Shown one piece after another: positions 1 through 64,000 of a stretch of DNA of 64,000 nt (positions are counted from its first letter, which is position 1; the number at the start of each line of letters is the position of its first letter). The notes under the pieces were generated by a model that saw only the letters and a program-made list of their open reading frames with translations, did no database searches and was not told the origin of the DNA. The stretch lies in assembly GCA_036826375.1 (NCBI GenBank), contig DAISWL010000001.1:104201-168200 (forward strand), in the 5' to 3' direction. This DNA comes from Candidatus Saccharimonadota bacterium (GTDB lineage Bacteria; Patescibacteriota; Saccharimonadia; Saccharimonadales; HK-STAS-PATE-42). The position numbers were made by a program, and so were the translations under genes.

Positions 1-681
1 GCCCCTGCCAACGCCTAAGAGAGATTCTGCAGCCTTGGCTATGTCGTCTTCATATTTTAATGCCGTAGCTATTATTTCTGGGCGTCTATCTATGGCTCCG
101 CAGCCGTGTAGATCATCGCCGTGGTCATCGTTATGAATACCCATAACCCAGCCCATGTTATTCATAATACTAACAACGTGTCTATCCATCTCTTTAAAAT
201 TATTAGCATTAGAGCCACTATAGCTGGATACTGCGAGAATTGAATAAAGAGTAGCTAAATCTCCGCCAAACAACTTAGGCCTTAGTTTTGATTGACTGGC
301 TTCCAGTTGATGTTCTTCTCCATCGAATTTAGTTTTGATCTTGGCCCAGATGGATTTAACCGGCCTGCCATCACCACAGCCAGAATCGTATACCTCAACT
401 GTTTTATAGTAATCTTGTTTTAGTATTTCTTGAGCTGCGTCATCGAGAATCTTCTCATCAATTCCGTTTTTACCACTCTCACCTGATATTGACCCCCCCC
501 CGAAGCCCAAACCGTTCGGCGCTATTTCGTCGACAACTATATCCCCTACCACTTCTCCTCCTTTTTTATTATCTAATATATCGGAAAGCCTGAGAGCTAA
601 TTTACCTAAAACCCTTAATAATCGTGAGGGTGCACTTCTAACAACTTCTGGCAATGACGGTTCGGCTTCTTCTTTTTCCAT
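1..681 (-). CDS. hypothetical protein, first 227 codons (gene runs off left edge)
   Basis: The minus-strand frame is open from ATG 681..679 to the window edge. It is absent from the supplied track because it has no stop in the window. My translation is MEKEEAEPSLPEVV...DSGCGDGRPVKS...GIHNDDHGDDLHGCGAIDRRPE. It has Cys/His/Asp-rich motifs but I do not recognise a family. It contains a C9/G9 run at 493-501 that encodes GGG. Confidence 0.45.
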   Translation of the reverse strand, partial: MEKEEAEPSLPEVVRSAPSRLLRVLGKLALRLSDILDNKKGGEVVGDIVVDEIAPNGLGFGGGSISGESGKNGIDEKILDDAAQEILKQDYYKTVEVYDSGCGDGRPVKSIWAKIKTKFDGEEHQLEASQSKLRPKLFGGDLATLYSILAVSSYSGSNANNFKEMDRHVVSIMNNMGWVMGIHNDDHGDDLHGCGAIDRRPEIIATALKYEDDIAKAAESLLGVGRG

Positions 682-746
682 GAAAATTATTATAACACAA
701 TTATTTAATAATTGCCAGCATTAGCAATACGCCCAGTTAAGTTTAA

Positions 747-3425
747 TTACCTTTTTTTACGGTTTTGACGCTCTTTTTTGCGAGATTTAGATTTAGCCTT
801 TTTGGCTTTTCCTGCTGCACGGTGAGCTTCCCCGCCGCTGTCGCTGCTCATTTTAACTTTAATTGGTCCTTCAAAATCTTCGGCGGATGATGCAACCCCA
901 GTAGTAATATCTTCAGCATTATCAACTGAGGCTTTGGCGGCCTTGGTTAATTCGGTTTCAATTACATTATCAACATCGCTTAAGTTGGCATGGAAAATTG
1001 GTTTCAGAACCTGGCGACGCAGTTCAATCTGCATAGCATCGAATAATTTTTGACCTTCAAAACGATATTCAACTAAAGGATCTTTCTGACCTATTGAGCG
1101 CCAACCAATTCCTTCACGCATATGATGCATACTCTCAAGATGCTCCATCCAGAGTACATCTAGAGCTTGTAGGTATACATCTCGCTGCAAAATATTTAGC
1201 TTATCTTCACCAAGAGCTTCTTTTTTATCTAAATAGGCCTTAGTAGCAATTTTGGATAACTCCTCGCTAAACTTAAGCAGCATCTTAGCTTGTTTTTTAG
1301 ATCCAGATCTTGGTAACTTATCTTTTTTGCTGTAACTCTTGATGACCCCGACTAGAGCATCTTTTTCTAGTTTGGTGAAATTAAACTGCTCTATTAATTT
1401 ATCAATTACATCTCCGGGTTTAGCGCCATCTTTCATTTCAGAAACAAGATCTTTAGCCTCTAAATCAATTAAGTTTAATATCTTATCTGATATATCCTCC
1501 CCATCTAAGGCCTTTCTACGATTAACATAAGTAAACTTACGGTGCCTATTCATTACATCATCATATTGAACCACATTCTTACGAGTATCAAAGTTAAATC
1601 CTTCAACCTTACCTTGTGCGGATTCTAACGATTTCGAAACCGAACGATGAGTAATTGCAGTATCTTCTTCAACTCCAAGCCGATTCATTAGGCCAGCTAA
1701 ACGCTCTCCTCCAAAGATACGCATTAAGTCATCTTCAGTTGAAACATAAAACTGAGTTATACCAGGATCACCCTGACGGCCAGAACGACCTCTAAGCTGA
1801 TTATCTATTCTGCGAGCTTCGTGCCTTTCGGAGCCGATAACCACTAAACCACCCTTATCTTTAACTTTCTGATCAAGCACAATATCTGTTCCACGCCCAG
1901 CAATGTTAGTAGCAAGAGTAACCGCCCCCGGCTGACCAGCCTTCGAAACGATCGTGGCTTCTGTTTCATTATTTTTAGCGTTAAGCACCTGATGAGGAAC
2001 TTTCGCCTCTGTTAGCAATGAGCTTAAAAGTTCATTTTTCTGGATCGATACCGTACCTATCAACACAGCTCGACCTTCTTTGTGATGCTCTCGGACATCC
2101 TCAATTAAGGATTTAAACTTACCGGATTCTGTCGAGAAAATCTTATCTGGTAAATCTTTACGAGCCAGCTCTCTGTTGGTTGGAATAACTATAACCTCAA
2201 TATCGTAAATTTGGTTAAATTCTTCTTCTTCTGTTTTGGCAGTTCCTGTCATCCCGGAAAGCTTTTTATATAAACGGAAATAGTTTTGGAAAGATATTGT
2301 GGCCAGAGTCATACTCTCCTCAAGCACATCAACACCCTCTTTAGCCTCAATGGCTTGGTGCAAACCTTCGTTATAACGCCTACCGTGCATTAAGCGACCG
2401 GTGAATTCATCTACAATTATTACTTCGCCGTCTTTATTAACTACGTAATCTCTATCGCGTTTAAATAAAGTTTCAGCTTTAAGCGCTTGTTCTAGGTGAT
2501 AAATTAAGCGGACATTATTAGGATCATAAAGATTTTCGACATTTAAAGTTTTCTCAATTTTTTCAATACCTTTTTGAGTAAGTACCACTGAACGGCGTTT
2601 TTCATCAAGATCATAATCTTCAGGGCTTAAATCTTTCATTATATCTGCAAATAAACGATAGCCAGATTCGCTCTCGCTAGCTGGAGCAGAAATAATAAGA
2701 GGAGTTCTAGCTTCATCAATTAAAATTGAATCTACTTCATCAACAATGGCGAAGTGAAGATCACGTTGCCTAAGCTGTTCTTTATCGCTGACCATATTAT
2801 CGCGTAAATAATCAAACCCAAATTCGTTGTTAGTTCCGTAAGTTATATCGGCCGCGTAAGCCTCCTTACGGCTAACTGGCATTAAATGATTAAAGCGTGG
2901 ATCATCATGATTATCATCGTTGAATTCTGGATTATAAATAAAACTCTGATCAGCAATGATAACACCCGTGCTTAAGCCTAAGCGATGATAAACCTCTGCC
3001 ATCCAACCTGCATCACGCTGAGCAAGATAATCGTTCACCGTTACCACATGAACGCCCTTACCCTCTAAAGCATTAAGGTAAACTGGCGCGGTAGCAACTA
3101 GAGTTTTTCCTTCACCGGTTTTCATCTCGGCTACATTGCCGTCATTAAGAGCCATTCCACCTATCAATTGAACATCGAAGTGACGCTGGCCTAAAACTCT
3201 TTTTGCAGTCTCTCGTGCAACTGCAAAGGCTTCTGGCAAAACGGCATCTAGCTTCTCGCCTTTTTTAAGACGTTTTTTAAATTCTTCAGTTTTCTTAGTT
3301 AAGTCCTCGTCATTAAGCTTAGATATTTGCGGCTCTAAATCATTAATTTTTTGAACCGTCTTCTTATATCTTTTTAAAATTGCATCTTGAGGATCACCCA
3401 ATACTTTAGATAAAATCTTTTTCAT
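747..3425 (-). CDS. secA: preprotein translocase ATPase SecA
   Basis: 892-aa ORF with SecA motor motifs MKTGEGKTLVATAP (Walker A), DEVDSILIDEARTPLIIS and LATNIAGRGTDI, followed by a helical scaffold and a basic C-terminal tail. Confidence 0.97.
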   Translation of the reverse strand: MKKILSKVLGDPQDAILKRYKKTVQKINDLEPQISKLNDEDLTKKTEEFKKRLKKGEKLDAVLPEAFAVARETAKRVLGQRHFDVQLIGGMALNDGNVAEMKTGEGKTLVATAPVYLNALEGKGVHVVTVNDYLAQRDAGWMAEVYHRLGLSTGVIIADQSFIYNPEFNDDNHDDPRFNHLMPVSRKEAYAADITYGTNNEFGFDYLRDNMVSDKEQLRQRDLHFAIVDEVDSILIDEARTPLIISAPASESESGYRLFADIMKDLSPEDYDLDEKRRSVVLTQKGIEKIEKTLNVENLYDPNNVRLIYHLEQALKAETLFKRDRDYVVNKDGEVIIVDEFTGRLMHGRRYNEGLHQAIEAKEGVDVLEESMTLATISFQNYFRLYKKLSGMTGTAKTEEEEFNQIYDIEVIVIPTNRELARKDLPDKIFSTESGKFKSLIEDVREHHKEGRAVLIGTVSIQKNELLSSLLTEAKVPHQVLNAKNNETEATIVSKAGQPGAVTLATNIAGRGTDIVLDQKVKDKGGLVVIGSERHEARRIDNQLRGRSGRQGDPGITQFYVSTEDDLMRIFGGERLAGLMNRLGVEEDTAITHRSVSKSLESAQGKVEGFNFDTRKNVVQYDDVMNRHRKFTYVNRRKALDGEDISDKILNLIDLEAKDLVSEMKDGAKPGDVIDKLIEQFNFTKLEKDALVGVIKSYSKKDKLPRSGSKKQAKMLLKFSEELSKIATKAYLDKKEALGEDKLNILQRDVYLQALDVLWMEHLESMHHMREGIGWRSIGQKDPLVEYRFEGQKLFDAMQIELRRQVLKPIFHANLSDVDNVIETELTKAAKASVDNAEDITTGVASSAEDFEGPIKVKMSSDSGGEAHRAAGKAKKAKSKSRKKERQNRKKR

Positions 3426-3537
3426 AACTCCTGTTTCTACCCCTTCTTCACACCCAATTAAATTGAAAATTAACTAAGCTTAATTTTAACACAGAATATG
3501 AATCAAACCCAACCTCCTAAATCCTAGAGCATAATGC

Positions 3538-3704
3538 TATAGCCCCCACAAAACAAATACGGGTCTTTTTGGATGATAGATCGGAGTGATGAAATAGTTT
3601 GTTATTTGAGTGAAACGTATCCGTAGATACATTGAATGAGAAAACAACTATTTCAGCCTGTGAGGTGCAGCTAAAAAGGCGGGTTTTGTTTTGCGGGGGC
3701 TATA
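3538..3704. repeat. 167-bp hairpin element with about 20-bp terminal inverted repeats, copy 1 (MITE-like or structured RNA)
   Basis: The termini are TATAGCCCCCACAAAACAAA ... TTTGTTTTGCGGGGGCTATA, and the internal arms are imperfectly complementary around CGTA. A second copy, about nine-tenths identical, lies at 37462-37629. Confidence 0.75.
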
Positions 3705-3718
3705 ACCTTGCTTTAAGT

Positions 3719-4510
3719 TTAATTATTGAGTTTTTCCGCCTGCAACCAATAACTCTCAAACATCTGACGCATTGTATCTGCATAAGCTTTGTTAATGGTT
3801 TCTAGCCCTACTTTTTGATCATCCCGCCAGTGGTAAACCGCAACCGTATCGTTATAAATAATAATTTGTTGATCTATATTTAAGATATCCTCGCCTATAT
3901 ATCTTCTTTCAAAATTAGTATAGAAATCTGAGTTTTTAGTAAAATCAGCTGGCTTTTTACCATGATTATTAATCTCTCTAATTTTATAGTTTGCATCTAC
4001 CGTTTTGGCCCGATGCTTTTCTGACCAGTTTTTATTCCCGGTTAAATCTTCAATTGTTCCTGAGCCAAAAACTAGGAGTTCCCCTTTTGTTTTTAGTTCG
4101 TTCCATAGCATCTGTTTGAAACCGCTGACGCCCTCGTAAGTATTAACTACAAATTTCAAGCTAGAATCTTCTTTATTAAATAACTTATTAAGCTTAGGCA
4201 AACTCATTTCTAGAGCTGTTTTTTTGGCATCTAGTTTAGATTCTTCTGTTTTGATTTGAACCTCTAAGTTTTTAGGGCTGGCTGGCAGAATTTTTTTACC
4301 TTCATCACTAATATTAACTGTTACTAAGCTTAATTTTTCAAGGTCATCAATAATTCTATAGATTTTTGTCCGGTTGATGCCTGTTTTTCTGGAGATATCT
4401 AAATGACTACTAGCCCCACTTTCTAATAAATAGATGTAAACTTTAGCCTGATCACCGCTAAGCCCTAATTTATTTAAGCTTAGCAAAATTCCGTTTTTGT
4501 TGTCCATCAT
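3719..4510 (-). CDS. TrmB-family winged-helix transcriptional regulator
   Basis: ORF 3719..4591. The HTH LGLSGDQAKVYIYLLESGASSHLDISRKTGINRTKIYRIIDDLEKLSLV is typical of TrmB-like regulators. I placed the start at Met28 (4510), but it is uncertain and could be as far upstream as 4591. Confidence 0.75.
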   Translation of the reverse strand: MMDNKNGILLSLNKLGLSGDQAKVYIYLLESGASSHLDISRKTGINRTKIYRIIDDLEKLSLVTVNISDEGKKILPASPKNLEVQIKTEESKLDAKKTALEMSLPKLNKLFNKEDSSLKFVVNTYEGVSGFKQMLWNELKTKGELLVFGSGTIEDLTGNKNWSEKHRAKTVDANYKIREINNHGKKPADFTKNSDFYTNFERRYIGEDILNIDQQIIIYNDTVAVYHWRDDQKVGLETINKAYADTMRQMFESYWLQAEKLNN

Positions 4511-4585
4511 AGTGAACAGTTTAGCATAACCTGCGCTATGATGCATAATAGTTATTATTAGATAATCTAAACAAAAGGAGTTTTT

Positions 4586-5476
4586 GTGCAAATTAAAGAA
4601 TCTTATAAAGGAACTCTCTCTCTCTTAACTGGCGCATTTTTATATGCTAGTTTTGGCGTATTTATAAGAGAAATGAACAAAATGTTTGGCGTATACGCCC
4701 AGGTAACTGCGAGGTACCTGATAGTTGTAGTAGCAGCCCTCATTCTTACCATAACATATAAGATAAGCTTAAAGATTGATAAAAAGGACTTGCTAAAAGT
4801 CATTATTTTTTCGGCTATGTTCCCAATTAGTGTGATACTATTTACTGTCTCTGCAATAAACACCAAAATATCTATAAGCGTATTTTTACTATACGGAGTA
4901 GGCTTAATTTTTTCAGTGATTCTTGGCAAAATTTTATTTAAAGAGAAGATTAATAAGCAAAAATCAGTCTCCGTCATTATTTCGTTATTAGGATTATTAG
5001 TATTCAGTGGCCTATTAAATAATAGTTTCTCATTGGGTCTAGGTATGGTTACTGGTTTTTTCGCAGGGGTATTTGATTCGCTTGCCAATGCATCTCGTAA
5101 GCTAGTCAAGGGTATTTCTTGGCAGAAACTATTATTCTGGCAATTTAGCTTCGGGTCACTTATATCTCTCGCTATATCATTTATTAGTGGCGAGCAGTTC
5201 ATAAAACAAGTTAGAATCTCTTCAATTGTGGTAACCATTATATTTGGTTTGTGCTTAACTCTTCTAAGCAGATTACTTTTGTACGGTTTCTCTAAGGTCG
5301 ATATCAACATAGCTACGCCCATTTTAGCTATGGAGCTTGTTTTCTCTGTAATTCTTGGATATTTATTTCTAAAGGAATCACCAGAAATTTATCAAATTTT
5401 AGGCGGATTATTTATAATCGCTGCTACCGTAATTGCATCTTTAGATTTAACAAGATTTAAAAAAATAAGAACCTAA
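4586..5476 (+). CDS. EamA/DMT-superfamily transporter
   Basis: GTG start, about 10 hydrophobic helices arranged as two EamA-like halves, 296 aa. Confidence 0.75.
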   Translation: MQIKESYKGTLSLLTGAFLYASFGVFIREMNKMFGVYAQVTARYLIVVVAALILTITYKISLKIDKKDLLKVIIFSAMFPISVILFTVSAINTKISISVFLLYGVGLIFSVILGKILFKEKINKQKSVSVIISLLGLLVFSGLLNNSFSLGLGMVTGFFAGVFDSLANASRKLVKGISWQKLLFWQFSFGSLISLAISFISGEQFIKQVRISSIVVTIIFGLCLTLLSRLLLYGFSKVDINIATPILAMELVFSVILGYLFLKESPEIYQILGGLFIIAATVIASLDLTRFKKIRT

Positions 5477-5494
5477 GCTTAAACCACAGAAGTA

Positions 5495-5553
5495 CAACTG
5501 GCGTTAATACATGTATTAACGCCAGTTGACTTGCTATAATACATGTATTATAG
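5495..5553. promoter_or_regulatory. two perfect palindromes sharing the core TAATACATGTATTA (candidate operators)
   Basis: 5495-5528 is CAACTGGCGTTAATACATGTATTAACGCCAGTTG (34-bp perfect palindrome) and 5534-5553 is CTATAATACATGTATTATAG (20-bp perfect palindrome). Their centres are 32 bp apart, directly upstream of the ATPase gene starting at 5561. Confidence 0.55.
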
Positions 5554-5560
5554 TTAATTT

Positions 5561-6676
5561 ATGATTAAACGATACCTACAGCCAATCGTAGAAGAATCCC
5601 TAAAACAAGGCTTAATCTCAGTTATTTACGGGGCCCGGCAAACCGGAAAAACAACCCTATCCCTAGAAATAGCCAAAAAATACCCCGGCTTTATCTATTT
5701 AAACTGCGATGAACCAGATGTAAGACTAAGCTTAACCAACCAAAATTCCGTAAATCTAAAAAGATTAATCGGTGATACCAGCCTTGTAATCATAGATGAG
5801 GCGCAAAGAGTTGAAAATATCGGCCTAACCGCTAAACTAATTTATGATGGCAAGTTAACCCAAAATTTAATACTAACCGGTAGTTCCAGCATCGATTTAG
5901 CCAATAAAGTAAAAGAGCCCCTAACTGGTAGAGCATCCGAGCACATCCTCTACCCCCTAAGTTTAAAAGAACTAACCACCAATAACTCCCAAATGTTTTC
6001 TAAGCTTAATGATTATCTAATTCATGGCGGTTATCCGGCTATTCAACAACTTAGTTCAAATGATGCAATAACCAGGCTTAAAACATTGGCTGGCCAATAT
6101 ATTTATAAAGATGTTTTTAACTTTAATACTAAACTTAATGAAGATTTAGTTAGCAGATTACTGCAGTTATTAGCCCTGCAGATTGGTAGTGAAGTATCTT
6201 ATGCCAACTTAGCTAATAAACTAGATGTATCCAAAGGAACTGTAGAAAGATATATCGATTTACTGGAAAAGGCCTTCATAATTTACCGATTCGCTCAGTT
6301 TAGGAAGAACCAACGTAACGAAATTGGGCGCCTTAGGAAAGTTTATTTTTATGATTTGGGTATCAGAAATGCCCTGGTTGATAATTTCAAACAGTTAGAA
6401 CTTAGGGATGATTCAGGTGCCCTGTGGGAAAACTTTATAATTAATGAACGCCGGAAGATGCATCAAAAAAATCTTTCAATTGTTAAGCAAATGTATTGGA
6501 GATCTCGCAGCAAGCAAGAAATAGATTTAGTTGAAGTTAGTAATCAAAATATATCAGCTTTTGAACTTAAGTTTAGTACTACTAAGATATTAAAGATTCC
6601 ATCTGAGTTCAAAACAAGTTATAATATAAACAACTTAGAGATTATAAACAATAAAAATTTTGTAGATTATATATAA
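5561..6676 (+). CDS. AAA+ ATPase, COG1373/DUF4143-type
   Basis: Walker A GARQTGKTTL and Walker B LVIIDEAQ. The C-terminal half resembles the DUF4143 region of this ATPase family. Confidence 0.7.
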   Translation: MIKRYLQPIVEESLKQGLISVIYGARQTGKTTLSLEIAKKYPGFIYLNCDEPDVRLSLTNQNSVNLKRLIGDTSLVIIDEAQRVENIGLTAKLIYDGKLTQNLILTGSSSIDLANKVKEPLTGRASEHILYPLSLKELTTNNSQMFSKLNDYLIHGGYPAIQQLSSNDAITRLKTLAGQYIYKDVFNFNTKLNEDLVSRLLQLLALQIGSEVSYANLANKLDVSKGTVERYIDLLEKAFIIYRFAQFRKNQRNEIGRLRKVYFYDLGIRNALVDNFKQLELRDDSGALWENFIINERRKMHQKNLSIVKQMYWRSRSKQEIDLVEVSNQNISAFELKFSTTKILKIPSEFKTSYNINNLEIINNKNFVDYI

Positions 6677-6684
6677 TTAACACC

Positions 6685-7512
6685 GTGCCAATTAAACTTA
6701 ATCCAAAAATAAAAAATCTTATTCCCCTGCCTCTAACGTTTGTTGTATTCTTAAGTTTAATATTTTTATTGTATCTAGAGATTTTAGGCTTAAACTTAAT
6801 TACAAATCAAGATATTTCTACCGCCATCCACTGGCAAGATGTTTTGATCGGCTTAACCATCTATTTAAAAACATCAGTGGATTTCGCCATCTTTATTGGC
6901 AACCTGATGCACAAAAACCCCGGGCTGAAAGGCAGAATCGGGATAGAGATTGGCACCGCTCTGGGCAACGCCCTGGGAACTATGATCATCTTAATAATTT
7001 GGACCTTTTTCAAAGAGGTAACCTGGCTTTTGGCTTTAATGATTACTTTAGCGGCGTTAGTTCTTTTCAAAATGGCTGAAGATAGCCTAGAGCACGCTGA
7101 TATTGGCGCCCACAAAATTAAACTTGTTCACTTGTTCCATCGCAGTTTAGTTAAGTTTAATTCAATTGTTGAGCCTTTCTTGAGCAAGATAATTCCCTCG
7201 CACAGTATTAAACCTAGGGCATCAAAGAGTTTTATAGGCCTACTGTTGGCATCTTTTTCGGTGCCATTCATTTTAGGCTTGGATGATTTCGCTGGATACG
7301 TTCCCCTATTTAACGTGGTTAATGTTTTAGGATTCAGCATCGGCGTATTACTTGGACACATGATTTTAAATATTCTACTGTTCATATCACCAGCCAGAAC
7401 CATCAAATTTGTTAAAAATAGATTTGTATCGCTGATTGGCGCAATCGCCTTTATTCTACTTGGCGTTTGGGGCATTTACGAGGCTGTTAAGCTTATACTT
7501 AATTTGCATTAA
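6685..7512 (+). CDS. integral membrane protein, unknown function
   Basis: GTG start 8 nt after the preceding stop and about 7 hydrophobic helices. I do not recognise a family. Confidence 0.6.
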   Translation: MPIKLNPKIKNLIPLPLTFVVFLSLIFLLYLEILGLNLITNQDISTAIHWQDVLIGLTIYLKTSVDFAIFIGNLMHKNPGLKGRIGIEIGTALGNALGTMIILIIWTFFKEVTWLLALMITLAALVLFKMAEDSLEHADIGAHKIKLVHLFHRSLVKFNSIVEPFLSKIIPSHSIKPRASKSFIGLLLASFSVPFILGLDDFAGYVPLFNVVNVLGFSIGVLLGHMILNILLFISPARTIKFVKNRFVSLIGAIAFILLGVWGIYEAVKLILNLH

Positions 7513-7552
7513 TGAATTAAACTTAAGCCTCAAATTTGTTGACGTTAGTTTA

Positions 7553-7688
7553 GCCTCACCCTGGGGCAAGCCCCTGTCCCTCTCCTAGAAGAGAGGGAGG
7601 TCGGTGGTTAGTCGTAGATTTGATGAGTTTTTCTACTAAGCCCGAGGTTTGAAATGAAAGCGGTTCCCCTCCCTTTCAGGGGTGGGGC
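7553..7688. repeat. GC-rich intergenic repeat element (same family as the insert in tgt)
   Basis: A GC-rich block in AT-rich surroundings with hairpins CCCTCTCCTAGAAGAGAGGG and CCCCTCCCTTTCAGGGGTGGGG. Segment 7563-7610 matches the reverse complement of 42964-43006 at about 33 of 38 aligned positions. Confidence 0.7.
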
Positions 7689-8015
7689 TAGTCTAATCCT
7701 AATTCTTAATTCTAAAGTTAAATATTAAGTTTAAAAAGCAAAAAACCGGTCTTTTATTGTATCTCTGATTGGCAAATCCACCCTAATCAATTAAATAATT
7801 GGCGCTTGCTTCTCGTTGAAAAAAAGTATCCGGTTTTTTGTGACTGACCGCCTAGATCTTCTTTAGGAAGATGAAGGCGATTTATTTTTTGATGTTTTTT
7901 GTTTTGGTCCTTTCGCTTTTCTGACCTTACATAAATACTAGCATAAGCGAGATGTAATGTCAACACTTTTTCCAAAAAATAAAAAATCTCCCTTAAGTTT
8001 AAGCGGAGATTTAAG

Positions 8016-8092
8016 TGGTGGAGCATAGCGGATTCGAACCGCTCACCTCTTCGCTGCCAGCGAAGCGCTCTAGCCAAATGAGCTAATGCCCC
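8016..8092 (-). tRNA. tRNA-Ala (anticodon GGC), CCA encoded
   Basis: I folded the cloverleaf by hand: acceptor GGGGCAT/ATGCTCC with the G3:U70 Ala identity pair, D arm GCTC-ATTTGGCTA-GAGC, anticodon arm CTTCG-CTGGCAG-CGAAG, T arm AGCGG-TTCGAAT-CCGCT, then ACCA. Confidence 0.93.
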
Positions 8093-8182
8093 ATCTTAGA
8101 AAATTGATAATTCATAATTTACCATTGGGCAATTTATAAATTACTCAACCTTCATTTAAAATATTTTAACACAAAAACAATA

Positions 8183-8524
8183 CTAAGAGCTAAACACCAT
8201 TAAATATGTTAGCCCTAAGCTCATGAACATAAATATAACGGCTATCCCAACCGTATAGGGCCTTATCTTCTTGAGAGTAGTTATTCTAGCATATACAAAC
8301 TTAATAAAGGCCCAGTAGAATAGCAAAGTAGAAATCGGTACTAAACTGAGCCAATAATAGCTACCCTCGTAAATATACGATGCTTTTCCTTGAATATCTA
8401 TGATACCAAGAATGCTAGATTGATTAGCTATATGGGTGTAAACCAGACCCATTTCGGTTATGGATACGATCAGAGAGGCCGCCCAGCCCCAGTTTCTAAC
8501 ATCTTTAAGTTTAGATATAAACAT
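8183..8524 (-). CDS. small membrane protein, hypothetical
   Basis: 113-aa ORF with 3-4 hydrophobic helices. I do not recognise a family. Confidence 0.5.
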   Translation of the reverse strand: MFISKLKDVRNWGWAASLIVSITEMGLVYTHIANQSSILGIIDIQGKASYIYEGSYYWLSLVPISTLLFYWAFIKFVYARITTLKKIRPYTVGIAVIFMFMSLGLTYLMVFSS

Positions 8525-8536
8525 AGCTTTAAATAT

Positions 8537-8914
8537 TTATCTGCCCAGTAGCTTCCTAAGTTTTTTAATGCCCCTACTGGCGATACTAGTAGTGTGTTCA
8601 TCTTTATAGCGAACTAGTTGGCTCTTAAGTTTAGATTCTAAGATGTCAACGGCCGCAAACATGTTAATTGTAGAATCTTTAGCGGTGATTTGTTTTTCCG
8701 GCAAATGGAAGATGCCCTCCGCCTCAAATTTATTAGTTTTTTCTTGAGTATTCTCTCTTAAGTTCACATCTATGCTTAAAGATTCTTTCGCTGAACGCGG
8801 TATATAGCGAACCAGTTTCATCATCTTCTTATTTATGTAAGCTCTTAAATTATCACTGATTTCAAAGTGTTTAGTGGTAATGTTGATTCTATCTTTCAAA
8901 GTTCCCCCTTCCAA
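8537..8914 (-). CDS. hpf: ribosome hibernation promoting factor / RaiA family
   Basis: INITTKHFEISDNLRAYINKKMMKL ... MFAAVDILESKLKSQLVRYKD follows the HPF/YfiA (sigma-54 modulation protein) pattern. Confidence 0.8.
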   Translation of the reverse strand: MEGGTLKDRINITTKHFEISDNLRAYINKKMMKLVRYIPRSAKESLSIDVNLRENTQEKTNKFEAEGIFHLPEKQITAKDSTINMFAAVDILESKLKSQLVRYKDEHTTSIASRGIKKLRKLLGR

Positions 8915-8959
8915 TTTAAGCTCTGTTAATTATAACACCAAAACCAGGTTCAAGAAAAA

Positions 8960-10204
8960 TTATATTTTCTCTCGCCCGCCCATATACAGTTTGAGGGCGC
9001 TAGGGATATTAATAGATCCATCTTCGTTTTGATGATTCTCTATAAAAGCAACTAAAGTTCTACTCAAAGATACCGCTGTTCCGTTTAGAGTATGCACAAA
9101 TTCCAAGGATCCGTTTTTACGTTTAAGTTTAATATTTAAGTTTCGTGCCTGAAAATCTGTACAGTTGGAACAACTGGTTAATTCTCTATATTCATTATCT
9201 ACCGGGCTCCAGTATTCTATGTCGTATTTTTTAAATGCCGGGGAACCTAAATCACCACTCGGAATATTAACTACACGATAAGGAATATTCATCTTCTGCC
9301 AAATTTCTTCTTCAATAGATTTTAGATATTCGTGAACTTCCAAACTCTTCTCTGGTAAAGAATACGCATACATTTCTAACTTATTGAACTGATGCACCCT
9401 GAATAGCCCCCTGGTGTGCTTGCCGTAAGTGCCTGCCTCTTTTCTGTAGCAAGGACTATAACCCGCATAAAAAACTGGGAGCTGATCTTCTTCAAAAGTG
9501 CTATCTGTATGCAAACCTGTTAGAGATACTTCTGCCGTGGCTATTAATGCTAAATCTTCTCCTTCTATAAAATATTCATCATTTTGAGAATCCGAACGAG
9601 GAGCGAAACCAGTACCCATAGCTGTTTTTTGGTTAACCATATGCGGTACAGTTACAAATATAAATCCCTTTTCAACAATTAAGTTTAATGCAAATTGATA
9701 GATTGCATTTTCCAGAAGTGCTAGATCTCCCTTTAGGTAATAGAACTTACTGCCCGCTACCTTGGCGCCGCTGGAAAAATCCACCCAATCTTTAGATTCA
9801 GCTAAATCCAAGTGATCCTTAGCCTTATCTTTTTTCGTTCCAAAAGAACTGATTACCACGCCCTCGCCTTCTTTGCCAATCGGTACGTCCTCAGCCATAA
9901 GATTAGGGGCTCTGTGCATTAAGCTTAATAGCTCTTCTTCCAGTGGTTTAAGTTCGGTCTCTAGAGCAGCGATTTGATCTTTAAGCTTTTTACCTTGTTC
10001 AATAACCTCTGGAGATGGCTTCCCGCCCTTCATCTTTTCAGAATTTTCATTTCGCTTTTGGCGGAAAGTATCTAATTGTTGCTTAAGTTTAAGAACCTGT
10101 CCATCAATGGCTAGTAATTCATCAACATCAACTTTAATGTTTTTATTTTTTGCTGCAGCTTTCACTACTTCCGGATTCTGACGAATAAAATTTATATCCA
10201 ACAT
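8960..10204 (-). CDS. serS: serine--tRNA ligase
   Basis: 414 aa with an N-terminal coiled-coil tRNA-binding arm and a class II core (FRVHQFNKLEMY, GTAVSLSRTLVAFIENHQ). Confidence 0.95.
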   Translation of the reverse strand: MLDINFIRQNPEVVKAAAKNKNIKVDVDELLAIDGQVLKLKQQLDTFRQKRNENSEKMKGGKPSPEVIEQGKKLKDQIAALETELKPLEEELLSLMHRAPNLMAEDVPIGKEGEGVVISSFGTKKDKAKDHLDLAESKDWVDFSSGAKVAGSKFYYLKGDLALLENAIYQFALNLIVEKGFIFVTVPHMVNQKTAMGTGFAPRSDSQNDEYFIEGEDLALIATAEVSLTGLHTDSTFEEDQLPVFYAGYSPCYRKEAGTYGKHTRGLFRVHQFNKLEMYAYSLPEKSLEVHEYLKSIEEEIWQKMNIPYRVVNIPSGDLGSPAFKKYDIEYWSPVDNEYRELTSCSNCTDFQARNLNIKLKRKNGSLEFVHTLNGTAVSLSRTLVAFIENHQNEDGSINIPSALKLYMGGREKI

Positions 10205-10351
10205 ATCTAATTACTTATCCTTATTTAAATTTAAACTTATTTAGATGCCCCCGCTGGAACCCTAGCAAGCTGATCTTACTAACGGCTTATGACCCAAATT
10301 CACTAAACTTAATTATACCAGAATAGCGTGAACTGAGTGTTGAGTTTAGGC

Positions 10352-10924
10352 TCAAGATTCATCATGCTTAAGTTGAGATTTCCACGCCAAGCTCCATAAC
10401 AAAATGCTGATTCCCGCAGAAACAGATGAAAAAATGATTCCAAATACAACCAGCAAATCTTCGCCATTTTTATCAACAAAGCTATTCGCACTGTCCAACA
10501 ACTGCCTTTCCTCTGTGGAAATCTGATCATCTCGCATGCTCTCACTAATCCCCTTTTTGAGCTCCGTTACAAAAGTAGCTTTACTGAACGTGATATTGGC
10601 TATTGAAAGAAATAAACTTAATGATATCGCCAATAACTTTACTATGAGCCCAATCTTTTTTTTCATAAATAGTAAAATCAGAGCTACCAAACCCATGATA
10701 CTGATTGGTATTGATACTAACGCTAATATTCCTTCTGTAGATTTCCCATCGTTGAATGATACTACAGCGGAGAATACGGAAGAAAATAAACCGAAAAAAC
10801 TAAAAAATGCACCAATGGAACTGAAGATTAACATAATTAAGAACAATGTTGAGTATCGGGATTTTGGCATCCGACCAACTGTCATTGGTGGTACTTGTTG
10901 CGATTGATTATTGTTTTGCTTCAC
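10352..10924 (-). CDS. membrane protein, hypothetical
   Basis: 190-aa ORF with 4 hydrophobic helices. The overlapping shorter ORFs look like shadow frames. Confidence 0.5.
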   Translation of the reverse strand: MKQNNNQSQQVPPMTVGRMPKSRYSTLFLIMLIFSSIGAFFSFFGLFSSVFSAVVSFNDGKSTEGILALVSIPISIMGLVALILLFMKKKIGLIVKLLAISLSLFLSIANITFSKATFVTELKKGISESMRDDQISTEERQLLDSANSFVDKNGEDLLVVFGIIFSSVSAGISILLWSLAWKSQLKHDES

Positions 10925-10972
10925 TTTGTAATTCTCCCAATTATTTCATTAAACTATAAGGTTCTAATTCTA

Positions 10973-11773
10973 TCACTCTTTAGATTGAGATTTCAAATAC
11001 GCCATCGTCAACTGTAACCTATTATAAACGTAATCACAATATTCGCATTCATCGCTATTTTTTGGCATCTCAGTTTGGTTTAAACAAGCCTTAAGCTTAA
11101 CAATAACTTCATCTATCCAATCATCTGAGCCGGTGTAGCTGATTACCTTAGTTCTGAATTCTACTTTGTCGTAGAACCCATCTTTATCTTCAATTCCGTT
11201 AGTGTACACAAAATAACCCGTGTTAGAGATGTTAAGGCCAATTTTTCTGAGCAAATATTGGTAGATTTCCATCTGCCGTTTATACACAATCTGCCAAGGA
11301 GCGTCCAGATCTACCTCCTTTTTTTTGGCGGTGGCTTTGTAATCTACAACTATAACTTCGCCGGAATTAGCATCCACCCATAAATCATCAACTGCGCCAA
11401 ACAAAATAAGATTGTTGGCTTCATCGTGATATTCAATTCCTACAAAATTCTCTCGCCAATCATTAAGTTTAGGGTGTTGGTATGGCACTGCATCAATTTT
11501 GTATTCAAGCATTAATGGATGTGACTCCCCTTTTTTGCGATATTGATCGAACTCATTTTTAAGCAAAGAATCTACGGCCTTGTTGATTTGAAACGGCGGT
11601 GTTGAAGGGCGCTTAATCCCCTTTACGGTTTCCAGCCAGAAACAGCGTGGACACTGCACGAATAAATCAATTTTAGAACGGCTGATCCTAAACGGCCGAT
11701 CACTGTTTTTATTATAAATCCCTCTGTATCCCAACATTACTATCAAGTATAGAGTATTTAGCATGTAGCACAA
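10973..11773 (-). CDS. PD-(D/E)XK nuclease, Cas4/RecB-like with a Fe-S cysteine set
   Basis: N-terminal QCPRCFW plus the C-terminal cysteines in LKACLN...CEYCDY give a Cas4/AddB-type arrangement. VVDYK (D-x-K) and QMEIYQYLL motifs are present. The true start may be Met13 (11737). Confidence 0.7.
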   Translation of the reverse strand: MCYMLNTLYLIVMLGYRGIYNKNSDRPFRISRSKIDLFVQCPRCFWLETVKGIKRPSTPPFQINKAVDSLLKNEFDQYRKKGESHPLMLEYKIDAVPYQHPKLNDWRENFVGIEYHDEANNLILFGAVDDLWVDANSGEVIVVDYKATAKKKEVDLDAPWQIVYKRQMEIYQYLLRKIGLNISNTGYFVYTNGIEDKDGFYDKVEFRTKVISYTGSDDWIDEVIVKLKACLNQTEMPKNSDECEYCDYVYNRLQLTMAYLKSQSKE

Positions 11774-11827
11774 AATATAATCATATAGAAACCATGTTAA
11801 ACTTAAAACTAGAAACTAAGCCAAATT

Positions 11828-12307
11828 ATGAAAAAGAATAAACTCGAACAACAATTTAAAGTTAAGTTTAGCTTTTTAAGTTTTATTATTATTTTTACAG
11901 TGCTAATCCCGCTAGATTTATACCGTTTTTACCTCCGTGATCATCTACCAATTATGAAACCGATTTTTAATTCTTGGGGAAATATTTTCGATAGCGTACT
12001 TGTTGGGTTTATTCTGACTCTGATTACAACCCTGTTAATTTCTATTAAGTTTAAGGATAAATCAACTTTGAACTTAAGCTTAATTTTGAGTTCTATTTTT
12101 TTTGTTGCTCTTGCTAACTTTTTTTCGGAAACTGGGCTTGGCCAAAGTTTTCTAGTTCACAATGTCGGATCTTATTTAAAGAATGTTGGTGATATTACAG
12201 ATTTCATTCTGCCCCTGATTGTAGCTCCTCCTCTGATTCTGCAGATTGTTAAACTTAAGGTGGTGGAGCCTGAATCTGAGTTGGAATTTGAATTGAATAA
12301 AGATTAA
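11828..12307 (+). CDS. membrane protein, hypothetical
   Basis: 159-aa ORF with 4 hydrophobic helices. Confidence 0.45.
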   Translation: MKKNKLEQQFKVKFSFLSFIIIFTVLIPLDLYRFYLRDHLPIMKPIFNSWGNIFDSVLVGFILTLITTLLISIKFKDKSTLNLSLILSSIFFVALANFFSETGLGQSFLVHNVGSYLKNVGDITDFILPLIVAPPLILQIVKLKVVEPESELEFELNKD

Positions 12308-12365
12308 GTATTATTTTATAAAGCTTGACATTAAGCTTAAGTTTTGATACTATTGTAGCAGAATC

Positions 12366-12740
12366 ATGAAAAATAAAACAAAAACTAAAAAATTAGATTC
12401 AAGTTTTCAGATTCAACCTCAAATAGTCGCTCAGGTTGTTATCTCTGATGTTAAAAGAATATCTGTTATTGCTTTTAACAAACTCAGAGCTACCGACCTG
12501 GGTGCATCCTTTCTTAGCCTTCATTTTATAATCAAAAGTGCTAACTGGATCGATCAATCTTATACCAGTAATTTTTCTAAAACCTCCAGTTATAACCTAC
12601 TTTGGTTTTTGATTTATACTTATTTAGTAGGGATTTTAAATCAAACCTGGATGATATTTATCCCCTTATCAACTAACTTAAGCTTAGTTTGCGTAGAATA
12701 CGTTTTAAGTTTAAGAAGAAGAACAAAAAATATAAGCTAG
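12366..12740 (+). CDS. hypothetical protein
   Basis: 124-aa ORF followed by a strong terminator. There is no recognisable domain. Confidence 0.35.
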   Translation: MKNKTKTKKLDSSFQIQPQIVAQVVISDVKRISVIAFNKLRATDLGASFLSLHFIIKSANWIDQSYTSNFSKTSSYNLLWFLIYTYLVGILNQTWMIFIPLSTNLSLVCVEYVLSLRRRTKNIS

Positions 12741-12749
12741 GCCTTTAAT

Positions 12750-12779
12750 AAGTATTCTTCCGCCAGGAAGAATACTTTT
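12750..12779 (+). terminator. rho-independent terminator
   Basis: AGTATTCTTCC-GCCA-GGAAGAATACT forms a perfect 11-bp stem followed by TTTT. Confidence 0.8.
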
Positions 12780-12996
12780 GCAAAACCTTCTTAGAAGGAC
12801 GGCCGAGACTTTCCGCCCTTCTCTATACCCTCACCAAGGGAACATAAAAACAGTAATGCGGAATTGAGGCCAGTGGTTTTTTTGGTTACTAATTTGATCC
12901 ATAAACAAAAAAATAACAGCTTCCAGTGTGTAATTCATTGTTAATAATAACTAATTAGATCCCGAAATGAATTCGGGATGGACTGCAAATACTAAT

Positions 12997-14313
12997 TCAA
13001 GTCTCCAGCACCACTAAACTTTCAATATGCGGAGTTCTTGGGAAAAAGTTGAACATCACCGGCCCATGCTTGATTTTATAACCAGCCTCAACCATAAGTT
13101 TAATATCTCTGGCCTGAGTTGCCGGGTTACAACTTAAATAAACAACTTTTTTAGGCTTAACTTCGCAAATTTTAGCCGTTAAGTTTTTATGTAATCCCGC
13201 TCTGGGTGGATCTAATATTAGGTTTATATCTTTTAAGATATGTTCCAGAGCTTCTTCACTGCTATTTGTTATCACATCTGTGGTGTTTTCACTTCTTTCT
13301 GAGCTGTTAAGTTTTGCGAATTTAGTGTTAAAATCATCAATTTCTATTAAACTTAATTTTTGATTTACCTCTGCCAAACTTATTCCGATACTACCAACTC
13401 CGCTGAACATATCTACCAACGGGAGGCTATAATCTATAAAAGTTGATATTAAACTTAAAGATTTTTGGTAAGCGTTGATGTTACCCTGAAAAAAGCTGAG
13501 CGACGAATACTTAAACTTAATGCCACTTATTTCATCTTCAAGAACTGTTGAGCCGTAGCTTGTTATAAGCTTAGTTGGTACTGAAGCTGGGCTTTTAGGC
13601 TCAGAAAAATAGATTTCAATCCCCCACTGATAATTTTGAATTAGTTGCTTAAGTTTAGTGATTAATTCTTCAGCTTGGAAGTTTTCATCCTTAACAAATA
13701 AGGCAGATGAAACTGAACCAGAATTGGAACAACGGATGATCACACTTTTGAGCTGCCTGCCTTCAGATTTAATACTATTTAAAGCCGTTATTAAGCTCGA
13801 GCTGAAATCATTGATTGGTTTTTGAGCCAGAGCTGAACCTGAAACCACAATTTTCTGATTAGTGCCCCGCTTCCTTAAACTTAAGTTGAGGCCGTCATCA
13901 TCTGCCCAAAAACAATATTCCATTTTATTACGATAATTGAAGAATTGTTCTGTTTGAAATCCTAAAGAAGCCTTAATTTTGATTCCCTCTCGCTCGAATT
14001 GCTCTTGAAGAATGTTAAGCTTAGCTGTGTCCTCTAGCTCGGGTGCTAAAATCTGCCAGGGTGATGTTGAAAGGTACTCGGGCTCACTGGGCTGGATTCT
14101 GCTTTCTGATGGTTCTATAACTTCTGCTACCACGCCCTCGGCGTAATCTTTTTTACGCTTTGTAAGTTGAACCGTTGCTAGCTCGCCGGGCAGAATACCC
14201 CAAATAAAAACTGGTTTGCCATCTTCATTATGAGCCATAACTTGCCCACCACCAACAAACTTTTCGCCCTTAAGCTTAATAATTGGCAGGTTCTTATTTC
14301 TATTTCTTCTCAT
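12997..14313 (-). CDS. RNA (uracil-5-)-methyltransferase, RlmD/TrmA family
   Basis: SAM-binding site DMFSGVGSIGISLA, DPPRAGL, and catalytic-Cys motif YLSCNPATQARD, with a TRAM-like N-terminus. Confidence 0.85.
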   Translation of the reverse strand: MRRNRNKNLPIIKLKGEKFVGGGQVMAHNEDGKPVFIWGILPGELATVQLTKRKKDYAEGVVAEVIEPSESRIQPSEPEYLSTSPWQILAPELEDTAKLNILQEQFEREGIKIKASLGFQTEQFFNYRNKMEYCFWADDDGLNLSLRKRGTNQKIVVSGSALAQKPINDFSSSLITALNSIKSEGRQLKSVIIRCSNSGSVSSALFVKDENFQAEELITKLKQLIQNYQWGIEIYFSEPKSPASVPTKLITSYGSTVLEDEISGIKFKYSSLSFFQGNINAYQKSLSLISTFIDYSLPLVDMFSGVGSIGISLAEVNQKLSLIEIDDFNTKFAKLNSSERSENTTDVITNSSEEALEHILKDINLILDPPRAGLHKNLTAKICEVKPKKVVYLSCNPATQARDIKLMVEAGYKIKHGPVMFNFFPRTPHIESLVVLET

Positions 14314-14352
14314 GAATTAAGATTAATTGTAGCATGGTTAAGGCTCGGGCTA

Positions 14353-16194
14353 TTACTTATTTTTTGATTTAGATTTTAGCTTTTTGGCTGAATTTTTATT
14401 CGGCTGAGGGGTTGATTCCTCTTTTGGTTTGGAATGAATTATTTTTTCCTCAGCAATTTCAACAAGCTTATGGTTAAGAGCTATTACCCCAATTGCATGA
14501 TGACGCTTAACTTGAATTTCTTCGGCGATGTCATCTTGAATAAACTTAATATGACGTTTTTTATGAGCTTCGAAGCTCCTTTTGCTTAAGCCGTTTTTCT
14601 GTAAAAATTCAGCCACCTTACGGCCCCCAATTGAATGAGGCATCATCACATAATTAACGCCTTTGTCGTACAGTTCTTGAGCGTGCTGAGGAGTATCGGC
14701 GTTGGCGACGATGATTGTATCTTTTTCGGTTCTAGCCTCTAGTAGATCTATTAAGTTTGATACCGGCTCAAATTCTGTAATGGTAGAAACTATTAGTTTA
14801 GCCTCTGAGATATCAATCTCATCTAGCAAATCAACTTGAGTGACATCTCCGTAAACGTAGGGTATGTTTTTACGATCCAGCTCATCTATAACTTCTGGGT
14901 CGTAATCTATTACTAAAGCCTTAAGTTTAATATCTTTTAAGGCCTTGATGAACTCTCGCCCGCCCTTACGATAACCAATAATTACCGCATCAAATTCAGA
15001 TTGATAAGCTTGTTCAAATTTGACCTTTCTTCTTTCAAATAAACTGAGGTGAGATTCAAATAATTTATACAAAAAGTCATCATAGCTGATCAAATAAGTT
15101 GATACCGTTATCGTAATCACTGCCACCATAGTTACCAGAGTTAGTACATCTTTATGCACCAACCCGCTTTCGCTAGCCAACACCATCATAATTAATGAAA
15201 ATTCACTAATTTGAGTATGGGTGATTCCGGCTTTGAAGCTAGTTTTTTTAGTGTAGCCAAACAATCCAACAATAGTGGTTACTATTAAAGGTTTAAAGAT
15301 TATCACCGCCGCCGATACAAGAACCGCAGGCAATAGAATTGAGCCCACCGAGCCGAGTTCTAGCTCCGCCCCTAAGCTTATGAAGAATACTATCAAGAAG
15401 AAATCTCTAAGTGGTCGCATTTTAGATGCTATCTCACTTGAATAAATCATATCCGCCAGAGCTACCCCCGAAAAGAGAGCTCCCACTTCTAAAGAAAAGC
15501 CTATTTTATTAAACAGTGTTGCTATGCCAAATGCCCACGCCAGAGAAAATAGGAACAATAGTTCATGAGATTGGCTTAACATAGTGGTCATCTTACTTAA
15601 AACAAACCTAGAAAAAGCCATAATTAAAGCAATCAGAGCTATCCCTTTTACCAATAGAATAATTAAGCTTAAAGGGCTGAAGCCTCCCCTGGAGCTAGCG
15701 GCTATAAAAACTAAAGCTATCGTTGCTAAAATATCTTGAAAAATTAAGATACCTATCGTCAGTTTGCCATGAAGCTGATTTTGCTCTTTATTATCACTAA
15801 GTAATTTTAAGATGATAATCGTGCTACTAAATGAAAGCGATATGGCCAGCAAAATAGCCTCGCCAGTGCCCACGCCTACTAAACTTAATAACAGGGTAGC
15901 CAGCAGTGTTGAAAACACTACTTGGATTGCGCCAACAATAGTTGCGGTTTTGCCTACCTCTTTTACTACTGACGGGCTTAAGCCTAGTCCCACAGTAAAC
16001 AAAAGTAGTGCAATGCCAAACTTAGACATGATGTTTATAATTTCAGATTCATGCACCACACCTAGCACAGCCGGGCCAATGACTATCCCCGTTAGAATAT
16101 AACTTATTATTATCGGCTGCTTCATGGTTCTAGCCATAACAGCGAAACCGGCACTAATCGCAAGCAAGATGCTAATCTGTGTGAATATATCCAT
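14353..16194 (-). CDS. cation:proton antiporter (CPA2/Kef-type) with C-terminal RCK/TrkA-N domain
   Basis: About 12-13 TM helices in the N-terminal 380 aa, then a Rossmann-like AVIIGYRKGGREF domain and a Lys-rich tail. Confidence 0.85.
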   Translation of the reverse strand: MDIFTQISILLAISAGFAVMARTMKQPIIISYILTGIVIGPAVLGVVHESEIINIMSKFGIALLLFTVGLGLSPSVVKEVGKTATIVGAIQVVFSTLLATLLLSLVGVGTGEAILLAISLSFSSTIIILKLLSDNKEQNQLHGKLTIGILIFQDILATIALVFIAASSRGGFSPLSLIILLVKGIALIALIMAFSRFVLSKMTTMLSQSHELLFLFSLAWAFGIATLFNKIGFSLEVGALFSGVALADMIYSSEIASKMRPLRDFFLIVFFISLGAELELGSVGSILLPAVLVSAAVIIFKPLIVTTIVGLFGYTKKTSFKAGITHTQISEFSLIMMVLASESGLVHKDVLTLVTMVAVITITVSTYLISYDDFLYKLFESHLSLFERRKVKFEQAYQSEFDAVIIGYRKGGREFIKALKDIKLKALVIDYDPEVIDELDRKNIPYVYGDVTQVDLLDEIDISEAKLIVSTITEFEPVSNLIDLLEARTEKDTIIVANADTPQHAQELYDKGVNYVMMPHSIGGRKVAEFLQKNGLSKRSFEAHKKRHIKFIQDDIAEEIQVKRHHAIGVIALNHKLVEIAEEKIIHSKPKEESTPQPNKNSAKKLKSKSKNK

Positions 16195-16307
16195 AATTAT
16201 TTTAGATTTTTATTTTTAGTGTTTTATTTCATCTTGCCTTTGCTGATTATATAATAACCTGAGCTTAAGCTTAATGTCAAAGCATATTATATAATTATTC
16301 TAAAAAT

Positions 16308-16336
16308 TTGCAAATTAGATTGCACTGTGCTACAAT
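16308..16336 (+). promoter_or_regulatory. sigma70-type promoter (TTGCAA - 17 nt - TACAAT)
   Basis: -35 TTGCAA at 16308-16313, a 17-nt spacer, and -10 TACAAT at 16331-16336. The leader ATG lies 7 nt downstream, so the transcript may be leaderless. Confidence 0.6.
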
Positions 16337-16343
16337 TTTAAAG

Positions 16344-16406
16344 ATGAAAAATTTCGCAAACAACCAATACTGGTATTCTACTTGGCTAAGGGCAAGTGGA
16401 GTTTAG
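16344..16406 (+). CDS. candidate 20-aa leader peptide MKNFANNQYWYSTWLRASGV (Trp/Tyr-rich)
   Basis: I translated this by hand: ATG at 16344 and TAG at 16404-16406. The codons TAC TGG TAT TCT ACT TGG cluster just before the antiterminator segment. Confidence 0.55.
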   Translation: MKNFANNQYWYSTWLRASGV

Positions 16407-16439
16407 TTTGCACTAAAAATAGAAAAATAAGATTTTCAG

Positions 16440-16467
16440 CCTCCGCCACTTGCCGCGGAGGTTTTTT
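16440..16467 (+). terminator. attenuator terminator
   Basis: CCTCCGC-CACTTGCC-GCGGAGG (7-bp GC-rich stem) followed by TTTTTT. GGCAAGTGG at 16391-16399 is complementary to CCACTTGCC at 16446-16454, giving a mutually exclusive pairing. Confidence 0.75.
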
Positions 16468-16494
16468 GTTATTAAGAATTAAAGGAGAATTATT

Positions 16495-17115
16495 ATGAAT
16501 AAATTACACACCACCAAAAGAATATTAATTATAGGGGGCATGGGCCCTCAGGCATCTATACACGCTCATAAGCGTCTACAAGAACTACTTACAGAGAACG
16601 GCAAGAATGCCGAAATAGTTCATGTCAGCCTAATCATTAAACATTTTTTTAATAATAGTGGCCGACCAAAACTAAACTTAACAGATAGACAAATTACCCT
16701 ACTAAGCTCAATAGATGCCGACCTCAGCTTTATAGCATGCAATACCGCTCATTTGTTTTTTGATAATATTTCTAGCTTAATTAAACCTAAGCTGGTTTCC
16801 ATGTTAGATTTTGACACTCATCATAACCCCGTTATAGTGTCCTCGCCAACCAGTAAAAAATTTAAAGTTTTCGGTGATACCGCTAACCACTTAGATGATG
16901 AGCTAGATAAAATTACAGGTGAGATAATAGAGCTTGTTATCCAAGGTGATGAGGAAGAAGCGACCAATAAGTTCAAAAAACTAATGAACGCTCTACCGCA
17001 AAATCAAGAGGCTTTAGTTGGTTGCACTGAACTAAGCATGCTGGCTCACAAGTTAAACTTAAACGTACGATGCACCCTAGAAGAATTTCTTCGTAAGCTG
17101 GTGTGGGATCTATAA
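16495..17115 (+). CDS. Asp/Glu-type amino-acid racemase family protein
   Basis: GGMGPQAS, FIACNTAH and VGCTELS motifs, which supply the two catalytic Cys. SD AAAGGAG lies upstream. Confidence 0.75.
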   Translation: MNKLHTTKRILIIGGMGPQASIHAHKRLQELLTENGKNAEIVHVSLIIKHFFNNSGRPKLNLTDRQITLLSSIDADLSFIACNTAHLFFDNISSLIKPKLVSMLDFDTHHNPVIVSSPTSKKFKVFGDTANHLDDELDKITGEIIELVIQGDEEEATNKFKKLMNALPQNQEALVGCTELSMLAHKLNLNVRCTLEEFLRKLVWDL

Positions 17116-17155
17116 TTAAACTTAAGTTACAACAGAAAGATATTAAGGAGAAGTT

Positions 17156-17863
17156 ATGACCATAACAATTTTCGGCACCGGCAGCTTTGGCAAACTAATT
17201 GCCAAGCTCTGCCCCCAGCAAACAAAAGTAAACTTACTAAGCTTAAGAGCGCTTAGTGATGCCGAGCTCAAAGATACTTTAGAGCGAACCGACATCTTGT
17301 TTTTGACTATCCCCCTTTCCGCCTACCAAAAATCTTTGGCCAGAATTAAAACCTTTTTAAAAGAAGAAACTCTACTGGTAGATGTCTGTTCGGTTAAGCT
17401 CGCACCCTCCGCTAAAATTAAAGAGCTACTTCCCGAACATAAAAACTTGCTAATTACTCACCCGCTCTTTGGTCCTCAGAGTAGCAAGAACGGAACCAGA
17501 ACTGAAGGGTTAAGCTTAGTCCTTTGCCATAAACAGGGCGAACTAGCTGATAGAGTAATTTCATATTCAAAAAGTATTCTTAAACTTAAGATAGTTGAAA
17601 TGGATGCCCGCGAACATGATAGACAAATGGCCAACGCCCAGGCTCTAACATTTTTCGTATCAGAGGTTTTATCTAAATTTAAGTTTAATGACCAGATTTT
17701 AAAAACTCCAAGTTTTGAGGAATTGCTAGATTTAAGGGGTTTAGCGGAAAAAGAAAGCACAGATCTACTACGCTTAATCCAGAATGATAATCCATTTGCC
17801 CAGGAACTGCGCAACAAGTTTATAACTGAGGCCTTAAAAATTAATAAGAAATATACATCTTAA
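17156..17863 (+). CDS. tyrA: prephenate/arogenate dehydrogenase
   Basis: Rossmann ITIFGTGSFGKLIAK, HPLFGPQS, and a dimerisation-domain pattern ending in ...NPFAQELR. Confidence 0.8.
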   Translation: MTITIFGTGSFGKLIAKLCPQQTKVNLLSLRALSDAELKDTLERTDILFLTIPLSAYQKSLARIKTFLKEETLLVDVCSVKLAPSAKIKELLPEHKNLLITHPLFGPQSSKNGTRTEGLSLVLCHKQGELADRVISYSKSILKLKIVEMDAREHDRQMANAQALTFFVSEVLSKFKFNDQILKTPSFEELLDLRGLAEKESTDLLRLIQNDNPFAQELRNKFITEALKINKKYTS

Positions 17864-17896
17864 GGATCTAATCTAAGCTATAATTGAGAAGAGAAT

Positions 17897-18787
17897 ATGA
17901 AACTAATTTTTGAAAAATCAGAACAGTTTATCTTAACTCACGGCCGAGAATTAGAAAAGGCATTATTTAATTATCATTTTAAAGATGGAAGCAAAAATTC
18001 GGTTTTAAAAGAGCTTATTAAGTTTCAGAATCAGGATGGTGGTTTCGGTAACGGCATAGAACCAGATCTAAGGCTCCCGCAATCTACAGATATATCTACC
18101 TGGTGCGCTTTGCGTTTGTTGAAAGATTTAGACATTAGTAATGATGAAACCGTGCTTAATGCAGCTCTAGATTATTTAGAACTTAAGTTTAATACAAAAA
18201 AGAGGGGCTGGGACATTGTTGTTCCAGGGGTAAATAACTGCCCCCACGCTCCCTGGTGGAGCTACGAAGACGCCATAAAACATTTCGGATGGGGCAACCC
18301 ATCAGCAGAAATACTAGGATTTTTTATTAAATATAGAAGCTCTTTCAAATTAATAAAACCGCTTCTGGAACTAGCATCTCAAAAAATTCTAGAGGTTAAA
18401 CCTAATGACTTTAACGAGATAGATTGTTTCAAAAAGTTATATGACTTAGCCGATGGTAACCTAATGGAGCAATTACGCAAACCGCTCATCTCACTGATGC
18501 AGAATTCTATCGAGAAAGATCCAGAAAAACAGAACGAATACGTGGCCAGGCCGCTTACTTTTGTAGATAGTCCCTCTGATAATCTAATCAGCGTATTTAG
18601 TCCAACTCTTATTGAAGAAAATCTGAGTTTTATTGTTAAAAGCTTTGATCATAAAAGTGGTTGCTGGCATCCAAACTGGGATTGGGATGGTAATTACCCC
18701 GAGCAGTGGCAAAAAGCTAAACAAGAATGGCAAGGAATCTTAACACTAAATAACCTATTAAAACTAAGAACTTTTGGAAAAATCTAA
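17897..18787 (+). CDS. hypothetical protein (weak prenyltransferase/terpene-cyclase-like alpha-alpha toroid signature)
   Basis: The QNQDGGFGNG motif and repeated aromatic/Trp-rich segments. The assignment is weak. Confidence 0.5.
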   Translation: MKLIFEKSEQFILTHGRELEKALFNYHFKDGSKNSVLKELIKFQNQDGGFGNGIEPDLRLPQSTDISTWCALRLLKDLDISNDETVLNAALDYLELKFNTKKRGWDIVVPGVNNCPHAPWWSYEDAIKHFGWGNPSAEILGFFIKYRSSFKLIKPLLELASQKILEVKPNDFNEIDCFKKLYDLADGNLMEQLRKPLISLMQNSIEKDPEKQNEYVARPLTFVDSPSDNLISVFSPTLIEENLSFIVKSFDHKSGCWHPNWDWDGNYPEQWQKAKQEWQGILTLNNLLKLRTFGKI

Positions 18788-18833
18788 TAAATACTCACTA
18801 AACTTAAGTTATAATATTTATAAAGGAAGAAAT

Positions 18834-19856
18834 ATGAAACCAACTATACTTACAGGAATTAAGAACTCAGGCCGATTGCACATCGGCAGTTACCTCGGTG
18901 CCATCAAACCAATGGTTGAGCTGCAGCAAACCAAAGTTAAATCTGGCGAATATCAAATGAACATGTTCATTCCAGATTTACACGTATTAACCGTTCCGAC
19001 AGATTACGCTAAACTTAAGCGCTTTATGCTAGATAACCTCAAACTCTACATAGCTTGCGGGTTGGATCCGAGCGATGTTAACACTCACCTTTATCGCCAG
19101 AGCCGCATCTCGGCTCACTCTGAAATGTGCGTTTTACTCAATAACTTTACTAGTTTTGGTGAACTTAGCCGTCAAACTCAGTTTAAAGATCAGCATAGTA
19201 AGGGCGCAGAAGTAAGTGTTGGGTTATTTGATTACCCTGTTTTAATGGCGGCGGATATCTTACTTTATAACTCTAGATACGTTCCAGTTGGCGATGATCA
19301 GCGTCAGCATTTAGAGCTAGCCCGCAATATCGCAATTAGAATTAACAATAAATTCGGTGAGATATTTGTAGTTCCAGATGAGATTAAAAAACAGGTTGAG
19401 TTTGCTGGGCTAGAGAAATCTTTAAGAATAATGAGCTTAGCTAGCCCAACTGATAAAATGAGTAAATCTGTTAATGACCCACGCGGAACGATTGATTTGC
19501 AAGATTCCCCTGCCGAGGCCAGAAAAAAGATTATGGCCGCCGAAACCGATAGCCTAGCTAACGTTAATTACGATCCTATCAAACAGCCAGGAATTAGTAA
19601 CCTGATCGAGATTTACGCTAACTTCAAAAACCTGAAGTTAGTTGAAGCTGAGGCAAAATTCAAAGGAAGCGAACGCTACGGTGATCTTAAAAAACAAGTT
19701 GCTGATGTAGTTTGTGAATTTTTAGAAGATATTCAACTTAAGTTTAGCGAAATTAGCGATGAAGAGGTTATGCAAATTCTGGAACGTGGAGAATTAACCG
19801 TAAAACCAACTGCCGATAAAACACTACTCAGAATGCAGAAAGTTCTAGGGCTGTAA
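18834..19856 (+). CDS. trpS: tryptophan--tRNA ligase
   Basis: Class I aaRS with GRLHIGSYLGA (HIGH region), KMSKS and GDDQRQHLEL. I placed the start at Met21 of the track ORF because of the AAAGGAAG SD. Confidence 0.93.
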   Translation: MKPTILTGIKNSGRLHIGSYLGAIKPMVELQQTKVKSGEYQMNMFIPDLHVLTVPTDYAKLKRFMLDNLKLYIACGLDPSDVNTHLYRQSRISAHSEMCVLLNNFTSFGELSRQTQFKDQHSKGAEVSVGLFDYPVLMAADILLYNSRYVPVGDDQRQHLELARNIAIRINNKFGEIFVVPDEIKKQVEFAGLEKSLRIMSLASPTDKMSKSVNDPRGTIDLQDSPAEARKKIMAAETDSLANVNYDPIKQPGISNLIEIYANFKNLKLVEAEAKFKGSERYGDLKKQVADVVCEFLEDIQLKFSEISDEEVMQILERGELTVKPTADKTLLRMQKVLGL

Positions 19857-19882
19857 CAAGATTTAATCTGACGATTATAGCT

Positions 19883-20626
19883 CTACCTCAAATAATAACT
19901 AACACTAACTGTATATCTTAGTTCATTCTCACCAGGTTGGATCTGTAGAGATTGTTTTGAATCTGAACTAGACACTGATTTATCTTCGTAAATTAGAGGT
20001 ACTGGCTGACCCAGATTACCACCATCTTGAATAGATTGAACCTTACCTAGTTTTGCTCCAGTATTTTTAGCAATCTGTTCGGCCTTAGAGCGGGCATCTT
20101 TTGTTGCCTCATCCCGAGCCTTATCTTCAAGTTCTTTGCGTTTACTTTCTGAGAAGCCTGGTTGCGGAGTTACCTGCCCAGAAGGGCCGGTAGTTAATAA
20201 ATAATCTTGAACTTTCTGAGCTAAATCTTTATCGGATACTGTTATTGTTAAACTTAAGTTATAAATAGTATCGTCATCGGGCGATACTGGGCTCATTTGC
20301 CCTGTTGAATAGCCAGAAGAATTGTTCTTGATGTCGGAATCTTTAACCCCCAACCCCTTAAGCTTAGTAATAATTTCGTTACTTTTTTCTGATTGCTGAT
20401 TTAAGGATACGGATTCATCTTTATTTTTAAATTCATAATTCGGGCTGAAGATGTAGCGATCGGGCTCAGCCATAATTGTCGATTCCCCACTCACGCTAAT
20501 AGTTCTAGATTCTGAGTTGCGAGACCACGGCATCCAAACCGCCAGCATCACAACAATAATCAGCATCAAAAAGATGATTACCGATTTGTATATTAAACTT
20601 AAAGAGATGTTAACTTTATCTTTCAC
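19883..20626 (-). CDS. SIMPL/DUF541 (BP26-like) domain protein with N-terminal membrane anchor
   Basis: ISVSGESTIMAEPD ... IQPGENELRYTVSVSYYL pattern, with one N-terminal TM helix. Confidence 0.75.
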   Translation of the reverse strand: MKDKVNISLSLIYKSVIIFLMLIIVVMLAVWMPWSRNSESRTISVSGESTIMAEPDRYIFSPNYEFKNKDESVSLNQQSEKSNEIITKLKGLGVKDSDIKNNSSGYSTGQMSPVSPDDDTIYNLSLTITVSDKDLAQKVQDYLLTTGPSGQVTPQPGFSESKRKELEDKARDEATKDARSKAEQIAKNTGAKLGKVQSIQDGGNLGQPVPLIYEDKSVSSSDSKQSLQIQPGENELRYTVSVSYYLR

Positions 20627-20797
20627 AATAATTTCCCCCTATTAGTATAATTTTAGGCTTAAGCTTAATTAAAGTAAACCCTCTTTTATATGAGGTACTT
20701 AAAATCAGGAGGGTTTTTGGTGCTAGAGGCTATTGATCTTTTCAATATGATGCTAAAATTAAATCAGAATCAAATAACTTTTAAGGGAGGTTAAACT

Positions 20798-21223
20798 ATG
20801 GCAATGGAAGTTAATTTAGTAGCAGTTGGAGCAGCAACAGCAACCATGTTTGCAGTTGGAGCAATTTGGTACATGCTGCCGTTTGGTAAAATATGGGGCA
20901 AAATCCACGGATTTGATAAGCTTAGCAAAAAGCAACAAAAAGAGATGCAGTCTAAAATGGGCCCATGGTATTTAGCTCAGTTAATTTTTACAGTTATATC
21001 GGCTTACGTTTTAGCGGTTTTAATCAACTTAATGCCAGCTCAATCACCATACTACGTTGCATTTCTAGTTTGGCTGGGTGTTTCTCTACCAACAACTGCC
21101 GGAAATATGATTTTCGGTGGCTCTCCAGAAGGCTATGTTTGGCATAAAACGCTGATTACAGCTGGTGAAACACTTTTACATTTGTTGGCTGCCGCTTGGG
21201 TAATCAGTGCTATCGCTGGTTAA
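20798..21223 (+). CDS. DUF1761-family membrane protein
   Basis: 4 TM helices and AIWYMLPFGKIWGK near the N-terminus. SD AAGGGAGG lies upstream. Confidence 0.7.
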   Translation: MAMEVNLVAVGAATATMFAVGAIWYMLPFGKIWGKIHGFDKLSKKQQKEMQSKMGPWYLAQLIFTVISAYVLAVLINLMPAQSPYYVAFLVWLGVSLPTTAGNMIFGGSPEGYVWHKTLITAGETLLHLLAAAWVISAIAG

Positions 21224-21257
21224 ATACTAAACTCGAAGTTTAACGAAAGGATGCATC

Positions 21258-21719
21258 ATGCAAAAAATAACGCCAGCACTTTGGTTTGATGGAAACGCCC
21301 AAGAGGCAATGGATTTCTATACATCTATATTTAAAAACTCTGAAATAATAAGTGTCGAAAAATATCCTGATGAATCGATAGATCCTCATTTTAAAGGAAT
21401 GAGCGGAAGAGTTATTAACGGAGTTTTCAGGCTAGATAACCAAGAATTTGTTTGCATAGATGGTGGACCTCAATTTAAGTTTAATGAGGCCATAAGTTTT
21501 GCTATAAACTGTAAGGATCAAGCGGAAATTGATTATTTCTGGGAAAAACTTTCATCAAGCCCAGATGCCGAAGCCTGCGGTTGGTGCAGAGATAAGTTTG
21601 GTATCAGTTGGCAAATTCTACCAGAAAATATGGCAGAATTGATGAACGGTGAAGCATCTGTTAAGGCTATGATGCAGATGAAGAAGATTGATATTGAAGG
21701 TTTGAAATCTGCAAAATAA
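21258..21719 (+). CDS. VOC/glyoxalase-fold protein, PhnB / 3-demethylubiquinone methyltransferase-like domain
   Basis: ITPALWFDGNAQEAMDFYTSIF and CGWCRDKFGISWQI signatures. Confidence 0.8.
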   Translation: MQKITPALWFDGNAQEAMDFYTSIFKNSEIISVEKYPDESIDPHFKGMSGRVINGVFRLDNQEFVCIDGGPQFKFNEAISFAINCKDQAEIDYFWEKLSSSPDAEACGWCRDKFGISWQILPENMAELMNGEASVKAMMQMKKIDIEGLKSAK

Positions 21720-21773
21720 CAGCTTAAACTTAATTCAAAAACAGTACAAAAATTATATTATGAAGGAGAAGAT

Positions 21774-22214
21774 ATGAGCGTTAAACTTAACTGTTACTTA
21801 AACTTTAATGGCAATGCCAAAGAGGCGCTAGAATTTTATAAAGATATTTTTAATGCCACTGTAGAAGTTGATACTTTTGGTGAGTTTGCCGCCAAGGCTC
21901 CGGATTCTGGCATGACTTTTACCCCCGAAGAAGCCGATAACATTATGCACGCTTCGCTTATGGGCGAAAATGGAATTGAGCTGATGATCGCCGATTCTCC
22001 ATCTGGGATGCCTCCAGCTACAACCGGATCTCAACTGACCTTAACCTTGAATGGCGATGATAATAAGACGTTACAAGGTTATTGGGATAAGCTTAGCGTT
22101 GAGGGCACCATAGGAGTTCCACTAGATTCAGCTCCGTGGGGCGATAAATTTGGATATTTAACTGATAAATTTGGCGTCAGCTGGATGTTCAACATCAGCT
22201 CATCAAAGGCTTAA
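21774..22214 (+). CDS. VOC/glyoxalase-fold protein, PhnB-like
   Basis: YLNFNGNAKEALEFYKDIF ... WGDKFGYLTDKFGVSWMF. Confidence 0.8.
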   Translation: MSVKLNCYLNFNGNAKEALEFYKDIFNATVEVDTFGEFAAKAPDSGMTFTPEEADNIMHASLMGENGIELMIADSPSGMPPATTGSQLTLTLNGDDNKTLQGYWDKLSVEGTIGVPLDSAPWGDKFGYLTDKFGVSWMFNISSSKA

Positions 22215-22274
22215 GTTTAAGCTGTAATTACTGTTTGCATCTTACTGCTAGCGAGAGGAACCGACTGAAAATAT

Positions 22275-22805
22275 ATGAAATACATCGCACTTCTTAGAGG
22301 AATTAATGTGGGTGGAAATCACAAAGTTGAGATGAAAAATCTCAAGGCGCTTTTTGAATCTCTTGGTTTTAGCGATGTTTCAACCTACATCAATTCGGGA
22401 AATGTTATTTTTGAATCAAACGAGGAACGGAGTGTAGTTCTAGAAAAAATTATCACTTGTTTTGAAAAAGAATTTGATTTTCAAATTCCGACGTTAGTAA
22501 AAACGGAGGAGGAGATCAAAGCCATTGCGAACGCTATTCCAGATGAATGGCAAAATAATGCCGTACAAAGAACTGATGTGGCGTTTTTATTTACAGAGGT
22601 TGATGATCCAAAAACGATCGATGAGCTTCCGATCAAAAAAGAGTTTATAGATATCCGTTATATTAAAGGCGCCATTTTTTGGAACATAAAAAGAGAGAAT
22701 GTTTATAAGAGTATGTTGAATAAACTTATTAGCCATAAATTTTATAAATTGATGACCGTCCGGAATGTTAATACGGCAAGATTTCTAGCAGAAGTGAAAA
22801 AATGA
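22275..22805 (+). CDS. DUF1697 domain protein
   Basis: The N-terminal MKYIALLRGINVGGNHKV signature. Confidence 0.8.
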   Translation: MKYIALLRGINVGGNHKVEMKNLKALFESLGFSDVSTYINSGNVIFESNEERSVVLEKIITCFEKEFDFQIPTLVKTEEEIKAIANAIPDEWQNNAVQRTDVAFLFTEVDDPKTIDELPIKKEFIDIRYIKGAIFWNIKRENVYKSMLNKLISHKFYKLMTVRNVNTARFLAEVKK

Positions 22806-22840
22806 TCCGCACCGATAAAAAACTTTAAAGCGTTACTACA

Positions 22841-22907
22841 TTAAACGGATCAACTCACCTTTTCGCTTAACAATGTTTTTGTAATCCCACTGAATTTTTT
22901 CAGATTT
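22841..22907. repeat. 67-bp orphan copy of the 3' end of the DUF1801 gene
   Basis: Matches 24279-24345 with 3 mismatches in the same orientation. The two copies bracket the APC permease gene. Confidence 0.85.
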
Positions 22908-22950
22908 ACCTTAAACTTAAATATGGCAGTTATCTGCAAAGTTATTTACT

Positions 22951-24207
22951 TTAAGCCAAATTGAACGTCTTAGCAATTTCAAAGCAAAATAGAATAAATG
23001 AACTAAGCAGACCCCCTATTGGAATTAGCTTATTTATAATGAAAACGTGTTCAGGATTATGCTTACCCCTATTATCCCATTTTATTTTTAGTAGAGATAG
23101 GTTCACCAAGATAAAAACCAAGAGAACTAAAAGGCTAGTGAATTTTGCGAGTCTTACCAGAGGAACGGCCATGGTAAGAACAGAGAGCAAGGCTATCATA
23201 ATAGCGGTAGTTGCAATCGGAACTGATCGGCTACTAAGCTTAAGGAAAAGTTTAGGCATCATCTTTTTTTCACTAAGCCCATAAAGTACGCGAGATCCCA
23301 TCACCGCATTTACAATAATACCGTTGCCTGCCGCTATTATTCCAACTATAGTTAAGAATAATGGGTTAGTACTGCTGACGGATTGAAAAACCAATCTTAG
23401 AGGAGCGGCGGAACTGGAAAGCTTTTCCGATGATACATTACCCATTGCCACGCCCAATACTAAAATATACAAAATAGTCGCAACAACCAAAGATACTATC
23501 ATGCTTAATGGTAAGTTTCTTCTTGGATGCTTAACGTCTTCGGCCATATTAACAATATCTTCAAATCCTAGATAAGCGTAAACCGCCAAGAAAGTTGCTG
23601 ATATTGTCGGTGCTACTAAGTTTAAGTTCCACCCAGAAGGATTAAATACTTCAAGATTAACAGCTGGTCCAGATTTCATATATCCCAATATTATAATGAA
23701 GATTAGACCTCCTAGCTCGATTACTGTAAATAAGCTGGCTATTAACGCTGATTGTTTCATTCCTGCGAAAATAGTACCTACTAAAGCTAAAATAACTATT
23801 ACCTTTAAGAGATCTTGATTAAGATTAATAACTTCGTGGATATAACCAACCATACCGTTTATTAGGGTGGCTGAAGATGTCGCCCCAGCCAACACCATCC
23901 CCAAGCCCACAATTATGGGTATCGATTTATGACCGAATGCAGTTTTAAGATACCCGCTAGCTCCAGACGCCACGGGGTAACGAGATGAGAGTTCGGCGTA
24001 GCTGAAGGCAGTTAGTGCTGCAACCGCTGCGGCAATAATGAAGCTAAGCGGTGCGTTAGAACCAGCCTCCCCTACCACCTTGCCAATCAGAACGTAGATC
24101 CCGGCTCCCACTATATTACCCAGTCCGTAGAATATTAACAGACCGAGCCCGAGTTCTCGCTTAAGTTTATTTTTTCTAGTTTTTACGTATTTCATACTTA
24201 GATACAC
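22951..24207 (-). CDS. APC-family amino acid permease
   Basis: 12 TM helices and N-terminal GLGNIVGAGIYVLIG. 418 aa. Confidence 0.88.
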   Translation of the reverse strand: MYLSMKYVKTRKNKLKRELGLGLLIFYGLGNIVGAGIYVLIGKVVGEAGSNAPLSFIIAAAVAALTAFSYAELSSRYPVASGASGYLKTAFGHKSIPIIVGLGMVLAGATSSATLINGMVGYIHEVINLNQDLLKVIVILALVGTIFAGMKQSALIASLFTVIELGGLIFIIILGYMKSGPAVNLEVFNPSGWNLNLVAPTISATFLAVYAYLGFEDIVNMAEDVKHPRRNLPLSMIVSLVVATILYILVLGVAMGNVSSEKLSSSAAPLRLVFQSVSSTNPLFLTIVGIIAAGNGIIVNAVMGSRVLYGLSEKKMMPKLFLKLSSRSVPIATTAIMIALLSVLTMAVPLVRLAKFTSLLVLLVFILVNLSLLKIKWDNRGKHNPEHVFIINKLIPIGGLLSSFILFCFEIAKTFNLA

Positions 24208-24273
24208 CGTATTCTAACACGTATGAACGGCGTTTTTGAAATATCGCTTAAGCTTATAAGAAGATGCAATATT

Positions 24274-24699
24274 TTACTTTAAACGGATCAGCTCACCTTT
24301 TCGCTTAACAATGTTTTTGTAATCCCACTGAATCTCTTCAGATTTTTGGAGCCACAATTTCAAATCGTTAAAATCAATTTCAGAAATATTTTTATAGATT
24401 ATCGAGGCATCTTTGAACTTGCCATTCCCAGGTTTTAGATCGGGTTCATCAAAAGATACACCACTCCAGAACATCAATCTAACACCAGGCTTTTGGATGC
24501 TATAACCAACAATCGGGTTGCCATCTATAAACCAAACTGGGGATCCGTGCCAAACTTTTGATTCGGTAAAACTTAAGTTTAAGGTTATTGATTCTGCCAG
24601 CCTTTCGCAGATCAGGCGATAATCGTCTGAATCTGCCTCGGTATTAAACTTAAGGATATCTTCGGAGATCTGTAAATCGGATTTAGAGTTATCAATCAT
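24274..24699 (-). CDS. DUF1801 (YdhG-like) domain protein
   Basis: KVWHGSPVWFIDGNPIVGYS ... RLMFWSG pattern. Confidence 0.7.
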   Translation of the reverse strand: MIDNSKSDLQISEDILKFNTEADSDDYRLICERLAESITLNLSFTESKVWHGSPVWFIDGNPIVGYSIQKPGVRLMFWSGVSFDEPDLKPGNGKFKDASIIYKNISEIDFNDLKLWLQKSEEIQWDYKNIVKRKGELIRLK

Positions 24700-24806
24700 C
24701 TTAAGCTTAGTGTATCATATCATCACAGATTCAGGACACTGTACCTCTAGCCATAACCTGCTATAATTAAATTATTAAAGATAATCTAACTCAAGGAGAA
24801 CTTAGG

Positions 24807-25073
24807 ATGAAAGCAGATAGTAAACCGCTCACAGGCATGTGCCAAAGTTGTATGATGCCCTTTAAAAAAGATCCAAAAGGATCAAATCGTGAACATAAAG
24901 ATCACTGCAGTTATTGTTTTAAAGATGGCGCACTTTGCTACTCGGGAGATGACGTCAAAGAGTTTAAAAAAGCTATGGTTGAGGCCATGGTTAAACGAGG
25001 AGAACCTAAACTTAAGGCTAAGTTTTTCGCATTTATGGCCGGATTCGCTCCTAGATGGAAGAACAAAAAGTAG
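24807..25073 (+). CDS. zinc-ribbon domain protein
   Basis: CQSCMMPF ... HCSYCF provides two CxxC pairs, followed by a basic tail. This is the last gene that carries the host word before the island. Confidence 0.7.
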   Translation: MKADSKPLTGMCQSCMMPFKKDPKGSNREHKDHCSYCFKDGALCYSGDDVKEFKKAMVEAMVKRGEPKLKAKFFAFMAGFAPRWKNKK

Positions 25074-25199
25074 ATTTGAACTCGCCGCTCGGGCTTACCT
25101 AGGGAAATTGTGATTATTGCGCATTCTCTGGAGCGGAATCGGGTGTGAATTATAAGAATTGTAAGCCCGAGTATAGCTGATCAATAGCAATACCGGCTA

Positions 25200-25789
25200 T
25201 CAATAATCGGCTGATGATATTGCTTTAATAAGACGACCCCAGCCAATTAATTGACGATACACATAATATTGCTTACACATTTTTGCAACTTTATCCGTTT
25301 TTTCTCCAGCGTATACCGCTATACTATCTGTGTATTGGGATCGGTTTTTTCTATGTGGCTCAAGCGTCATAGTGTGGTTCCAAATTTTTGCTATGTCACC
25401 TGTTTCTTTTGTTCCTATGGAATAACAATCAGTATCATAATCTGTATTTACTTCGGTGACCAAAACTTTTTGTTCTGTTCGGCTGCCAACAGCCAATTTG
25501 CCAATTTTTAACCCTCTAAAAACATCAAATGAATATTCTGTATCTGGTGCCCATAGCATAGAATCAACCGTTTCATCAGAACCCCCCCTATGGCAATATC
25601 GCTTGATAAGCTTAGATTAACTACTGGCCAAGCTATTTTTTTTAAAGTATCTACCTGTATCAGTTTAGAGAACATTAAAGCAGGAGGTATATTAAATTCT
25701 GAAGTTACAGTAACTAAACGTCCTTCGATTGCCTTTTCACCCTCATCAGCTAAATTTATTGACTCAATTTTGGTTTTTGGAAATTTCAT
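25200..25789 (-). pseudogene. frameshifted SRPBCC/START-like protein gene (two ORF fragments)
   Basis: Track ORFs 25508..25789 and 25200..25559 are one gene split at a G7 run (C7 on the plus strand, 25583-25589). Eight Gs would read ...SDIAIGGGSDETVDSMLWAPDTEY... as one continuous frame. The family call is weak. Confidence 0.6.
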
Positions 25790-25915
25790 AAACTGAATAC
25801 CTCAACTTAGTTATTGTAAGCTCTTTCTTTGATAGCATAACATATTATTAGGCAATTATACGTTTAATACACCCAAACTATAGAAACAGCCCAACATGAC
25901 TACGGGTTTAACCCC

Positions 25916-26095
25916 CTACTTCTCTTTAGGCTTTTTAGGCGGCTTAGCTGCCTTGAGGATTTTATCTACTGCTTGATTGAACGTCATATTGAGTTTTAAT
26001 GGTCGTTCGTTTGTGCGAACTGGCTTTGCTTCGTAGTCGTCAATTTGCTTTTGTAGCTTCTCGGCCTCTTTTTTTGTTGGCTTACTCTTTGTCAT
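25916..26095 (-). CDS. small Lys-rich hypothetical protein (59 aa)
   Basis: My translation is MTKSKPTKKEAEKLQKQIDDYEAKPVRTNERPLKLNMTFNQAVDKILKAAKPPKKPKEK. It falls below the track cutoff. On the minus strand, TATAAT ends 6 nt before the ATG. Confidence 0.4.
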   Translation of the reverse strand: MTKSKPTKKEAEKLQKQIDDYEAKPVRTNERPLKLNMTFNQAVDKILKAAKPPKKPKEK

Positions 26096-26197
26096 AGCTT
26101 GATTATAGCAAAGAGTGGCGTTATAGATTTTTAGTGACTGCTCATCACTAAATATCGTTATTGCACGTAAAACCCTTTCTTGATAATATAAGCTGAA

Positions 26198-26965
26198 ATG
26201 CTCAAAGATGACAACAAAAAGATTGTTTTGATTACAGGATCATCAAGTGGCCTTGGCGCTTCTCTTGCCAAGGTACTAGTAAAGCTCGATTACACACCCA
26301 TCATCACATACCGTCATAATGAGGTTAAAGCACGAGAGCTAACGTCACTTTTGTCTAAAGAGACTGAGTCTGAGATAATCTGTAGACATCTCGATGTTTC
26401 TAATGAAGATGGTTTTACGGATGTATACTCCGACATTATGAGAACCTACGGTCGCCTAGATACGCTTATTTGCAATGCAGGTTCTGATTTTTACCATGCA
26501 AGCCTTCAGGATATTAAATTAAAGGAATGGCAGGAAGTATTCGGTACTAAAGTATTCGGTACATTTAACAGCGTAATGGCCATGCTGCCTCTACTTAAAG
26601 CAAGTAAAAATCCGAATATAATCATGATATCCGCATCACTGGGCACTAAACCGGATCCTCTAGATCCTGTGTACTCTAGTGCCTGTGCGGCTCTTAATAA
26701 TTTTGCACAGTCATTAGTTTATTCGCTCTCATCGGAAAAGATACGCACTAATGTAATCTGTCCTGGTCCAATGGATACAGGACTAAGCTATTGGACTGAC
26801 TTAAAACGCAGTCAACCTGATATCTTTGCCTCTTTTAAAAGCTCAAACCCAATGAACATGCAAACTGATGCTAACCATATTGCGGAACTTATCTCAGCCA
26901 TTGATACTAATGTAAGCCTAAACGGCAATATACTCTACGCTACCGGCGGCTCTCACCTCAGATAG
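26198..26965 (+). CDS. short-chain dehydrogenase/reductase with atypical active site
   Basis: TGSSSGLGAS Rossmann motif and NAG motif. The catalytic segment reads VYSSACAAL, i.e. YxxxC where the canonical motif is YxxxK. Confidence 0.85.
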   Translation: MLKDDNKKIVLITGSSSGLGASLAKVLVKLDYTPIITYRHNEVKARELTSLLSKETESEIICRHLDVSNEDGFTDVYSDIMRTYGRLDTLICNAGSDFYHASLQDIKLKEWQEVFGTKVFGTFNSVMAMLPLLKASKNPNIIMISASLGTKPDPLDPVYSSACAALNNFAQSLVYSLSSEKIRTNVICPGPMDTGLSYWTDLKRSQPDIFASFKSSNPMNMQTDANHIAELISAIDTNVSLNGNILYATGGSHLR

Positions 26966-26975
26966 AAATGTAATA

Positions 26976-28334
26976 ATGGATATATCAAAGCTTGTTACTG
27001 ATAGCCTAATGTCAAGAGAAGAACTTCTTGCATATATGACTGCCACGTTCGCTACAGACCTAGAGAAGATTAAAGAAGTTGTTTTATATGCTGATAACCA
27101 GGTACCAGATACTGATAGTTTAACATATATACCTCATCATCGGCGTAAAATCTACCTATCCAAAGATGGTGTAATACATATAGCGCCTTCTGAGGGCTTA
27201 CTACGAGTAGAGCATCTACAATTGCAGGTAGAATGCCTGGCATCGTTACTCAAAAAACCTATTCCTTGCAAGGTTATAGGCAAGTATATCTTTTCCGAAA
27301 AGGCACAAGAGTTTATAGATTTGCTAGATGCAAAACGGCTACAAGGCAGATCCGTAGACGGATTAGTTATAGGTAGCCTATGGAACATCAACTACATAAT
27401 TAATAGACGGCTTCATTCAGCACAAATGCAATCTGTCTTTAAGGCGATGGATAAGAAAGAGCTGGGCGAGTATATCGAGTTTCGAGCACGGCAATCAGCA
27501 CTAGAGCAAGCCTCTTTGACTGATGGAATTATTTTGAACAAGAGTGAGCTAGCTACGTTCCGAGAAGGTGCTATTCCGAGTAAAGATGAACAGGATATAG
27601 TCAATAGTTTATACGAAAAGATGGCGTCAAAAAAAATCGCAAGATATAGAGATAATTTTCTGAATAATGACGAAGCAAAGGAGTACGCAGCGCTTGATTT
27701 TATATTCTTCAAGGATTTAGTTGAAAATACCCAAATATTTGATTCAACCTTAGTATCCGAGGAGTCCGCGATATACTCCGACAAGGGTATTACTTATCAA
27801 CTAATCAGCCTTGAAAATGGCATGTTATTAAATATTGGATGGATACACCCAGAGCTCTTAGGTGAGCTTGTTCGGCAGCTGCATAATCGCTATAACCTAA
27901 AGAGCCTTCATATGTATGGCAAGTGCGGGGCAATCGGTGACGCACCTCTTGGCAGTATAGTGACCCCTTGGCAAACACAGTGGAATGACCATATGATTCC
28001 AATTCAAAACAAACTGCAGAACCTAGACGGTACAACTCCAGCCAATTTCTGCTGTGTTCCTTCGCCCCTGATTGAGACTATGTCATGGGGGAAGCTTATG
28101 CGAAGCAGGGACGTTGAATGCGTTGAAATGGAGCTGTATGAAGTTGGCCGCAACCTAAGTCAATCGATCGAATCGTTCATTGTATATTATATTTCAGATA
28201 GGCCTTTTGACAATTATAAGATAGGTCAGCGCTGGACGTTTTTAGAGCAAAAGCTTAAATGTACCAATATACTTGTTGATAGTATTTTTAACTTATACAC
28301 TCACCGCCATCCACAGATATCACCTGGCCCGTAA
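26976..28334 (+). CDS. AMP-nucleosidase-like / nucleoside-phosphorylase-superfamily protein with an unknown N-terminal domain
   Basis: The C-terminal half has three motifs spaced as in PNP_UDP_1/Amn enzymes: YGKCGAIGDAPLGSIV, ECVEMELYEV and VYYISDRPF. The 452-aa size is comparable to AMP nucleosidase. The assignment comes from motif recall only. Confidence 0.5.
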   Translation: MDISKLVTDSLMSREELLAYMTATFATDLEKIKEVVLYADNQVPDTDSLTYIPHHRRKIYLSKDGVIHIAPSEGLLRVEHLQLQVECLASLLKKPIPCKVIGKYIFSEKAQEFIDLLDAKRLQGRSVDGLVIGSLWNINYIINRRLHSAQMQSVFKAMDKKELGEYIEFRARQSALEQASLTDGIILNKSELATFREGAIPSKDEQDIVNSLYEKMASKKIARYRDNFLNNDEAKEYAALDFIFFKDLVENTQIFDSTLVSEESAIYSDKGITYQLISLENGMLLNIGWIHPELLGELVRQLHNRYNLKSLHMYGKCGAIGDAPLGSIVTPWQTQWNDHMIPIQNKLQNLDGTTPANFCCVPSPLIETMSWGKLMRSRDVECVEMELYEVGRNLSQSIESFIVYYISDRPFDNYKIGQRWTFLEQKLKCTNILVDSIFNLYTHRHPQISPGP

Positions 28335-29004
28335 TATTCACTGACCCTGGCCCGCATAAGAACGCTACAGACTGAGCTATTTCCTCAGGCGTATTAATGT
28401 GACGCAGAGGGATATTCGCCAAAGCCTCTTTCTCTTTCTTGGTGTCCATTCCGTAGTTCGTAAGGTCTGTGTATGTTCTTCCTGGAGATATAGCGTTTAC
28501 ACGAACGCCTTTTACGGCAAGTAGCTTTGCGAGTGATTTAGTCAAATATATGATGCCCGACTTTGATATACCGTACTCGATCGACCGAGTGACATATCCA
28601 ACACCCGCTTGAGATGCAATAAAAACAATACTGGAACCAGGCATAAGAAAATGTACAAGTTTTTGAGTCAACAGGTATGGTGTACGTAGATTAATGGCCA
28701 TAGTAATATCCCATGCGTCGGCATCGGCATCTTCAAATGTCGTGCGTTTTTTTATACCAGCGCAGTGAACCAGAATGTCAATATGGTCTATTTTCTCGCC
28801 AAGAATACTGGCAAGCATATCTATATTTGCCGCGTTACTTAAATCCTGTAGTATATGAGTATAATTACGAGATGTAATCTTTTGCTGGGGAGTGTTTTTC
28901 GAGACCCCAAGTACAATGGCACCCTGCATCAGAAACTCTTCCGCTATTGAGCGTCCTATCCCTCGGGAAGCACCCGTTATCACTACAACTTTATTCCTAA
29001 ACAT
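28288..29004 (-). CDS. SDR family oxidoreductase (FabG-like)
   Basis: The start is at internal Met69 of the track ORF (MFRNKVVVITGASRGIGRSIA). It has an intact YGISK (YxxxK) and overlaps the convergent upstream gene by 47 bp. Confidence 0.85.
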   Translation of the reverse strand: MFRNKVVVITGASRGIGRSIAEEFLMQGAIVLGVSKNTPQQKITSRNYTHILQDLSNAANIDMLASILGEKIDHIDILVHCAGIKKRTTFEDADADAWDITMAINLRTPYLLTQKLVHFLMPGSSIVFIASQAGVGYVTRSIEYGISKSGIIYLTKSLAKLLAVKGVRVNAISPGRTYTDLTNYGMDTKKEKEALANIPLRHINTPEEIAQSVAFLCGPGSVNITGQVISVDGGECIS

Positions 29005-29086
29005 ATATTCAAATGTTATTATAACACTAGTAGAAAACCGAAGTAGACTAAAACCTAGCATATTTGTAACGAAAGGATACACCAAT

Positions 29087-29758
29087 ATGAAGACTCTCGT
29101 AAAAGTATGTCGAGTGTTTGATATAGAGACCGCCGAGAAATTGGCTCGACTCGGCGTGCAGTTCATCGGACTGCACGCTATCTTCGATAGGCCTAACCCA
29201 CAAAACACGCTAGCTTACAATCAGATAATCAATACTATGAGAGATTCATACCCTCGGACACGTACCGTACTAGTAACGCGTCTTACTGAGCCTAAAAAAT
29301 TGGCGCAGATTTATAGGAAAGCCCCTACGGACTTTGTGCAGATTTCGGGGCCATGCCCTAGATCCGCCAAAATCAAATTTTTAGAGCTGGCACAAGCCGT
29401 AAATAAGAATGTAAAAATTTTCAATGTCATTTCAGCATCAGAAAATCTTAAAATCAACTCAGAAGATATCATAGGTAATTATGTAGTAATCGATAAGGAG
29501 TTCGCAGGCGGTACTGGAAAGTTAATCCCAAAACAAACAGTGAGCGCGTTAACTCATGCATTAAAGGGTAAAACCATTCTATTAGCCGGTGGGGTTGGTA
29601 GAGTTGATGCTCGTCAACACATAGCCGGATTGTCTGTTGATGGCATTGATGTAATGAGTTCACTCGAGTTTAGTAAGGACGATAAGCGTAAAGATATGCG
29701 AAAAGTATACGCCTTACTTCAGAACGTATGGGGAGATAGTGTATCCGACTCAGTTTGA
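29087..29758 (+). CDS. phosphoribosylanthranilate-isomerase (TrpF)-like TIM-barrel protein
   Basis: The start is at Met66 of the track ORF, after SD AAAGGA. KVCRVFDIETAEKLARLGVQFIGLH, DKEFAGGTGKLIP and ILLAGGVGRVDARQHIAGLSVDGIDVMSSLE align by eye with the TrpF motifs KICG..A...GAD.iGfvf, GGTG and LAGGL....GVDVSSGVE. Confidence 0.6.
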   Translation: MKTLVKVCRVFDIETAEKLARLGVQFIGLHAIFDRPNPQNTLAYNQIINTMRDSYPRTRTVLVTRLTEPKKLAQIYRKAPTDFVQISGPCPRSAKIKFLELAQAVNKNVKIFNVISASENLKINSEDIIGNYVVIDKEFAGGTGKLIPKQTVSALTHALKGKTILLAGGVGRVDARQHIAGLSVDGIDVMSSLEFSKDDKRKDMRKVYALLQNVWGDSVSDSV

Positions 29759-29933
29759 GGACAGACGTAGATTGTGGGTTTACAACAGCAAAGGTCGCAC
29801 TAGAAGGATCAAAAGAGACCAAAAAGCCCACCGAGAAGAAAACAGAAATTAACTAAGATATTGAATGATCAAATACGGAGGTATGACAAGGTGGAATTGC
29901 TTACATACATGCCGTAATGGCATACTCAACTAT

Positions 29934-31718
29934 TTATATTCTTTCTACCGGCTTGACACCTATAACGTCCAAGGCGCTTGAAAATACAGTTGATACAGCA
30001 GTACTGAGCTCCATTTTCTTATTAGTTTCGGCGAGATCTTCACTGATAAAACGCTCCTTCGCATAAAGAGAGTTGAACGAATGTGCAATGTCCAGTAAGT
30101 ATTCGACGAGCACATTAGGTGAATAGTCGCTCAGAGCGGTTTTGATGTGCTCAGGATAATAAAGAAGCTTAACGATTAACTCACGCTCTCGAGCTGTGTA
30201 GTTACTATCTGATAGACCAGATGTAATACTTCCCATGTTTTTTGCGATAACCGTGTTAACTCTGGCGAATGTGTACAAGAGATAAAGTCCGCTATCACCC
30301 TCGAGGCTAACCGCCTGTTGTATATTGATGCTAGTATCGGTCGTTCGAGCCGGCTTGAGTAACGCACACTTGATTGCGGCTACAGCAATCTGATCAGCTA
30401 GCATAGGAGTGTAGCCACGATCGGAGTTAAGTAGTGTATTCTTTACTTCATCGAGAAGATCATCTATCAATAGAGTGTTACCTCCACGTGAGCTCATTTT
30501 CTTCTTAGCCCCAGATTCATCAGTAATATTTACTAAACCATATGGAATATGAGCGAAATCGTTATAATTGCCGACTCCTAATTGCTCACAGACAGCAAAC
30601 ACCTGTTTCATAGCAACACTTTGTTCAGGCCCAATGACCCACAGGAGCTTGTCTGCTCCATAGGAGTCTTTCTTCAATTTCGTCAGCGCGATGTCCTGAG
30701 TGATATATAGAGACGTGCCATCGGATTTAAGCATGATAGTATCCGGTATATTATATGCGTCTAGATTGGTAAGGATAGCGCCGTTTTCGAGTCTTTTGAA
30801 AGTACCTTTTTCTAGACCCTTGGCTACAAGATCCTTACCTTGATTATAGTGTTCGTGTTCGTGCCATATTTTATCCCAATGGTTGCCTACTCGATCCAAG
30901 GTCTCTGTGATACCCTGATGAGCGTATGAAATGATCAGCTCCCATAACGCCCATATATTCTTGTCTCCGGCTTCCCATAAAACAGCCATCTGACGAATTG
31001 CGTCTTGGGCGTCCTTATCGTTCTTAAAATCTTCACTCGCCAATGTATAGCATTCGCCCACAAAATGATCCGGCTTGACGTTGATCTCGCTCGGCGTTAG
31101 CCATTCATCTTTGTGTTGTATCCAATAATCCACGTCATATGTAGTTTTTTTGTCTTTGTCGCGTCTTTCATATTTGAGATAGCCCCACATAGCCTTTGTA
31201 ATGGCAATACCCCTATCATTATCGACGCAGTCTCGTATGACTTTAGCGCCTGAATATTCAAGAATTTTGGCGATTGACATTCCTACTAAATTATTTCTAA
31301 GATGACCCACGTGCATCGCCTTATTAGGATTTGGAGAAGTATGTTCAATGACCCATGTTTCACCTTCAAGCATCGTATTCTTGCCGTATGCGCTACCATG
31401 CTTTTTAATATCCTTGATAACAGCAGATAAGGAAACATTAGACAGTCTAAAGTTGATAAATCCAGGCATTATAGCCTCTGTACTAAATATATCATTTGGT
31501 ATCTTATTTATTTCTTCTACTATTTCCTGAGCAATTTTCAACGGAGATTGAGATAGCTCCTTCGCTAGCTGAAACGAAATATTACTGACGTAATCCGCTT
31601 TCTTTTTATCGGTTGGTACAGATACAGTGGAGTGATGCGGCGACAAACTAGGATATAAAGAGCTAACTGCCGCATCTATGGCTTTTCCTAGTGTGTCAGT
31701 CAATTTATCATGGATCAC
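29934..31718 (-). CDS. argS: arginine--tRNA ligase (island-encoded)
   Basis: 594 aa with EHTSPNPNKAMHVGHLRN (HIGH), KKMSSRGG (KMSKS-like) and a C-terminal DALR-type anticodon-binding region. The GTG start overlaps the asnB-like stop (GTGA). Confidence 0.9.
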   Translation of the reverse strand: MIHDKLTDTLGKAIDAAVSSLYPSLSPHHSTVSVPTDKKKADYVSNISFQLAKELSQSPLKIAQEIVEEINKIPNDIFSTEAIMPGFINFRLSNVSLSAVIKDIKKHGSAYGKNTMLEGETWVIEHTSPNPNKAMHVGHLRNNLVGMSIAKILEYSGAKVIRDCVDNDRGIAITKAMWGYLKYERRDKDKKTTYDVDYWIQHKDEWLTPSEINVKPDHFVGECYTLASEDFKNDKDAQDAIRQMAVLWEAGDKNIWALWELIISYAHQGITETLDRVGNHWDKIWHEHEHYNQGKDLVAKGLEKGTFKRLENGAILTNLDAYNIPDTIMLKSDGTSLYITQDIALTKLKKDSYGADKLLWVIGPEQSVAMKQVFAVCEQLGVGNYNDFAHIPYGLVNITDESGAKKKMSSRGGNTLLIDDLLDEVKNTLLNSDRGYTPMLADQIAVAAIKCALLKPARTTDTSINIQQAVSLEGDSGLYLLYTFARVNTVIAKNMGSITSGLSDSNYTARERELIVKLLYYPEHIKTALSDYSPNVLVEYLLDIAHSFNSLYAKERFISEDLAETNKKMELSTAVSTVFSSALDVIGVKPVERI

Positions 31719-33460
31719 TGTAAGCTCTTTTCTAAAATTGCTATGCTACATAACTTCCACTGCATTGACAGTGGTAATTCTTTAGTATATTTTAACAAAC
31801 TTTCATCTATTAGGCTAGATAAAAACTGGGAGTTAGTGAGCAGCCCGTCGCTGATAAGACTTTCAATAAACTCTTTACGCTTATCAGGAAGATCGGGGAA
31901 GCCAAGCTTCTTTCGTTTAGTTATGTACTCCGGAACATGTTTCTGTCCTATTTTCCTTAATATATATTTCTCTTTGTTATCAAGCATCTTGAAACGAGAA
32001 GGTACGGAACTCAGATACTCTACAAGGCGATAGTCCGTAAAGGCCGTTCTACATTCCACCGACCAATTCATTGACTGTTTATCTTCTTGCGCAAGCAGGG
32101 CTGGTAAATGAGTCTTGACTCCGAAACGTAATACGGAATTAAGCGTATCGTCCGTAGCGTAAGGAACGAAGTGTTTAGTAATATTTTCGTCTATTATTCG
32201 CTTCAGTAGATCCTTATCAATAGCATTCTTTAGCGGTGATTGGAGATACCAATACTGCTTAAACACCTCACTGGTTGTATAGTTATTTTCATCTCTAAGA
32301 AAACTATAATAATCCAAGTACCCTAAGAATATTTCATCTGCGCCCTGGCCGTTAAGCACGGCTTTCAGACCTTGTTGATGAACCGCTTCATAATTTCTAC
32401 TAATATAGATATAAACCTGGTCGAGTGACGGCTCTTCCATAGCTCTTGTAACTTCGATGAACCTTTCTAACGCCAGATCTTGATCTCGTACTTGTACTTT
32501 ATGATGCGGTATATCATATTCTTTGCAAAATTTAGATGCATAGTAGAGGTCTTCATCTATATGTTCTCCTTTTGCAAGTGTGAAGCAATGAGGTTTATAG
32601 CTCAAATCTCTCATCGCCAGTGACGTCAGGAGTGTACTATCCAATCCTCCAGATAGTACCATCCCTATATTTGTATCAAGTGAGGTTCGAAGCGCAACGG
32701 AATCGATAAGAATTTCCTCAACATTCCGTAAAATTGTCTCTTCATCATCGTTGATTTCATTTTTTTGAAGTTGCCAGTACGCTATCGTTTCTTTGGTATT
32801 TTTTCGCGTATCTATAGCTATGTAGTTACCTGATGGGAGATTGTAGATATCCTTAATGTGCGTACGTGTTTTATCGCTCCAGAAATTAAAAACTAAATCC
32901 GAGACTATTCTATCGGTATCGAGCGTCCACTTCTTATTGTGACAAACGTCTTTAATAAACTTGATCGTTGAGCCGAAGTAAAATGTACCTGAAGATATAT
33001 CGTCATAGTAGTAAAGTGGCTTCTCGCCGATTCTATCACGAGCTATTATAAGCAGACCTGATGAATCGTCATGAATCGAGAGAGCGAAAGGGCCGTTAAA
33101 TTTCGAGAAGCAGTTCGTTCCCCAATGGTCATATGCAGATAAAATAACCTCACTATCTGAAGTTGAGAAAAACTCGTATCCAAGTGCTTGTAGTTCAGAC
33201 TTGATTGCTCTGAAGTTATATATTTCGCCGTTAAAAACCAAAGTCTTGCCATGCTTAACCATTGGCTGATGACCGTGAGAGCTAAGGTCAACTAGACTCA
33301 ATCTGCTATGCGTTAAACCGACGGTATTCTCCGTGTTGAAATATACACCGAAATCATCTGGCCCCCTACGTTCATGCTGCTTCTTTGAAACACTGACGAA
33401 TGTTTCGTTATTCAAATTATTACTTTGTTTATTACAATAGTAGCCGCTAATGCCACACAT
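31715..33460 (-). CDS. asparagine-synthetase (AsnB)-type glutamine-dependent amidotransferase
   Basis: N-terminal MCGISGY (Ntn Cys2 nucleophile) and PP-loop MVLSGGLDST. 581 aa. Confidence 0.88.
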   Translation of the reverse strand: MCGISGYYCNKQSNNLNNETFVSVSKKQHERRGPDDFGVYFNTENTVGLTHSRLSLVDLSSHGHQPMVKHGKTLVFNGEIYNFRAIKSELQALGYEFFSTSDSEVILSAYDHWGTNCFSKFNGPFALSIHDDSSGLLIIARDRIGEKPLYYYDDISSGTFYFGSTIKFIKDVCHNKKWTLDTDRIVSDLVFNFWSDKTRTHIKDIYNLPSGNYIAIDTRKNTKETIAYWQLQKNEINDDEETILRNVEEILIDSVALRTSLDTNIGMVLSGGLDSTLLTSLAMRDLSYKPHCFTLAKGEHIDEDLYYASKFCKEYDIPHHKVQVRDQDLALERFIEVTRAMEEPSLDQVYIYISRNYEAVHQQGLKAVLNGQGADEIFLGYLDYYSFLRDENNYTTSEVFKQYWYLQSPLKNAIDKDLLKRIIDENITKHFVPYATDDTLNSVLRFGVKTHLPALLAQEDKQSMNWSVECRTAFTDYRLVEYLSSVPSRFKMLDNKEKYILRKIGQKHVPEYITKRKKLGFPDLPDKRKEFIESLISDGLLTNSQFLSSLIDESLLKYTKELPLSMQWKLCSIAILEKSLQ

Positions 33461-33461
33461 C

Positions 33462-34889
33462 TTATAGATCCTTCTTTAAAACTTTACCCGTCGCCGTTCT
33501 CGGTAATAAGCTGACAAATTTAACTGTAACGATACTACTAAGAGCTTCAGGCAGTGAATGTAGAATATTATCTTCAAGCAGAGATTTATCAATATTATCT
33601 TCTCCAACTACAAAAAGTTGCAATTCACTGGCAGATAGGAATTTATAGCTCATATCTTTGATCTGTTCATTTGATAATAAGAGAGGTATATTGACGGATG
33701 CCGTATTTACTAAGTCAGTAGGTAAATCCATTGCATCTTTTTTACGGCTGACAAGATAAAAGAAATGGTCTTTATCTTCATAGAATAAATCACCTGTTTT
33801 GAACCACCCGTTAACATTGGCACTTTCATTTTGCTCATGATCGTCGTAAGAAGCAACCATCGGTCCTTTAATTAGTAGCTCGCCAATAGCTCCGTCTTCA
33901 ACGTCCATATAATCCTCATCGACGATTCGACATTCAACCTGCCTACATGCTTGCCCGACGCTGCCTAGTCGTAATTCCGCATTACTATCGGGAAGTAGAA
34001 AATGGGTTAAAGATGTTGTTTCCGTGAGACCATATCCTTCCGTGATCAACACGTCAGTTTTTTCTTTCATTTTTCTCACTACTGGTATCGGGATACTCTC
34101 TCCGCCGGAATCACAAATACGTAAAGACGAAAAATCGTATCGACTCAAGTTAAGACTGGATAAGCTTTTATAGAAAACCGGGTTTACAACCAATATGTTA
34201 ACTTCATGCTTCTCGATCAAATTTGCGATTGCTTCAGCGGAATCTTCCTCTGGGCATATTACAATTGTCTTACCTAGGCTCATAGGCGCCACACAACACG
34301 GAATAACACTATAGCAATAATGGAAAGGTAGAGAAAATAGGATCGTGTCATTATCCTTGAGCTTATAAATTCTTTCATACTCACTCACGGCCCATGCTAT
34401 ATTATCGTTCGTATAGTTTACTTTCTTAGGTATGCCCGTAGTGCCGCTAGTATGTGCAGTAAATAATGTTTTGTTATCAGGGTGTATTATTTCAAGCTGC
34501 GTCTTATCCATCGTGTCGTTATCAATACTATCTAATTCCGGAATACGGACAATGTTTACAGACTCTAATTGTTGTTCTTTATCTGCATACACTACATCGA
34601 CATCATGGAGCATGACATTCAGTCCACTTTTGTTCATAGTCCGATCGATAACGAGAGGGGTAATGCCTCGGAACATTAGGGCATACATGAAAAATACCCA
34701 CTCCGCCTTACGGCTGGGAAGAATGGCGACCTGAACATCCTTGCTAATCTGCTTACTCTCCAGATAAGCCATGTACTTGTCTATTGCTTCTTTTATTGAT
34801 GTACTATTAAATGTCCTATCTCCATCAATAATCTTGAGAGTACTCTCATCTGATATAAGAATTTGTTTGACCGATTCTAAGTAACTCAT
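33462..34889 (-). CDS. ANL-superfamily adenylate-forming enzyme (acyl-CoA/amino-acid ligase-like)
   Basis: AHTSGTTGIPKKV, EGYGLTET, WFKTGDL, SRKKDAM and the C-terminal PRTATGKV lysine motif. Confidence 0.88.
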   Translation of the reverse strand: MSYLESVKQILISDESTLKIIDGDRTFNSTSIKEAIDKYMAYLESKQISKDVQVAILPSRKAEWVFFMYALMFRGITPLVIDRTMNKSGLNVMLHDVDVVYADKEQQLESVNIVRIPELDSIDNDTMDKTQLEIIHPDNKTLFTAHTSGTTGIPKKVNYTNDNIAWAVSEYERIYKLKDNDTILFSLPFHYCYSVIPCCVAPMSLGKTIVICPEEDSAEAIANLIEKHEVNILVVNPVFYKSLSSLNLSRYDFSSLRICDSGGESIPIPVVRKMKEKTDVLITEGYGLTETTSLTHFLLPDSNAELRLGSVGQACRQVECRIVDEDYMDVEDGAIGELLIKGPMVASYDDHEQNESANVNGWFKTGDLFYEDKDHFFYLVSRKKDAMDLPTDLVNTASVNIPLLLSNEQIKDMSYKFLSASELQLFVVGEDNIDKSLLEDNILHSLPEALSSIVTVKFVSLLPRTATGKVLKKDL

Positions 34890-34893
34890 CTAA

Positions 34894-36201
34894 TTATAGC
34901 CTTTCGCTCAAAGCATTATCTAGTATTTGCATGCCCTGTTCTAGCATTTCATTTTTAATTACAAGCGGCGGTGTAATACGTAGAAACGACCCATGAGGCC
35001 CATTAGGCATCGATAAGAGCAAACCATTCTTAAAGCTATCTCTAGCTATTTTTTCGGCCAAAGTTTTACTGTGCTGACCATCAATTGTGATATGCAAACT
35101 AGCGACCATACCAAAGACCTCGGAATAAGATATAGCATTTTGATATTTCTCCGCTAATTTGTCTATTTGAGTTTTAAAGCTCCTAGAGACATCGAGAAGA
35201 TTCTGTCGGAATTCTTTATTCTCCATAAATTTGATATTAGCTATAGCCGCAACGCAGCTCATAGGGTTTGCGGAATGAGTAGTGGCGATATCAAGTTCAT
35301 TACTTTTGTTAAAGATGTCTCTTTTTACAGCAATAGCAGACATGGGCAGAGAAGATGTGAGACCCTTGCCTAGGCAGATAATATCAGGGCTGATATCAAA
35401 ATGTTCGAATGCAAATCGTCTTGAGGTTCTATAGAATCCAGATTGTATTTCATCCACAATCAAAAGAGCGTCAGTTGCGTTGCAGAACTCAATCACTTCA
35501 TTTATTAGTTGCTGGTCGGCAACAAAGACGCCCTTACCTTGATAGGGCTCCATAATTATCCCTGTCACCATATACTCAGACAGTCCGTACTTATCTAGCG
35601 TATCCGAAATGTTCTTCTGAAATGATACGCTTTGTGTTTTGCTTGAACGACTCTGAAAAGGAAGCTTTATATAATGAACTTTATCACCTTTGTCGGACGT
35701 GAAAAGGCTATGACGAGTGATCCCTGAGATTGAATCAGACTGCAAAGTATTTCCATGGAAAGCATTATAGAAAGAGACAATCACTGATTCTGCCTGATTA
35801 TGGTGATCGAGGGCTACTTTAATTGAACTCTCGACAGCCTCTGATCCGGATGACATGAAATGCAAGCCGTAGGATTCTCCTGTAGAATCGTCTAAAAGCT
35901 TTCCGAGCTGTTCGGCTAACTCAAGCCGATATCGATGTGGGAAATTATATGTTGCAAGAAGGGGTTCTTCGAGCGCGTTCTTCAAGGCATCGACTACAAA
36001 TTCATTCGAGTGACCAGAGTTCGCGACGGCTATGGCAGACGTGAAGTCTATCCATGCATCTCCATTTCTATTAAAGACAAGTGCACCCTTTGCGCTATGC
36101 CACATTAGAGGATAAAAGTCTGTATGCATTGACGCGTGTTCAAGCATTTTTAGTCTATTGAGGTCGTCTTTCTCTTCTACAGAGGAAACATATGTAAACA
36201 A
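34894..36201 (-). CDS. class-III (fold type I) PLP aminotransferase
   Basis: VDEIQSGFYRTSRRFAFEH and the PLP-lysine segment ICLGKGLTSS. The TTG start is preceded by GAAGGGG. An alternative start is Met19. Confidence 0.85.
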   Translation of the reverse strand: MFTYVSSVEEKDDLNRLKMLEHASMHTDFYPLMWHSAKGALVFNRNGDAWIDFTSAIAVANSGHSNEFVVDALKNALEEPLLATYNFPHRYRLELAEQLGKLLDDSTGESYGLHFMSSGSEAVESSIKVALDHHNQAESVIVSFYNAFHGNTLQSDSISGITRHSLFTSDKGDKVHYIKLPFQSRSSKTQSVSFQKNISDTLDKYGLSEYMVTGIIMEPYQGKGVFVADQQLINEVIEFCNATDALLIVDEIQSGFYRTSRRFAFEHFDISPDIICLGKGLTSSLPMSAIAVKRDIFNKSNELDIATTHSANPMSCVAAIANIKFMENKEFRQNLLDVSRSFKTQIDKLAEKYQNAISYSEVFGMVASLHITIDGQHSKTLAEKIARDSFKNGLLLSMPNGPHGSFLRITPPLVIKNEMLEQGMQILDNALSERL

Positions 36202-36319
36202 ATCTAAAGCCCCTTCATTTACCCAAGCTCGCTTATGTCGGCTACCCCAACTGAGTACTCTAGCTGTGATTTTAGCAGTAGGACTCTTTGTGGATTAGTT
36301 ACAATACTGGAGCTGCCTA

Positions 36320-37395
36320 CCTTATAATATCAAATGCAACCGTTAAAATACAATATGTAATCAAGAAAGGATTTACATGAACCATTTAACGGCTGCGGAT
36401 CGAGGCAGTATAGAAACACTGCTTCAAGAACATTATACAAATAAAGAAGTAGCTAGGCGACTGCTAAGGAGCCCTAGCACTATTAGTCGAGAAATAAAGA
36501 AGGGATTAGATGGTTTAGGGATTTACCGTTCCTGGATAGCACAGGTAGCCTATGAATTTAATCGAAAGCGCTCCAAGCAGATGCCAAAGCTAGATAATCC
36601 AACCAACCATAGGCTCAGGGGTTGGATTGTAGATTGCCTACAAAAGGGTTGGGATCCAAGCATGATCTCTGGTCGTATGAAAGCAGAAGGATTCGTTATT
36701 GTTTGCGCTGAAACAATTTATAGCTGGATCTACTCCAGCGAATGGGCAAAAGGTGAAAAGCTTTACCAGTATCTACGCCAGGGTAAAAAACACAGAACAA
36801 AACATAGGGGTAGATCAGCTCAAAAGTCTAGAATACCCAACAGGGTTTCTATCCATGATAGACCATCAGTTGTTGACGCCAGGAGTCGTATTGGGGACTG
36901 GGAGGGAGATAGTGTTATATACACCCATAAACATGCCATTAATTCCGTTAATGAGAGGTTGAGCGGATTAGTGGAGTTCACTAAGCTTACTAGAAAAACA
37001 GCTTTGAAAACTGCATCCGCCATAATAACTAAACTTAAAGGACGTGTTGCCCATACAATTACATTCGATAATGGGAGTGAGTTTATAAACCATAGCCTCA
37101 TAACAGAAGCACTGGGTATTAGTGTTTACTTTGCTGATCCATACTCTTCCTGGCAACGTGGTTCCAATGAGAACCTTAACAGACAACTAAGAGCTTATCT
37201 CCCTAAAAGGTCTGATATTAGAGACTTAGAGTAGGAAGAACTAGATGATATAGTTTGGGAGCTAAATAACAAGCCACGTAAAAGATTCCTATGGCATACG
37301 CCACAGGAAATCTATGACTGGCTTGTAAGCAACCCAGGTAAAGCGCTAGACTTATGTAAGGTTGCGTTTGGTTCTAGAATTTAGGTTTATACTTA
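36320..37395 (+). mobile_element. IS30-family insertion sequence (boundaries approximate)
   Basis: The transposase gene is flanked by imperfect inverted repeats sharing CAAATGCAACC (left, about 36331-36341) and GGTTGCGTTTG (right, 37360-37370). The ORF ends inside the right repeat, as is typical for IS30. Confidence 0.7.
36377..37384 (+). pseudogene. IS30-family DDE transposase interrupted by one in-frame TAG
   Basis: N-terminal HTH, then DDE residues in GDWEGDSV, TFDNGSEF and GSNENLN. The in-frame TAG at 37232-37234 is followed in the same frame by the conserved IS30 tail EELDDIVWELNNKPRKRFLWHTPQEIY, ending at TAG 37382-37384. Confidence 0.85.
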
Positions 37396-37461
37396 ATTCT
37401 CTTCACTATTAGCTTATACTCAATAATTTATCTTGAATTCAATCATAGCCTGATCTTAATA

Positions 37462-37629
37462 TATAGCCCCCGCAAAACGAATACGGGTCTTTTTGGATGA
37501 TAGATCGGAGTGATGAAATAATCTGTTTTTTGAATGAAATGTATCCGTAGATACATTGAACTCAAAAAACAGTTATTTCAGCCTGTGAGGTGCATTTAAA
37601 AAGATGGGTTTTGTTTTGCGGAGGCTATA
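37462..37629. repeat. 168-bp hairpin element with terminal inverted repeats, copy 2
   Basis: TATAGCCCCCGCAAAACGAA ... TTTGTTTTGCGGAGGCTATA. It is about nine-tenths identical to 3538-3704 and sits between the IS30 element and rarA at the right edge of the island. Confidence 0.75.
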
Positions 37630-37633
37630 TAAG

Positions 37634-38779
37634 CTAAAATCCCACACCTTTAGGTAGATTGCCATCTTTTTCGCTAGATTGATCACTATAACCGAGTTCT
37701 TTCATTAGTTTAGTTGGAGCATTTCTAAGATGCATCGGAATTGGTGCATTTGGATATTCACTAGCTAAATCTTCAGATTCTTTCATTTTATCGGTAATCT
37801 CACGAGATTTTTTAGAGCGCGCTAAAGCCTCACAGGTATGAAAAAGATTGTAGCGACATTCCGGTAGTCCGATCATCTTGCACGCATCCAGAGTGGCCAC
37901 CGCTAAGCTTAAGGCTCCGTTGCCAGCCAAGCCGATATCCTCACTAGCAAAAATGACCATTCGCCTAGCAATAAAAACTGGATCTTCACCCCCAGCCAAC
38001 ATCCGCGCCATGTAATAACGTGCCGCTTTCGGATCGGAGGCTCGCATACTTTTAATGAAGGCGCTGGTGGTATCGTAATGCTGATCGCCCAACTTATCGT
38101 AAGCCTGCCTGGCTTGATGCGAAGCTAATAATTCATTAACTTTTTTAGGAGTGATCAATCCGGATTGGTTGAGGTTATCTAGGGCTTCCATGTTTCCGAG
38201 AGCAACTCTGGCATCGCCTCCGCTAGCATCAGCAATTAAGTTTAACGATTCCCCACTGAACTTCGATTTAAGTTTAGCTTGAGCTCGTTTTAAAATCTTT
38301 AAAAGATCTTCGGGATTATGCGGTTTTAAAACTAGAACTCGGGAGCGACTAATCAGCGGAGTTATAATCTCGAAACTTGGGTTTTCAGTAGTTGCTCCAA
38401 AAAAGATTAGCCGCCCGCTTTCAACAAACGGGAGCAGTGTATCTTGCTGAGCTTTATTGAATCGGTGGATTTCATCAACAAAAAGAATAGTTTTTTGACC
38501 CAGATTCTGGTTGATTTCGGCCGTTTTAGCCGCTTCGGTTATATCTTTTTTACTAGCCGTAACCGCGCTTAATTCAATTAATTCTGTATTTTCAAGATCG
38601 GCGATTATCGCTCTGGCGAGAGTAGTTTTACCACTTCCCGGAGGCCCCCATAAAATTAAGTTTAGCGGTTTTTGACTTTGAATAACCTGAGTTAGAATTT
38701 TAGTCTGACCAATAAGATGCCCCTGCCCAATGACATCTTTTAGGCTTTTTGGACGCATAATCTCTGCAAATGGTTTCAT
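37634..38779 (-). CDS. rarA: replication-associated recombination protein A (RarA/MgsA AAA+ ATPase)
   Basis: LWGPPGSGKTTLARAI, FVDEIHRFNKAQQD and a C-terminal MgsA-type helical domain. Confidence 0.9.
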   Translation of the reverse strand: MKPFAEIMRPKSLKDVIGQGHLIGQTKILTQVIQSQKPLNLILWGPPGSGKTTLARAIIADLENTELIELSAVTASKKDITEAAKTAEINQNLGQKTILFVDEIHRFNKAQQDTLLPFVESGRLIFFGATTENPSFEIITPLISRSRVLVLKPHNPEDLLKILKRAQAKLKSKFSGESLNLIADASGGDARVALGNMEALDNLNQSGLITPKKVNELLASHQARQAYDKLGDQHYDTTSAFIKSMRASDPKAARYYMARMLAGGEDPVFIARRMVIFASEDIGLAGNGALSLAVATLDACKMIGLPECRYNLFHTCEALARSKKSREITDKMKESEDLASEYPNAPIPMHLRNAPTKLMKELGYSDQSSEKDGNLPKGVGF

Positions 38780-38825
38780 TAAGCTTAATTATCGCATAGT
38801 TTAAATCTAGATTTTAGTAAATAAA

Positions 38826-39743
38826 TCAGCCGTGCCTGAAAATATGAAAATGTTTGTGGTGCTCCCCTTTGTGATGCTCAATAACATACACTCCCAGCAT
38901 TATTAAACTAGCTCCGATAATCATTTCTTTAGAGATCTTCTCCCCTAGCAGGATAATTGGCACTACAATTGAAGCTAGAGTCGAAAGGTAGCTTAAAATT
39001 GCGATTACCGCTGGGCCCAGTTTTTCATAGACCCTAATATCTACCGGCCTTAGAGCAAAACCTATAACTAAACCCGAAAAAGATGCGCCGCAAAGAAGAT
39101 TAATTTCTTTAAATTGACCGACCCCATTACCTAATGATTTAGAACTAAGTATCCCGAATATAAGTAAACAAACCAAGGAACTAATTCCTATCAAGGTAAC
39201 CATCCTCATGCCCGCCAAATTAGCTTTCTTACCATTTATTACAATACCGGCATTAAACACTGACTGCAACAAAAGTAGTACAGTAGCAGTACCGTAAAAA
39301 CTAAATTCTAAGTTTTGCTTAACCGCAATTGGCAATATGAAGATCAATAGGGTACCCGCAACTGCAAGGCCCAGGCCAGCTAAAGATTTAGCCTCAACCC
39401 TCCCCTTATCAACAAGAACTGAGATAACCACGAATACTATAGGGCTAATCAGAGTTATTATCGCAACGTAACTAGCCTGGCTCAATCTGATAGCCCAGCT
39501 ATAGCAGAAGACAGCCGCAGCTAAATTTAAACCCATTAAAACTGCATATTTTAAGTTAATCTTATTTATAAATCTAGATTGAATAAAAATAAATGGCAAA
39601 GATACTAGAGCTGTAATCCCAAATCTTAAAAAATTATATATATTAGGATCTATGCCCCCGTTAAAAACATACTTCATAGCTGTAACATGCAGGGATCCTA
39701 TTAAACTAGCGGCTATGCCTATGATTAAATATTTTTGCTTCAT
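38826..39743 (-). CDS. EamA/DMT-superfamily transporter
   Basis: 10 TM helices in two EamA-like halves, with a His-rich C-terminal tail. Confidence 0.75.
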   Translation of the reverse strand: MKQKYLIIGIAASLIGSLHVTAMKYVFNGGIDPNIYNFLRFGITALVSLPFIFIQSRFINKINLKYAVLMGLNLAAAVFCYSWAIRLSQASYVAIITLISPIVFVVISVLVDKGRVEAKSLAGLGLAVAGTLLIFILPIAVKQNLEFSFYGTATVLLLLQSVFNAGIVINGKKANLAGMRMVTLIGISSLVCLLIFGILSSKSLGNGVGQFKEINLLCGASFSGLVIGFALRPVDIRVYEKLGPAVIAILSYLSTLASIVVPIILLGEKISKEMIIGASLIMLGVYVIEHHKGEHHKHFHIFRHG

Positions 39744-39813
39744 ACCTATACTGATTTTTTATTAAGTTTAAATTTATTGAATTTCATCTGTAACATTCTA
39801 GCATAACGAATCG

Positions 39814-40278
39814 CTAAAGCTTAATCTGTTTTCTATCATCATAGAATTTGCCATTTTGATCGTAGTTATCAGAATTTATCCAAGAATCTATAATTTTAGC
39901 CTTGTATAACCTTGTTGGAAAGTCACTACAGCAATCACTTAAGCTTAATTTGAAGGTTTTGGCCTTTTGGTTATAAAGTTTAATCCCCTGTTCAATCCCT
40001 TGAGCGGAGTCGATCTCTTGTGCTTGAGCTGCAAAATAGAGCCCAAAACCCTCACCTTCCCTATCCTGGCTATCGAAAATTGTAATGAAACATCTTTTAT
40101 TAAGTTTAAGATTCTTAGAATGCTCAGAATTTTTAGGCGACCACCAGTATATAAATTTTGAGATTGGATCGTACACAAAAAACAGAGGTGAGCCCCAAGG
40201 CTGGCCATTTTTTGAAACAGTACTTAAGTTTAAATAGAGATTACGCTCCAACAGCTTTTCTAGTTTGTGCATTTCCAT
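39814..40278 (-). CDS. pyridoxamine 5'-phosphate oxidase-family (FMN-binding split-barrel) protein
   Basis: LYLNLSTVSKNGQPWGSPLFFVYD ... FGLYFAAQAQEI pattern. Confidence 0.7.
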   Translation of the reverse strand: MEMHKLEKLLERNLYLNLSTVSKNGQPWGSPLFFVYDPISKFIYWWSPKNSEHSKNLKLNKRCFITIFDSQDREGEGFGLYFAAQAQEIDSAQGIEQGIKLYNQKAKTFKLSLSDCCSDFPTRLYKAKIIDSWINSDNYDQNGKFYDDRKQIKL

Positions 40279-40368
40279 ACACAGTGATTATAGCATAAGC
40301 ACAAAACCTGTGGAAAAGTGTTGTGTGAAAAGTGCACACAAATTTCAAAAAGGTGCTACAATAGGGGC

Positions 40369-41172
40369 ATGGGTGATGAGAAGAAGGATATAATGCGAGA
40401 ATATCTTTCTTCTCTAAACGTTCCCGCCGATATTGCCGAAATATACGTTACCCTTAAGCTTAATGGACCTCAAACTCTTTCCGCCTTAAGCCGTTTGACT
40501 AAAATTGAAAGAACAAAATTATATAGGTTAGTAGATGGGATGTTAGATTCCAATCTGTTTGAAATTGAAACTGAAAGTAAGCGGAATCTTGTTTCCGCCG
40601 CCCCAGTTGAGAACTTGCAACTGCTAGTTCAAAAAAAGATTGACGAAGCCAATTCTGCCCAAAAACAGTTTAATTCTATTAAAGAATTGTTTAATTCAAC
40701 CCAGCTAAAAGCTGGTAATGCTAAAATTAGAATCTATAATGGAACTGAGGGGATAAAACAGCTTAAACTTAAGCAACTACGTGCAAAAAAACCTGATGCA
40801 CTAACCATTGTTAACTCGCCCGTTAGTTCGGTTGTTGGCGTTGAATTTTTTAGCAAGTGGATTTCCACCGCTAACCAGAAAAATATTAAGTTTAAATTGC
40901 TATTTAATAACAACTTTAAAGAATTATCTAGCCTATGGAGAAAAAACCACCAAAAATATGATATTCCTAAGTTTAAGGATGCCGAGACTAAGCTTATCTA
41001 CCCATTCCAATTCAAAATTGAAACCAACATCGATATTTGGGATGACACCGTTGTTTTCTATAATTGGGATAACCCTGATGACATTCATGCTATAGAAATT
41101 GAGAGTAAGGAAATCGCCAGCATCCACCGCCAAAATTTTGAGATGTTGTGGAATACCGTTAAGCCAACTTAA
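40369..41172 (+). CDS. TrmB-family transcriptional regulator (paralog of 3719..4510)
   Basis: HTH ADIAEIYVTLKLNGPQTLSALSRLTKIERTKLYRLVDGMLDSNLF. The extended -10 TGCTACAAT ends 6 nt before ATG 40369. An alternative start is Met at 40393. Confidence 0.75.
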   Translation: MGDEKKDIMREYLSSLNVPADIAEIYVTLKLNGPQTLSALSRLTKIERTKLYRLVDGMLDSNLFEIETESKRNLVSAAPVENLQLLVQKKIDEANSAQKQFNSIKELFNSTQLKAGNAKIRIYNGTEGIKQLKLKQLRAKKPDALTIVNSPVSSVVGVEFFSKWISTANQKNIKFKLLFNNNFKELSSLWRKNHQKYDIPKFKDAETKLIYPFQFKIETNIDIWDDTVVFYNWDNPDDIHAIEIESKEIASIHRQNFEMLWNTVKPT

Positions 41173-41174
41173 GC

Positions 41175-42104
41175 TTAGTGGCTATTAAGAATATTCGCAA
41201 AAGATATTGCGCTTTCAACTATTAAAAGCTCTAAGGGCTGGCAGTTAAGTTTAGTATCTGCAACCTCTAAGCACTTATAGTAAGCCTGCTTTCTTTCTTT
41301 AACTATGACCGGTGGCACTATACCGTACTTCAAGGATTGAATAAATATTATCAACCTACCCAGCCTACCGTTACCATCTGTAAATGGATGTATCTTTTCA
41401 AAAACTGCATGTTGGCGGGCAGCATTAGTTAGAATATCGTTACCAGATGCATTTAAATCGTCGATTAGATCTAGCATTAATTCAGAAACTCTTAGATGAC
41501 TAGCTAGTACTACGCGACTACCCGCTATTTTAACTCCGTGGTTGCGATATTTACCTGCACTAGAAATTAGAGTATTCATGAGCCTTAAGTGCGTTCCAAG
41601 TATTATATCCTGATTCCACTTAAAACTTTCACCCTTTAAATTAAGCTCATCTAACAAATAAAATAGTGCTGCGCGGTGGTTGCGAGCCTCTGTTTGCTCC
41701 TGAGCGGTTTTATTAGAAAGAACTCTAGCGTCATCTTCCAACACGCGTTTAACATCGGCAACTGTCATAGTACTACCTTCTATAGTGTTGGTATGGTAAG
41801 TTAAATGAATGGTTATTTTATCTAATAGTTTCTGATCAGCAATAATATCTTTGACTTTAATTTTATTATCAAGAGCCTGCTTTTTAAGATTGGCTAGAGT
41901 GTCTAAATCTACTTCTGAACTTCCTATCACATCTAGATGTAGCTTTTCTATAGCATCTAAAGCTTTTGCTCGAGGCTCACTTCTGGCATTTACCCAAGAG
42001 TTTAAGGTAGAAAAGCTAACACCCAGTTTATAAGCCAGTTGCTCTTGGCTTAGCTCGGAGCTTCTGAGTATCTCTTTAAGTTTAGTGGATGTGGTACTGT
42101 TCAT
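41175..42104 (-). CDS. Fic-domain protein with N-terminal XRE-type HTH
   Basis: Fic motif HPFTDGNGRLGRL, with N-terminal LSQEQLAYKLGVSFSTLNSWVN. Confidence 0.9.
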   Translation of the reverse strand: MNSTTSTKLKEILRSSELSQEQLAYKLGVSFSTLNSWVNARSEPRAKALDAIEKLHLDVIGSSEVDLDTLANLKKQALDNKIKVKDIIADQKLLDKITIHLTYHTNTIEGSTMTVADVKRVLEDDARVLSNKTAQEQTEARNHRAALFYLLDELNLKGESFKWNQDIILGTHLRLMNTLISSAGKYRNHGVKIAGSRVVLASHLRVSELMLDLIDDLNASGNDILTNAARQHAVFEKIHPFTDGNGRLGRLIIFIQSLKYGIVPPVIVKERKQAYYKCLEVADTKLNCQPLELLIVESAISFANILNSH

Positions 42105-42158
42105 AACACTATAGAGTTTAGCACAACTCTATAGTGTTTGCAAATACACTATAGAGTT
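42105..42158. promoter_or_regulatory. three copies of a 13-14-bp operator-like repeat AACACTATAGAGTT
   Basis: 42105-42118 is AACACTATAGAGTT, 42125-42138 is its exact inverted copy AACTCTATAGTGTT, and 42146-42158 is ACACTATAGAGTT. The block abuts the fic start codon. Confidence 0.6.
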
Positions 42159-42264
42159 AACCTTAAGTTTCGGGTTGGAATCTGATGATTTACATTAACT
42201 AACTACGAGTTAATAGGCTACTTAGCACTTAGGATAAGATGTCTACAACTCTGTTTAATGCTAA

Positions 42265-43664
<1,400 letters not shown>

Positions 43665-43686
43665 GGTAATTTATCTTAGTTTTTTA

Positions 43687-43833
43687 TTAACGCTTTTTAG
43701 AACGCTGCAGAGTTCTACCAGAAACCTGTTTCTTTTTGTTCGCAGCTCTAGTATCTGGTATTTCCTCAAAGAATAGTTTAACTTTTGCTAAAATTGATTG
43801 TTTCTTCAGTTTAACTTTACTAGTTTTTGCCAT
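43687..43833 (-). CDS. small basic hypothetical protein (48 aa from Met13)
   Basis: MAKTSKVKLKKQSILAKVKLFFEEIPDTRAANKKKQVSGRTLQRSKKR is highly basic and lies last in the rpsB-uppS row. I do not recognise a family. Confidence 0.3.
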   Translation of the reverse strand: MAKTSKVKLKKQSILAKVKLFFEEIPDTRAANKKKQVSGRTLQRSKKR

Positions 43834-43910
43834 AATTAGTATTTTATCAAACCAAAAGCGTTTTGTCAAGCTTAAGCTTAATATAAACGGATTAAGTCAA
43901 TAATAATCTT

Positions 43911-44633
43911 TTATTTACCGAACCTACGAGAACGCTTGGCATAATCATCTAGAGCTTTATGAAGATCTTCTGGCCCAAAATCTGGCCAATTAACATCGGT
44001 AAAATAGAATTCTGAATAAGCTGATCTCCACAACATAAAGTTACTGAGCCTCTGCTCGCCAGAGGTTCTAATGATTAAATCTAACTTAGGGATATCGGGA
44101 ACAAAAAGATGTTCAGCCACCAACTTATCATCTATGTTTTCTGGCGAGATATTAAGCTTAACAATTGATTTAATCGCCTCTGTAATCTCGCTATATCCAC
44201 CGTAGTTAAAACAGAGACCAAGAGTACCTTTTTGGTTATCTTTAGTTATATCAACTGCATATTCAATCGCTTCTATAATTTTAGGATCAAGACCATCTTT
44301 TACTCCTAGCCATTCTATCTTAATGCCCTGTTTGCTTAGCTCCAAAGCGTCTTGCTTGAAGAACTTAAGTACTAAACGCATTAAGTATGATACTTCTTGT
44401 TGTGATCTACTCCAGTTTTCAGTTGAAAAAATGTAAGCACTAACATATTTCACGCCACGTTTAAAAGCAGCTTCTGATACTCGCTTTAAGTTGTTATAGC
44501 CCTTTTTATGCCCTTCGAGAGATGGTAGCCCTAAATTTTTCGCCCACCTGCGATTGCCATCAAGTATTAATCCTAGGTGATTAGGTGCAGTTGCTTCGGG
44601 CGAATGACTTGTTTGAGATTCAACCTTTACCAT
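43911..44633 (-). CDS. uppS: isoprenyl transferase (undecaprenyl-diphosphate synthase)
   Basis: GLILDGNRRWA and IRTSGEQRLSNFMLWRSAYSEF. Confidence 0.93.
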   Translation of the reverse strand: MVKVESQTSHSPEATAPNHLGLILDGNRRWAKNLGLPSLEGHKKGYNNLKRVSEAAFKRGVKYVSAYIFSTENWSRSQQEVSYLMRLVLKFFKQDALELSKQGIKIEWLGVKDGLDPKIIEAIEYAVDITKDNQKGTLGLCFNYGGYSEITEAIKSIVKLNISPENIDDKLVAEHLFVPDIPKLDLIIRTSGEQRLSNFMLWRSAYSEFYFTDVNWPDFGPEDLHKALDDYAKRSRRFGK

Positions 44634-44737
44634 CTTATTTCTAAAGATTAGCCCCGTGGTTAATGTTAAGATTTATAGTATTTTAACTTAAAAACTTAAC
44701 TTATAATTTTATTATATGGCATCTAAATGATGTCCAT

Positions 44738-45289
44738 TTAGACAGTCATTATCTCAGCTTCTTTGGCCTTTATGGCATCGTCGATGCTTTTATTGGATTT
44801 CTCTATTTTCTCTGTTATCTCTTTTTCTAAACGCTTTAAATCGTCTTCTGTTATACCTTTAGAGTCTTTTAGCTCTTTAGCATCTTTCAGAAAATCATGG
44901 CGAATTGAGCGGATTGATATTCTCGCTTCTTCTGCTTTAGATCCCAAAATTTTAACCATTTCCTGACGCCTCTCAGTAGTTAGAGGAGGTATTGGCACTC
45001 TAATTAACCTGCCGTCATCTGATGGATTCATGCCTAGAGAAGGGTTATCCCTGATCGCTTTAGATATAGCCTCGATGTTGCTAGGGTCAAATGGTGATAT
45101 TTGCAATAACTGAGGCTCAGGAGTTGTAACGTTAGCAAGCTGATTTAGGGGCATTTGAGCCCCATAGGCATCTACCATTAGCCCAGAGATCATATCGGGA
45201 TGCGCTCTACCGGTACGAACCTTCTTAAGCTCTTCCTGAAGATGCTCAATAGAAGTCTTTATTTTAAGTTCAATCTCTGATGTATCCAT
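44738..45289 (-). CDS. frr: ribosome recycling factor
   Basis: 183 aa with ...KVRTGRAHPDMISGLMVDAYG...IRVPIPPLTTERRQEMVK. Confidence 0.95.
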   Translation of the reverse strand: MDTSEIELKIKTSIEHLQEELKKVRTGRAHPDMISGLMVDAYGAQMPLNQLANVTTPEPQLLQISPFDPSNIEAISKAIRDNPSLGMNPSDDGRLIRVPIPPLTTERRQEMVKILGSKAEEARISIRSIRHDFLKDAKELKDSKGITEDDLKRLEKEITEKIEKSNKSIDDAIKAKEAEIMTV

Positions 45290-45321
45290 TTTTACCCCGT
45301 TAGATTAATTAATAATTAAGG

Positions 45322-45918
45322 TTAGTTGACTTGGCCGATTTCAACTCTTGCCATTTTTCTGACGACGATGTTCTCACCCAGTTTAGCGACATGCTCCTTA
45401 ACTAGATCTCCCACTGTTTGATCTGGGTTCTTGATGTAAGCCTGATCTAACAAACATCTCTCAGAAAAGTATTTATTGAGCATGCCTTCGATGATTTTAT
45501 CAGCCATTTCAGCTGGCTTACCTTCAGCTACAACCTTATCTTTAAATTCTTTAGCCTTTTCTTCTCTATCTGAAGAAGGGATTTCATCGTTAGAAACATA
45601 TTCGGGAGAGCTAGCAGCGATATGCATTGCGATATCATGAGCTAGAGTTTTGAAATCATCTGTTCTGGCTACGAAATCAGTTTCGCAGTTGAGTTCAATT
45701 AGAACTCCGATTCTGCTTTCATGGACATAAGAATCTACAATGCCCTGACGAGCCTCACGCTCACCCTTTTTTTCTGCTCTGGTTAAACCTTTTTTACGCA
45801 TTGCATCTAGGGCTTTATCGAAATCGCCATCGGCTTCAGTTAGAGCTTTTTTGGCATCTGTTAAGCCTACACCTGTTAAATTTTTTAATCTTTTAATTTC
45901 TTCAATTGAAACTGCCAT
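45322..45918 (-). CDS. tsf: translation elongation factor Ts (short form)
   Basis: IKRLKNLTGVGLTDAKKALTEADGDFDKALDAMRKKG (UBA-like N-terminus) and ELNCETDFVART. 198 aa. Confidence 0.93.
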   Translation of the reverse strand: MAVSIEEIKRLKNLTGVGLTDAKKALTEADGDFDKALDAMRKKGLTRAEKKGEREARQGIVDSYVHESRIGVLIELNCETDFVARTDDFKTLAHDIAMHIAASSPEYVSNDEIPSSDREEKAKEFKDKVVAEGKPAEMADKIIEGMLNKYFSERCLLDQAYIKNPDQTVGDLVKEHVAKLGENIVVRKMARVEIGQVN

Positions 45919-45979
45919 TTGTTTTTCTCCTTAACTCTGTATCAGATATTAATTAATATTAGATTTTTAAAATAGTTAA

Positions 45980-46681
45980 TTATTTTTCGGCTACTGCGGG
46001 ACTTTTGGAATCAATTGCTGAAGCCAAGTAGGTCATGATTAAATCTATAGATTTAATTGCGTCATCATTAGCTGGTATAGCGATATCAACTACATCTGGG
46101 TTGGCATTGCTATCTACAATTCCAATTACTGGTATACCCTTCTTTTTAGCTTCTTTTATCGCGATATCGTCAATGATGACATCGGAGACAACCATTACGG
46201 CAGGAAGGGCTTGCATATCTTTGATTCCGCCATAAAAGTTGTTCATCTTATCTGATTTTTCTTGGAAACGTTGAATTTCAAGTTTAGAATATTTAGCCTG
46301 AATCTCACCACTAGCAAGTTGAGATTCTATCTTCTTAAGTTTAGCTATTTGCTGCTGAGTAGTTGAAAAGTTGGTCAAAATTCCGCCCATCCATCTTTCT
46401 GATACATAAGGCATGCTAACTGATTCTGCTATTTTTTTAACAGCATCTTTAGCCTGACTTTTTGTACCAACGAAGATTACTGTTTTGCCGCCCTTTGTTG
46501 ATTTAGCAATCAGCTTTTGAGCTTCCTCAATAGCCTCAACTGTATTTTCTAGGTTAATAATATGGATACCATCTTTTTTGGAATGGATATACTTAGCCAT
46601 TTTAGGATGCCAAGCACTGGTTTTATGCCCAAAATAAGCACCTGATTCAAATAATTTCTTAATATCTATTGCGTCTGCCAT
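45980..46681 (-). CDS. rpsB: 30S ribosomal protein S2
   Basis: GAYFGHKTSAWHPKMAKYI ... ERWMGGILTNF. Confidence 0.96.
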   Translation of the reverse strand: MADAIDIKKLFESGAYFGHKTSAWHPKMAKYIHSKKDGIHIINLENTVEAIEEAQKLIAKSTKGGKTVIFVGTKSQAKDAVKKIAESVSMPYVSERWMGGILTNFSTTQQQIAKLKKIESQLASGEIQAKYSKLEIQRFQEKSDKMNNFYGGIKDMQALPAVMVVSDVIIDDIAIKEAKKKGIPVIGIVDSNANPDVVDIAIPANDDAIKSIDLIMTYLASAIDSKSPAVAEK

Positions 46682-46715
46682 TGTTCTTAATACCTCTTCC
46701 CTTTCTTACAGGATT

Positions 46716-46802
46716 CAAAGATCTCGACTCGTTTTAGGCTCTTAATTTTGATATTCACCACTGTGCCTGGAACGAGAGAACTTGGCTTATTTGAGATCTT
46801 TG
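46716..46802 (-). promoter_or_regulatory. candidate structured 5' leader of rpsB
   Basis: Nested helices: CAAAGATCTC (46716-46725) pairs with GAGATCTTTG (46793-46802), with inner pairs CTCGTT/AACGAG and AGGC/GCCT. The element lies about 35 nt upstream of the rpsB start. Confidence 0.4.
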
Positions 46803-46891
46803 CCGTTATAGTTTGATTTAACCAATTAAGTTTAACATAAAATTTTCAACTTGACCAGTGTCGATGATTTCTGCTAAACTGTAAATCAGTT

Positions 46892-47227
46892 ATGAAAAAA
46901 GATATACACCCAACAGATTACCAAGTTATCATCGTTGAAGATACTTCCAACGGTAATCGCTTTTTAACAAAAGCTACTTTAGGAAAAAAGCAGATTAAAG
47001 ACACTGCCAAATGGGAAGATGGCAACGAATACCCAGTATTAAAGGTTCATATTTCTAGTACATCTCACCCGTTCTTTACAGGCGAAGAAAGAGTTATAGA
47101 TGTTGAAGGCCGCGTAGATAAGTTCAAAGCTCGTGCCGAAGCTGCCAAACTAAAGCAAGAATCTATGATTAATAAGGCGAAGAAGGAAGCTGGACGTAAA
47201 TCGAAAACAGAGCAAACAGAAAATTAA
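46892..47227 (+). CDS. rpmE: 50S ribosomal protein L31, type B, with Lys-rich C-terminal extension
   Basis: MKKDIHPTDYQV...HPFFTG, without the CxxC zinc motif. 111 aa. Confidence 0.9.
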   Translation: MKKDIHPTDYQVIIVEDTSNGNRFLTKATLGKKQIKDTAKWEDGNEYPVLKVHISSTSHPFFTGEERVIDVEGRVDKFKARAEAAKLKQESMINKAKKEAGRKSKTEQTEN

Positions 47228-47331
47228 CTGAATTAAACTTAATAAGATGCTTGAAATCGGCCAATTAAACTTAATATAGTTTATTGACCAAGAAGGCATC
47301 TTTTTTGTTAGAATATAGTGAAGATTATTTT

Positions 47332-48396
47332 ATGGAAATTGAACAAGATTTAAGGAAAGAGCTAGCCGAAGTTAGAGCCTACATCTCTGATCCGAATGCA
47401 TTTAGCAAATCTGATTTTGCATCTAAAAATAAAAGATTTGGAGAATTAGAGAAGATAGTAGAGCTCTTTGAGCAAAAAAATAGATCACTTAATGCCATCG
47501 ATGACGCCAAGGTTATGATCTCTGGTTCGGATAAGGAACTCAGGGAGCTGGCTGAACTAGAGCTTAGCGAACAGACTGAAAAGTTAAATGAGATAGATCA
47601 ACAAATTCGCTTAAGTTTAATTCCTAAAGATCCTAACGATGAAAAGAATTGTATTGTAGAGATTAGAGCTGGCGCCGGTGGCGATGAAGCTTCTTTATTT
47701 GCGGCTGAGCTTCTTCGAATGTATTTAAGATACTGCGAGAGACTTAAGCTTAAAGTTGATATGATGGATGAAACTCCGAATGATGCTGGTGGATACAAAG
47801 AGGCTATCTTTGAAGTTAAAGGTAATTCGCCCTATGCTAAACTTAAATTTGAATCTGGCGTCCATAGGGTTCAACGCGTACCCGCAACTGAAAGCCAGGG
47901 TAGGATTCACACCTCCACTGTGACGGTAGCCGTAATGCCCGAAGCTGAGGAGGCAGATATAAAAATTAATGATTCTGACATTAGGGTTGATGTTTACCGT
48001 AGTTCCGGACACGGCGGACAAAGTGTTAATACTACTGATTCTGCCGTTAGAATCACTCACCTATCTACCGGTTTGGTGGTGACGTGCCAAGATGGCAAAA
48101 ACCAGCTGAAGAATAAAGAGAAGGCTCTTTCAGTTTTGAGGTCACGATTAATGCAAATTGAGATTGATAAAAAGATGGCAGAAGAAAGTGAAGCTAAGAG
48201 AAAATTAATAGGTAGTGGGGATAGAAGTGAAAAGATTAGAACTTATAATTTTCCGCAAGATAGAATCACTGATCATCGTATAGGCTATAGCCGATCGAAC
48301 ATGCCCGATGTGCTAGCTGGAAATTTTGATGATATAACCGATCACTTGGTTAAAGCTGAACTGGAGAATATAGAATCTACAGTTGGCCTGAAGTAA
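47332..48396 (+). CDS. prfA: peptide chain release factor 1
   Basis: The PAT tripeptide (VPATESQGRIHTS) and GGQ (SGHGGQSVNTT). I placed the start at Met17 of the track ORF, which itself begins at TTG 47284. Confidence 0.93.
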   Translation: MEIEQDLRKELAEVRAYISDPNAFSKSDFASKNKRFGELEKIVELFEQKNRSLNAIDDAKVMISGSDKELRELAELELSEQTEKLNEIDQQIRLSLIPKDPNDEKNCIVEIRAGAGGDEASLFAAELLRMYLRYCERLKLKVDMMDETPNDAGGYKEAIFEVKGNSPYAKLKFESGVHRVQRVPATESQGRIHTSTVTVAVMPEAEEADIKINDSDIRVDVYRSSGHGGQSVNTTDSAVRITHLSTGLVVTCQDGKNQLKNKEKALSVLRSRLMQIEIDKKMAEESEAKRKLIGSGDRSEKIRTYNFPQDRITDHRIGYSRSNMPDVLAGNFDDITDHLVKAELENIESTVGLK

Positions 48397-48400
48397 CAAT

Positions 48401-49240
48401 ATGAAACTTGAAGACTGGCTAAAACAAGCTAGTGCTAAGCTTAAGTTAGCCGACATCCCAAGTTGGCATCAAGATGCTAAGTTTATAGCGATGCACTATC
48501 TTGATTTAGAAAGTACTCAGTTGATTTTAGCTGATTCTACAGTGCCGAAAGCTGATTTAGATAAGCTTAATCTAGCTATAAAACGCAGGGTGGAGATGGA
48601 GCCTCTGGCATACATAATAGGCGAAACTAATTTTTATGGCAGAGATTTCATAGTTGATAACAGGGTTTTGATCCCCCGCCCAGAAACTGAAAATTTAATA
48701 GATTTTATCTTAAGCTTAAAACTTGAAGAACCCAAGTTAGTTGATATAGGAACCGGGAGCGGAATCATAGGTTTGACTTTAGCTTGCGAAATTTTCAAAT
48801 CAGAAGTTAATATGCTAGATATAAGTTCAGATTGTCTAGAGGTTACAAGGATGAACTCCGAAAGACTGAGAGATGAAATAAACTCCAATAAATCGACCTT
48901 GAACTTTAAACAATCTGACCTATTGGCTGACTGTGAGTTTGAGCCGCTAGATTTAATTGTAGCCAATTTACCCTATGTGGATATTAGTTGGGATTGGTTA
49001 GATTTGAAATCGTTGAGTTTTGAGCCTAGTTTAGCTTTGTGGGCGGAAGATTCGGGCTTAAGTTTAGTAAAAAAATTGATTGATCAATCTTTTAGTTATT
49101 TAAAGCCTGGTGGGCATCTGGTTTTAGAGGTAGACTCATCGCAAAAAGAAAAAGTTGAAATCTATGGTAAAGATGTTGGGTTTAAACCCATTAGATTAGA
49201 GCCAAAATTCGGTCAGTTTATTGTAGTATTTAGAATTTAA
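48401..49240 (+). CDS. prmC: release-factor glutamine N5-methyltransferase
   Basis: SAM motif VDIGTGSGIIG and the NPPY-variant ANLPYV, immediately downstream of prfA. Confidence 0.9.
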   Translation: MKLEDWLKQASAKLKLADIPSWHQDAKFIAMHYLDLESTQLILADSTVPKADLDKLNLAIKRRVEMEPLAYIIGETNFYGRDFIVDNRVLIPRPETENLIDFILSLKLEEPKLVDIGTGSGIIGLTLACEIFKSEVNMLDISSDCLEVTRMNSERLRDEINSNKSTLNFKQSDLLADCEFEPLDLIVANLPYVDISWDWLDLKSLSFEPSLALWAEDSGLSLVKKLIDQSFSYLKPGGHLVLEVDSSQKEKVEIYGKDVGFKPIRLEPKFGQFIVVFRI

Positions 49241-49242
49241 AC

Positions 49243-50022
49243 TTAAAGGAATAAGCAGATAATAATGCTAAACAGTAAAGCTAAAACCAATGGTATGGAT
49301 GATATTGAGTTGGATTTAGAACTCTTAAGCAGATAGTAACTTGTCTCAAAGCCTATAAAGCTAATCGTGAGCAGCAAGCCGGAACTAGTCAATATTAGTA
49401 ATCCACCCGTAGAGTATGAACTCGTGTAGTTAAACAGGAATGTCACGGAATAGCTAGTAATTAATAACCACATTAAGCTTAATTTATTTCCCTCGTTAGA
49501 ATCTTGGTAACTTAATCTAATATGGTATGATGCGGCAGATATTATCAACACGACAGCGACCCCTACTAATACTTGCGGAGCAAACGCTAAATACCAAAAT
49601 GCAGCTATTAATCCGAGAATTACCGAGACATAGGATTGTATAGTTACTCCTAGCTTGGAGCTAAAATGTTTAATCATTATAAGCCAAAAAACGTAGAATA
49701 AAGCTAAGGCTAATCTTAAATACATAACCCTGGAGCTTATAGCTAAACCGTCTAAAGGCCCTCCCCTACCGGCGAGGTACATTGTCGCAACAACCGAAAC
49801 GCCTAATACAAAATCAACTCCGTTGGCTTTAATATTATCCAGCCAAAATCTAGGCTTAACCATGAAAACACGCCATTTACTTAAAACAACCAACATTATA
49901 GCGACGGAATAAAGGCTAAAATTTTGTATTAAAATATAGATAGCGGCTGGTAGCATTAAGCTTAATAATGCATGGAGCAATACTCCTGATAAATCTTTAG
50001 TTTTCTTTAGCTTGTTGATCAT
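49243..50022 (-). CDS. membrane protein, hypothetical
   Basis: 259 aa with about 8 TM helices. It overlaps the upstream LCP gene by 26 nt. Confidence 0.55.
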   Translation of the reverse strand: MINKLKKTKDLSGVLLHALLSLMLPAAIYILIQNFSLYSVAIMLVVLSKWRVFMVKPRFWLDNIKANGVDFVLGVSVVATMYLAGRGGPLDGLAISSRVMYLRLALALFYVFWLIMIKHFSSKLGVTIQSYVSVILGLIAAFWYLAFAPQVLVGVAVVLIISAASYHIRLSYQDSNEGNKLSLMWLLITSYSVTFLFNYTSSYSTGGLLILTSSGLLLTISFIGFETSYYLLKSSKSNSISSIPLVLALLFSIIICLFL

Positions 50023-51586
50023 TACTACCTACTATTATAACAAAATCTGCATCATATTTAGACTTATAACTAGCTATGGTAGCCTCATCCCCATCATCTA
50101 CAGGGGATATCTTCTCTTTAATGGAAACTAGTGATGCTTGTTTATCTTTATTTAAAACTATAATCTGATTATTTTGATAGCTTCTAGAAGCCGCATTACC
50201 AGTATCTAAGATTTCCACCCCTAAGGATTCTAGATTCTTGGCCTTATCAGCTGCCAAACCGGGGATGCCAGTGCCATTGAGGACGACCACTTTGGGCTGC
50301 TCCTTCACTATTGGATCGTTGGACGTAAGCTTTCTGACAAATTGACTAATTTTAGAATAGTTAGCTGGCCCGCCTTGTACGCTTAGGGCCTTTGATCCGT
50401 TAGGCGCATCGTAATTTATTAGCACGTTACTAGTGCTCAGGCCTTCTGAAGTAATAGAGCTATCTTTGACATTCTTACCTAATTCATAAAGCCTTACAAT
50501 TTCATTTGCTTGAAGATTATGATGAACGTTATCGCCAGCTGAATCAAGCAAATCTGCAATTTTTTCAGGGTTAGATAGGGTTCCGGCTGAAAGGGCCTTT
50601 TTACGTATTTCAACCAGTATTTGACGTTGGTAATCGGCTCGGCTGAAATCTGAGTTAGCCATACCGCAACCGCCGCCAGCATTTCTAGAACGGGATAGAT
50701 TTAACGCCTGTTCGCCATTAAGATGTTGAACACCCTTGGGTAACTTAATGGTCGTATAAACATCGTATACCCCGCCGCCTCCAACACAGTAGGGGTCGCC
50801 ACTATCAATATTAATATCAACGCCGCCCACGGCATCAACAGCCTCTCTAAAAGCTTGATAATCTATTTTTATAAAGTAAGGTATATCTAATCCGGTGACT
50901 TTAGAGGCTATTTGGGCAAGATTATTCATCCCTTTGTCGGTAGCCATATTGTCACTACTTTCGCCGTCTTTGCCTCTAAAGTAAGCTTCATTTATTTTAC
51001 CAGCGTTCCCAAGTCTACTAGAATCGTTGTAATTAACCCAGAGATCCCTGGGTATCGAAAGCATAAGTGCTGAATTATCAACCGTATTTATGCTTATAAT
51101 CATAATTGAATCAGTCAACTCCGCCCCTTCGTGACCAGGATCATCCTCACTAGTGCCAGAGACTAAGATATTAACTCGACCCTGGTCCTCCCCCTTAAGT
51201 TTAGTGGGGATTAGGATATTAGCAATACTACCACCACTTATGTTATTTAGGGCTTTAGCATAACGATAGCCAAAATAAGTAGCCGGGATTATTAATAATA
51301 AAAATGCTATTAAAAATATTTTCTTCTTAGTGAGCTTAAATATTTTAAATCTAGCCCTACTAGAAGATCTCATATCGGGCAGATCTTGTGGATTTAAAAA
51401 GGAACTGCTATCACCTATTATGGGCGGGAGTGTGCTTCTATCAAAATCATTAGACTTAATCTCGTTGCCAGATTCTGTTTGTTTGATATGATTCTTTTTA
51501 GCATAGCCATCGTAAACCTCTGTTCTAGGGTTATTCAGGTTATTTTTTTTCTTTTTCGGTAAGAACCCATCAATGTTATTTTTCAT
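49997..51586 (-). CDS. LytR-CpsA-Psr (LCP) family cell-envelope phosphotransferase
   Basis: One TM helix, then VNILVSGTSEDD...TDSIMIISIN...LSIPRDLWV, with a C-terminal LytR_C-like domain. Confidence 0.88.
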   Translation of the reverse strand: MKNNIDGFLPKKKKNNLNNPRTEVYDGYAKKNHIKQTESGNEIKSNDFDRSTLPPIIGDSSSFLNPQDLPDMRSSSRARFKIFKLTKKKIFLIAFLLLIIPATYFGYRYAKALNNISGGSIANILIPTKLKGEDQGRVNILVSGTSEDDPGHEGAELTDSIMIISINTVDNSALMLSIPRDLWVNYNDSSRLGNAGKINEAYFRGKDGESSDNMATDKGMNNLAQIASKVTGLDIPYFIKIDYQAFREAVDAVGGVDINIDSGDPYCVGGGGVYDVYTTIKLPKGVQHLNGEQALNLSRSRNAGGGCGMANSDFSRADYQRQILVEIRKKALSAGTLSNPEKIADLLDSAGDNVHHNLQANEIVRLYELGKNVKDSSITSEGLSTSNVLINYDAPNGSKALSVQGGPANYSKISQFVRKLTSNDPIVKEQPKVVVLNGTGIPGLAADKAKNLESLGVEILDTGNAASRSYQNNQIIVLNKDKQASLVSIKEKISPVDDGDEATIASYKSKYDADFVIIVGSNDQQAKEN

Positions 51587-51683
51587 AAGTTAACAAGAAT
51601 CATTATACTATTATGGCTCATCCATGTACAATGTTTATTTTGCTTAAGCTAAATAAACTCAGCATGCTATAATAAATTATCTT

Positions 51684-52340
51684 ATGAAAATACAATCTGA
51701 ATCAAACGAATCAATAGAACCAACCGAGCCCAAGAAAATGAAAATTCATACCGATAAAAACGAAGCTAATTCGACCCTATCTTTCATAGGAGTTGTAGTC
51801 AGCGCTTTCGTATTAGCTCTAATATTAACCAACTTTGTTTTTCAGAAATTTGACGTAGTTGGCAGCAGTATGTACCCAACAGTGCACGATAAAGATATAA
51901 TCCTGGTCAACAAGCTGCCGGTAACAAAAAGCAAGTTAAGTAATAAGACCTACATACCGCAACGAGGCGATATTATAGTGTTTGAATCACCCCTATCATA
52001 CGGATCATCTAAAGAGAAAAGTCTTATCAAAAGAGTAATCGCCCTGCCGGGAGAAAAGGTCAGCTTAAAGAGTGGGAAGATCACTGTCTACAACAACGAG
52101 CATCCAAGTGGCTTTGACCCAGATTCAGCCTATAAGGAAAATCTACCCTACACCGATGGGGATATTGATAGCCTTACAGTACCAGAAGGACATATTTTTG
52201 TCAGTGGAGACAACAGAACTTCTGGAGAATCATTAGATTCCAGGAACTCACTAGGCACTGTTCCTTTGAAAAATATAATCGGTGAGGCTTGGCTTAGAAT
52301 TTATCCTTTTTCTGATAGCAAAAACTTTTATAAAAACTAG
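51684..52340 (+). CDS. lepB: signal peptidase I
   Basis: GSSMYPT (catalytic Ser), KRVIALPGE and GDNRTSGESLDSR boxes. Confidence 0.92.
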   Translation: MKIQSESNESIEPTEPKKMKIHTDKNEANSTLSFIGVVVSAFVLALILTNFVFQKFDVVGSSMYPTVHDKDIILVNKLPVTKSKLSNKTYIPQRGDIIVFESPLSYGSSKEKSLIKRVIALPGEKVSLKSGKITVYNNEHPSGFDPDSAYKENLPYTDGDIDSLTVPEGHIFVSGDNRTSGESLDSRNSLGTVPLKNIIGEAWLRIYPFSDSKNFYKN

Positions 52341-52450
52341 AGAATTACTCTTTTGAGATATTGATAACGGTTATTTAAACTTAAAGCGTTACTTCAAAAT
52401 AGAATTAAATTGATTCTTTTTGCTAACTTTAAGTTTTAGTAAAATAAAAA

Positions 52451-53332
52451 CTAGTTGAAGAAATTTTGAATTTTCTTCAAGTCATCATCATCACTAAAGC
52501 TAATTACAATATTGCCACCCTTAGCCCTAGGTTTAATTTGAACTGGCATATTAAGCCTAGTTGAAATGTTTGATATGAAATCTTTATGTGCTTTTAAGTA
52601 TTTAAGTTTAGCAGGTTCAGTTTTCTCAGATTCCCCAAGTTTAACCCTTACAGAATACTCTTCAGCCTGACGAACGCTCCAGCCATCATTAACACAATGA
52701 GCAAGTAGAGCTCTCTGTTCTTTTGGATAATCTTTAAGAGAAAGAACCGCCCGAGCGTGGCCCTCTTTAATTTTATTAGCAAGTAGAGCTTCTTTGGCGT
52801 AATCTGGCAAGTTCATTAAGCGCATTATATTTATGATAGCCTGTGGACTCTTACCAATTTTCTTTCCGATATCTTCAGCCTTAAGCTTGAATTGATCTTT
52901 TAGCGCCAAAAAAGATGCCGCCGCCTCAAGTGGATTTAAATCTTCCCTTTGGACATTTTCAATCAGCGCCACCTCTATTATTTGCTGTTTTTGAAGAGTT
53001 CTAATCAGTGCGGGGACTTGATCAAGCCCAGCCAAACGAGCCGCTCGATAGCGCCGCTCACCAGCTACAATTTGGTATTTATCAGATTTAAGTTTAACAA
53101 CAACCAGTGGTTGTATGATTCCGTGTTCTTTAATTGAGTTGGCGAGATCTTCAAGAGCCTGCTCGTCGAAACTACGACGTGGCTGATCTTTATTCGGCTC
53201 AATATTATCGAGGTTAATCATCTCTATCTTTTTATCAGATGATTTTCCGAAAACTACATCCAGGTTATCATCACCCAGACCTTCGGGGATTAAAGATCCC
53301 AACCCTTTTCCTAATTTAGAAGAGCCTATCAT
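52451..53332 (-). CDS. parB: chromosome partitioning protein ParB
   Basis: IQPLVV...YQIVAGERRYRAARLAG and an HTH region. Confidence 0.93.
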   Translation of the reverse strand: MIGSSKLGKGLGSLIPEGLGDDNLDVVFGKSSDKKIEMINLDNIEPNKDQPRRSFDEQALEDLANSIKEHGIIQPLVVVKLKSDKYQIVAGERRYRAARLAGLDQVPALIRTLQKQQIIEVALIENVQREDLNPLEAAASFLALKDQFKLKAEDIGKKIGKSPQAIINIMRLMNLPDYAKEALLANKIKEGHARAVLSLKDYPKEQRALLAHCVNDGWSVRQAEEYSVRVKLGESEKTEPAKLKYLKAHKDFISNISTRLNMPVQIKPRAKGGNIVISFSDDDDLKKIQNFFN

Positions 53333-54080
53333 ACACCTCCTTTGCTAACTTTTTATAGGCCCTAGAGCCTTTTGACCATTTATCATAAATACTGATTGGT
53401 TTACCATGGCTGGGAGCCTCGGCTAATCTAACATTTCTAGGGATTTGAACCTTAAACATGCTCTTTGGAAAATGCTTAGCCACCTCGCCAGAGACGGCAT
53501 CCGAGAGTGAGTTACGCTTATCAATCATAGTCATTAAAACTCCTAGAATTTCTAAATTTGGATTTAGAGATTTCCTAACCCTTTGCATGGTCTCCAGTAG
53601 TTGAGATAATCCCTCTAAAGCATAGTATTCGGCCTGAACCGGCATTAGAACATGGCTAGAAGCATTAAGAGCATTTACCGTTAATATTCCTAAGCTAGGT
53701 GGGCAATCTATTAAAATTACGTCGTAATCACTGCTAACCGAGCTTATTGCCTGCTTTAATTTATTGAGCCTATTTTCATCTACAGCTAAACCTACTTCAC
53801 TATCGGCTAACCTTCTATCCGTTGAGGCGATGAATAATCTTTCATTAACCGTAGGGCTAATAGCATCATTAAGCTTAACCTGAGAAGTTAGTACATCCCC
53901 TATATTTTTTACTGATTCCTTAGGGATGCCCAACCCACTAGTTGCGTTTCCTTGTGGGTCAAGATCTATCAGCAGAACCCTTAGCTTGTGTTCCTCCGCC
54001 AAATTATAAGCCAAATTAACAGTAGTAGTAGTTTTGCCTACTCCGCCCTTTTGGTTTGTAACCGCTATAACTTTAGCCAT
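53316..54080 (-). CDS. parA: ParA/Soj chromosome partitioning ATPase
   Basis: Deviant Walker A NQKGGVGKTTT and ILIDCPPSLG. Confidence 0.94.
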   Translation of the reverse strand: MAKVIAVTNQKGGVGKTTTTVNLAYNLAEEHKLRVLLIDLDPQGNATSGLGIPKESVKNIGDVLTSQVKLNDAISPTVNERLFIASTDRRLADSEVGLAVDENRLNKLKQAISSVSSDYDVILIDCPPSLGILTVNALNASSHVLMPVQAEYYALEGLSQLLETMQRVRKSLNPNLEILGVLMTMIDKRNSLSDAVSGEVAKHFPKSMFKVQIPRNVRLAEAPSHGKPISIYDKWSKGSRAYKKLAKEVYDRLF

Positions 54081-54188
54081 GTTTAGTTTTTTGTACCCTC
54101 TCTTTAAACTTAAGCTTATTATAACATATCGTAAAAGAAAAAGACTCCGCGAAGGGAGCCTTCATCAAAACCAAATTATTAATATATC

Positions 54189-54491
54189 TTATTTTATAGA
54201 TGTTATCTCGATAATACTTTTGTGCTGGCGATGACCCTTTAAAGATTTCACTCTTTTTTTAGCCTTAAACTTACCAACAAGAATTTTCTTATCTTTTTTA
54301 TCAGCTTCAAGAACCTTAGCTGTAACCTTAACTTTAGTTTCAGGCTTACCAATTTCTACTTTATCGCCATCCACAACTAGCAAGGCTGGGAATTCTACTT
54401 TTTCATCTTCGCCTAAAAGTTCAACATCTAATTTCTGACCTTCAGTTACTATGTATTGTTTGCCACCTGTTAAAATCACTGCCTTTTTCAT
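54189..54491 (-). CDS. rplU: 50S ribosomal protein L21
   Basis: MKKAVILTGGKQYIVTEGQKLDVE. 100 aa. Confidence 0.93.
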   Translation of the reverse strand: MKKAVILTGGKQYIVTEGQKLDVELLGEDEKVEFPALLVVDGDKVEIGKPETKVKVTAKVLEADKKDKKILVGKFKAKKRVKSLKGHRQHKSIIEITSIK

Positions 54492-54570
54492 TATTTCCTC
54501 ATCTTTTATTAATTTTTAGTAATTAAGATTAATTCTAACATAATTCTTGCTTTTATCAAAGTCAAGCTAT

Positions 54571-54588
54571 TGGTGACCCCACGGAGAA
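54571..54588. repeat. 18-bp duplicate of the tRNA-Glu 3' end
   Basis: TGGTGACCCCACGGAGAA is identical to 54696-54713 (the tRNA-Glu acceptor and T-arm 3' half plus CCA), 125 bp away in direct orientation. Confidence 0.85.
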
Positions 54589-54649
54589 GTTTCCTTTTAG
54601 CTTCGCTTTCGGAAAGCTTCGCCCGAACTCTACGTTCGATCCTCCTGTT

Positions 54650-54690
54650 TATTTCTTAAAAATAAACTTTGAATTAAAAATTCAAAAGCT
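54650..54690 (-). terminator. AT-rich hairpin plus U-tract after tRNA-Glu
   Basis: TTTGAATT/AATTCAAA forms the stem. On the minus strand it is followed by TTTATTTTT. Confidence 0.45.
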
Positions 54691-54695
54691 GACCT

Positions 54696-54770
54696 TTGGT
54701 GACCCCACGGAGAATCGAACTCCGATTACCAGATTGAGAATCTGGCGTCCTAACCGTTAGACGATGGGGC
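54696..54770 (-). tRNA. tRNA-Glu (anticodon CUC), CCA encoded
   Basis: I folded it by hand: acceptor GGCCCCA/TGGGGTC, D arm GTCT-AACGGTTA-GGAC, anticodon arm CCAGA-TTCTCAA-TCTGG, T arm CGGAG-TTCGATT-CTCCG, then ACCA. Confidence 0.92.
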
Positions 54771-54795
54771 CGTTACTTTAAACTAAACTTAAGTT

Positions 54796-54827
54796 TAGCA
54801 TCTTGAGACAAATCGCTCAAGATGCTA
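54796..54827 (-). terminator. hairpin terminator downstream of ileS
   Basis: TAGCATCTTGAG-ACAAATCG-CTCAAGATGCTA forms a perfect 12-bp stem 16 nt after the ileS stop. The U-tract is weak. Confidence 0.55.
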
Positions 54828-54842
54828 AACAGAATTAGTCTT

Positions 54843-57695
54843 TTAGCTTTTCTCCAAACTTAAACTTAACTCCTTGCCATCAATTTTAACTTCCTCTTGA
54901 TGACTGTAACGAGAGGAACTGTCTATTTCGTTAGCCAAAGTCTCTTTTGCTATCTCATCTTTAAACTGCTCTATTGCAGAATTCAGAGTTTGGTCACTAC
55001 TGGTTAAACTTAATTTGATTCTATCATCAACATTTAGACCGGCGCTTTTACGAGCAGATTGAACCACTCGGATAACCTCGCGAGCCAAGCCTTCTGCTTT
55101 CAATTCATCTGTTAAATTGAAATCTAAGCTGATTTCTTCCCCACCAATATTAACTTCTTTAACGTTAAGTTCTTCTTTGATTACATCAATTAGATAATCT
55201 GGGCAAGAAGGAACCTGAATACTGGCTAACGGTTGGCGAACTTTCATTTGGGCTTTGGCTCTTAAGCTTAAGCCTTCGGTGATGTAGCCGCGGACGGCGT
55301 CCATCTCTTGCTCTAGCTTGGAATCTACCAAATCGGGATTAAGTTTAGGGTAATCCTCTAGATGAACTGATCCTTTATCTGTTAATTTGCGGAAGAGATC
55401 TTCAGCCATAAACGGCGCAAACGGAGCTATAAGCTTAGAAAATTCAACCAGAACATAATAAAGCGTATCGTAAGCAGACATTTTATCGCCATCATTTTCA
55501 GATTTCCAAAAACGCTTTCTGCTACGTCGAACAAACCAGTTGCTCAAATCATCTAGAAAAATGATTGTTGGGCGAGTGGCATCATTAAGCTTAAACTGAT
55601 CCATCCCTTCAGTTGCTGACTTTATCACATTCTGAAGTTTGCTTAAAATCCATCGATCAAGCGGGTTTTTGGAATCTGGAACTTTACCATATTCAGCTTC
55701 ATATCCATCAACACTAGCGTACATAGTGAAGAAATCGTAACTGTTATAAAGCATATTAAGTTTACGCTCCACTACTGTTATATCTTTATCGATAAGGTCG
55801 GCATCTTCTCCGTTCATAAAGGGAGAGTTGAACAAAAACATTCGCCAAGCATCAGCGCTTAACTGATCGTAAAGTACAGTTGGCTCGGTATAATTACCGA
55901 AGCTCTTACTCATTTTCCGACCATCATTGCCAGCTAATGTTCCGTGCGAAATAACATTTTTGAAACACTTTTTACCGAACAGACCGATACTCATTACATG
56001 CATGTAGTAGAACCAAGCCCTTGTTTGAGCAATATATTCGGTGATGAAATCTCCTGGGAAGTTATCTTCAAATTTCTGCTTGTTTTCAAATGGGTAATGG
56101 AACTGAGCAAAAGGCATACTACCGCTTTCAAACCAACAATCTATCACCTTGCCGATGTGATGCATGGTTGCTCCATCTAACTGGAATGTAACGTTAATCA
56201 CATTAGGGAGGTGGTAATCATCTAAGCTTAATCCTGTAAATTCGCTGAACTCGGCATAAGAACCAAATACTTTAACCACTTCGGTTCCATCTTGTTTTTG
56301 ACCTTTCCAAACAGGAATTGGCGTAGCCCAATATCTATCTCTACTTAAGTTCCAATCAGGAGCCGAATTAATGGTATTTTTGAATCTACCATCTTTAAGA
56401 TGAGCTGGAACCCAGTTTATCGAGTTGTTTTCTTCTAGCATCTCATTTTTTTGAGATTGAATATCAAAGAACCAGCTTGGATGAGCCCTATACATCAACT
56501 TACCGTCGCATCTGTGGCAGTGCGGATATTCGTGTTTAATGTATTCAACCTTAAGAGCTTTTTCTTCTGATACCAAGTTTTTAGCAATCTCTTTGTTAAC
56601 TTCCCAGATATTTTTGCCGAGCCATGGGCCTTGAGTATAACTACCATTTTCATCGACATCAATAACCAAGGGTAGATGATTAAGCTTAGCCAATTCGTAA
56701 TCATCCTCACCGTAAGCTGGCGCAATGTGAACCAAGCCAGAGCCATCCTCATCACTAACAAAATCAGCCTCTAAAATTTTGTGAGCCTCCGGACCGTGAC
56801 TTTCAAATAATGGCTCGTAATGCTTGCCCACTATTGAGCCGATTTCAAAATCACCAATCATTTCATAGTTTAATGGCTGATGCTTTTCATCTGTTAACAC
56901 TTTTTGGTATAGCTTTTTAGCTACAATAACATTTTTGCCATTAAGCTTAACCTCAACGTATTCGATGTTAGAATTAACCGCGATAGCCACATTCGCCGGA
57001 AGAGTCCATGGAGTAGTTGTCCACGCTAATAAATATTTATCCTGATCAACTAACTTGAAGTAAACGAACACGCTCGGGTCGGTATCCATCTGATAACTGT
57101 TATCCATAGCTACTTCTGATTTAGAAATTGGTGTAGCATCTTTTGTGCAGTAAAGCAGAACTTTTTCTCCCTCATATATTTTACCTTTTTCGTGCAACGT
57201 CTTGAACGCCCACCAAACTGATTCCATATATTCTTTATCCATAGTTCGATACGGCTTACTCATATCTACCCACCGACCGATGCGATCAACGGTATCGTTC
57301 CATTCATCACCCGTTTGGACCATGGCATCTCGGCAACTGTTAACGTAATCTTCTAAGCTTATTTTAGTGCCAATCTCTTTTTTAGATTTAATACCCAGTT
57401 TTTTCTCGGTGAAAACCTCGGCTGGTAAACCGTGACAATCCCAACCCCAATCTCGTTCCACTTTTTTGCCCTGCATTGTTTGGTAGCGGCAGACAGCATC
57501 TTTAACAGCACTAGTGGAAAGGTTACCATGATGCGGTAGGCCAGTGATAAACGGTGGACCATCATAAAATACAAATGCGTTATCAGCTGATCGCTGATCT
57601 ATAGATTTCTGAAAGGTATTGCCTTCCTTCCAATACTTTATGATCTGTTTTTCAACATCACTATGCTTATCTCTTTTTTCCGATTTAAATTTCAT
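54843..57695 (-). CDS. ileS: isoleucine--tRNA ligase, type 2 (eukaryote-like)
   Basis: FYDGPPFITGLPHHGN (HIGH region), KMSKS and a CP1 editing domain. 950 aa. Confidence 0.93.
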   Translation of the reverse strand: MKFKSEKRDKHSDVEKQIIKYWKEGNTFQKSIDQRSADNAFVFYDGPPFITGLPHHGNLSTSAVKDAVCRYQTMQGKKVERDWGWDCHGLPAEVFTEKKLGIKSKKEIGTKISLEDYVNSCRDAMVQTGDEWNDTVDRIGRWVDMSKPYRTMDKEYMESVWWAFKTLHEKGKIYEGEKVLLYCTKDATPISKSEVAMDNSYQMDTDPSVFVYFKLVDQDKYLLAWTTTPWTLPANVAIAVNSNIEYVEVKLNGKNVIVAKKLYQKVLTDEKHQPLNYEMIGDFEIGSIVGKHYEPLFESHGPEAHKILEADFVSDEDGSGLVHIAPAYGEDDYELAKLNHLPLVIDVDENGSYTQGPWLGKNIWEVNKEIAKNLVSEEKALKVEYIKHEYPHCHRCDGKLMYRAHPSWFFDIQSQKNEMLEENNSINWVPAHLKDGRFKNTINSAPDWNLSRDRYWATPIPVWKGQKQDGTEVVKVFGSYAEFSEFTGLSLDDYHLPNVINVTFQLDGATMHHIGKVIDCWFESGSMPFAQFHYPFENKQKFEDNFPGDFITEYIAQTRAWFYYMHVMSIGLFGKKCFKNVISHGTLAGNDGRKMSKSFGNYTEPTVLYDQLSADAWRMFLFNSPFMNGEDADLIDKDITVVERKLNMLYNSYDFFTMYASVDGYEAEYGKVPDSKNPLDRWILSKLQNVIKSATEGMDQFKLNDATRPTIIFLDDLSNWFVRRSRKRFWKSENDGDKMSAYDTLYYVLVEFSKLIAPFAPFMAEDLFRKLTDKGSVHLEDYPKLNPDLVDSKLEQEMDAVRGYITEGLSLRAKAQMKVRQPLASIQVPSCPDYLIDVIKEELNVKEVNIGGEEISLDFNLTDELKAEGLAREVIRVVQSARKSAGLNVDDRIKLSLTSSDQTLNSAIEQFKDEIAKETLANEIDSSSRYSHQEEVKIDGKELSLSLEKS

Positions 57696-57697
57696 AA

Positions 57698-58747
57698 TTA
57701 TTCCTCCTTTTCTTTTTTAATTGGATAATCTTTACAGGATGGTATCACCCCATTCCAAGCACCATCAAAACTAACAGTTTCTGCCTGCTTACATGCATCA
57801 TATATACTGGCCTGAACCGCTTCTGCGGCCGCATTACCTATAATATCTACTTCGAAGTGTATTGTATTTTGAGTCTCAGAGAACCATGCGCCTTTTTTAT
57901 TTAAGGGTTTTTTAATTTCATTAGTGCTGAATACAAATACGCTGTCTCCATCTGAGCTCGTGTGTACTGGATGGATAGCTCTTATTTGACCATGAGTTGC
58001 AATGTGTGCGACACGTTCATAATGTTCTTTTGAATCTAGGTCGACATTAATACCTACAACAGATATAGTGGTGTTGGCTTGATCTTGCGTAACAAAATTT
58101 TGTAAACCTGCATACTCTTTGAAAACCGTAAACTCGTCACGATTACCCGCAATTATCTCACCCTTTGGGTCGACAACATTTCCAATTGCATTAACAACGG
58201 ATAGGGCTGTCACGATAATACCGTTACCTAAGTCAATCCTAGCACTTCCTACTCCAGCCTTCATTGCCCCGCTCTTAGTCCCACCTTCAACATATTGGAA
58301 CTTACCCACCGAGGTTCCCGTTCCAGCCCCAACATTACCGCAGACTACCGGGTCGCTACTTAAGTTATCATACGCAATTCTAGCGTATCCAGATTCAAAA
58401 GGCGCTATTCTCATACCCTGGTCAAATACTATTGCGCCAGATACAGAAGGGTTGTATACGTCCCCTATGCGTGATCCCTTCTTGTCTTTACGAAGTAAAT
58501 CTATAAACTCTGCTCCAGTAATAAGACCTGTAGTGCTACCACCAGATATGAATATACCCCATTCCTTATAGTCAGTTTTTCCAGATAGTAATCCCTGGGT
58601 ATTAAAAGAACCTATCGCTCCACCGTCACCCTTGTACGCGACGGTTAGCGGTTCATCAAAAGATATAAGGGTACAACCTGTCATTTTATCTGTAATACTT
58701 GCATGACCAACCTTAACTCCCTTAAGTGCTGTTATAGTGTTATTCAT
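57698..58747 (-). CDS. P1/S58 family peptidase (DmpA/BapA-like aminopeptidase)
   Basis: ITALKGVKVGHASITDKMTGCTLISF and GAGTGTSVGKF patterns. The stop is 2 nt upstream of the ileS start. Confidence 0.8.
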   Translation of the reverse strand: MNNTITALKGVKVGHASITDKMTGCTLISFDEPLTVAYKGDGGAIGSFNTQGLLSGKTDYKEWGIFISGGSTTGLITGAEFIDLLRKDKKGSRIGDVYNPSVSGAIVFDQGMRIAPFESGYARIAYDNLSSDPVVCGNVGAGTGTSVGKFQYVEGGTKSGAMKAGVGSARIDLGNGIIVTALSVVNAIGNVVDPKGEIIAGNRDEFTVFKEYAGLQNFVTQDQANTTISVVGINVDLDSKEHYERVAHIATHGQIRAIHPVHTSSDGDSVFVFSTNEIKKPLNKKGAWFSETQNTIHFEVDIIGNAAAEAVQASIYDACKQAETVSFDGAWNGVIPSCKDYPIKKEKEE

Positions 58748-58748
58748 A

Positions 58749-59105
58749 TTATTTCTCCTCCTTTAACTTAATTGTTATAGCCACCATCTCTCCTCTATTA
58801 CTACATTCTAGAGCCGCCCTAGATTCTTCTTCATTGCATCCAATTAGAACTTTAATTTCGGAATCTTTTTTTACAGGATCAAAAATTACTAAAACTCCAC
58901 TAACCTCTTTTCTATTTTCAGATCCGCACCACACATCAATTCCTCCGCCATCTTGAGATTCTGTCCCTTCGATATAACCATAATCAAGAGGGTAAATATA
59001 TTCTGGATATCGTGGATGAGCTGAGCCTTTGGGCCTATCAATAATAACCCTACTGCTTAATAACGATTTTTCTAATTCTGATTTAAACTTAAGCTTATCT
59101 TCCAT
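58749..59105 (-). CDS. inorganic-pyrophosphatase-like small protein
   Basis: From Met30 of the track ORF: IIDRPKGSAHP...YPLDYGYIEGTESQDGGGIDVW resembles the PPase core (E.PkGs...YP.nYGfip.T...DgDp.Dv). Confidence 0.5.
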   Translation of the reverse strand: MEDKLKFKSELEKSLLSSRVIIDRPKGSAHPRYPEYIYPLDYGYIEGTESQDGGGIDVWCGSENRKEVSGVLVIFDPVKKDSEIKVLIGCNEEESRAALECSNRGEMVAITIKLKEEK

Positions 59106-59115
59106 TATGAATCTC

Positions 59116-59622
59116 TTACTTTCTTTTATAGTTATCTTCAATTTCTGTTTGCCCAGCTTGCTTTTTGTTGCTAGGCTTGCTACTATTAGCATACAAACTG
59201 CCGTTAGGCATCCGAGGCTTCATCTTTGCAGGTGAAGCCGTTTTTAGTATTAAGTTTAAGTTAGTGTTAATTTCAGTCAACTTTCCGGGGCTGATTCTGT
59301 GTAGCTTCCTAAGTAAACGACGAGATGAAAGTATTCTCATTTGTGAAAGAATTAGAGTTCTAGAATCCCCAAACAGCTTTACCGTATGGTAGTATTCGCC
59401 CGATTTAAGCTTGGAGGTGAGGGGTATAGCCCAAAATAATTCCTTATTGAACTTGCGTATTATTAAAATGGGGCGCTCAAAATCTTGATTCTTACCGTCT
59501 TCTTCGTGGCCAACATTAATTCCTATAGAACACCACCAAATATCGCCAGCTCTGAAATCGGGAGCTGTTCGGACATCCAGTTCTTTCTTAATTTCATTCC
59601 AACTGTTAAAATCTTTTTTCAT
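59116..59622 (-). CDS. PemK/MazF-family toxin-like protein with an unusual C-terminal tail
   Basis: FRAGDIWWCSIGINVGHEEDGKNQDFERPILIIRKF ... AIPLTSKLK ... LSQMRILSSRRL follows the MazF/PemK SH3-like barrel pattern. An additional tail of about 45 aa follows. Confidence 0.65.
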   Translation of the reverse strand: MKKDFNSWNEIKKELDVRTAPDFRAGDIWWCSIGINVGHEEDGKNQDFERPILIIRKFNKELFWAIPLTSKLKSGEYYHTVKLFGDSRTLILSQMRILSSRRLLRKLHRISPGKLTEINTNLNLILKTASPAKMKPRMPNGSLYANSSKPSNKKQAGQTEIEDNYKRK

Positions 59623-59624
59623 AC

Positions 59625-59712
59625 AAAAAACCTCTTACTTTCTTTTTGTCAGAACCCTACGGAGCTTTACGCGAAGTTGGGTGGTACCATCTGACTTTTA
59701 GAAAATAAGAGG
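59625..59712 (-). promoter_or_regulatory. long hairpin plus U6 immediately 5' of the MazF-like start, sequestering its SD
   Basis: On the minus-strand RNA, CCUCUUAUUUUCU (59712-59700) pairs with AGAAAGUAAGAGG (59643-59631) over 13 bp including one G.U. An inner helix is GUCAGA/UCUGAC. This is followed by UUUUUU, GU and then AUG at 59622. The only SD-like AAGAGG lies inside the stem. Confidence 0.5.
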
Positions 59713-59908
59713 CTAATATGCTCAAATTTCTAACACTTAATGACTGCTGTTTCGGGCTTACCCGGCGAGTTCTAATTTCCTTAAGCTCCATCTCATTTAT
59801 ATTGAGATCCTGAATCAAGTTCAGAATGGCTTGAAGATTTCTTCTCACTAGCGTTCGTGGTTGATAGCCACTCATCCATTTAATAAATTTAATGGAATGC
59901 TTTCACCT

Positions 59909-59942
59909 GCCTTAAGCTTAGCATATTAGCTAAACTTAAGGC
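59909..59942. repeat. inverted pair of the abundant word forming a 14-bp hairpin downstream of nrdJ
   Basis: GCCTTAAGCTTAGC-ATATTA-GCTAAACTTAAGGC, with one mismatch in the stem. Confidence 0.7.
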
Positions 59943-59978
59943 AATAAATGTGTATTGAAACTAGCGGGATTTCGAAAT

Positions 59979-62687
59979 CTAACTACACCCGCTTGTTGAA
60001 CCGCAAGATGTGCAGATGTAACAGCTTCCAGCACGCTGAGTGATGTTACCGCAGTTGCTACAAAGTGGAGCCGCATCATGATTACCTGCGTAAGCTTTTC
60101 TTGCGGCCTTAACTTCCTCAACAACCTGAGATTTTTCTACCGGCTCGCTCAAAAATGAAGTTTGATTAGGCGAATTTTCAAGATCTTCAATGCTGATTAA
60201 GTTTAACTCGAGGCGGTCATCTATCGGTAGATATTGCTCTGCAAGCTTCTTAACTATGTAATCTATAATCGAGTTAGCGGTAGGTACCGATGGATCATCA
60301 GTGGCTCCGAATGGCGCGAAATTAGAGTTCATTAAAGATTTAACATAGGTTCGTAGAGGTACTCCATAACGTAAACCGTGACTAACACTTATAGCGAAAG
60401 AATCCATTAAGCCTGAGAGTGTTGAACCCTGCTTGGATACATTAATAAATATCTCGCCCGGACGACCATCGTCATATTCACCTACAGTTAAGAAGCCTTT
60501 TACTCCTCCAACTTTAAATTCGTAAGTTTTGCTAGGTCTAACCTTTGGTAAATCATGTTTGGTTGCAACCTGCCCAGAGTTTTTGGTTTCATTAGTTTTT
60601 TCTTCAGATTCACCATCTTTTTTGGTGGTCGAAAGCGGTTGAGCAAACTTACAATTATCTCTATAAACTGCTACAGCCTTGAGCCCCAATTTCCAAGCTT
60701 GCATGTGGATATTTTCGATATCCTCAGCTGTGGCATCCTCTGGTAAGTTAACTGTCTTTGATATAGCACCAGAGAGGAATGGCTGAACAGCGGACATCAT
60801 TTTAATGTGGCCCATATAATCTATAATGTTATCGCCCATTGAACAAGCGAAAACTGGAGTATGCTCATTTTTTAAGTGTGGTGCGCCTATAATTGTTTTT
60901 TCCTCATCAATATATTTGATAATCTCATCAATTTGCTGGTGCGAGTAACCCAAAGTTCTAAGCGCTCTTGATATAGTTTGATTAACTATACTCATAGTAC
61001 CGCCACCTACTAATTTTTTAGTTTTCACTAAGCTTAAATCTGGTTCAATTCCAGTTGTATCACAATCCATCATGAAAGCTATAGTGCCAGTAGGAGCTAG
61101 AACTGTAGCCTGCGCATTTCTTACGCCGCTAAGCTTGGCCTGCTCAACTGTGCTATCCCATGCTGAAGTTCCGGCTTTGTGGATATCCGCTAGAACACCT
61201 TGTGATGGAATAGTTTTAGCAACAGCCTGATGTTGCTTTAGAATCTTGAGAACGTTATCGGCATCTTTGGTATATTCTAAAAATGGACCAACTCTACTTG
61301 CTATATGAGAACTGATTTCATACGCATATCCCGTCATAATAGATGTCAAAGAGGCAGCGATATTACGACCCTCATCGCTATCGTAAGGTAACCCCATTGC
61401 CATTAAAAGAGCGCCCAGATTAGCATAGCCTAAGCCTAATTGGCGGAAGGCTTTAGCGTTTTTGGTAATTCCAACTGTTGGGTATTCGCTATAACCAACT
61501 AGAATTTCTTGGCCGATAAACATGATCTTAACCACGTGCTTATAGGCATCAATATCAAAACTGCCGTCTTCGTTCAAAAACTTAAGCAAATTTATTGAGG
61601 CCAAATTACAAGCTGAATTATCTATGTGCATGTATTCACTGCATGGGTTAGAGGCATTGATTCTATCTTCATTTGGAGTAGTGTGCCAGTTGTTGATTGT
61701 AGTATCGAACTGTAGACCCGGATCGGCGCACTCCCACGCGCTTTCAGCAATTTGCCTCCATAGATTTTTAGCCTTGATGGTTTTAATAGCTCTGCCATCT
61801 TTAACAGCCTTAAGTTGCCAATCTTGATCATTTTCAACGGCGTTCATAAAATCGTCGGTAACTCTGACTGAATTATTGGCATTCTGATATTGAACCGAGA
61901 AGGCATCCTTGCCATTTAAATCCATATCAAAACCAGCAGCGGCTAGAGCTCTAGATTTACGCTCTTCAATCGCCTTGCACCAGATGAACTCCTCGATATC
62001 AGGATGATCGATATCTAGAATTACCATTTTTGCCGCTCGGCGAGTTTTACCGCCAGATTTAATTGTTCCGGCAACAGAATCTGCTCCACGCATGAAACTA
62101 ACTGGGCCAGAGGAATATCCGCCGCTACCACCCAGCCTTTCTTGTGATGAGCGTAATCTTCCTAAATTAGTTCCGGCTCCGGAACCGCCTTTAAATATCA
62201 TGCCCTCATCCTTATACCACTCTAGTATTGATTCCATGGTATCTTCTACTTTCAAGATGAAACAGGCACTAGCTTGTTGAGATCTCTCTGGCACACCGAT
62301 ATTAAACCAAACTGGAGAGTTAAATGCTGCCCTCTGAGAAGTTAAAGTAAACTTAAGTTCATCACGATATATTTCAGCTTCATGATCATCGATAAAATAA
62401 CCATTTTTTTTGCCATGGTCAGTAATTGTATCAGCAACCCTGTTGACCAATTGCTTTAGTGAATGCTCTCTGGTTGGAGTACCGGGAGTACCGCTAAAGT
62501 ACTTTTGGCTAACGATATTAACTGCATTCACCGACCAATTCTGGGGGAATTCAGCTCCTTTTTGTTCGAAAACTGTTTCACCAGTGAAAGGATTACTAAT
62601 TAAAGCATCTCTTTTCTGCCAATCGAACATATCGTAAACGGCTACACCATCTTGAGTGAAGTGCCTTAATATAGAAAATTTACTCAT
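59979..62687 (-). CDS. nrdJ: class II (adenosylcobalamin-dependent) ribonucleotide reductase
   Basis: 902 aa with NPCSEY and TGIEPD active-site regions, an N-terminal ATP-cone-less class II layout, and a C-terminal CSNCGN...CYICTSCG zinc ribbon. Confidence 0.92.
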   Translation of the reverse strand: MSKFSILRHFTQDGVAVYDMFDWQKRDALISNPFTGETVFEQKGAEFPQNWSVNAVNIVSQKYFSGTPGTPTREHSLKQLVNRVADTITDHGKKNGYFIDDHEAEIYRDELKFTLTSQRAAFNSPVWFNIGVPERSQQASACFILKVEDTMESILEWYKDEGMIFKGGSGAGTNLGRLRSSQERLGGSGGYSSGPVSFMRGADSVAGTIKSGGKTRRAAKMVILDIDHPDIEEFIWCKAIEERKSRALAAAGFDMDLNGKDAFSVQYQNANNSVRVTDDFMNAVENDQDWQLKAVKDGRAIKTIKAKNLWRQIAESAWECADPGLQFDTTINNWHTTPNEDRINASNPCSEYMHIDNSACNLASINLLKFLNEDGSFDIDAYKHVVKIMFIGQEILVGYSEYPTVGITKNAKAFRQLGLGYANLGALLMAMGLPYDSDEGRNIAASLTSIMTGYAYEISSHIASRVGPFLEYTKDADNVLKILKQHQAVAKTIPSQGVLADIHKAGTSAWDSTVEQAKLSGVRNAQATVLAPTGTIAFMMDCDTTGIEPDLSLVKTKKLVGGGTMSIVNQTISRALRTLGYSHQQIDEIIKYIDEEKTIIGAPHLKNEHTPVFACSMGDNIIDYMGHIKMMSAVQPFLSGAISKTVNLPEDATAEDIENIHMQAWKLGLKAVAVYRDNCKFAQPLSTTKKDGESEEKTNETKNSGQVATKHDLPKVRPSKTYEFKVGGVKGFLTVGEYDDGRPGEIFINVSKQGSTLSGLMDSFAISVSHGLRYGVPLRTYVKSLMNSNFAPFGATDDPSVPTANSIIDYIVKKLAEQYLPIDDRLELNLISIEDLENSPNQTSFLSEPVEKSQVVEEVKAARKAYAGNHDAAPLCSNCGNITQRAGSCYICTSCGSTSGCS

Positions 62688-62916
62688 TTTACCCTCCTAA
62701 GATCCATTAAGTTTAAATTGATTTTTTATTTGTTTAAAATGTAGGAACTTTCACTTCCACCTGAATTCCCTCATAAAAACTAATTAGTACTTGTTGTGAT
62801 ACTAAAAAGCTGAATTAGCCCTTATGACGAGACTCTCTAAACTTAACGAAAGTTCAGAACTTTAAAAGGCCCATCTTTGAAGAATGACCGTCCAATCTAC
62901 CCCGTTTAACCCTTTT

Positions 62917-63369
62917 TTATTTTTTTGTTCTAACCCTTTTTAGGGCTTTGTCGAAATCTTCCAAACAAGTAAAGTTATTATAAACACTAGCAAAACGAAT
63001 ATAAGCCACTTCATTAACATCTAGTAGTTTATCTAGAATGATGTCGCCAATCCCCTTGGATTTTATTTCATGCTCGTTTAGGGAATAGATCGCATCCTCA
63101 ATTCTACCAACCAAATCTTCAACTTCTAAATTTGACTCGAAGAACTTACCAACCGATTTATCTAAAGCATGTAAAAGTTTTTCTCTACTGAAAAGCTCCC
63201 TGGATCCATCCTTTTTTACCACTGCGATGTTCGGCCTTTCCAGCCTCTCATAGGTGGTAAATCTACCCTTGCAGTCTGGGCATTCTCTTCGACGTCTTAT
63301 TGATGGACCAGCGGCATCTCGCGACTCTAAAACTCTGGTGTCGTTATTTTTGCATTTAGGACATTGCAT
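62917..63369 (-). CDS. nrdR: transcriptional repressor NrdR
   Basis: MQCPKCKNNDTRVLESR ... CPDC zinc ribbon plus an ATP-cone domain. Confidence 0.95.
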   Translation of the reverse strand: MQCPKCKNNDTRVLESRDAAGPSIRRRRECPDCKGRFTTYERLERPNIAVVKKDGSRELFSREKLLHALDKSVGKFFESNLEVEDLVGRIEDAIYSLNEHEIKSKGIGDIILDKLLDVNEVAYIRFASVYNNFTCLEDFDKALKRVRTKK

Positions 63370-63410
63370 TAAACTATTAAACTCCTTTGAAAGATTTTAA
63401 CGATCACAAA

Positions 63411-63457
63411 ACCTATATATAGTGTTTGCTGTATCTATTCTAACGCTATATATAAGC
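63411..63457. promoter_or_regulatory. tandem NrdR boxes
   Basis: ACCTATATATAGTGT (63411-63425) and ACGCTATATATAAGC (63443-63457) have centres 32 bp apart upstream of nrdR. They fit the published NrdR-box consensus acaCwAtATaTwGtgt as I recall it. Confidence 0.7.
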
Positions 63458-63472
63458 ATTTTCAATACAAAT

Positions 63473-64000
63473 TTAGTCGTCTTTTTTACCACGTAATCTT
63501 CGCCAGAAAGCCGGTGTATCATGTTCATCTTGATCATCAAACATAGATTTAACCTGGGAATCATCATCATCTAGGCTTGCCTCTACGCTGTGCTTATGTT
63601 TTCCTGAGTGATCATCATCTATTGAAGTTTCTTCGGTTCTTACATCTTCAATGACGTGAATAGGATTATCGCTTGACGAAACTTGATCATCATCCATGGT
63701 CACAATCTCTGTTTTGGAGCCGGAACGAGATCCGAAATAATTAGGGTCAAAACCCGTTGCTATAACGGTGATAGCCATTTTATCGCCTAAGCTTTCATCT
63801 ATAGTGGCGCCAAAAATAATATTAGCATCGGATGATACCGCAGTTGTAATAACTTCAGCGGCTTCGTTAATTTCATGCATAGATATGTTCATTCCACCAG
63901 CAACGTTGAACAAAACTCCTCTTGCGCCATCGATTGAGACCTCTAGTAAAGGCGATTCAATAGCCTGTTGGGCGGCAAGAACTGCCCTGTTCTCTCCAGA
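63473..64000 (-). CDS. ftsZ: cell division protein FtsZ, C-terminal 175 codons (gene continues past the right edge)
   Basis: The frame is open to the window edge. It reads SGENRAVLAAQQAIESPLLEVSIDGARGVLFNVAGG...ITVIATGF, then an acidic linker and a C-terminal DTPAFWRRL peptide. Confidence 0.93.
   Translation of the reverse strand, partial: SGENRAVLAAQQAIESPLLEVSIDGARGVLFNVAGGMNISMHEINEAAEVITTAVSSDANIIFGATIDESLGDKMAITVIATGFDPNYFGSRSGSKTEIVTMDDDQVSSSDNPIHVIEDVRTEETSIDDDHSGKHKHSVEASLDDDDSQVKSMFDDQDEHDTPAFWRRLRGKKDD

Follow-up and report, generated by a model that had tools for sequence, protein, structure and literature searches.

A ten-base word restricted to one clade of Saccharibacteria saturates long-resident DNA and resembles known self-recognition sequences

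Results

A short DNA word that is abundant, asymmetric and independent of strand and reading frame was found throughout a 64-kb window (the whole stretch of DNA analysed) of a Saccharibacteria chromosome with 38% GC, and its occurrence was restricted to one small clade of related Saccharibacteria, which are ultra-small CPR bacteria. We tentatively regard it, as the best reading, as a self-recognition word of the DUS/USS/HIP1 type, linked to natural transformation, whose copies spread by molecular drive. The consensus, 5′-TTAAGYTTAR-3′, is a 10-mer in which the central Y is a pyrimidine, the terminal R a purine and the other eight positions are fixed. The core TAAGYTTA or TAAACTTA occurred 165 times (TAAGCTTA, 58; TAAGTTTA, 58; TAAACTTA, 49), which is at the top of the 150–165 copies estimated in a preliminary description of this DNA; all seven examples given there, including those at 737–746, 12073–12083 and 16264–16274, contained the word as stated. 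Resident DNA (51,427 bp) held 162 copies, or 3.15 per kb and one per 317 bp, distributed around an inserted block:

1–25070, unstranded: word-saturated resident segment, 92 copies (~3.7/kb) on both strands, in genes and spacers
25071–37643, unstranded: word-poor inserted block of 12.6 kb, 3 copies (25607, 36982, 37030)
37644–64000, unstranded: word-saturated resident segment, 70 copies (~2.7/kb)

The word had been described as palindromic, which did not hold, the self-complementary TTAAGCTTAA being only a special case of the asymmetric consensus. In the GT form, position 10 was A in 60 copies and G in 31, and position 1 was T in 60 copies and C in 3, so that both the ends and the centre were asymmetric; about one third of all copies read identically on either strand. 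TTAA-AT-TTAA had a single occurrence in the window. Sequence beyond the 10 bases was not conserved around the copies, and no mobile-element structure was seen around them in the 64-kb window. AAGCTT and CTTAAG, both within the word, were not avoided, making it reasonable to doubt, as had been done before, that the word is a restriction target.

The extreme over-representation suspected from the sequence persisted under every null model. An order-3 Markov model, itself inflated by the word, predicted ~10 occurrences per word with both strands pooled, against 107–116 observed; masking the motif lowered the expectation to 0.27–0.63 per 10-mer against 22–60 observed, an enrichment of ~80–95-fold. 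In the host genes, a synonymous-codon shuffle that preserved the protein gave 18.4 ± 4.0 copies (at most 30 in any of 300 shuffles) and shuffling the order of codons gave 8.0 ± 2.8, compared to 125 observed.

Most copies (77%) were intragenic, and the intergenic density was even higher than the intragenic one. As described earlier, copies lay inside genes on both strands (38 sense, 45 antisense); the accompanying claim that they used all frames had to be narrowed to two of the three frames for each orientation, the third being empty because TAA would read as a stop there. The use of both usable frames and both orientations, together with the higher density between genes, indicated a signal acting at the level of DNA and not of protein or RNA. 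The asymmetric form was present 58 times on the plus and 49 times on the minus strand (p = 0.44), without a switch along the window. Neither strand skew nor periodicity was found in the 64 kb, and spacing was Poisson-like (CV 0.99), no more even than random. The word lay near the stop codon in 9 of 61 genes, and all five gene-edge sites used its TAA, on either strand, as the stop codon. Some copies were paired: one pair formed a hairpin and three pairs overlapped. Individual sites were as follows:

737–746, plus strand: TTAAGTTTAA, complete 10-mer located 1 nt past the SecA stop codon
5474–5481, plus strand: TAAGCTTA, its TAA being the stop codon of gene 4586–5476
3714–3721, 22212–22219, 41170–41177, 49238–49245: TAA of the word, or of its complementary strand, as stop codon
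6791–6798, unstranded: copy exactly at a junction of strain-variable and shared DNA
7726–7733, unstranded: copy directly abutting another strain-variable junction (window position 7734)
12073–12083, unstranded: CTTAAGCTTAA, self-complementary form, intragenic
16264–16274, unstranded: CTTAAGCTTAA in a divergent intergenic spacer
54784–54797, unstranded: TAAACTTAAGTTTA, two head-to-head copies sharing the central TTAA, a 14–16-bp perfect palindrome between tRNA-Glu and IleS
54105–54118, 59084–59097: similar overlapping pairs
59907–59944, minus strand: hairpin of two inverted copies (16-bp stem, 6-nt loop, −24.3 kcal/mol), ~35–40 nt downstream of the NrdJ stop codon

The word has rewritten codons and changed amino acids in essential and housekeeping proteins. 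Of 24 sites in SecA, SerS, IleS and RarA, 19 needed amino-acid replacements, motif-free outgroups encoding a peptide unable to spell the word there. Two genes illustrate this:

1948–2700 (approximate), minus strand: span of the overwriting example in SecA, within gene 747–3425
54843–57695, minus strand: IleS gene, 11 copies

SecA carries five copies, at four of which the motif-free outgroup peptide is incompatible (for example, KQM to LNL). In IleS, nine of the 11 copies correspond to an incompatible peptide in one or both of the two motif-free outgroups, and five have a counterpart at the same position in L097, a distant lineage that also bears the motif. Host genes spelled LSL with the word 32 out of 41 times and occupied 125 of 219 compatible sites, which, taken with the incompatible outgroup peptides, pointed to strong directional pressure. 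Between species with 68–75% nucleotide identity, 48–82% of sites were kept compared to 7–18% for matched control 8-mers, while each subclade had its own site gains; the Y position toggled freely, and lost sites often read TTAAATTTAA.

The word was present at 2.0–4.6 per kb in at least seven related species-level lineages (L091/L303, L304, L305, L308, L307, L093 and L097), reaching 3.7/kb in L305 despite its 43% GC. L306, a 67% relative by RarA from the same metagenome, had 0.12/kb, and L095 had no copies in 16.7 kb. Other Saccharibacteria showed 0.076/kb over 2.59 Mb from 162 loci, and just 0.17/kb in the subset below 40% GC, so that AT-rich relatives did not reproduce the count. Comparison with sister genomes, raised earlier as a question of lineage specificity, thus returned high density in one clade and background in the other Saccharibacteria examined. 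Our literature searches found no published account of such a word in Saccharibacteria or CPR bacteria, in agreement with the preliminary description.

The inserted block had been singled out as depleted at 25.1–37.5 kb, and the counts bore this out, with zero copies between 25,615 and 36,981. Pfam matches identified short-chain dehydrogenases (SDRs), an ArgRS paralogue, an asparagine synthase, an AMP-binding enzyme and a class-III aminotransferase, as well as an IS30-like HTH_38 gene. By synteny, every strain of this species has the block and three sister species lack it. It is a horizontally acquired gene cluster of biosynthesis type, gained on the species' own branch; a "host versus phage" distinction was rejected, both parts belonging to a bacterial chromosome. 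Only 2 of 18 motif-compatible peptide sites in the block were spelled with the word. In contrast to this nearly word-free recent insertion, strain-variable cassettes carried the word at 2–4/kb, indicating gene flow among members of the clade. Of the six structural junctions, two adjoined a copy; at 6791–6798 the word was present in both strains (TAAGTTTA vs TAAGCTTA) and homology began at the word.

Discussion

Under the reading that we favour, a component of DNA uptake or recombination (type IV pilus and Com machinery) would prefer fragments bearing the word, and alleles with a mutation-made copy would be imported and recombined into neighbours more often than alleles that had lost one. Molecular drive would fill long-resident DNA with copies in either orientation and any tolerant reading frame, halting only where protein function forbids them, and recent arrivals from outside the clade would be as yet without copies. 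We infer an uptake preference, a receptor, and drive over site-by-site selection. This self-recognition proposal, already made in the preliminary description, was partly supported, by the word's clade specificity, lack of orientation bias, absence from recently acquired DNA and retention across species, and by the known competence of the phylum. In experiments, Saccharibacteria are naturally transformable via ComEC, and conservation of Com and type IV pilus genes extends across CPR bacteria (PMC10633639). Cultivated Saccharibacteria were transformed with no need for a special sequence (PMC10633639), which counts against an uptake preference, as does the random spacing of the word. No competence, pilin or receptor genes were found in ~100 kb of clade DNA (~10% of a genome).

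The closest known systems are DUS of Neisseriaceae (GCCGTCTGAA core, with the minor pilin ComP as receptor) and USS of Pasteurellaceae (AAGTGCGGT), which occur at ~1 per kb. The density of the word exceeds theirs, as had been noted; at 3–4.6/kb, three to five times any DUS or USS, uptake-driven accumulation would need to be unusually strong, which counts against it. Like the word, DUS and USS are short (9–12 bp), non-palindromic, hugely over-represented and free of orientation bias; they are clade-specific (at family level, with lineage variation), lie between genes and, in tolerated frames, within them, and are depleted in newly acquired DNA. Inverted pairs of DUS or USS can fold into hairpins beyond gene ends, and the strong hairpin after NrdJ resembles these inverted-repeat terminators; the hosts of DUS and USS are naturally competent, as is known for the Saccharibacteria phylum (PMC10633639). 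Terminators hold about half of all DUS/USS copies (10.1101/2025.10.24.684340), in contrast to the 77% intragenic copies, one hairpin pair and three overlapping pairs seen here, which counts against the uptake reading. The word also differs in its unrelated AT-rich sequence with two twofold-degenerate positions and in its hosts, CPR/Patescibacteria being a different phylum.

Cyanobacterial HIP1 (GCGATCGC) is of comparable density, exceeding one copy per gene at its highest, mostly intragenic, and retained between species above controls, with lineages of few or zero copies; it is 15–300-fold over-represented (PMC5861425), compared with ~80–95-fold for the word here. It has now been linked to natural transformation, which methylated copies raise up to >100-fold, and is proposed to be an uptake sequence (10.1101/2024.09.10.611283; 10.64898/2026.06.24.733823). 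HIP1 differs in being a strict GC-rich palindrome with two known methyltransferases, whereas the word is asymmetric and AT-rich and has no known methyltransferase. HIP1 also spans a phylum rather than a small clade and shows a periodicity of 10–90 kb; in the 64 kb analysed here, local spacing is random.

A methyltransferase could instead mark the word inside the cell, with biased mismatch-repair or very-short-patch-like activity converting near-matches and no role in uptake, as in Elhai's model, reportedly the classical view of HIP1. We consider this unlikely, although all the evidence from sequence is equally compatible with such a drive through repair or methylation. Within the word lie AGCT, AAGCTT, CTTAAG and TTAA, typical type II target sequences, and a repair bias requires no recombination between cells. 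The mostly intragenic, strongly enriched and retained distribution is also HIP1-like (PMC5861425). The C/T toggling of the centre and the frequent TTAAATTTAA at lost sites would be expected from deamination of methylated C in AGCT; yet the centre asymmetry is coupled to the end asymmetry (the GT form has R at position 10 and keeps T at position 1), which palindrome decay would not give. Calculated from the counts, the Y and R variants have frequencies matching background base composition, and therefore no hypermutable base is needed; nor is the T form depleted, unlike the expectation under VSP-type repair. To our knowledge, no enzyme corrects mismatches in favour of a 10-bp word at every one of eight fixed positions. 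A search of ~100 kb of clade DNA gave no methyltransferase or Vsr signature, which is weak evidence because of the small sample.

Somewhat less probable again is that the word is a high-density site bound by a nucleoid-associated or chromosome-organising protein specific to the clade, with natural selection keeping each copy. Xu et al. read the same pattern of HIP1 as selection and proposed a nucleoid role (PMC5861425). Cross-species retention well above controls agrees with this, the strict half-site TTAAG and relaxed half-site YTTAR resemble the target of a dimeric DNA-binding protein, and motif-bearing loci share two conserved TrmB-like helix-turn-helix paralogues that motif-free loci almost entirely lack. 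However, by extrapolation there would be ~3,000 sites per genome, costing amino-acid changes and each having almost no fitness effect, and selection that weak is unlikely to be effective in a small-population epibiont. We know of no nucleoid protein with thousands of near-perfect 10-bp sites; the spacing is random, and an insertion that stays site-free in every strain examined is not explained.

A polar chromosome signal like Chi (RecBCD/AddAB) or KOPS (FtsK), marking self DNA or replication direction, is close to refuted. Chi and KOPS/architecture-imparting sequences are likewise over-represented 8-mers read by DNA-processing machines, and the two junctions adjoining a copy would fit such a role. 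Polar signals are defined by strand skew, which Chi and KOPS show strongly at an ~10-fold lower abundance; the word has no skew, reads the same on both strands in a third of its copies and exceeds them more than 10-fold in density. HIP1 has also been suggested to be Chi-like in recombination (10.1101/2024.09.10.611283). A by-product of composition, codon usage, favoured peptides, or small mobile-element footprints or copies is already refuted: the genome is AT-rich, the word encodes the frequent residues L, K, S and N, and TTAA-NN-TTAA superficially resembles a target-site duplication, but codon- and protein-preserving nulls gave 8–18 copies against 125, density did not follow GC content among relatives, flanks lack conservation, and copies sit in-frame in conserved genes of unchanged length relative to outgroups. 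REP/BIME/MITE-type repeats share the many short copies per genome and some intergenic hairpins; they are extragenic, longer, structured and mobile, unlike this 10-bp, mostly in-frame word.

The word is similar to the DNA "self-labels" known from a few other bacteria, which use them in DNA uptake, and our searches turned up no published example for this phylum.

Abundance of the word

The 64-kb window (GC content 38.4%) contained 165 copies of the 8-base core TAAGYTTA, made up of 58 TAAGCTTA, 58 TAAGTTTA and 49 TAAACTTA, which bears out the 150–165 copies tallied by eye in the preliminary description, and the words that it had placed at seven example coordinates were all present (7/7). Its word-poor zone was also correctly recognized: resident DNA carried 162 copies in 51,427 bp (one per 317 bp), compared to only three copies in the inserted block, where none occurred between positions 25,615 and 36,981.

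25,071–37,643: inserted block, 12.6 kb, species-specific; 0.24 copies per kb versus 3.15 per kb in resident DNA

With an order-3 Markov model trained on the window, ~10 copies per word were expected on the two strands pooled, against 107–116 observed, although this expectation was inflated by the word's own copies. When the copies were masked before the model was built, each form of the 10-mer was expected 0.27–0.63 times and observed 22–60 times, corresponding to a ~80–95-fold excess. Shuffling of synonymous codons in 52 resident genes, with the proteins kept, produced 18.4 ± 4.0 copies (maximum of 30 in 300 shuffles), and shuffling of the codon order produced 8.0 ± 2.8 copies, compared to 125 observed. 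Peptide sites permitting the word were spelled with it in 125 of 219 cases in resident genes (32 of 41 for LSL) and in 2 of 18 cases in the inserted block. Both kinds of null model proposed in the preliminary description, Markov and codon-shuffle, fell far short of the observed count, and together with the controls in relatives they ruled out a composition or codon artefact. The target avoidance of a restriction-modification site was also absent, the word and the embedded AAGCTT and CTTAAG being enriched instead.

Form of the word

In a sequence logo, conservation spanned 10 bases and did not extend outside them. Sites with TTAA at both ends were of the TTAA-GC-TTAA (21), TTAA-GT/AC-TTAA (60) and TTAA-AT-TTAA (1) types, and the GT form ended with A at 60 and with G at 31 sites and began with T at 60 and with C at 3. 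The end bases of the GT form and the rarity of TTAA-AT-TTAA therefore identified the signal as the asymmetric 5′-TTAAGYTTAR-3′, of which the perfect palindrome is simply the case that matches on both strands. The full 10-mer was fitted by 134 of the 165 cores. Self-complementarity was limited to 58 of the 165 cores and 21 of the 134 full 10-mers, so that the "palindromic word" of the preliminary description has to be replaced by an asymmetric consensus.

The four Y/R combinations (21, 60, 22 and 31 sites) matched the base-composition prediction, calculated from the counts, for two twofold-degenerate positions, and so no hypermutable base was needed to explain them; true one-off variants formed a small halo consisting mostly of transitions. 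Decay of a palindrome by deamination, suggested by the rare TTAA-AT-TTAA and by lost sites often reading TTAAATTTAA, was not the main explanation, given that the asymmetries at the centre and at the ends were coupled and that the Y/R forms fitted the composition.

Position, strand and spacing

Most copies (127/165, 77%) were located inside genes and 38 in spacers or at gene ends, with a spacer density of 3–7 per kb that was above that of genes. Within genes, the word occupied both orientations and both usable reading frames, the third frame being impossible because TAA reads as a stop there; the earlier claim of copies on both strands and in all frames thus held for the strands, while only two frames are available. 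The word's own TAA served as the stop codon in five genes. The asymmetric form read 58 times on the plus and 49 times on the minus strand (p = 0.44), and strand preference did not switch at any point of the 64-kb window; relative to the coding strand, 38 copies were in sense and 45 in antisense orientation. The strand or replichore skew of a polar motif of the Chi or KOPS type was not seen within the 64-kb window. Spacing was Poisson-like (CV 0.99), and no even spacing was seen in the window.

Two inverted copies just downstream of NrdJ formed a hairpin with a 16-bp stem (−24.3 kcal/mol), and head-to-head overlapping inverted pairs were present in three spacers. A mobile-element footprint (TTAA duplication) was rejected on the basis of unconserved flanks and the lack of indels relative to the outgroups. 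A REP/MITE-type repeat was rejected on the basis of conservation confined to 10 bp, the 127 of 165 intragenic copies and their alignment to the outgroups without indels.

Distribution among Saccharibacteria

The gene content of the window was bacterial housekeeping (SecA, IleS, NrdJ, SerS, Tgt, RarA, ParAB, ribosomal protein S2 and EF-Ts), and the closest SecA and IleS sequences all belonged to Saccharibacteria (TM7, CPR/Patescibacteria). The window species was present at 99.7–100% identity in many metagenome assemblies and in the NCBI MAG GCA_049290995.1, which rules out an assembly artefact as the source of the word.

Table. Density of the word in loci of related Saccharibacteria (locus; protein identity to the window species and remarks; copies per kb)
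L091 / L303; SecA 89%, RarA 80%, on 899-kb contig; 4.6 and 3.7
L304; RarA 82%; 3.2
L305; RarA 80%, GC 43%; 3.7
L308; RarA 78%; 2.7
L307; RarA 73%; 2.4
L093 / L094; SecA 81%; 2.0–2.6
L097; IleS 66%, 397-kb contig; 2.0
L306; RarA 67%, same metagenome as one window-species strain; 0.12
L095; SecA 66%; 0 copies in 16.7 kb
162 other loci, 2.59 Mb; various; 0.076 overall, 0.17 where GC is below 40%

High density (2.0–4.6 per kb) was found in at least seven lineages. In the 162 background loci the observed/expected ratio of the word equaled that of scrambled control words, and no comparably abundant 8-mer was found in the other loci. The comparison with sister genomes favored the lineage-specificity raised in the preliminary description, with the word confined to one clade and L306, L095 and 160 other loci at background. 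These densities make the word a derived character of a single small clade.

The IleS metagenome scan used a collection without the close clade and yet yielded L097 and L098. The GT form dominated in L097 (37 GT/AC sites versus 9 palindromic), where TAAATTTA was raised (8 sites); L304 carried TAAATTTA at 10 sites. The differing mix of forms between lineages could represent a dialect or a decay series.

Two loci outside the dense clade, L098 (1–21914) and L175 (1–22955), were weakly enriched in the palindromic core alone: TAAGCTTA, with strands pooled, occurred 10 times versus 1.7 expected in L098 and 8 times versus 0.5 in L175, both counts being small. The phenomenon may be at an early stage in these two lineages, or what is seen may be a remnant of it. 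In many motif-free relatives (L024, L054, L071, L037, L011, L041, L044 and others) the top over-represented 8-mer was a palindrome, for example GTATATAC (12 versus 0.3 expected, L024), GCTATAGC (10 versus 1.2, L054) and GGAATTCC, although the z-score used statistically favors palindromes and the pattern may be partly an artefact. Palindromes with mild enrichment in individual lineages could still merit systematic study.

Retention across species and protein change

We aligned eleven syntenic genes from four motif-bearing species at 68–75% nucleotide identity. A word site in one species corresponded to a word-class member in another in 48–82% of cases, whereas control 8-mers matched in composition and frame were identical between species in just 7–18%. 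The site table resolved two subclades, (window, L304) and (L303, L305), each with additional sites of its own; the central Y toggled repeatedly, and losses often proceeded via TTAAATTTAA. In IleS, 5 of 11 sites were common to the window and the more distant L097, and further sites had been filled in separately by each.

At 19 of 24 sites in SecA, SerS, IleS and RarA the peptide of the motif-free outgroup was unable to spell the word, with replacements from outgroup to word-bearing protein such as KQM to LNL, GEL to LSL and IRYR to IKLK. The pressure suffices for amino-acid replacement at variable positions of essential proteins. The strains of the window species, at 99.7–100% identity, offered too few differences for polymorphism analysis.

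Inserted block and strain-variable DNA

The inserted block encodes two short-chain dehydrogenases (SDRs), a PRAI-like protein, an ArgRS paralogue, an asparagine synthase, an AMP-binding enzyme, a class-III aminotransferase and a 452-aa protein without a Pfam match, and is flanked by an IS30-like HTH_38 gene; it looks like a pathway for small-molecule or aminoacyl-derived biosynthesis. In strain L301, the aminotransferase gene is disrupted by a Transposase_mut gene. All strains of the window species carried the block; it was missing beside RarA in three sister species, in which synteny continued on both sides, and it was therefore acquired on the window species' own branch, with too little time so far to gather copies of the word. 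Most DNA differing between strains carried the word at 2–4 per kb; this strain-variable DNA circulates within the motif-bearing clade. Two cassettes were delineated by comparison with L082/L083:

4594–5504: strain-variable cassette
6800–7733: strain-variable cassette

At one of them an EamA transporter in the window strain takes the place of the 2-hydroxyacid dehydrogenase found in strain L082 and in the 89% sister species; at the other, a 275-aa ORF of the window strain corresponds in position to four ORFs of L082, among them a transposase. The word abutted 2 of 4 strain-variable junctions (6791–6798 and 7726–7733) and 0 of 2 island junctions, 2 of 6 in total, which makes its association with structural junctions a weak lead.

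A separate element was found in two copies of 90% identity:

3538–3704: 168-bp element, near-perfect long inverted repeat, upstream of SecA
37462–37629: second copy, at the right edge of the inserted block beside the RarA stop codon

Its predicted fold has an energy of −76.8 kcal/mol and its ends read TATAGCCCCCGCAAAAC...GTTTTGCGGGGGCTATA. It was present in all strains of the window species, absent from the sister-species loci and devoid of the word, suggesting a MITE-like element of recent arrival.

Several further features of the window were recorded. Tgt (42274–43641, 455 aa) matched its family profile in two stretches, implying an insertion of ~90 residues; the sister-species proteins are 411–447 aa long. 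Genes for ParB and ParA, usually found near the replication origin, lie at 52451–54080; the cumulative GC skew had no turning point anywhere in the window, and local GC skew appears to track gene orientation. The genes for a PemK/MazF-type toxin (168 aa, 59116–59622) and a peptidase S58 (57698–58747) had no counterpart in the related loci compared and may be further accessory genes.

Search for partner proteins

Methyltransferase signatures of the DPPY/NPPY/PCQ type were absent from ORFs of at least 120 aa in the window, L082, L083, L091, L093 and L094 (~10% of a genome). Across the clade DNA searched, which likewise amounted to ~10% of a genome, regex searches for signatures of methyltransferases, Vsr and prepilins yielded no partner, and no com or pil genes were found. 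The phyletic pattern of window proteins, screened by tblastn in loci with and without the motif, produced no convincing candidate: PDDEXK_1 was widespread, and only small membrane proteins and two TrmB-like helix-turn-helix proteins were clade-restricted.

3719–4591: TrmB-like helix-turn-helix paralogue, beside SecA
40318–41172: TrmB-like helix-turn-helix paralogue, beside Tgt

The two paralogues occupied fixed positions in all motif-bearing species, with a weak match in 1 of 161 motif-free loci, and only in the loosest sense are they candidate word-binding proteins. IMG/VR was scanned for closely spaced word pairs as a sign of the word in phages of these hosts; the matches listed were all either chance pairs or microsatellites of 6 or 10 bp, in viruses that are unrelated.

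Discussion

The word resembles the uptake sequences of Neisseriaceae (DUS) and Pasteurellaceae (USS) in being short, non-palindromic and hyper-abundant (3.15 per kb, ~80–95-fold over the masked Markov expectation), in the equal frequency of its orientations without polarity across the 64-kb window, in being shared by a clade, with a different mix of forms in L097, and absent from neighbouring lineages, and in its under-representation in recently acquired DNA (0.24 versus 3.15 per kb). DUS and USS occur at roughly one copy per kb, and the density of the word is three to five times higher. A large fraction of DUS and USS copies, especially inverted pairs, lies in transcription terminators (10.1101/2025.10.24.684340). 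The word has one strong hairpin pair, three overlapping inverted pairs and 77% of copies inside genes. In the other sequence-level respects tested, it behaves like a DUS or USS.

The highly iterated palindrome of cyanobacteria, HIP1, shares with the word its density, its intragenic location and a conservation of sites between genomes above that of matched controls. In contrast to HIP1, the word lacks the defining perfect palindromy. HIP1 also has cognate orphan methyltransferase(s) recognizing the word or its core, and a quasi-periodic distribution at 10–90 kb; local spacing of the present word within the 64-kb window is Poisson-like (CV 0.99). To our knowledge, genome-saturating self-recognition words are established in just two proteobacterial families (DUS and USS) and proposed for cyanobacteria (HIP1). 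Experiments have linked HIP1 to transformation, a role as uptake sequence has been proposed for it (10.1101/2024.09.10.611283; 10.64898/2026.06.24.733823), and ComEC-dependent natural transformation has been demonstrated in cultivated Saccharibacteria (PMC10633639). In a full-text literature search, neither this word nor any uptake sequence turned up for Saccharibacteria or Patescibacteria, and the literal string occurred in cloning primers only. By its sequence features, we classify the word as a putative genome-saturating self-recognition word, in a new phylum.

Extrapolated from density to a ~0.9-Mb genome, the word would occupy about three thousand sites. A signal that is blind to frame and strand, denser in spacers, retained across species and costly in amino acids is hard to maintain at ~3,000 sites by site-by-site selection, which makes drive more plausible. 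Word-bearing DNA would be preferentially taken up, as is known for DUS and USS, recombination would then follow, and the word would spread by drive; the uptake machinery needed, type IV pilus and Com, is characteristic of the phylum. Such uptake-based drive of the DUS/USS kind is the best-supported explanation, which we nevertheless hold tentatively, the uptake preference, the receptor and the drive being what we infer.

The main rival, which we consider unlikely, is an intracellular bias arising from methylation or repair. Such a bias would account for the HIP1-like intragenic distribution and for the type II target sequences contained in the word but is at odds with the word's asymmetry. A nucleoid-protein site kept by selection would agree with the retention across species, but neither the number of sites nor their cost fits this reading, and its probability is somewhat lower again. 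Slightly further down the scale, and improbable, is a process in which intracellular sequence-directed repair or gene conversion would turn near-matches into TTAAGYTTAR without an uptake receptor, as a self-propagating "genome-writing" drive in a reduced CPR genome that overrides the amino-acid sequence of essential proteins; we know of no organism in which such a drive is mechanistically characterized. Readings of the word as a polar signal, a composition artefact or a mobile-element footprint are in effect ruled out.

The self-recognition word, if confirmed, would have several consequences. Word density could be used for contig binning, detection of foreign islands and dating of insertions, and donor DNA furnished with the word might transform these hard-to-manipulate organisms more efficiently. 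The clade would offer an independent asymmetric, AT-rich system for weighing uptake drive against methylation/repair bias and selection, a question that for HIP1 is three decades old. The candidate phyla radiation makes up a very large share of bacterial diversity, most of it uncultivated, and its members rely on other cells and on DNA that they import. The word would be the first of its kind in this radiation and the densest case known, enough to have reshaped protein sequences, and it would mark a sharp, sequence-readable boundary to gene flow between Saccharibacteria of one sample.

What the first reader, a model, noticed from the sequence alone, without database searches (positions are those of the whole stretch)
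16308..16467. Trp/Tyr leader-peptide transcription attenuator in front of a racemase-tyrA-trpS operon
A good promoter (TTGCAA-17-TACAAT) is followed 7 nt later by a 20-codon ORF, MKNFANNQYWYSTWLRASGV, carrying two Trp, two Tyr and one Phe.

The last codons, GGCAAGTGG at 16391-16399, are complementary to CCACTTGCC at 16446-16454. That segment is the loop and inner edge of a strong terminator (CCTCCGC...GCGGAGG followed by T6, 16440-16467).

A ribosome that reaches the TAG at 16404 would cover the antiterminator strand and let the terminator form. Stalling at the TAC TGG TAT ... TGG codons would leave the antiterminator strand free. This is the classic trp-type logic.

Here it controls an Asp/Glu-type racemase, prephenate dehydrogenase, an unknown protein and TrpRS. 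trpS is usually controlled by T-box or TRAP systems, so leader-peptide control of an aaRS, and a lone tyrA in what looks like a biosynthetically poor genome, are both unusual.
Basis: partly seen in the sequence, partly recalled or inferred. Interest (0 to 1): 0.55.

Follow-up and report, generated by a model that had tools for sequence, protein, structure and literature searches.

The report
Tryptophan-sensing leader-peptide attenuator in Saccharibacteria
A 20-codon mini-gene and a switchable terminator in front of the tryptophanyl-tRNA synthetase operon of an ultrasmall Saccharibacteria (CPR) bacterium form a classic ribosome-stalling switch, conserved across this little-studied lineage, that should switch the operon on when tryptophan runs short.

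Summary
The window comes from a Candidatus Saccharibacteria MAG.

Positions 16308-16467 contain:
- a conserved promoter;
- a 20-codon ORF (MKNFANNQYWYSTWLRASGV) whose ATG lies 7 nt after the -10 box, so the mRNA is probably leaderless;
- three alternative pairings (1:2, 2:3, 3:4);
- the strongest intrinsic terminator in the 64 kb.

The pairing 16391-99/16446-54 stays paired in all 7 sequences of the window's clade. One relative (L094) carries two compensatory double changes in it.

About 30 further leaders show the same architecture in front of racemase-trpS, and in front of prephenate dehydratase or DAHP synthase. They come from Saccharibacteria and one Levybacteria MAG.
- The first Trp codon always sits 14-22 nt before the antiterminator strand.
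- The 5' end of that strand always lies inside the ORF.
- The C-terminal part of the peptide changes reading frame between lineages while the RNA pairing is kept.

Most likely this is a Trp-codon, ribosome-mediated transcription attenuator. It is a new member of a known kind. Precedents include E. coli trp and pheST, Streptomyces trpS and the leaderless leader peptides of Deinococcus. No Rfam family matches it, and I found no report of one in CPR. No expression data were available.

The parts
16308..16336 (+). Sigma-70-type promoter: -35 TTGCAA (16308-13), 17-nt spacer with extended -10 TG (16328-29), -10 TACAAT (16331-36). Predicted transcription start at about 16343-16344.
   Evidence: In the 7-sequence clade alignment the TTG of the -35, the TG, and the TA...T of the -10 are invariant while the spacer varies. 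The distance from -10 to ATG is 6-9 nt (mode 7) in promoter-proximal leaders of other lineages.
16344..16406 (+). Leader-peptide ORF, 20 codons plus TAG: MKNFANNQYWYSTWLRASGV. No Shine-Dalgarno sequence, so probably leaderless.
   Evidence: Conserved in L088, L090-L096 and L094. Changes in codons 2-10 of the close relatives are all synonymous third-position changes. Homologous W-containing ORFs occur in about 30 other leaders.
16371..16373 (+). Sensor Trp codon W10 (TGG), flanked by Tyr codons 16368-70 and 16374-76. A second TGG (W14, 16383-85) lies inside region 1.
   Evidence: The first Trp codon is present in all 32 leaders measured and lies 14-22 nt (median 19; 20 here) upstream of the start of region 2.
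16375..16386 (+). Region 1 (anti-antiterminator strand, core CUACUUGGC). It pairs with region 2 and resembles region 3 (CCACUUGCC) in sequence.
   Evidence: MFE folds. The 1:2 hairpin is -13.1 kcal/mol. The helix is 94% paired in the 7-sequence clade. It spans W+7 to W+15, inside the footprint of a ribosome stalled at W10.
16391..16402 (+). Region 2 (antiterminator 5' strand). GGCAAGUGG 16391-99 pairs with region 3; 16393-16402 pairs with region 1. An alternative register pairs GUGGAG 16396-16401 with CUCCGC 16441-46. It lies inside the ORF, 5-13 nt before the stop codon.
   Evidence: 2:3 duplex -16.6 kcal/mol. The alternative register is read directly from the sequence.
16446..16454 (+). Region 3: CCACUUGCC, the last base of the terminator 5' arm plus the whole 8-nt loop.
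   Evidence: 9 pairs, 100% of 63 cells paired. There are two pairs with changes on both sides (C-G to U-A and G-C to A-U in L094) and one G-U (L091). Slid controls are 32-67% paired.
16438..16467 (+). Intrinsic terminator (3:4): AGCCUCCGC / GCGGAGGUU stem (core 16440-46 / 16455-61), 8-nt loop, T6 at 16462-67.
   Evidence: -15.2 kcal/mol. 95% paired in the clade. It is the strongest terminator in the window.
16495..17115 (+). First regulated gene: a two-cysteine Asp/Glu-type amino-acid racemase homologue (206 aa), with SD AAAGGAG.
   Evidence: Pfam PF01177. The nearest solved structures are aspartate racemases. It lies immediately upstream of trpS in most Saccharibacteria loci.
17156..17863 (+). 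Prephenate-dehydrogenase-like gene (235 aa). Variable cargo.
   Evidence: PF02153 and NCBIfam prephenate dehydrogenase models, all below the curated cut-offs. Absent in L088, present in L090 and L091.
17897..18787 (+). Unknown 296-aa protein. Variable cargo.
   Evidence: No match in Pfam, NCBIfam or PDB. Absent in L088 and L091.
18834..19856 (+). trpS, tryptophan--tRNA ligase (340 aa from ATG 18834 with SD AAAGGAAG; an upstream in-frame TTG at 18774 would give 360 aa).
   Evidence: TIGR00233 290 bits against a cut-off of 177. PF00579. Start read. Gene callers give 340 aa in L002, L088 and L091.

Best explanation
This is a ribosome-mediated (leader-peptide) transcription attenuator that senses charged tRNA-Trp. 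It controls the operon racemase / prephenate-dehydrogenase-like / unknown / trpS.

**Proposed mechanism**
1. Transcription starts at about 16343-44, so the RNA begins at or next to the AUG and is translated as a leaderless mRNA (inferred).
2. When Trp-tRNA is plentiful, the ribosome runs to the TAG at 16404. There it covers region 2 (16391-16402). Regions 3 and 4 then form the terminator and transcription stops at the T-run (16462-67), giving an RNA of about 125 nt.
3. With no ribosome, the 1:2 hairpin sequesters region 2, with the same outcome.
4. When Trp-tRNA is scarce, the ribosome stalls with UGG 16371-73 in its A site. Its footprint covers region 1 (16375-86) and ends before region 2.
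5. Region 2 then pairs with 16446-54 as soon as that segment is made. This 9-bp helix uses the whole terminator loop plus one stem base, leaving no linker to the 3' arm. The two structures therefore cannot coexist, and a shifted register (16396-16401 with 16441-46) attacks the stem directly. RNA polymerase reads through into the operon.

**Shown here:** the sequence elements, their conservation, the covariation and the constant geometry.

**Inferred:** the transcription start, translation of the ORF, stalling, and the response to Trp.
For: **Sequence and energetics**
- The elements are exactly as described.
- Energies: 1:2 -13.1, 2:3 -16.6, 3:4 -15.2 kcal/mol. None of 5000 shuffles reproduces the 9-nt complementarity.

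**The window's clade (racemase 60-90% identical)**
- The promoter key bases, the ORF and the pairings are all kept.
- 2:3 is 100% paired with 2 compensatory double changes. 1:2 is 94% and 3:4 is 95% paired.
- All 5 variable sites in codons 2-10 of the six close sequences are synonymous third positions.

**The wider family**
- In 89 related loci, the combination of a short W-containing ORF and a terminator gives 72 hits on the gene strand against 16 on the other strand.
- In a 20-sequence alignment, 2:3 is 95.6% paired with 5 double-changed cells (1 of 500 shuffles reach this). 3:4 is 98.3% paired.
- When the RNA is masked up to 13 nt past the first base of the Trp codon, the remainder folds into an antiterminator that occupies the terminator 5' arm in nearly all 35 leaders (z mostly -2 to -5). 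When masked from the stop codon, nothing stable is left.
- Geometry is constant. The first Trp codon lies 14-22 nt before region 2. Region 2 starts 10-30 nt before the stop codon in 32 of 32 leaders.
- The C-terminal half of the peptide switches frame between lineages (TSRGGLFRVF versus TSVAVCSV) while the RNA sequence GUGGCGGU is kept. The W codon always stays in frame.

**Start contexts fit translation**
- The -10 box lies 6-9 nt before the ATG in promoter-proximal leaders.
- Internal leaders overlap the upstream stop codon (ATGA, TAAAATG) or have an AGGA Shine-Dalgarno sequence.

**Cargo**
- The cargo fits the signal. trpS is the conserved last gene. Sister leaders rich in Phe, Tyr and Trp precede prephenate dehydratase and DAHP synthase.
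Against: - There are no expression data: no TSS, no term-seq, no ribosome profiling.
- Leaderless translation has not been demonstrated in Saccharibacteria.
- In the window's clade the antiterminator pairs with the terminator loop and only one stem base. Mutual exclusion therefore rests on a steric argument, not on plain strand competition as in the other clades.
- There is only one effective sensor codon. The second Trp codon (W14) would, if it stalled the ribosome, mask region 2 and favour termination.
- The 1:2 pairing is weakly supported in the broad alignment (73% paired, not above the shuffles).
- The outer stem seen in the MFE fold (16356-61 / 16406-11) is not conserved in L094.
- Synonymous-only change in codons 2-10 could partly reflect RNA-level constraint, because a small hairpin at 16363-74 overlaps these codons.
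- A TATAAT at 18810-15 could give trpS attenuator-independent expression.
Confidence: 0.85

Rival explanations
1. A structured RNA switch that works without translation, such as a riboswitch or a target of an RNA-binding protein. The conserved alternative pairings respond to a ligand or protein, and the ORF is incidental.
For: - The RNA is strongly structured (z = -4.3).
- The stretch UGGUUUACCGACAC...GUGGCGGU is conserved at the nucleotide level in many leaders.
- The C-terminal peptide is not conserved.
Against: - Every leader keeps an ATG-initiated frame through the Trp codon, despite indels downstream.
- Start contexts are either a -10 box 6-9 nt upstream or coupling/SD.
- The spacing from Trp codon to region 2 is constant, and region 2 always begins inside the ORF.
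- Changes in codons 2-10 are synonymous only.
- Four or five sequence-unrelated versions share only the coding and geometry logic.
- There is no conserved ligand-pocket-like junction. The outer stem is not conserved.
- There is no Rfam match and no TRAP-like (G/U)AG repeat array (sequence).
Confidence: 0.06
2. A TnaC-like arrest peptide. The nascent peptide senses free L-Trp in the ribosome exit tunnel and stalls, so the operon would be induced by high rather than low Trp.
For: - The peptide N-terminal half is conserved at the amino-acid level in the window's clade.
- Many relatives have W-F/Y-T-D, which faintly recalls TnaC W12...D16 (the TnaC motif is recalled from memory).
Against: - The C-terminal half changes reading frame between lineages, and no conserved C-terminal Pro plus stop is present.
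- The T-D-T codons are explained by RNA: ACCGACAC is region 1 and mimics ACCGCCAC.
- In the Nanosynbacter-type leaders the N-terminal residues vary freely while W is kept.
- Inducing TrpRS at high Trp makes little physiological sense.
Confidence: 0.03
3. An independent small gene, either a 20-aa peptide or a roughly 125-nt sRNA, with its own promoter and terminator. The operon would be transcribed from elsewhere and not be regulated by it.
For: - The promoter plus terminator delimit a compact unit.
- Attenuator-derived RNAs can act in trans in other bacteria, for example rnTrpL (PMC6614838).
Against: - There is no second promoter between 16467 and the racemase ATG at 16495, only 27 nt with an SD.
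- The element always sits directly upstream of the same operon types, although the chromosomal location differs.
- The conserved 2:3 covariation has no role in a plain terminator.
- A trans function would add to attenuation, not replace it.
Confidence: 0.04
4. A T-box-like tRNA-sensing riboswitch, the usual trpS regulator in Firmicutes. UGG would be the specifier and UGGC would contact the tRNA-Trp 3' end.
For: - Region 2 of many relatives contains UGGC (GUGGCGG), and a UGG lies upstream.
Against: - There is no hit to the T-box model, even at E<=10 on the region or at gathering threshold on 12 loci.
- At about 125 nt the leader is too short for Stem I.
- UGGC is fully base-paired in 2:3, not in a bulge.
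- The window's clade has UGGA, the Nanosynbacter type has no UGG in region 2, and the Phe-type leaders do not have UGGU.
Confidence: 0.01

Closest known systems
E. coli / enterobacterial trp operon leader (trpL; Rfam Trp_leader)
   Same: A short leader ORF with Trp codons. Four segments form 1:2, 2:3 (antiterminator) and 3:4 (intrinsic terminator). Stalling at Trp codons uncovers region 2, and the stop codon places the ribosome over region 2.
   Different: - No sequence or covariance-model similarity.
- It controls TrpRS and a racemase rather than Trp biosynthesis.
- One effective sensor codon instead of a tandem pair.
- Probably leaderless instead of SD-led.
- In the window's clade the antiterminator captures the terminator loop rather than its 5' arm.
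Predicted classical attenuators upstream of trpS (trpS2) and leuS in Streptomyces, and of pheST in gamma-proteobacteria (PMC1262725)
   Same: Leader-peptide attenuation of an aminoacyl-tRNA synthetase gene, with codons for the cognate amino acid.
   Different: - A different phylum and no sequence relationship tested.
- In Streptomyces avermitilis the regulated gene is named trpS2. Here the regulated trpS is the syntenic copy found after rplM-rpsI in most Saccharibacteria loci and is co-transcribed with a racemase.
Leaderless leader peptides of Deinococcus deserti (PMC4007540) and leaderless poly-Cys sORF attenuators of mycobacteria (bioRxiv 10.1101/834739)
   Same: The sensory sORF starts at the 5' end of the transcript. 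[quoted passage not shown]
   Different: - Those cases have mapped TSSs, and the mycobacterial ones have mutational proof. Here the TSS is only inferred from promoter spacing.
- The mycobacterial system unmasks a ribosome-binding site (translational control). This one has an intrinsic terminator (transcriptional control).
T-box riboswitch (usual regulator of trpS in Firmicutes)
   Same: The same physiological input (tRNA-Trp charging) and the same output (antitermination upstream of trpS).
   Different: No Stem I, no specifier loop and no T-box bulge. There is no model hit. The sensor here is a translating ribosome.

Membership tests
Classical ribosome-mediated (leader-peptide) transcription attenuator | Short ORF in the 5' leader carrying codons for the amino acid linked to the regulated genes | tested here: met
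   20-codon ORF with TGG at codons 10 and 14, upstream of trpS. The Trp codon is retained in all 32 leaders measured.
Classical ribosome-mediated (leader-peptide) transcription attenuator | Intrinsic terminator between the leader ORF and the first structural gene | tested here: met
   9-bp GC-rich stem plus T6 at 16438-16467, -15.2 kcal/mol. 95-98% paired in alignments.
Classical ribosome-mediated (leader-peptide) transcription attenuator | Antiterminator (2:3) mutually exclusive with the terminator and supported by covariation | tested here: met
   Window's clade: 100% paired with 2 compensatory pairs. Broad set: 95.6% paired with 5 double-changed cells, reached by 1 of 500 shuffles. In the window's clade, exclusion is steric (loop capture) plus an alternative 6-bp register on the stem.
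Classical ribosome-mediated (leader-peptide) transcription attenuator | Anti-antiterminator (1:2) that a ribosome stalled at the regulatory codons disrupts | tested here: inconclusive
   Window's clade: 10-bp hairpin, -13.1 kcal/mol, 94% paired, located W+4 to W+13. Broad alignment: only 73% paired and not above the controls.
Classical ribosome-mediated (leader-peptide) transcription attenuator | Geometry: the regulatory codon is far enough upstream to leave region 2 free, and the stop codon is close enough for a terminating ribosome to cover region 2 | tested here: met
   The distance from the Trp codon to region 2 is 14-22 nt (20 in the window). Region 2 starts 10-30 nt before the stop codon in 32 of 32 leaders.
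Classical ribosome-mediated (leader-peptide) transcription attenuator | The ORF is actually translated, and readthrough rises on starvation for the amino acid | not testable with these tools
   Only indirect support: frame and start conservation, synonymous-only changes and start contexts.
Rfam Trp_leader / other curated leader families | Match to the family covariance model | tested here: not met
   No leader family among the hits at E<=10 on 15900-16800. Nothing but tRNAs at gathering threshold in the window and in 12 related loci.
T-box riboswitch | Stem I with specifier loop, plus a T-box antiterminator bulge (UGGN), with a match to the T-box model | tested here: not met
   No model hit. 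UGGN is not bulged and not conserved across clades.
TnaC-type ligand-sensing arrest peptide | Conserved nascent-peptide residues up to the stall site at the C-terminus or stop codon | tested here: not met
   The C-terminal half of the peptide shifts reading frame between lineages. No conserved C-terminal residue is present.
Leaderless mRNA | Transcription starts at (or within about 1 nt of) the start codon | tested here: inconclusive
   The distance from the -10 hexamer to the ATG is 7 nt here and 6-9 nt in about 17 promoter-proximal leaders. No SD is present. TSS mapping is not possible with these tools.

The most novel reading that the evidence does not exclude
Leader-peptide attenuators of this family are the general way in which Saccharibacteria, and perhaps other CPR bacteria, read their amino-acid supply from the host. 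In addition, the universally linked two-cysteine racemase would be a starvation-induced salvage enzyme that feeds TrpRS, for example by converting D-Trp or another D-aromatic amino acid to the L-form. The variable cargo (prephenate dehydrogenase, chorismate mutase, prephenate dehydratase, DAHP synthase) would then be a remnant or accessory aromatic pathway under the same ribosome-read control.
Probability: 0.2. Interest if true: 0.7.

Novelty: new member of a known kind. Interest (0 to 1): 0.45.

Why it matters
CPR/Patescibacteria are usually described as having minimal regulation and no amino-acid biosynthesis. Almost nothing is known about how they sense what the host supplies.

- **A testable sensor.** A conserved attenuator that reads Trp codons, in front of the TrpRS operon, gives a concrete cis-acting sensor of amino-acid starvation in these episymbionts.
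- **An unexplained gene pair.** The racemase-TrpRS pair is conserved, and its functional link is unknown.
- **Unexpected pathway genes.** Saccharibacteria carry aromatic-pathway genes (DAHP synthase, chorismate mutase, prephenate dehydratase and dehydrogenase) under sister leaders.
- **Practical value.** The leaders could be modelled for genome annotation. The Nanosynbacter-type version could be tested in cultivated strains.

The mechanism itself is textbook, so the value lies in where it occurs and what it controls, not in a new principle.

Tried and rejected
1. **Rfam.** I searched the region at E<=10, the window at gathering threshold and 12 related loci at gathering threshold. Only chance-level hits (manA-II, SNORA66, MicA) and tRNAs came back.
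2. **Metagenome DNA-pattern scan.** I searched for the clade-specific codons (CARWAYTGGTWYTYTRCTTGGCT). The 6 hits were all chance matches inside unrelated sequence, with no leader.
3. **The outer stem GCAAAC/GUUUGC (16356-61/16406-11) of the MFE fold.** It is not conserved in L094, so I dropped it from the model.
4. **T-box, TRAP-site and TnaC-like readings.** I considered and rejected these; see the rival explanations.
5. **Identity of the 296-aa protein (17897-18787), and of the 87-320-aa proteins found between leader and racemase in relatives.** No Pfam, NCBIfam or PDB match was found.
6. **The in-frame TTG at 16308 as an alternative start.** It coincides with the -35 hexamer, so I rejected it.
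7. **Literature searches for attenuators, leader peptides or riboswitch-type control in Saccharibacteria, Patescibacteria or CPR.** Nothing relevant turned up. The library covers open-access papers only.
Full report
**1. What is in the sequence**

Reading 16100-16700 confirms every coordinate in the finding.
- The -35 TTGCAA is at 16308-13. A 17-nt spacer follows, ending in TG-C (16328-30, an extended -10), and then the -10 TACAAT at 16331-36.
- Seven nt later comes ATG at 16344.
- The ORF is ATG AAA AAT TTC GCA AAC AAC CAA TAC TGG TAT TCT ACT TGG CTA AGG GCA AGT GGA GTT TAG (16344-16406), encoding MKNFANNQYWYSTWLRASGV.
- GGCAAGTGG (16391-99) is the exact reverse complement of CCACTTGCC (16446-54).
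- The terminator is CCTCCGC (16440-46), an 8-nt loop, GCGGAGG (16455-61) and T6 (16462-67).

The region lies between divergent genes.
- Upstream on the minus strand is a KefB-like antiporter (14353-16194).
- Downstream on the plus strand are a racemase homologue (16495-17115), a prephenate-dehydrogenase-like gene (17156-17863), an unknown gene (17897-18787) and trpS.
- The probable trpS start is ATG 18834, preceded by AAAGGAAG.

The plus-strand terminator therefore sits in a 5' leader and cannot belong to an upstream gene.

The 128-nt leader folds at -39.8 kcal/mol, z = -4.3. Strong intrinsic terminators are rare in this window, at 3-4 per strand in 64 kb, and this one is the strongest. None of 5000 shuffles of the leader body reproduces a 9-nt Watson-Crick match to the terminator 5' arm plus loop.

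There is no Shine-Dalgarno sequence before the ATG. With the ATG 7 nt after the -10 box, the transcript should begin at or next to the AUG.

**2. Organism and relatives**

NCBI names the racemase protein as coming from a Candidatus Saccharibacteria MAG. Near-identical contigs exist in several metagenomes.

I obtained more distant relatives in two ways.
- The contigs that encode racemase homologues of 60-90% identity gave L088-L096.
- A scan of one genome per GTDB species with a racemase alignment gave L008-L087.

The racemase sits immediately upstream of trpS in most Saccharibacteria loci and in a Levybacteria locus. In most of these genomes the pair follows the rplM-rpsI end of the ribosomal protein cluster. 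In the window it lies elsewhere.

**3.

In the window's clade (window, L090, L091, L093, L095, L096, L094; alignment A3) the following are invariant while the spacers vary:
- the promoter key positions (TTG of the -35, the TG, and TA...T of the -10);
- the ATG;
- both Trp codons;
- the terminator.

In the six close sequences, every variable site in codons 2-10 is a synonymous third position: AAA/AAG, TTC/TTT, AAC/AAT, CAA/CAG and TAC/TAT. Later changes are Y11F, S12F, T13A and R16K/M.

The 16391-99/16446-54 helix is paired in 63 of 63 cells. L094 (racemase 62% identical) reads GGUAAGUAG: CUACUUACC instead of GGCAAGUGG: CCACUUGCC. That is two compensatory double changes in what would otherwise be a mere terminator loop. 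L091 has a G-U pair. Sliding the partner by 1-3 columns drops pairing to 32-67%.

The 1:2 hairpin is 94% paired and the terminator 95%. The outer stem of the MFE fold (16356-61/16406-11) is not kept in L094, so I do not count it as part of the element.

**4. A family with the same logic**

Upstream of racemase-trpS, nearly all Saccharibacteria loci carry a promoter or an upstream stop codon, a short ATG-initiated ORF containing Trp, and a GC-rich terminator. In some loci a small extra gene lies in front of the racemase. Example peptides:
- MKVTKTQFWYYEKTLSWRYC (L008)
- MKFLNNKFWYFVTTLGWRYC (L011)
- MQTTQYWFTDTSRGGLFRVFV (L028)
- MNNNYWFTDTSVAVCSV (L073)
- MKLINRQNYWSTTSHTWRMYS (L054)
- MTIKRQFISTAWQSTRFRRGLLNCS (many Nanosynbacter-like MAGs)
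- MNQQMKSYWYYLTN (Levybacteria L074)

The same search pattern gives 72 hits on the gene strand of 89 loci and 16 on the opposite strand.

I simulated a ribosome stalled at the first Trp codon by masking the RNA up to 13 nt past the codon's first base. In nearly all of 35 leaders the remaining RNA then folds into a helix between a segment inside the ORF and the terminator 5' arm. Against shuffles z is mostly -2 to -5. When I masked from the stop codon instead, nothing stable remains.

The geometry is remarkably constant across 32 leaders.
- The first Trp codon lies 14-22 nt (median 19) before the antiterminator strand.
- That strand always starts 10-30 nt before the stop codon.
- Region 1 mostly spans W+5 to W+15.

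In a 20-sequence alignment of the GUGGCGG-type leaders:
- 2:3 is 95.6% paired with five double-changed cells, for example GUGGCGG:CCGCCAC to GUGACGG:CCGUCAC in L061 and L063;
- 3:4 is 98.3% paired, and only 1 of 500 shuffles reach the observed covariation for either helix;
- the fixed-register 1:2 pairing is only 73% paired and does not exceed the controls. It is the least secure part of the model outside the window's clade.

Two observations separate coding from RNA constraint.
- The 3' half of the peptide switches frame between lineages (…TSRGGLFRVF versus …TSVAVCSV) through a small indel. The RNA (GUGGCGGUYUGUUC) is kept, and the 5' half with the Trp codon stays in frame.
- The conserved T-D-T after W-F is ACCGACAC. 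This is region 1, a near copy of region 3 (ACCGCCAC). In the window, CUACUUGGC likewise copies CCACUUGCC.

**5. Start contexts**

In promoter-proximal leaders the -10 hexamer ends 6-9 nt (mode 7) before the ATG. These include the window, L094, L077, L047, L044, L014/15, L028 and L073 at their first ATG, and the Phe-type leaders of L008-L011.

Leaders located inside operons, after a prephenate dehydratase gene, instead overlap or abut the upstream stop codon (GTATGA in L010, TAAAATG in L008) or have an AGGA Shine-Dalgarno sequence. Both contexts fit a translated ORF.

For the window the first context implies a leaderless leader-peptide mRNA. Precedents for this arrangement are given in section 8.

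**6. Mechanism**

See Best explanation for the full sequence of events. Energies in the window are 1:2 -13.1, 2:3 -16.6 (duplex) and 3:4 -15.2 kcal/mol.

The window's clade has one peculiarity. Region 3 is the terminator loop plus one stem base, whereas in other clades region 3 is the terminator 5' arm itself.
- A 9-bp helix that uses all eight loop nucleotides leaves no linker to the 3' arm. The terminator stem and the 2:3 helix cannot both be complete. This is a structural inference.
- A shifted register, GUGGAG 16396-16401 with CUCCGC 16441-46, can also invade the stem directly. This is read from the sequence.

W10 is the sensor. A ribosome stalled at W14 (16383-85) would reach into region 2. 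That TGG is more simply explained as part of region 1.

The 1:2 hairpin followed by UUUAGUUUG was itself flagged as terminator-like. It may serve as the pause site that synchronises RNA polymerase with the ribosome. This is speculation.

**7. What is regulated**

The conserved core is racemase plus trpS. Close relatives vary in what lies between them:
- L088 has racemase followed directly by trpS;
- L091 has racemase, the PDH-like gene and trpS;
- L090 has at least racemase, the PDH-like gene and a third gene cut off by the contig end;
- the window has racemase, the PDH-like gene, the unknown gene and trpS.

The racemase keeps both catalytic-cysteine motifs (CNTAH and CTE). Its nearest solved relatives are aspartate racemases.

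Sister leaders rich in Phe, Tyr and Trp precede prephenate dehydratase, a LysE exporter and DAHP synthase homologues in the same loci. Examples are MKQIMHYYFGFWFTDTAKAASF and MIKTNRYFDFFWFAGSKEAASL. L094 has chorismate mutase plus a PDH-like gene just upstream. The tyrA-like gene is therefore part of a wider, patchy set of aromatic-pathway genes in these genomes.

**8. Comparison with what is known**

This works like the E. coli trp attenuator. Leader-peptide control of synthetase genes already has these precedents:
- pheST in gamma-proteobacteria, and predicted classical attenuators for Streptomyces trpS and leuS (PMC1262725);
- leaderless leader peptides in front of tRNA synthetase genes in Deinococcus deserti, supported by TSS mapping (PMC4007540);
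- leaderless sensory sORFs in mycobacteria, supported by mutational analysis (bioRxiv 10.1101/834739).

It is not a member of any curated Rfam family. I found no paper describing attenuators in Saccharibacteria or CPR in the searchable library.

**9. Verdict**

It is a new member of a known kind in an under-studied phylum, with three points of modest novelty: leaderless initiation, loop capture in this clade, and a conserved racemase-TrpRS cargo. All functional steps remain inferred from sequence comparison.

Noticed in passing
window 16495-19856; loci L008-L083: A two-cysteine Asp/Glu-type racemase homologue lies immediately upstream of trpS in most Saccharibacteria loci and in a Levybacteria locus (L074). 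The functional link between a racemase and TrpRS is unexplained. One possibility is salvage of D-aromatic amino acids.
   Followed up: partly
L008 2798-2916, L009 1992-2109, L010 2852-2963, L011 1900-2019, L060 2543-2664, L080 2616-2732: A second, Phe/Tyr/Trp-rich leader type (e.g. MKQIMHYYFGFWFTDTAKAASF) with the same four-region architecture. It precedes prephenate dehydratase, a LysE-type exporter or DAHP synthase homologues. Some loci carry two attenuators in series.
   Followed up: partly
window 17156-18787 versus L088, L090, L091, L094: The genes between racemase and trpS differ among close relatives: none, the PDH-like gene only, or the PDH-like gene plus the unknown gene. L094 has chorismate mutase (CM_2) plus a PDH-like gene plus a 189-aa unknown gene upstream of the leader instead.
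   Followed up: partly
L079 1582-4544: A contig binned as Gammaproteobacteria has a similar leader (MKNGLNLNQWYHVRLKGGCDFRV plus an ACCGCC/GGCGGT terminator). It lies in front of a racemase homologue, a HisRS-like gene and an EamA transporter. This is another racemase plus class II synthetase-like pairing.
   Followed up: no
L062 2930-3060, L082 1815-1931: A further sequence-unrelated leader variant (…GAWLSSLYTWELI / …GAWRRSHYIWEFS, with a GCUCCC/GGGAG terminator). In L062 it lies upstream of a 306-aa unknown gene followed by the racemase homologue; the genes downstream of it in L082 were not examined.
   Followed up: no
window 1-64000: Canonical intrinsic terminators are very rare in this genome segment, at 3-4 per strand in 64 kb by a strict stem plus T-run criterion. 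Most genes must therefore end transcription in some other way.
   Followed up: no
window 16251-16280 (minus strand) and 16264-16275: The divergent KefB-like gene has a near-consensus promoter on the minus strand (TTGACA-18-TATTAT). Its spacer contains CTTAAGCTTAAT. A similar TTGACTTAAGCTT(A/G)AT occurs at two plus-strand promoters in L094 (2143 and 2803). It may be a shared operator, or it may be chance in AT-rich DNA.
   Followed up: no
window 18810-18815: A perfect TATAAT lies 18 nt before the trpS ATG, inside the short gap after the unknown gene. If it is a promoter, it would give trpS basal expression independent of the attenuator. The -35 is poor.
   Followed up: no
window 16375-16411: The 1:2 hairpin followed by UUUAGUUUG was flagged as terminator-like by the consensus scan. 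It could act as the transcription pause site that couples the ribosome to RNA polymerase.
   Followed up: no
L009 3816-4000, L011 3741-4004, L012 3741-4001, L072 3716-3985; L080 3132-4001, L044 3048-4010, L061 3120-3992: Two kinds of protein without any Pfam match sit between the Trp leader and the racemase in different lineages. One kind is about 87-89 aa. The other is about 290-320 aa and contains a conserved …FTRHV(L/T)PPY… stretch.
   Followed up: no

What the first reader, a model, noticed from the sequence alone, without database searches (positions are those of the whole stretch)
29934..36201. Translationally coupled operon: class-III aminotransferase, ANL ligase, AsnB-type amidotransferase and ArgRS
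Four minus-strand genes are packed with 4-nt, 1-nt and minus-4-nt (GTGA overlap) junctions, which indicates one operon and probably coupled translation. Each keeps its catalytic hallmarks. The aminotransferase has its PLP lysine. The ANL enzyme has the A3, A5, A7 and A10 motifs. The AsnB homolog has Cys2 and the SGGLDS PP-loop. The arginyl-tRNA synthetase is full-length with HVGH and KMSSR.

An aaRS fused into an operon with two amide-bond-forming or adenylating enzymes and an aminotransferase, on a horizontally acquired island, is not a housekeeping arrangement.

Established precedents suggest two readings. In the first, the aaRS is a self-resistance copy inside a cluster that makes an aaRS inhibitor, as with IleRS and mupirocin, TrpRS and indolmycin, SerRS and albomycin, ThrRS and borrelidin, and LeuRS and agrocin 84. 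In the second, a dedicated aaRS feeds aminoacyl-tRNA to a biosynthetic step, as in VlmL/VlmA in valanimycin and the tRNA-dependent steps in pacidamycin and blasticidin S.

I know of no described ArgRS-linked cluster with this composition, and none in a reduced-genome lineage. A third possibility is that the island copy has simply replaced the host argS.
Basis: partly seen in the sequence, partly recalled or inferred. Interest (0 to 1): 0.78.

Follow-up and report, generated by a model that had tools for sequence, protein, structure and literature searches.

The report
ArgRS coupled to conserved amide-forming cassette
In a Saccharibacteria genome, an apparently ordinary arginyl-tRNA synthetase gene is the last gene of an operon with three enzymes of an uncharacterised accessory cassette, and in every relative I could inspect (other CPR bacteria, apparently archaea of the DPANN group, and a low-GC Bacilli MAG) that cassette again lies next to a tRNA synthetase gene, so the link looks functional even though the product is unknown.

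Summary
Four minus-strand genes (class-III aminotransferase, ANL ligase, AsnB-like amidotransferase, ArgRS) are joined by 4-nt, 1-nt and GTGA-overlap junctions, and all the motifs claimed are present.

The ArgRS does not look like a special copy:
- It differs from the consensus at 1 of 135 columns that are at least 90% conserved in its type.
- Its nearest relatives are CPR ArgRS, including a stand-alone gene at 59% identity.
- In a second lineage, a 99%-identical ArgRS remains where the cassette is missing (dN/dS 0.05).
- Base composition gives no sign of an island.

The linkage itself is not an accident. The ANL/AsnB-like core is usually accompanied by a PLP enzyme and an SDR; the SDR orthologue in this window is at 26198-26965. 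This core lies beside an aaRS gene in all 11 contexts inspected. Nine have ArgRS, from at least four deeply separate lineages and in five arrangements. One has GluRS and one has ProRS. None of 79 generic ANL loci shows this.

The AsnB-like enzyme has Gln where E. coli AsnB has Glu348, so it is probably not an asparagine synthetase.

Most likely the cassette makes a small amide-bearing metabolite whose synthesis or action is tied to the neighbouring aaRS. Whether the aaRS supplies the pathway, is its target, or is only co-regulated is unresolved. Whether a second argS exists could not be tested.

The parts
34894..36201 (-). Class-III (omega-type) PLP aminotransferase; first gene of the operon (TTG start, SD GAAGGGG).
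   Evidence: Pfam Aminotran_3 1.1e-72. It is below every NCBIfam equivalog cut-off; the best matches are acetylornithine, GABA and DABA aminotransferases. Best PDB matches are PuuE/GabT and AcOrn-AT. Orthologues are 66-68% identical in L007/L098, 52% in L010, 44% in L011 and 36% in L097.
33462..34889 (-). ANL-superfamily adenylate-forming ligase of a small, distinct family with the motif ET[TSC]SLTHF and an atypical C-terminal domain.
   Evidence: Pfam AMP-binding 2.4e-53 with no AMP-binding_C hit. The orthologue family comprises about 37 clusters (E below 1e-79), followed by a gap to 1e-53. 44 columns are invariant, including the A3, A5 and A7 motifs and the A10 lysine. The best PDB match is MenE at only 4e-31.
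31715..33460 (-). AsnB-like glutamine amidotransferase (Ntn glutaminase domain plus PP-loop synthetase domain) with Gln at the position of E. coli AsnB Glu348.
   Evidence: for the domains. The closest solved relative is the hydroxyamidotransferase 7ylz (5e-44), ahead of E. coli AsnB 1ct9. NGQGADE, or SGQGSDE in L014, is invariant in all 11 family members where E. coli has SGEGSDE.
29934..31718 (-). Arginyl-tRNA synthetase, full length, canonical; GTG start overlaps the AsnB-like stop codon (GTGA).
   Evidence: TIGR00456 366.8 bits against a cut-off of 261.65. It deviates at 1 of 135 columns that are at least 90% conserved in its type. It is 59% identical to a stand-alone ArgRS on a 1.15-Mb contig. 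It is the only ArgRS-like sequence in the 64-kb window.
26198..26965 (+). Classical SDR; orthologue of the SDR that accompanies the cassette elsewhere. Here it is separated from argS by three species-specific genes.
   Evidence: Identity is 75% to the SDR of L007, 67% to L098, 48% to L010, 40% to L011 and 38% to L097, the same ranking as AT, ANL and AsnB. The nearer SDR at 28288-29061 is only 20-27% identical to these. Pfam adh_short 2.9e-38.
36202..36376 (-). 175-nt upstream intergenic region; the presumed promoter and 5' leader of the operon.
   Evidence: Sequence read. No Rfam family matches it. The promoter scan is at chance level. The assignment as promoter region is an inference from position only.
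36377..37234 (+). IS30-like transposase ORF bordering the operon. It is a neighbour, not a conserved part of the cassette.
   Evidence: HTH_38 4e-13, but rve only 22 bits against a cut-off of 32.6; 285 aa. It is absent from all other cassette loci.

Best explanation
The cell's ordinary arginyl-tRNA synthetase gene is the last, translationally coupled gene of an operon. The first three genes of that operon, together with an SDR 3 kb away, form a conserved accessory enzyme cassette.

Shown:
- The cassette core is an ANL ligase plus an AsnB-like amidotransferase with Gln at the Glu348 position. It is usually accompanied by a PLP enzyme and an SDR.
- It occurs in CPR bacteria, in loci that appear archaeal (one protein is named Nanoarchaeota by NCBI), and in a 24%-GC Bacilli MAG.
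- Wherever it could be inspected it lies beside an aaRS gene: ArgRS of at least four deeply separate lineages, once GluRS and once ProRS.
- The ArgRS is canonical, is not co-inherited with the cassette, and remains when the cassette is absent.

Inferred:
- The SDR and the aminotransferase install an amine on a small scaffold.
- The ANL enzyme makes an acyl-adenylate and forms an amide bond.
- The AsnB-like enzyme uses glutamine-derived ammonia to turn a carboxylate into a carboxamide.
- The product contains or mimics the amino acid of the neighbouring aaRS. The aaRS is kept in the same transcription unit because the pathway draws on, or interferes with, that charging step.

The ArgRS is a co-opted housekeeping gene, not a divergent resistance paralogue.
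For: Operon and motifs.

The ArgRS is ordinary:
- Its best hits are CPR/Saccharibacteria ArgRS at 45-73% identity.
- A stand-alone orthologue (59% identical) lies on a 1.15-Mb contig, and no ANL family member has a longest contig of that length.
- It deviates at 1 of 135 conserved columns; the median for its type is 2.
- Cassette-linked ArgRS share no convergent substitutions.

The cassette is an accessory unit separate from argS:
- L095 (1.05-Mb contig) has a 99%-identical ArgRS but lacks the 6271-bp AT-ANL-AsnB-SDR-MTase segment of L011. It keeps the first 8 nt of the AT ORF.
- ArgRS dN/dS between L011 and L095 is 0.053.

Recurrent aaRS linkage in different arrangements:
- Downstream and coupled: window, L007, L098.
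- Downstream, with the SDR gene between it and the AsnB-like gene: L010.
- Divergent: L011, L012.
- Upstream and co-directional: L097.
- Embedded between cassette genes: L096, L014.
- GluRS, divergent: L099.
- ProRS, in the same operon: L013.

The ArgRS lineages differ while the cassette genes give consistent rankings. L010 has AsnB 60% but ArgRS 25% identical to the window. L097 has AsnB 41% but ArgRS 42%.

Control: none of 79 generic ANL loci (about 1.45 Mb of the 1.47 Mb scanned) has an ArgRS, GluRS, ProRS or AsnB-like gene within 10 kb. The one locus that does, L014, is the closest relative of the family in that scan.

The AsnB-like enzyme is not a bona fide AsnB: Gln replaces Glu348 in all members.
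Against: - No enzyme of a family known to use aminoacyl-tRNA (Fem/GNAT-type transferase, CDPS, LanB/PEARL) is in the window operon.
- The ANL and AsnB-like sequences show almost no residues that co-vary with the specificity of the neighbouring aaRS. There are only weak candidates: ANL position 125, AsnB positions 415 and 441. The core may therefore act on the same substrate everywhere.
- The product, the substrates and co-transcription are all unobserved.
- Contexts were reached through a similarity-ranked list, so they are not phylogenetically independent samples.
- Whether the genome holds a second argS is unknown.
- ArgRS, GluRS and ProRS all serve glutamate-family amino acids. An arginine deiminase and ArgG/ArgH lie nearby in L010. 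This fits a purely metabolic link equally well.
Confidence: 0.45

Rival explanations
1. Classical self-resistance. The cassette makes an inhibitor of ArgRS (of GluRS or ProRS in the variant clusters), for example an aminoacyl-adenylate-like compound. The adjacent aaRS is a dedicated, insensitive copy that protects the producer, with GNATs as a second line of immunity.
For: - A conserved biosynthetic core with aaRS neighbours of varying specificity, plus frequent GNATs, is the pattern reported for the tiarin family of aaRS inhibitors (bioRxiv 10.64898/2025.12.02.691738).
- GNAT genes lie in or next to the cluster in L010, L012, L096 and L014.
- The L012, L096 and L099 variants carry nucleotide-processing genes: GTP cyclohydrolase II, an amidohydrolase-like protein, HAD and phosphodiesterase. 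That would suit a nucleotide-like moiety.
- ArgRS is embedded inside the operon in L096 and L014.
Against: - The window ArgRS is canonical (1 of 135 deviations).
- Linked ArgRS share no signature.
- ArgRS is not co-inherited with the cassette.
- It persists under strong purifying selection where the cassette is absent.
- In tiarin clusters a housekeeping duplicate was always found. Here none is seen among the top 120 hits of either ArgRS search on the 371-kb or the 1.05-Mb contigs, which is weak evidence.
- No conserved exporter is present.
Confidence: 0.2
2. Metabolic co-regulation. The cassette belongs to glutamate-family (arginine, proline, glutamate) amino-acid or nitrogen metabolism in auxotrophic, arginine-fermenting, reduced-genome organisms. 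It sits next to the cognate aaRS for the same reason that amino-acid biosynthetic genes sometimes do: common control by amino-acid supply.
For: - All three aaRS specificities seen (Arg, Glu, Pro) belong to the glutamate family. The rough chance of that is about 0.01-0.04 (my estimate).
- The aminotransferase is most similar to acetylornithine, GABA and ornithine aminotransferases.
- A bona fide arginine deiminase (TIGR01078 533 bits, cut-off 489), ArgG, ArgH, a GNAT and an M20 peptidase flank the cassette in L010. An ADI-superfamily gene flanks it in L097.
- RelA/SpoT genes adjoin the locus in L097 and L014.
- The ANL and AsnB-like active-site residues do not change with aaRS identity.
Against: - No known glutamate-family pathway uses an ANL ligase or an AsnB-type amidotransferase.
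- The AsnB-like enzyme consumes glutamine.
- The variant loci carry secondary-metabolism-type genes: IucA/IucC, methyltransferases, radical SAM enzymes, an APH-like kinase fusion.
- No T-box or other amino-acid-sensing leader is found at any cassette.
Confidence: 0.2
3. There is no functional link. The adjacency is inherited gene order or chance in small, densely packed genomes, and argS merely reads through from an upstream operon.
For: - CPR genomes are compact and often mix unrelated genes in operons (general knowledge).
- The three window-like loci share one arrangement by descent.
- The cassette can be lost without argS.
Against: - Linkage is seen with at least four unrelated ArgRS lineages, plus GluRS and ProRS, in at least five arrangements, apparently in both bacteria and archaea.
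- With about 20 aaRS genes per roughly 1000 genes, the chance of one lying within two genes of the block is about 8% per independent event (my estimate). Five or more independent events give well below 1e-5.
- None of 79 control ANL loci shows the linkage.
Confidence: 0.05

Closest known systems
aaRS genes inside biosynthetic clusters as self-resistance (mupirocin/IleRS, indolmycin/TrpRS, albomycin/SerRS, borrelidin/ThrRS, agrocin 84/LeuRS; tiarins with variable aaRS)
   Same: An aaRS gene sits in or beside a conserved set of biosynthetic enzymes. As in the tiarins, the specificity of the aaRS differs between variants of the cluster and GNATs are frequent neighbours.
   Different: Here the aaRS is a canonical member of an ArgRS type that also includes stand-alone genes of relatives. 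It is not inherited with the cluster, stays when the cluster is absent, and no duplicate is known. The chemistry (ANL plus AsnB-like) is unrelated to any of those pathways. The carriers are CPR bacteria, apparently DPANN archaea, and a Bacilli MAG of very low GC. The list of classical examples is from my own knowledge.
Dedicated aaRS feeding a tRNA-dependent step (VlmL/VlmA in valanimycin; LysX, the MprF-LysRS fusion)
   Same: An aaRS is co-located with enzymes that could need its product.
   Different: No Fem/GNAT-type, CDPS or LanB-type aminoacyl-tRNA-using enzyme is present in the window operon. In the precedents the aaRS is an extra copy (my own knowledge).
Dapdiamide DdaG/DdaH pair (ANL amide ligase followed by AsnB-type amidotransferase)
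   Same: Adjacent ANL and AsnB-type genes that would act one after the other, forming an amide bond and then a carboxamide. The L012 and L096 variants also carry a PLP enzyme of the PALP fold next to the pair.
   Different: The resemblance is recalled from memory. No sequence comparison with DdaG or DdaH was possible. The dda cluster has no aaRS.
AsnB-family amidotransferases of secondary or osmolyte metabolism (TsnB9 hydroxyamidotransferase, PDB 7ylz; NAGGN amidotransferase AsnO, TIGR03104)
   Same: 7ylz is the closest solved relative by sequence (5e-44, aligned over residues 1-527). TIGR03104 is the second-best NCBIfam match (305.8 bits).
   Different: The score is far below the TIGR03104 cut-off of 570. 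TsnB9 keeps the Glu (SGEAADE), whereas this family has Gln (NGQGADE).
aaRS genes linked to the metabolism of their own amino acid (for example argS-lysA of corynebacteria, hisS-hisZ)
   Same: A housekeeping aaRS shares an operon or neighbourhood with metabolic enzymes.
   Different: The partner enzymes here belong to no known arginine pathway. The examples are from my own knowledge.

Membership tests
Arginine-tRNA ligase (class I ArgRS) | Three-domain architecture (N-terminal Add-1 domain, catalytic Rossmann domain, DALR anticodon-binding domain) and a score above the equivalog cut-off | tested here: met
   Pfam PF03485, PF00750 and PF05746 are all above their cut-offs. TIGR00456 scores 366.8 against 261.65.
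Arginine-tRNA ligase (class I ArgRS) | HIGH and KMSKS-type signature motifs | tested here: met
   HVGH and KMSSR are present in the translation.
Arginine-tRNA ligase (class I ArgRS) | Arginylation of tRNA-Arg | not testable with these tools
   This needs an enzyme assay.
Cluster-borne self-resistance aaRS | A second, housekeeping aaRS of the same specificity elsewhere in the genome | not testable with these tools
   Only 64 kb of the genome is available and holds one ArgRS. No second ArgRS appears among the top hits on the same 371-kb or 1.05-Mb contigs, which is weak evidence.
Cluster-borne self-resistance aaRS | The cluster copy is divergent from, or carries substitutions relative to, ordinary orthologues | tested here: not met
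   1 of 135 conserved columns deviates (I to V at position 382). Linked ArgRS share no signature.
Cluster-borne self-resistance aaRS | The aaRS is inherited or lost together with the cluster | tested here: not met
   ArgRS identities are incongruent with those of ANL, AsnB, AT and SDR. The ArgRS is kept in L095, which lacks the cassette.
Cluster-borne self-resistance aaRS | Co-location with biosynthetic enzymes | tested here: met
   11 of 11 contexts.
tRNA-dependent biosynthesis with a dedicated aaRS | An enzyme of a family known to use aminoacyl-tRNA encoded with the aaRS | tested here: not met
   Pfam finds only Aminotran_3, AMP-binding and GATase/Asn_synthase in the operon. The GNATs in some relatives are small single-domain acetyltransferases.
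Asparagine synthetase B (bona fide, glutamine-hydrolysing) | N-terminal nucleophile Cys and the PP-loop SGGxDS | tested here: met
   MCGISG and SGGLDS are present. TIGR01536 scores 387.5 against 267.1.
Asparagine synthetase B (bona fide, glutamine-hydrolysing) | The catalytic Glu348 of E. coli AsnB (motif SGEGSDE); its importance is from my own knowledge of the AsnB literature | tested here: not met
   It aligns to NGQGADE. The Gln is invariant in all 11 family members.
ANL adenylate-forming superfamily | Core motifs A3, A5 and A7 and the A10 lysine | tested here: met
   These residues are invariant in 23 family members. Pfam AMP-binding 2.4e-53.
ANL adenylate-forming superfamily | A typical C-terminal domain (Pfam AMP-binding_C) as in CoA ligases | tested here: not met
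   PF13193 does not hit the window protein or any family member. More distant ANL hits do carry it.
Class-III aminotransferase | Fold-type I class-III domain with the PLP-binding lysine | tested here: met
   PF00202 1.1e-72 over residues 31-431; the lysine is in CLGKGL. No NCBIfam equivalog cut-off is reached, so the substrate is unassigned.
Horizontally acquired genomic island | Base composition deviating from the surrounding genome | tested here: not met
   GC z-scores run from -0.13 to +1.2 and GC3 z-scores from 0.28 to 1.56, measured against 40 genes of the window.
Horizontally acquired genomic island | Presence/absence polymorphism between close relatives, or flanking mobility genes | tested here: inconclusive
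   The cassette, but not argS, is an indel between L011 and L095, with no repeats at the borders. In the window an IS30-like ORF adjoins the operon. All six contigs of this species that were shown carry the block.
Dapdiamide-type DdaG/DdaH pair | Sequence orthology to DdaG and DdaH | not tested
   No reference sequences were available. A tblastn of the AsnB-like protein against plasmids gave at most 32% identity, to asnB or NAGGN amidotransferase genes.

The most novel reading that the evidence does not exclude
The ANL/AsnB-like cassette makes a previously unknown family of small aaRS-directed antimetabolites (mimics of an amino acid or of an aminoacyl-adenylate). Its target is indicated by the adjacent synthetase: ArgRS in most cases, GluRS or ProRS in variants. 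The producers are CPR bacteria, DPANN archaea and wall-less-type Bacilli, which would use the compounds against hosts or competitors and rely on co-expression of their own synthetase for protection.
Probability: 0.25. Interest if true: 0.9.

Novelty: new variant of a known kind. Interest (0 to 1): 0.7.

Why it matters
CPR bacteria and DPANN archaea are thought to have almost no secondary or accessory metabolism, and most of their genes have no known function.

This is a compact enzyme module shared between those groups and a very low-GC Bacilli lineage. It has repeatedly ended up next to a tRNA synthetase gene of a different lineage each time, so there is a strong genomic signal that can be tested.

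The possible outcomes are:
- a new way in which a housekeeping synthetase is tied to a small-molecule pathway;
- a new class of synthetase-directed compounds from organisms not known to make any;
- an unrecognised route in arginine or glutamate-family metabolism of obligate symbionts.

The finding also gives a simple marker for mining the family: AsnB-like with Gln at the Glu348 position, next to an ANL ligase carrying ET[TSC]SLTHF.

Tried and rejected
1. A genome-contig scan with the full ANL alignment. The scan was still useful later: it gave 79 control loci and L014.
2. A metagenome-contig scan with the family-specific stretch ET[TSC]SLTHFL. It gave only one confirmed locus, the Nanoarchaeota-named contig already known. 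A viral contigs pattern scan found nothing.
3. Promoter and terminator scans over 26000-37500 were at the level of shuffled sequence and are uninformative.
4. Rfam on the window and on seven related loci found no leader or riboswitch at any cassette. The only T-box (L014, 18370-18583) belongs to another gene.
5. A search for residues in ANL or AsnB-like that track the specificity of the neighbouring aaRS gave only weak candidates.
6. A search for a shared 'resistance' signature in cassette-linked ArgRS found four positions. They look explained by ancestry, since the unlinked P0011 shares three of them; position 469 lies outside the catalytic motifs.
7. The split ArgRS of L012 cannot serve as evidence for a pseudogene and hence a second copy. 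The frameshift is the loss of one T in a run of four and may be a sequencing error.
8. The 452-aa ORF, the PRAI-like gene, SDR2, the IS30-like ORF and MgsA were tested as cassette members. The first, second, fourth and fifth have no homologue in the other cassette loci; SDR2 matches their SDRs only weakly, at 20-27% identity.
9. A tblastn of the AsnB-like protein against plasmids found no close relative (at most 32% identity).
10. Literature searches found no description of this gene combination. The nearest conceptual precedent is the tiarin preprint.
11. I considered and did not adopt these ideas: AsnB-like as a direct citrulline-to-arginine amidotransferase; a tRNA-dependent transamidation; a puromycin-type aminonucleoside; a uronamide sugar for surface glycans. 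Each fits some genes but none is testable here, and none explains all the variants.

Full report
**1.

The window carries four consecutive minus-strand ORFs: 34894-36201, 33462-34889, 31715-33460 and 29934-31718. I read the junctions directly. They are TAA-ttag-ATG, TAA-g-ATG, and a GTGA overlap of the AsnB-like stop with the GTG start of ArgRS. Purine-rich Shine-Dalgarno-like stretches precede the starts of the first three genes; none was noted before the GTG start of argS.

Pfam and NCBIfam confirm a class-III aminotransferase, an AMP-binding (ANL) enzyme, a GATase/Asn_synthase protein and a three-domain ArgRS. The ArgRS passes the argS equivalog cut-off.

The organism is a member of Candidatus Saccharibacteria (CPR). 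This rests on the names NCBI gives to the identical ArgRS and ANL proteins.

**2. The ArgRS looks like the cell's ordinary enzyme**

- Its 120 best database relatives are 44-73% identical ArgRS; the few that carry source names are all CPR.
- The relative on a 1.15-Mb contig (59% identical) is a stand-alone gene with unrelated neighbours.
- Against 118 sequences of its own type, the window protein departs from the consensus at only 1 of 135 columns that are at least 90% conserved, a conservative Ile to Val change. The median for the type is 2.
- Cassette-linked ArgRS share no distinctive substitutions.
- The 64-kb window contains no other ArgRS-like sequence.
- GC and GC3 of the four genes lie within about 1.6 SD of the other genes of the window. 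Composition gives no support for a recently acquired island.
- The only mobility-related feature is a bordering IS30-like ORF whose integrase domain scores below the Pfam cut-off.

**3. The three upstream genes belong to a conserved accessory cassette**

The ANL protein defines a small family. About 37 clusters have E-values below 1e-79, then there is a gap to 1e-53. The family has its own motifs, such as ET[TSC]SLTHF, and an atypical C-terminal domain.

In every locus I could inspect, the ANL gene is adjacent to an AsnB-like gene, usually with tight junctions. That AsnB-like protein keeps the N-terminal Cys and the PP-loop. It has an invariant Gln (NGQGADE, or SGQGSDE in L014) where E. coli AsnB has Glu348 (SGEGSDE). 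From the literature I know this residue is required for asparagine synthesis.

The closest solved relative of the AsnB-like protein is a hydroxyamidotransferase of secondary metabolism (7ylz), not AsnB. It is therefore an AsnB-family amidotransferase but probably not an asparagine synthetase.

An SDR travels with the pair. The window's orthologue is at 26198-26965. It is 75, 67, 48, 40 and 38% identical to the SDRs of L007, L098, L010, L011 and L097, the same ranking as the other cassette genes. The nearer SDR at 28288-29061 is unrelated to these.

Four neighbours have no counterpart in the other cassette loci: the PRAI-like gene, the 452-aa ORF, the IS30-like ORF and MgsA. The second SDR matches their SDRs only weakly, at 20-27% identity.

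**4. The cassette and argS are separable**

L011 carries ArgRS divergent from AT-ANL-AsnB-SDR-MTase. L095, a 1.05-Mb contig, has an ArgRS 99% identical to that of L011 in the same neighbourhood, but it lacks exactly the 6271 bp of the cassette. Only the first 8 nt of the aminotransferase ORF remain, and there are no repeats at the borders. The 8-nt remnant suggests that L095 lost the cassette.

Between the two ArgRS genes dN/dS is 0.053. The synthetase is therefore maintained whether or not the cassette is present.

**5. The cassette is nevertheless always next to a synthetase**

The contexts are as follows.

| Locus | Arrangement |
|---|---|
| Window, L007, L098 | AT-ANL-AsnB-ArgRS |
| L010 | ArgH, ArgG / GNAT-M20-ArcA-AT-ANL-AsnB, SDR, ArgRS |
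| L011 | ArgRS divergent from the cassette |
| L097 | ArgRS-AT-ANL-AsnB, SDR, ADI-like |
| L012 | ArgRS divergent from phosphodiesterase-IucA/IucC-HAD-GTP cyclohydrolase II-amidohydrolase-like-ANL-AsnB-PALP |
| L096 | GTP cyclohydrolase II-amidohydrolase-like-ANL-AsnB-PALP-ArgRS-GNAT |
| L099 | GluRS divergent from 274aa-ANL-AsnB-aminotransferase |
| L013/L094 (ANL protein named Nanoarchaeota by NCBI) | MTase-ANL-AsnB-radical SAM-racemase-ProRS |
| L014 (Bacilli MAG, 24% GC) | RelA-aminotransferase-PHP-SDR-AsnB-ANL/APH-ArgRS-MTase-GNAT |

The linked ArgRS fall into at least four lineages that are only 23-37% identical to one another:

- Two CPR types, which I call A and B. Type A contains the window enzyme; L097's ArgRS is a more distant relative of it (42% identical).
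- An archaeal/Thermus type, whose best PDB match is Pyrococcus ArgRS 2zue at 1e-90.
- The Bacilli enzyme.

The cassette genes give one consistent ranking of relatedness and ArgRS gives another. L010 has AsnB 60% but ArgRS 25% identical to the window. L097 has AsnB 41% but ArgRS 42%. The association has therefore formed or been kept several times with whatever synthetase the host has.

As a control, I searched the 79 other ANL loci returned by the failed genome scan (about 1.45 Mb of the 1.47 Mb scanned). None has an ArgRS, GluRS, ProRS or AsnB-like gene within 10 kb.

My rough estimate of the chance of an aaRS lying within two genes of the block is about 8% per independent event in a genome of about 1000 genes. 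Five or more independent events make chance very unlikely. These contexts were reached through a similarity-ranked list, so a tree-aware survey is still needed.

**6. What it does**

The shown facts are the enzyme classes and the linkage. The chemistry is inferred:

- an oxidoreductase and a PLP enzyme make an amine;
- the ANL enzyme forms an acyl-adenylate and an amide bond;
- the AsnB-like enzyme converts a carboxylate into a carboxamide using glutamine.

The pairing of an ANL amide ligase with an AsnB-type amidotransferase recalls dapdiamide biosynthesis. That comparison is from memory and untested.

Why a synthetase is always adjacent is not resolved.

*Dedicated resistance copy.* Four observations weaken this reading: the canonical sequence, the lack of a shared signature, the lack of co-inheritance, and the persistence of ArgRS without the cassette. 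It is not excluded, because copy number could not be determined. Some observations also speak for it. A recent preprint describes a peptide family (tiarins) in which a conserved core with variable aaRS neighbours and GNATs marks aaRS inhibitors. Several loci here have GNATs and nucleotide-processing genes.

*Supply reading.* This lacks any recognisable aminoacyl-tRNA-using enzyme.

*Metabolic reading.* Arg, Glu and Pro are all glutamate-family amino acids. Arginine deiminase, ArgG and ArgH lie nearby in L010. The core enzymes' conserved residues do not change with the aaRS. However, no known pathway of that family uses these enzymes.

No leader RNA was found at any cassette.

My best statement is that a housekeeping synthetase has been drawn into the expression unit of a small-molecule amide pathway. 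That pathway uses, mimics or perturbs the synthetase's amino acid.

**7. Novelty and score**

I found no description of this gene combination. The general idea of an aaRS gene beside biosynthetic genes is known. The new features are these:

- The synthetase is the native-type, canonical enzyme.
- The linkage recurs with unrelated synthetases across CPR, apparently DPANN, and a very low-GC Bacilli MAG.
- The cassette is a distinct ANL/AsnB-like (Gln for Glu348) family.

I classify it as a new variant of a known kind and score interest at 0.7. The main uncertainties are argS copy number, the product, and how far the sampled contexts represent the whole family.

Noticed in passing
ArgRS proteins P0001-P0120 versus P0243-P0364 (not window coordinates): CPR ArgRS split into two deeply separated types: 27-36% identity between them and at least 44% to the query within each. 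Both types include proteins named Nomurabacteria and Paceibacterota. This means either old paralogy or replacement by a foreign gene.
   Followed up: partly
window 36377-37234 (+): An IS30-like ORF lies directly upstream of the operon. The HTH_38 domain is clear, but the integrase core scores only 22 bits and the ORF is 285 aa, so it is probably degenerate. A weak 12-nt inverted repeat lies at 36265-36276 and 37633-37644.
   Followed up: partly
window 37460-37631: Two hairpin-forming inverted repeats lie in the intergenic region between the IS30-like ORF and the MgsA gene: 37460-37481/37610-37631 (22 nt, 91%) and 37523-37545/37550-37572 (23 nt, 87%). There is no Rfam match.
   Followed up: no
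window 26976-29758: Three genes sit between argS and the cassette's SDR in this species only: a 452-aa ORF with no Pfam hit (26976-28334), a second SDR (28288-29061) and a PRAI-like TIM-barrel gene (29087-29758). The PRAI-like gene is unexpected if, as is usual for CPR bacteria, this genome lacks tryptophan synthesis (not checked).
   Followed up: partly
window 42274-43641 (+): The tRNA-guanine transglycosylase is 455 aa, and the Pfam TGT match is split into two stretches, which suggests an inserted segment.
   Followed up: no
window 41175-42104 (-): An HTH-Fic (AMPylase-type) protein.
   Followed up: no
window 17897-19856 (+): A class-I Trp/Tyr-type aaRS gene (18774-19856) overlaps by 14 nt an upstream 296-aa ORF with no Pfam hit. 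This may be another aaRS gene coupled to an unknown gene.
   Followed up: no
L012 1088-2757 (-): The ArgRS next to this cassette is split by the loss of one T in a run of four (CGTTTTAGT to CGTTTAGT). It is either a sequencing error or a pseudogene. A pseudogene would imply a second argS in that genome.
   Followed up: partly
L098 14029-17490; L097 74-859; L014 3894-5348: A type-IV-secretion gene set lies 2 kb downstream of the cassette in L098. RelA/SpoT-family genes adjoin the cassette/ArgRS locus in L097 and L014.
   Followed up: no
L014 9866-12241 (+): In the Bacilli MAG the ANL enzyme is fused to a C-terminal APH-like kinase domain (791 aa), and the gene order is AsnB-like then ANL. Similar 784-794-aa ANL/APH fusions appear among the more distant database hits (P0186, P0198).
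   Followed up: partly
L014 18370-18583 (+): A T-box leader (102 bits) lies upstream of an 848-aa ORF. The organism therefore uses T-box control for another gene, but no such leader was found at the cassette/argS operon.
   Followed up: no
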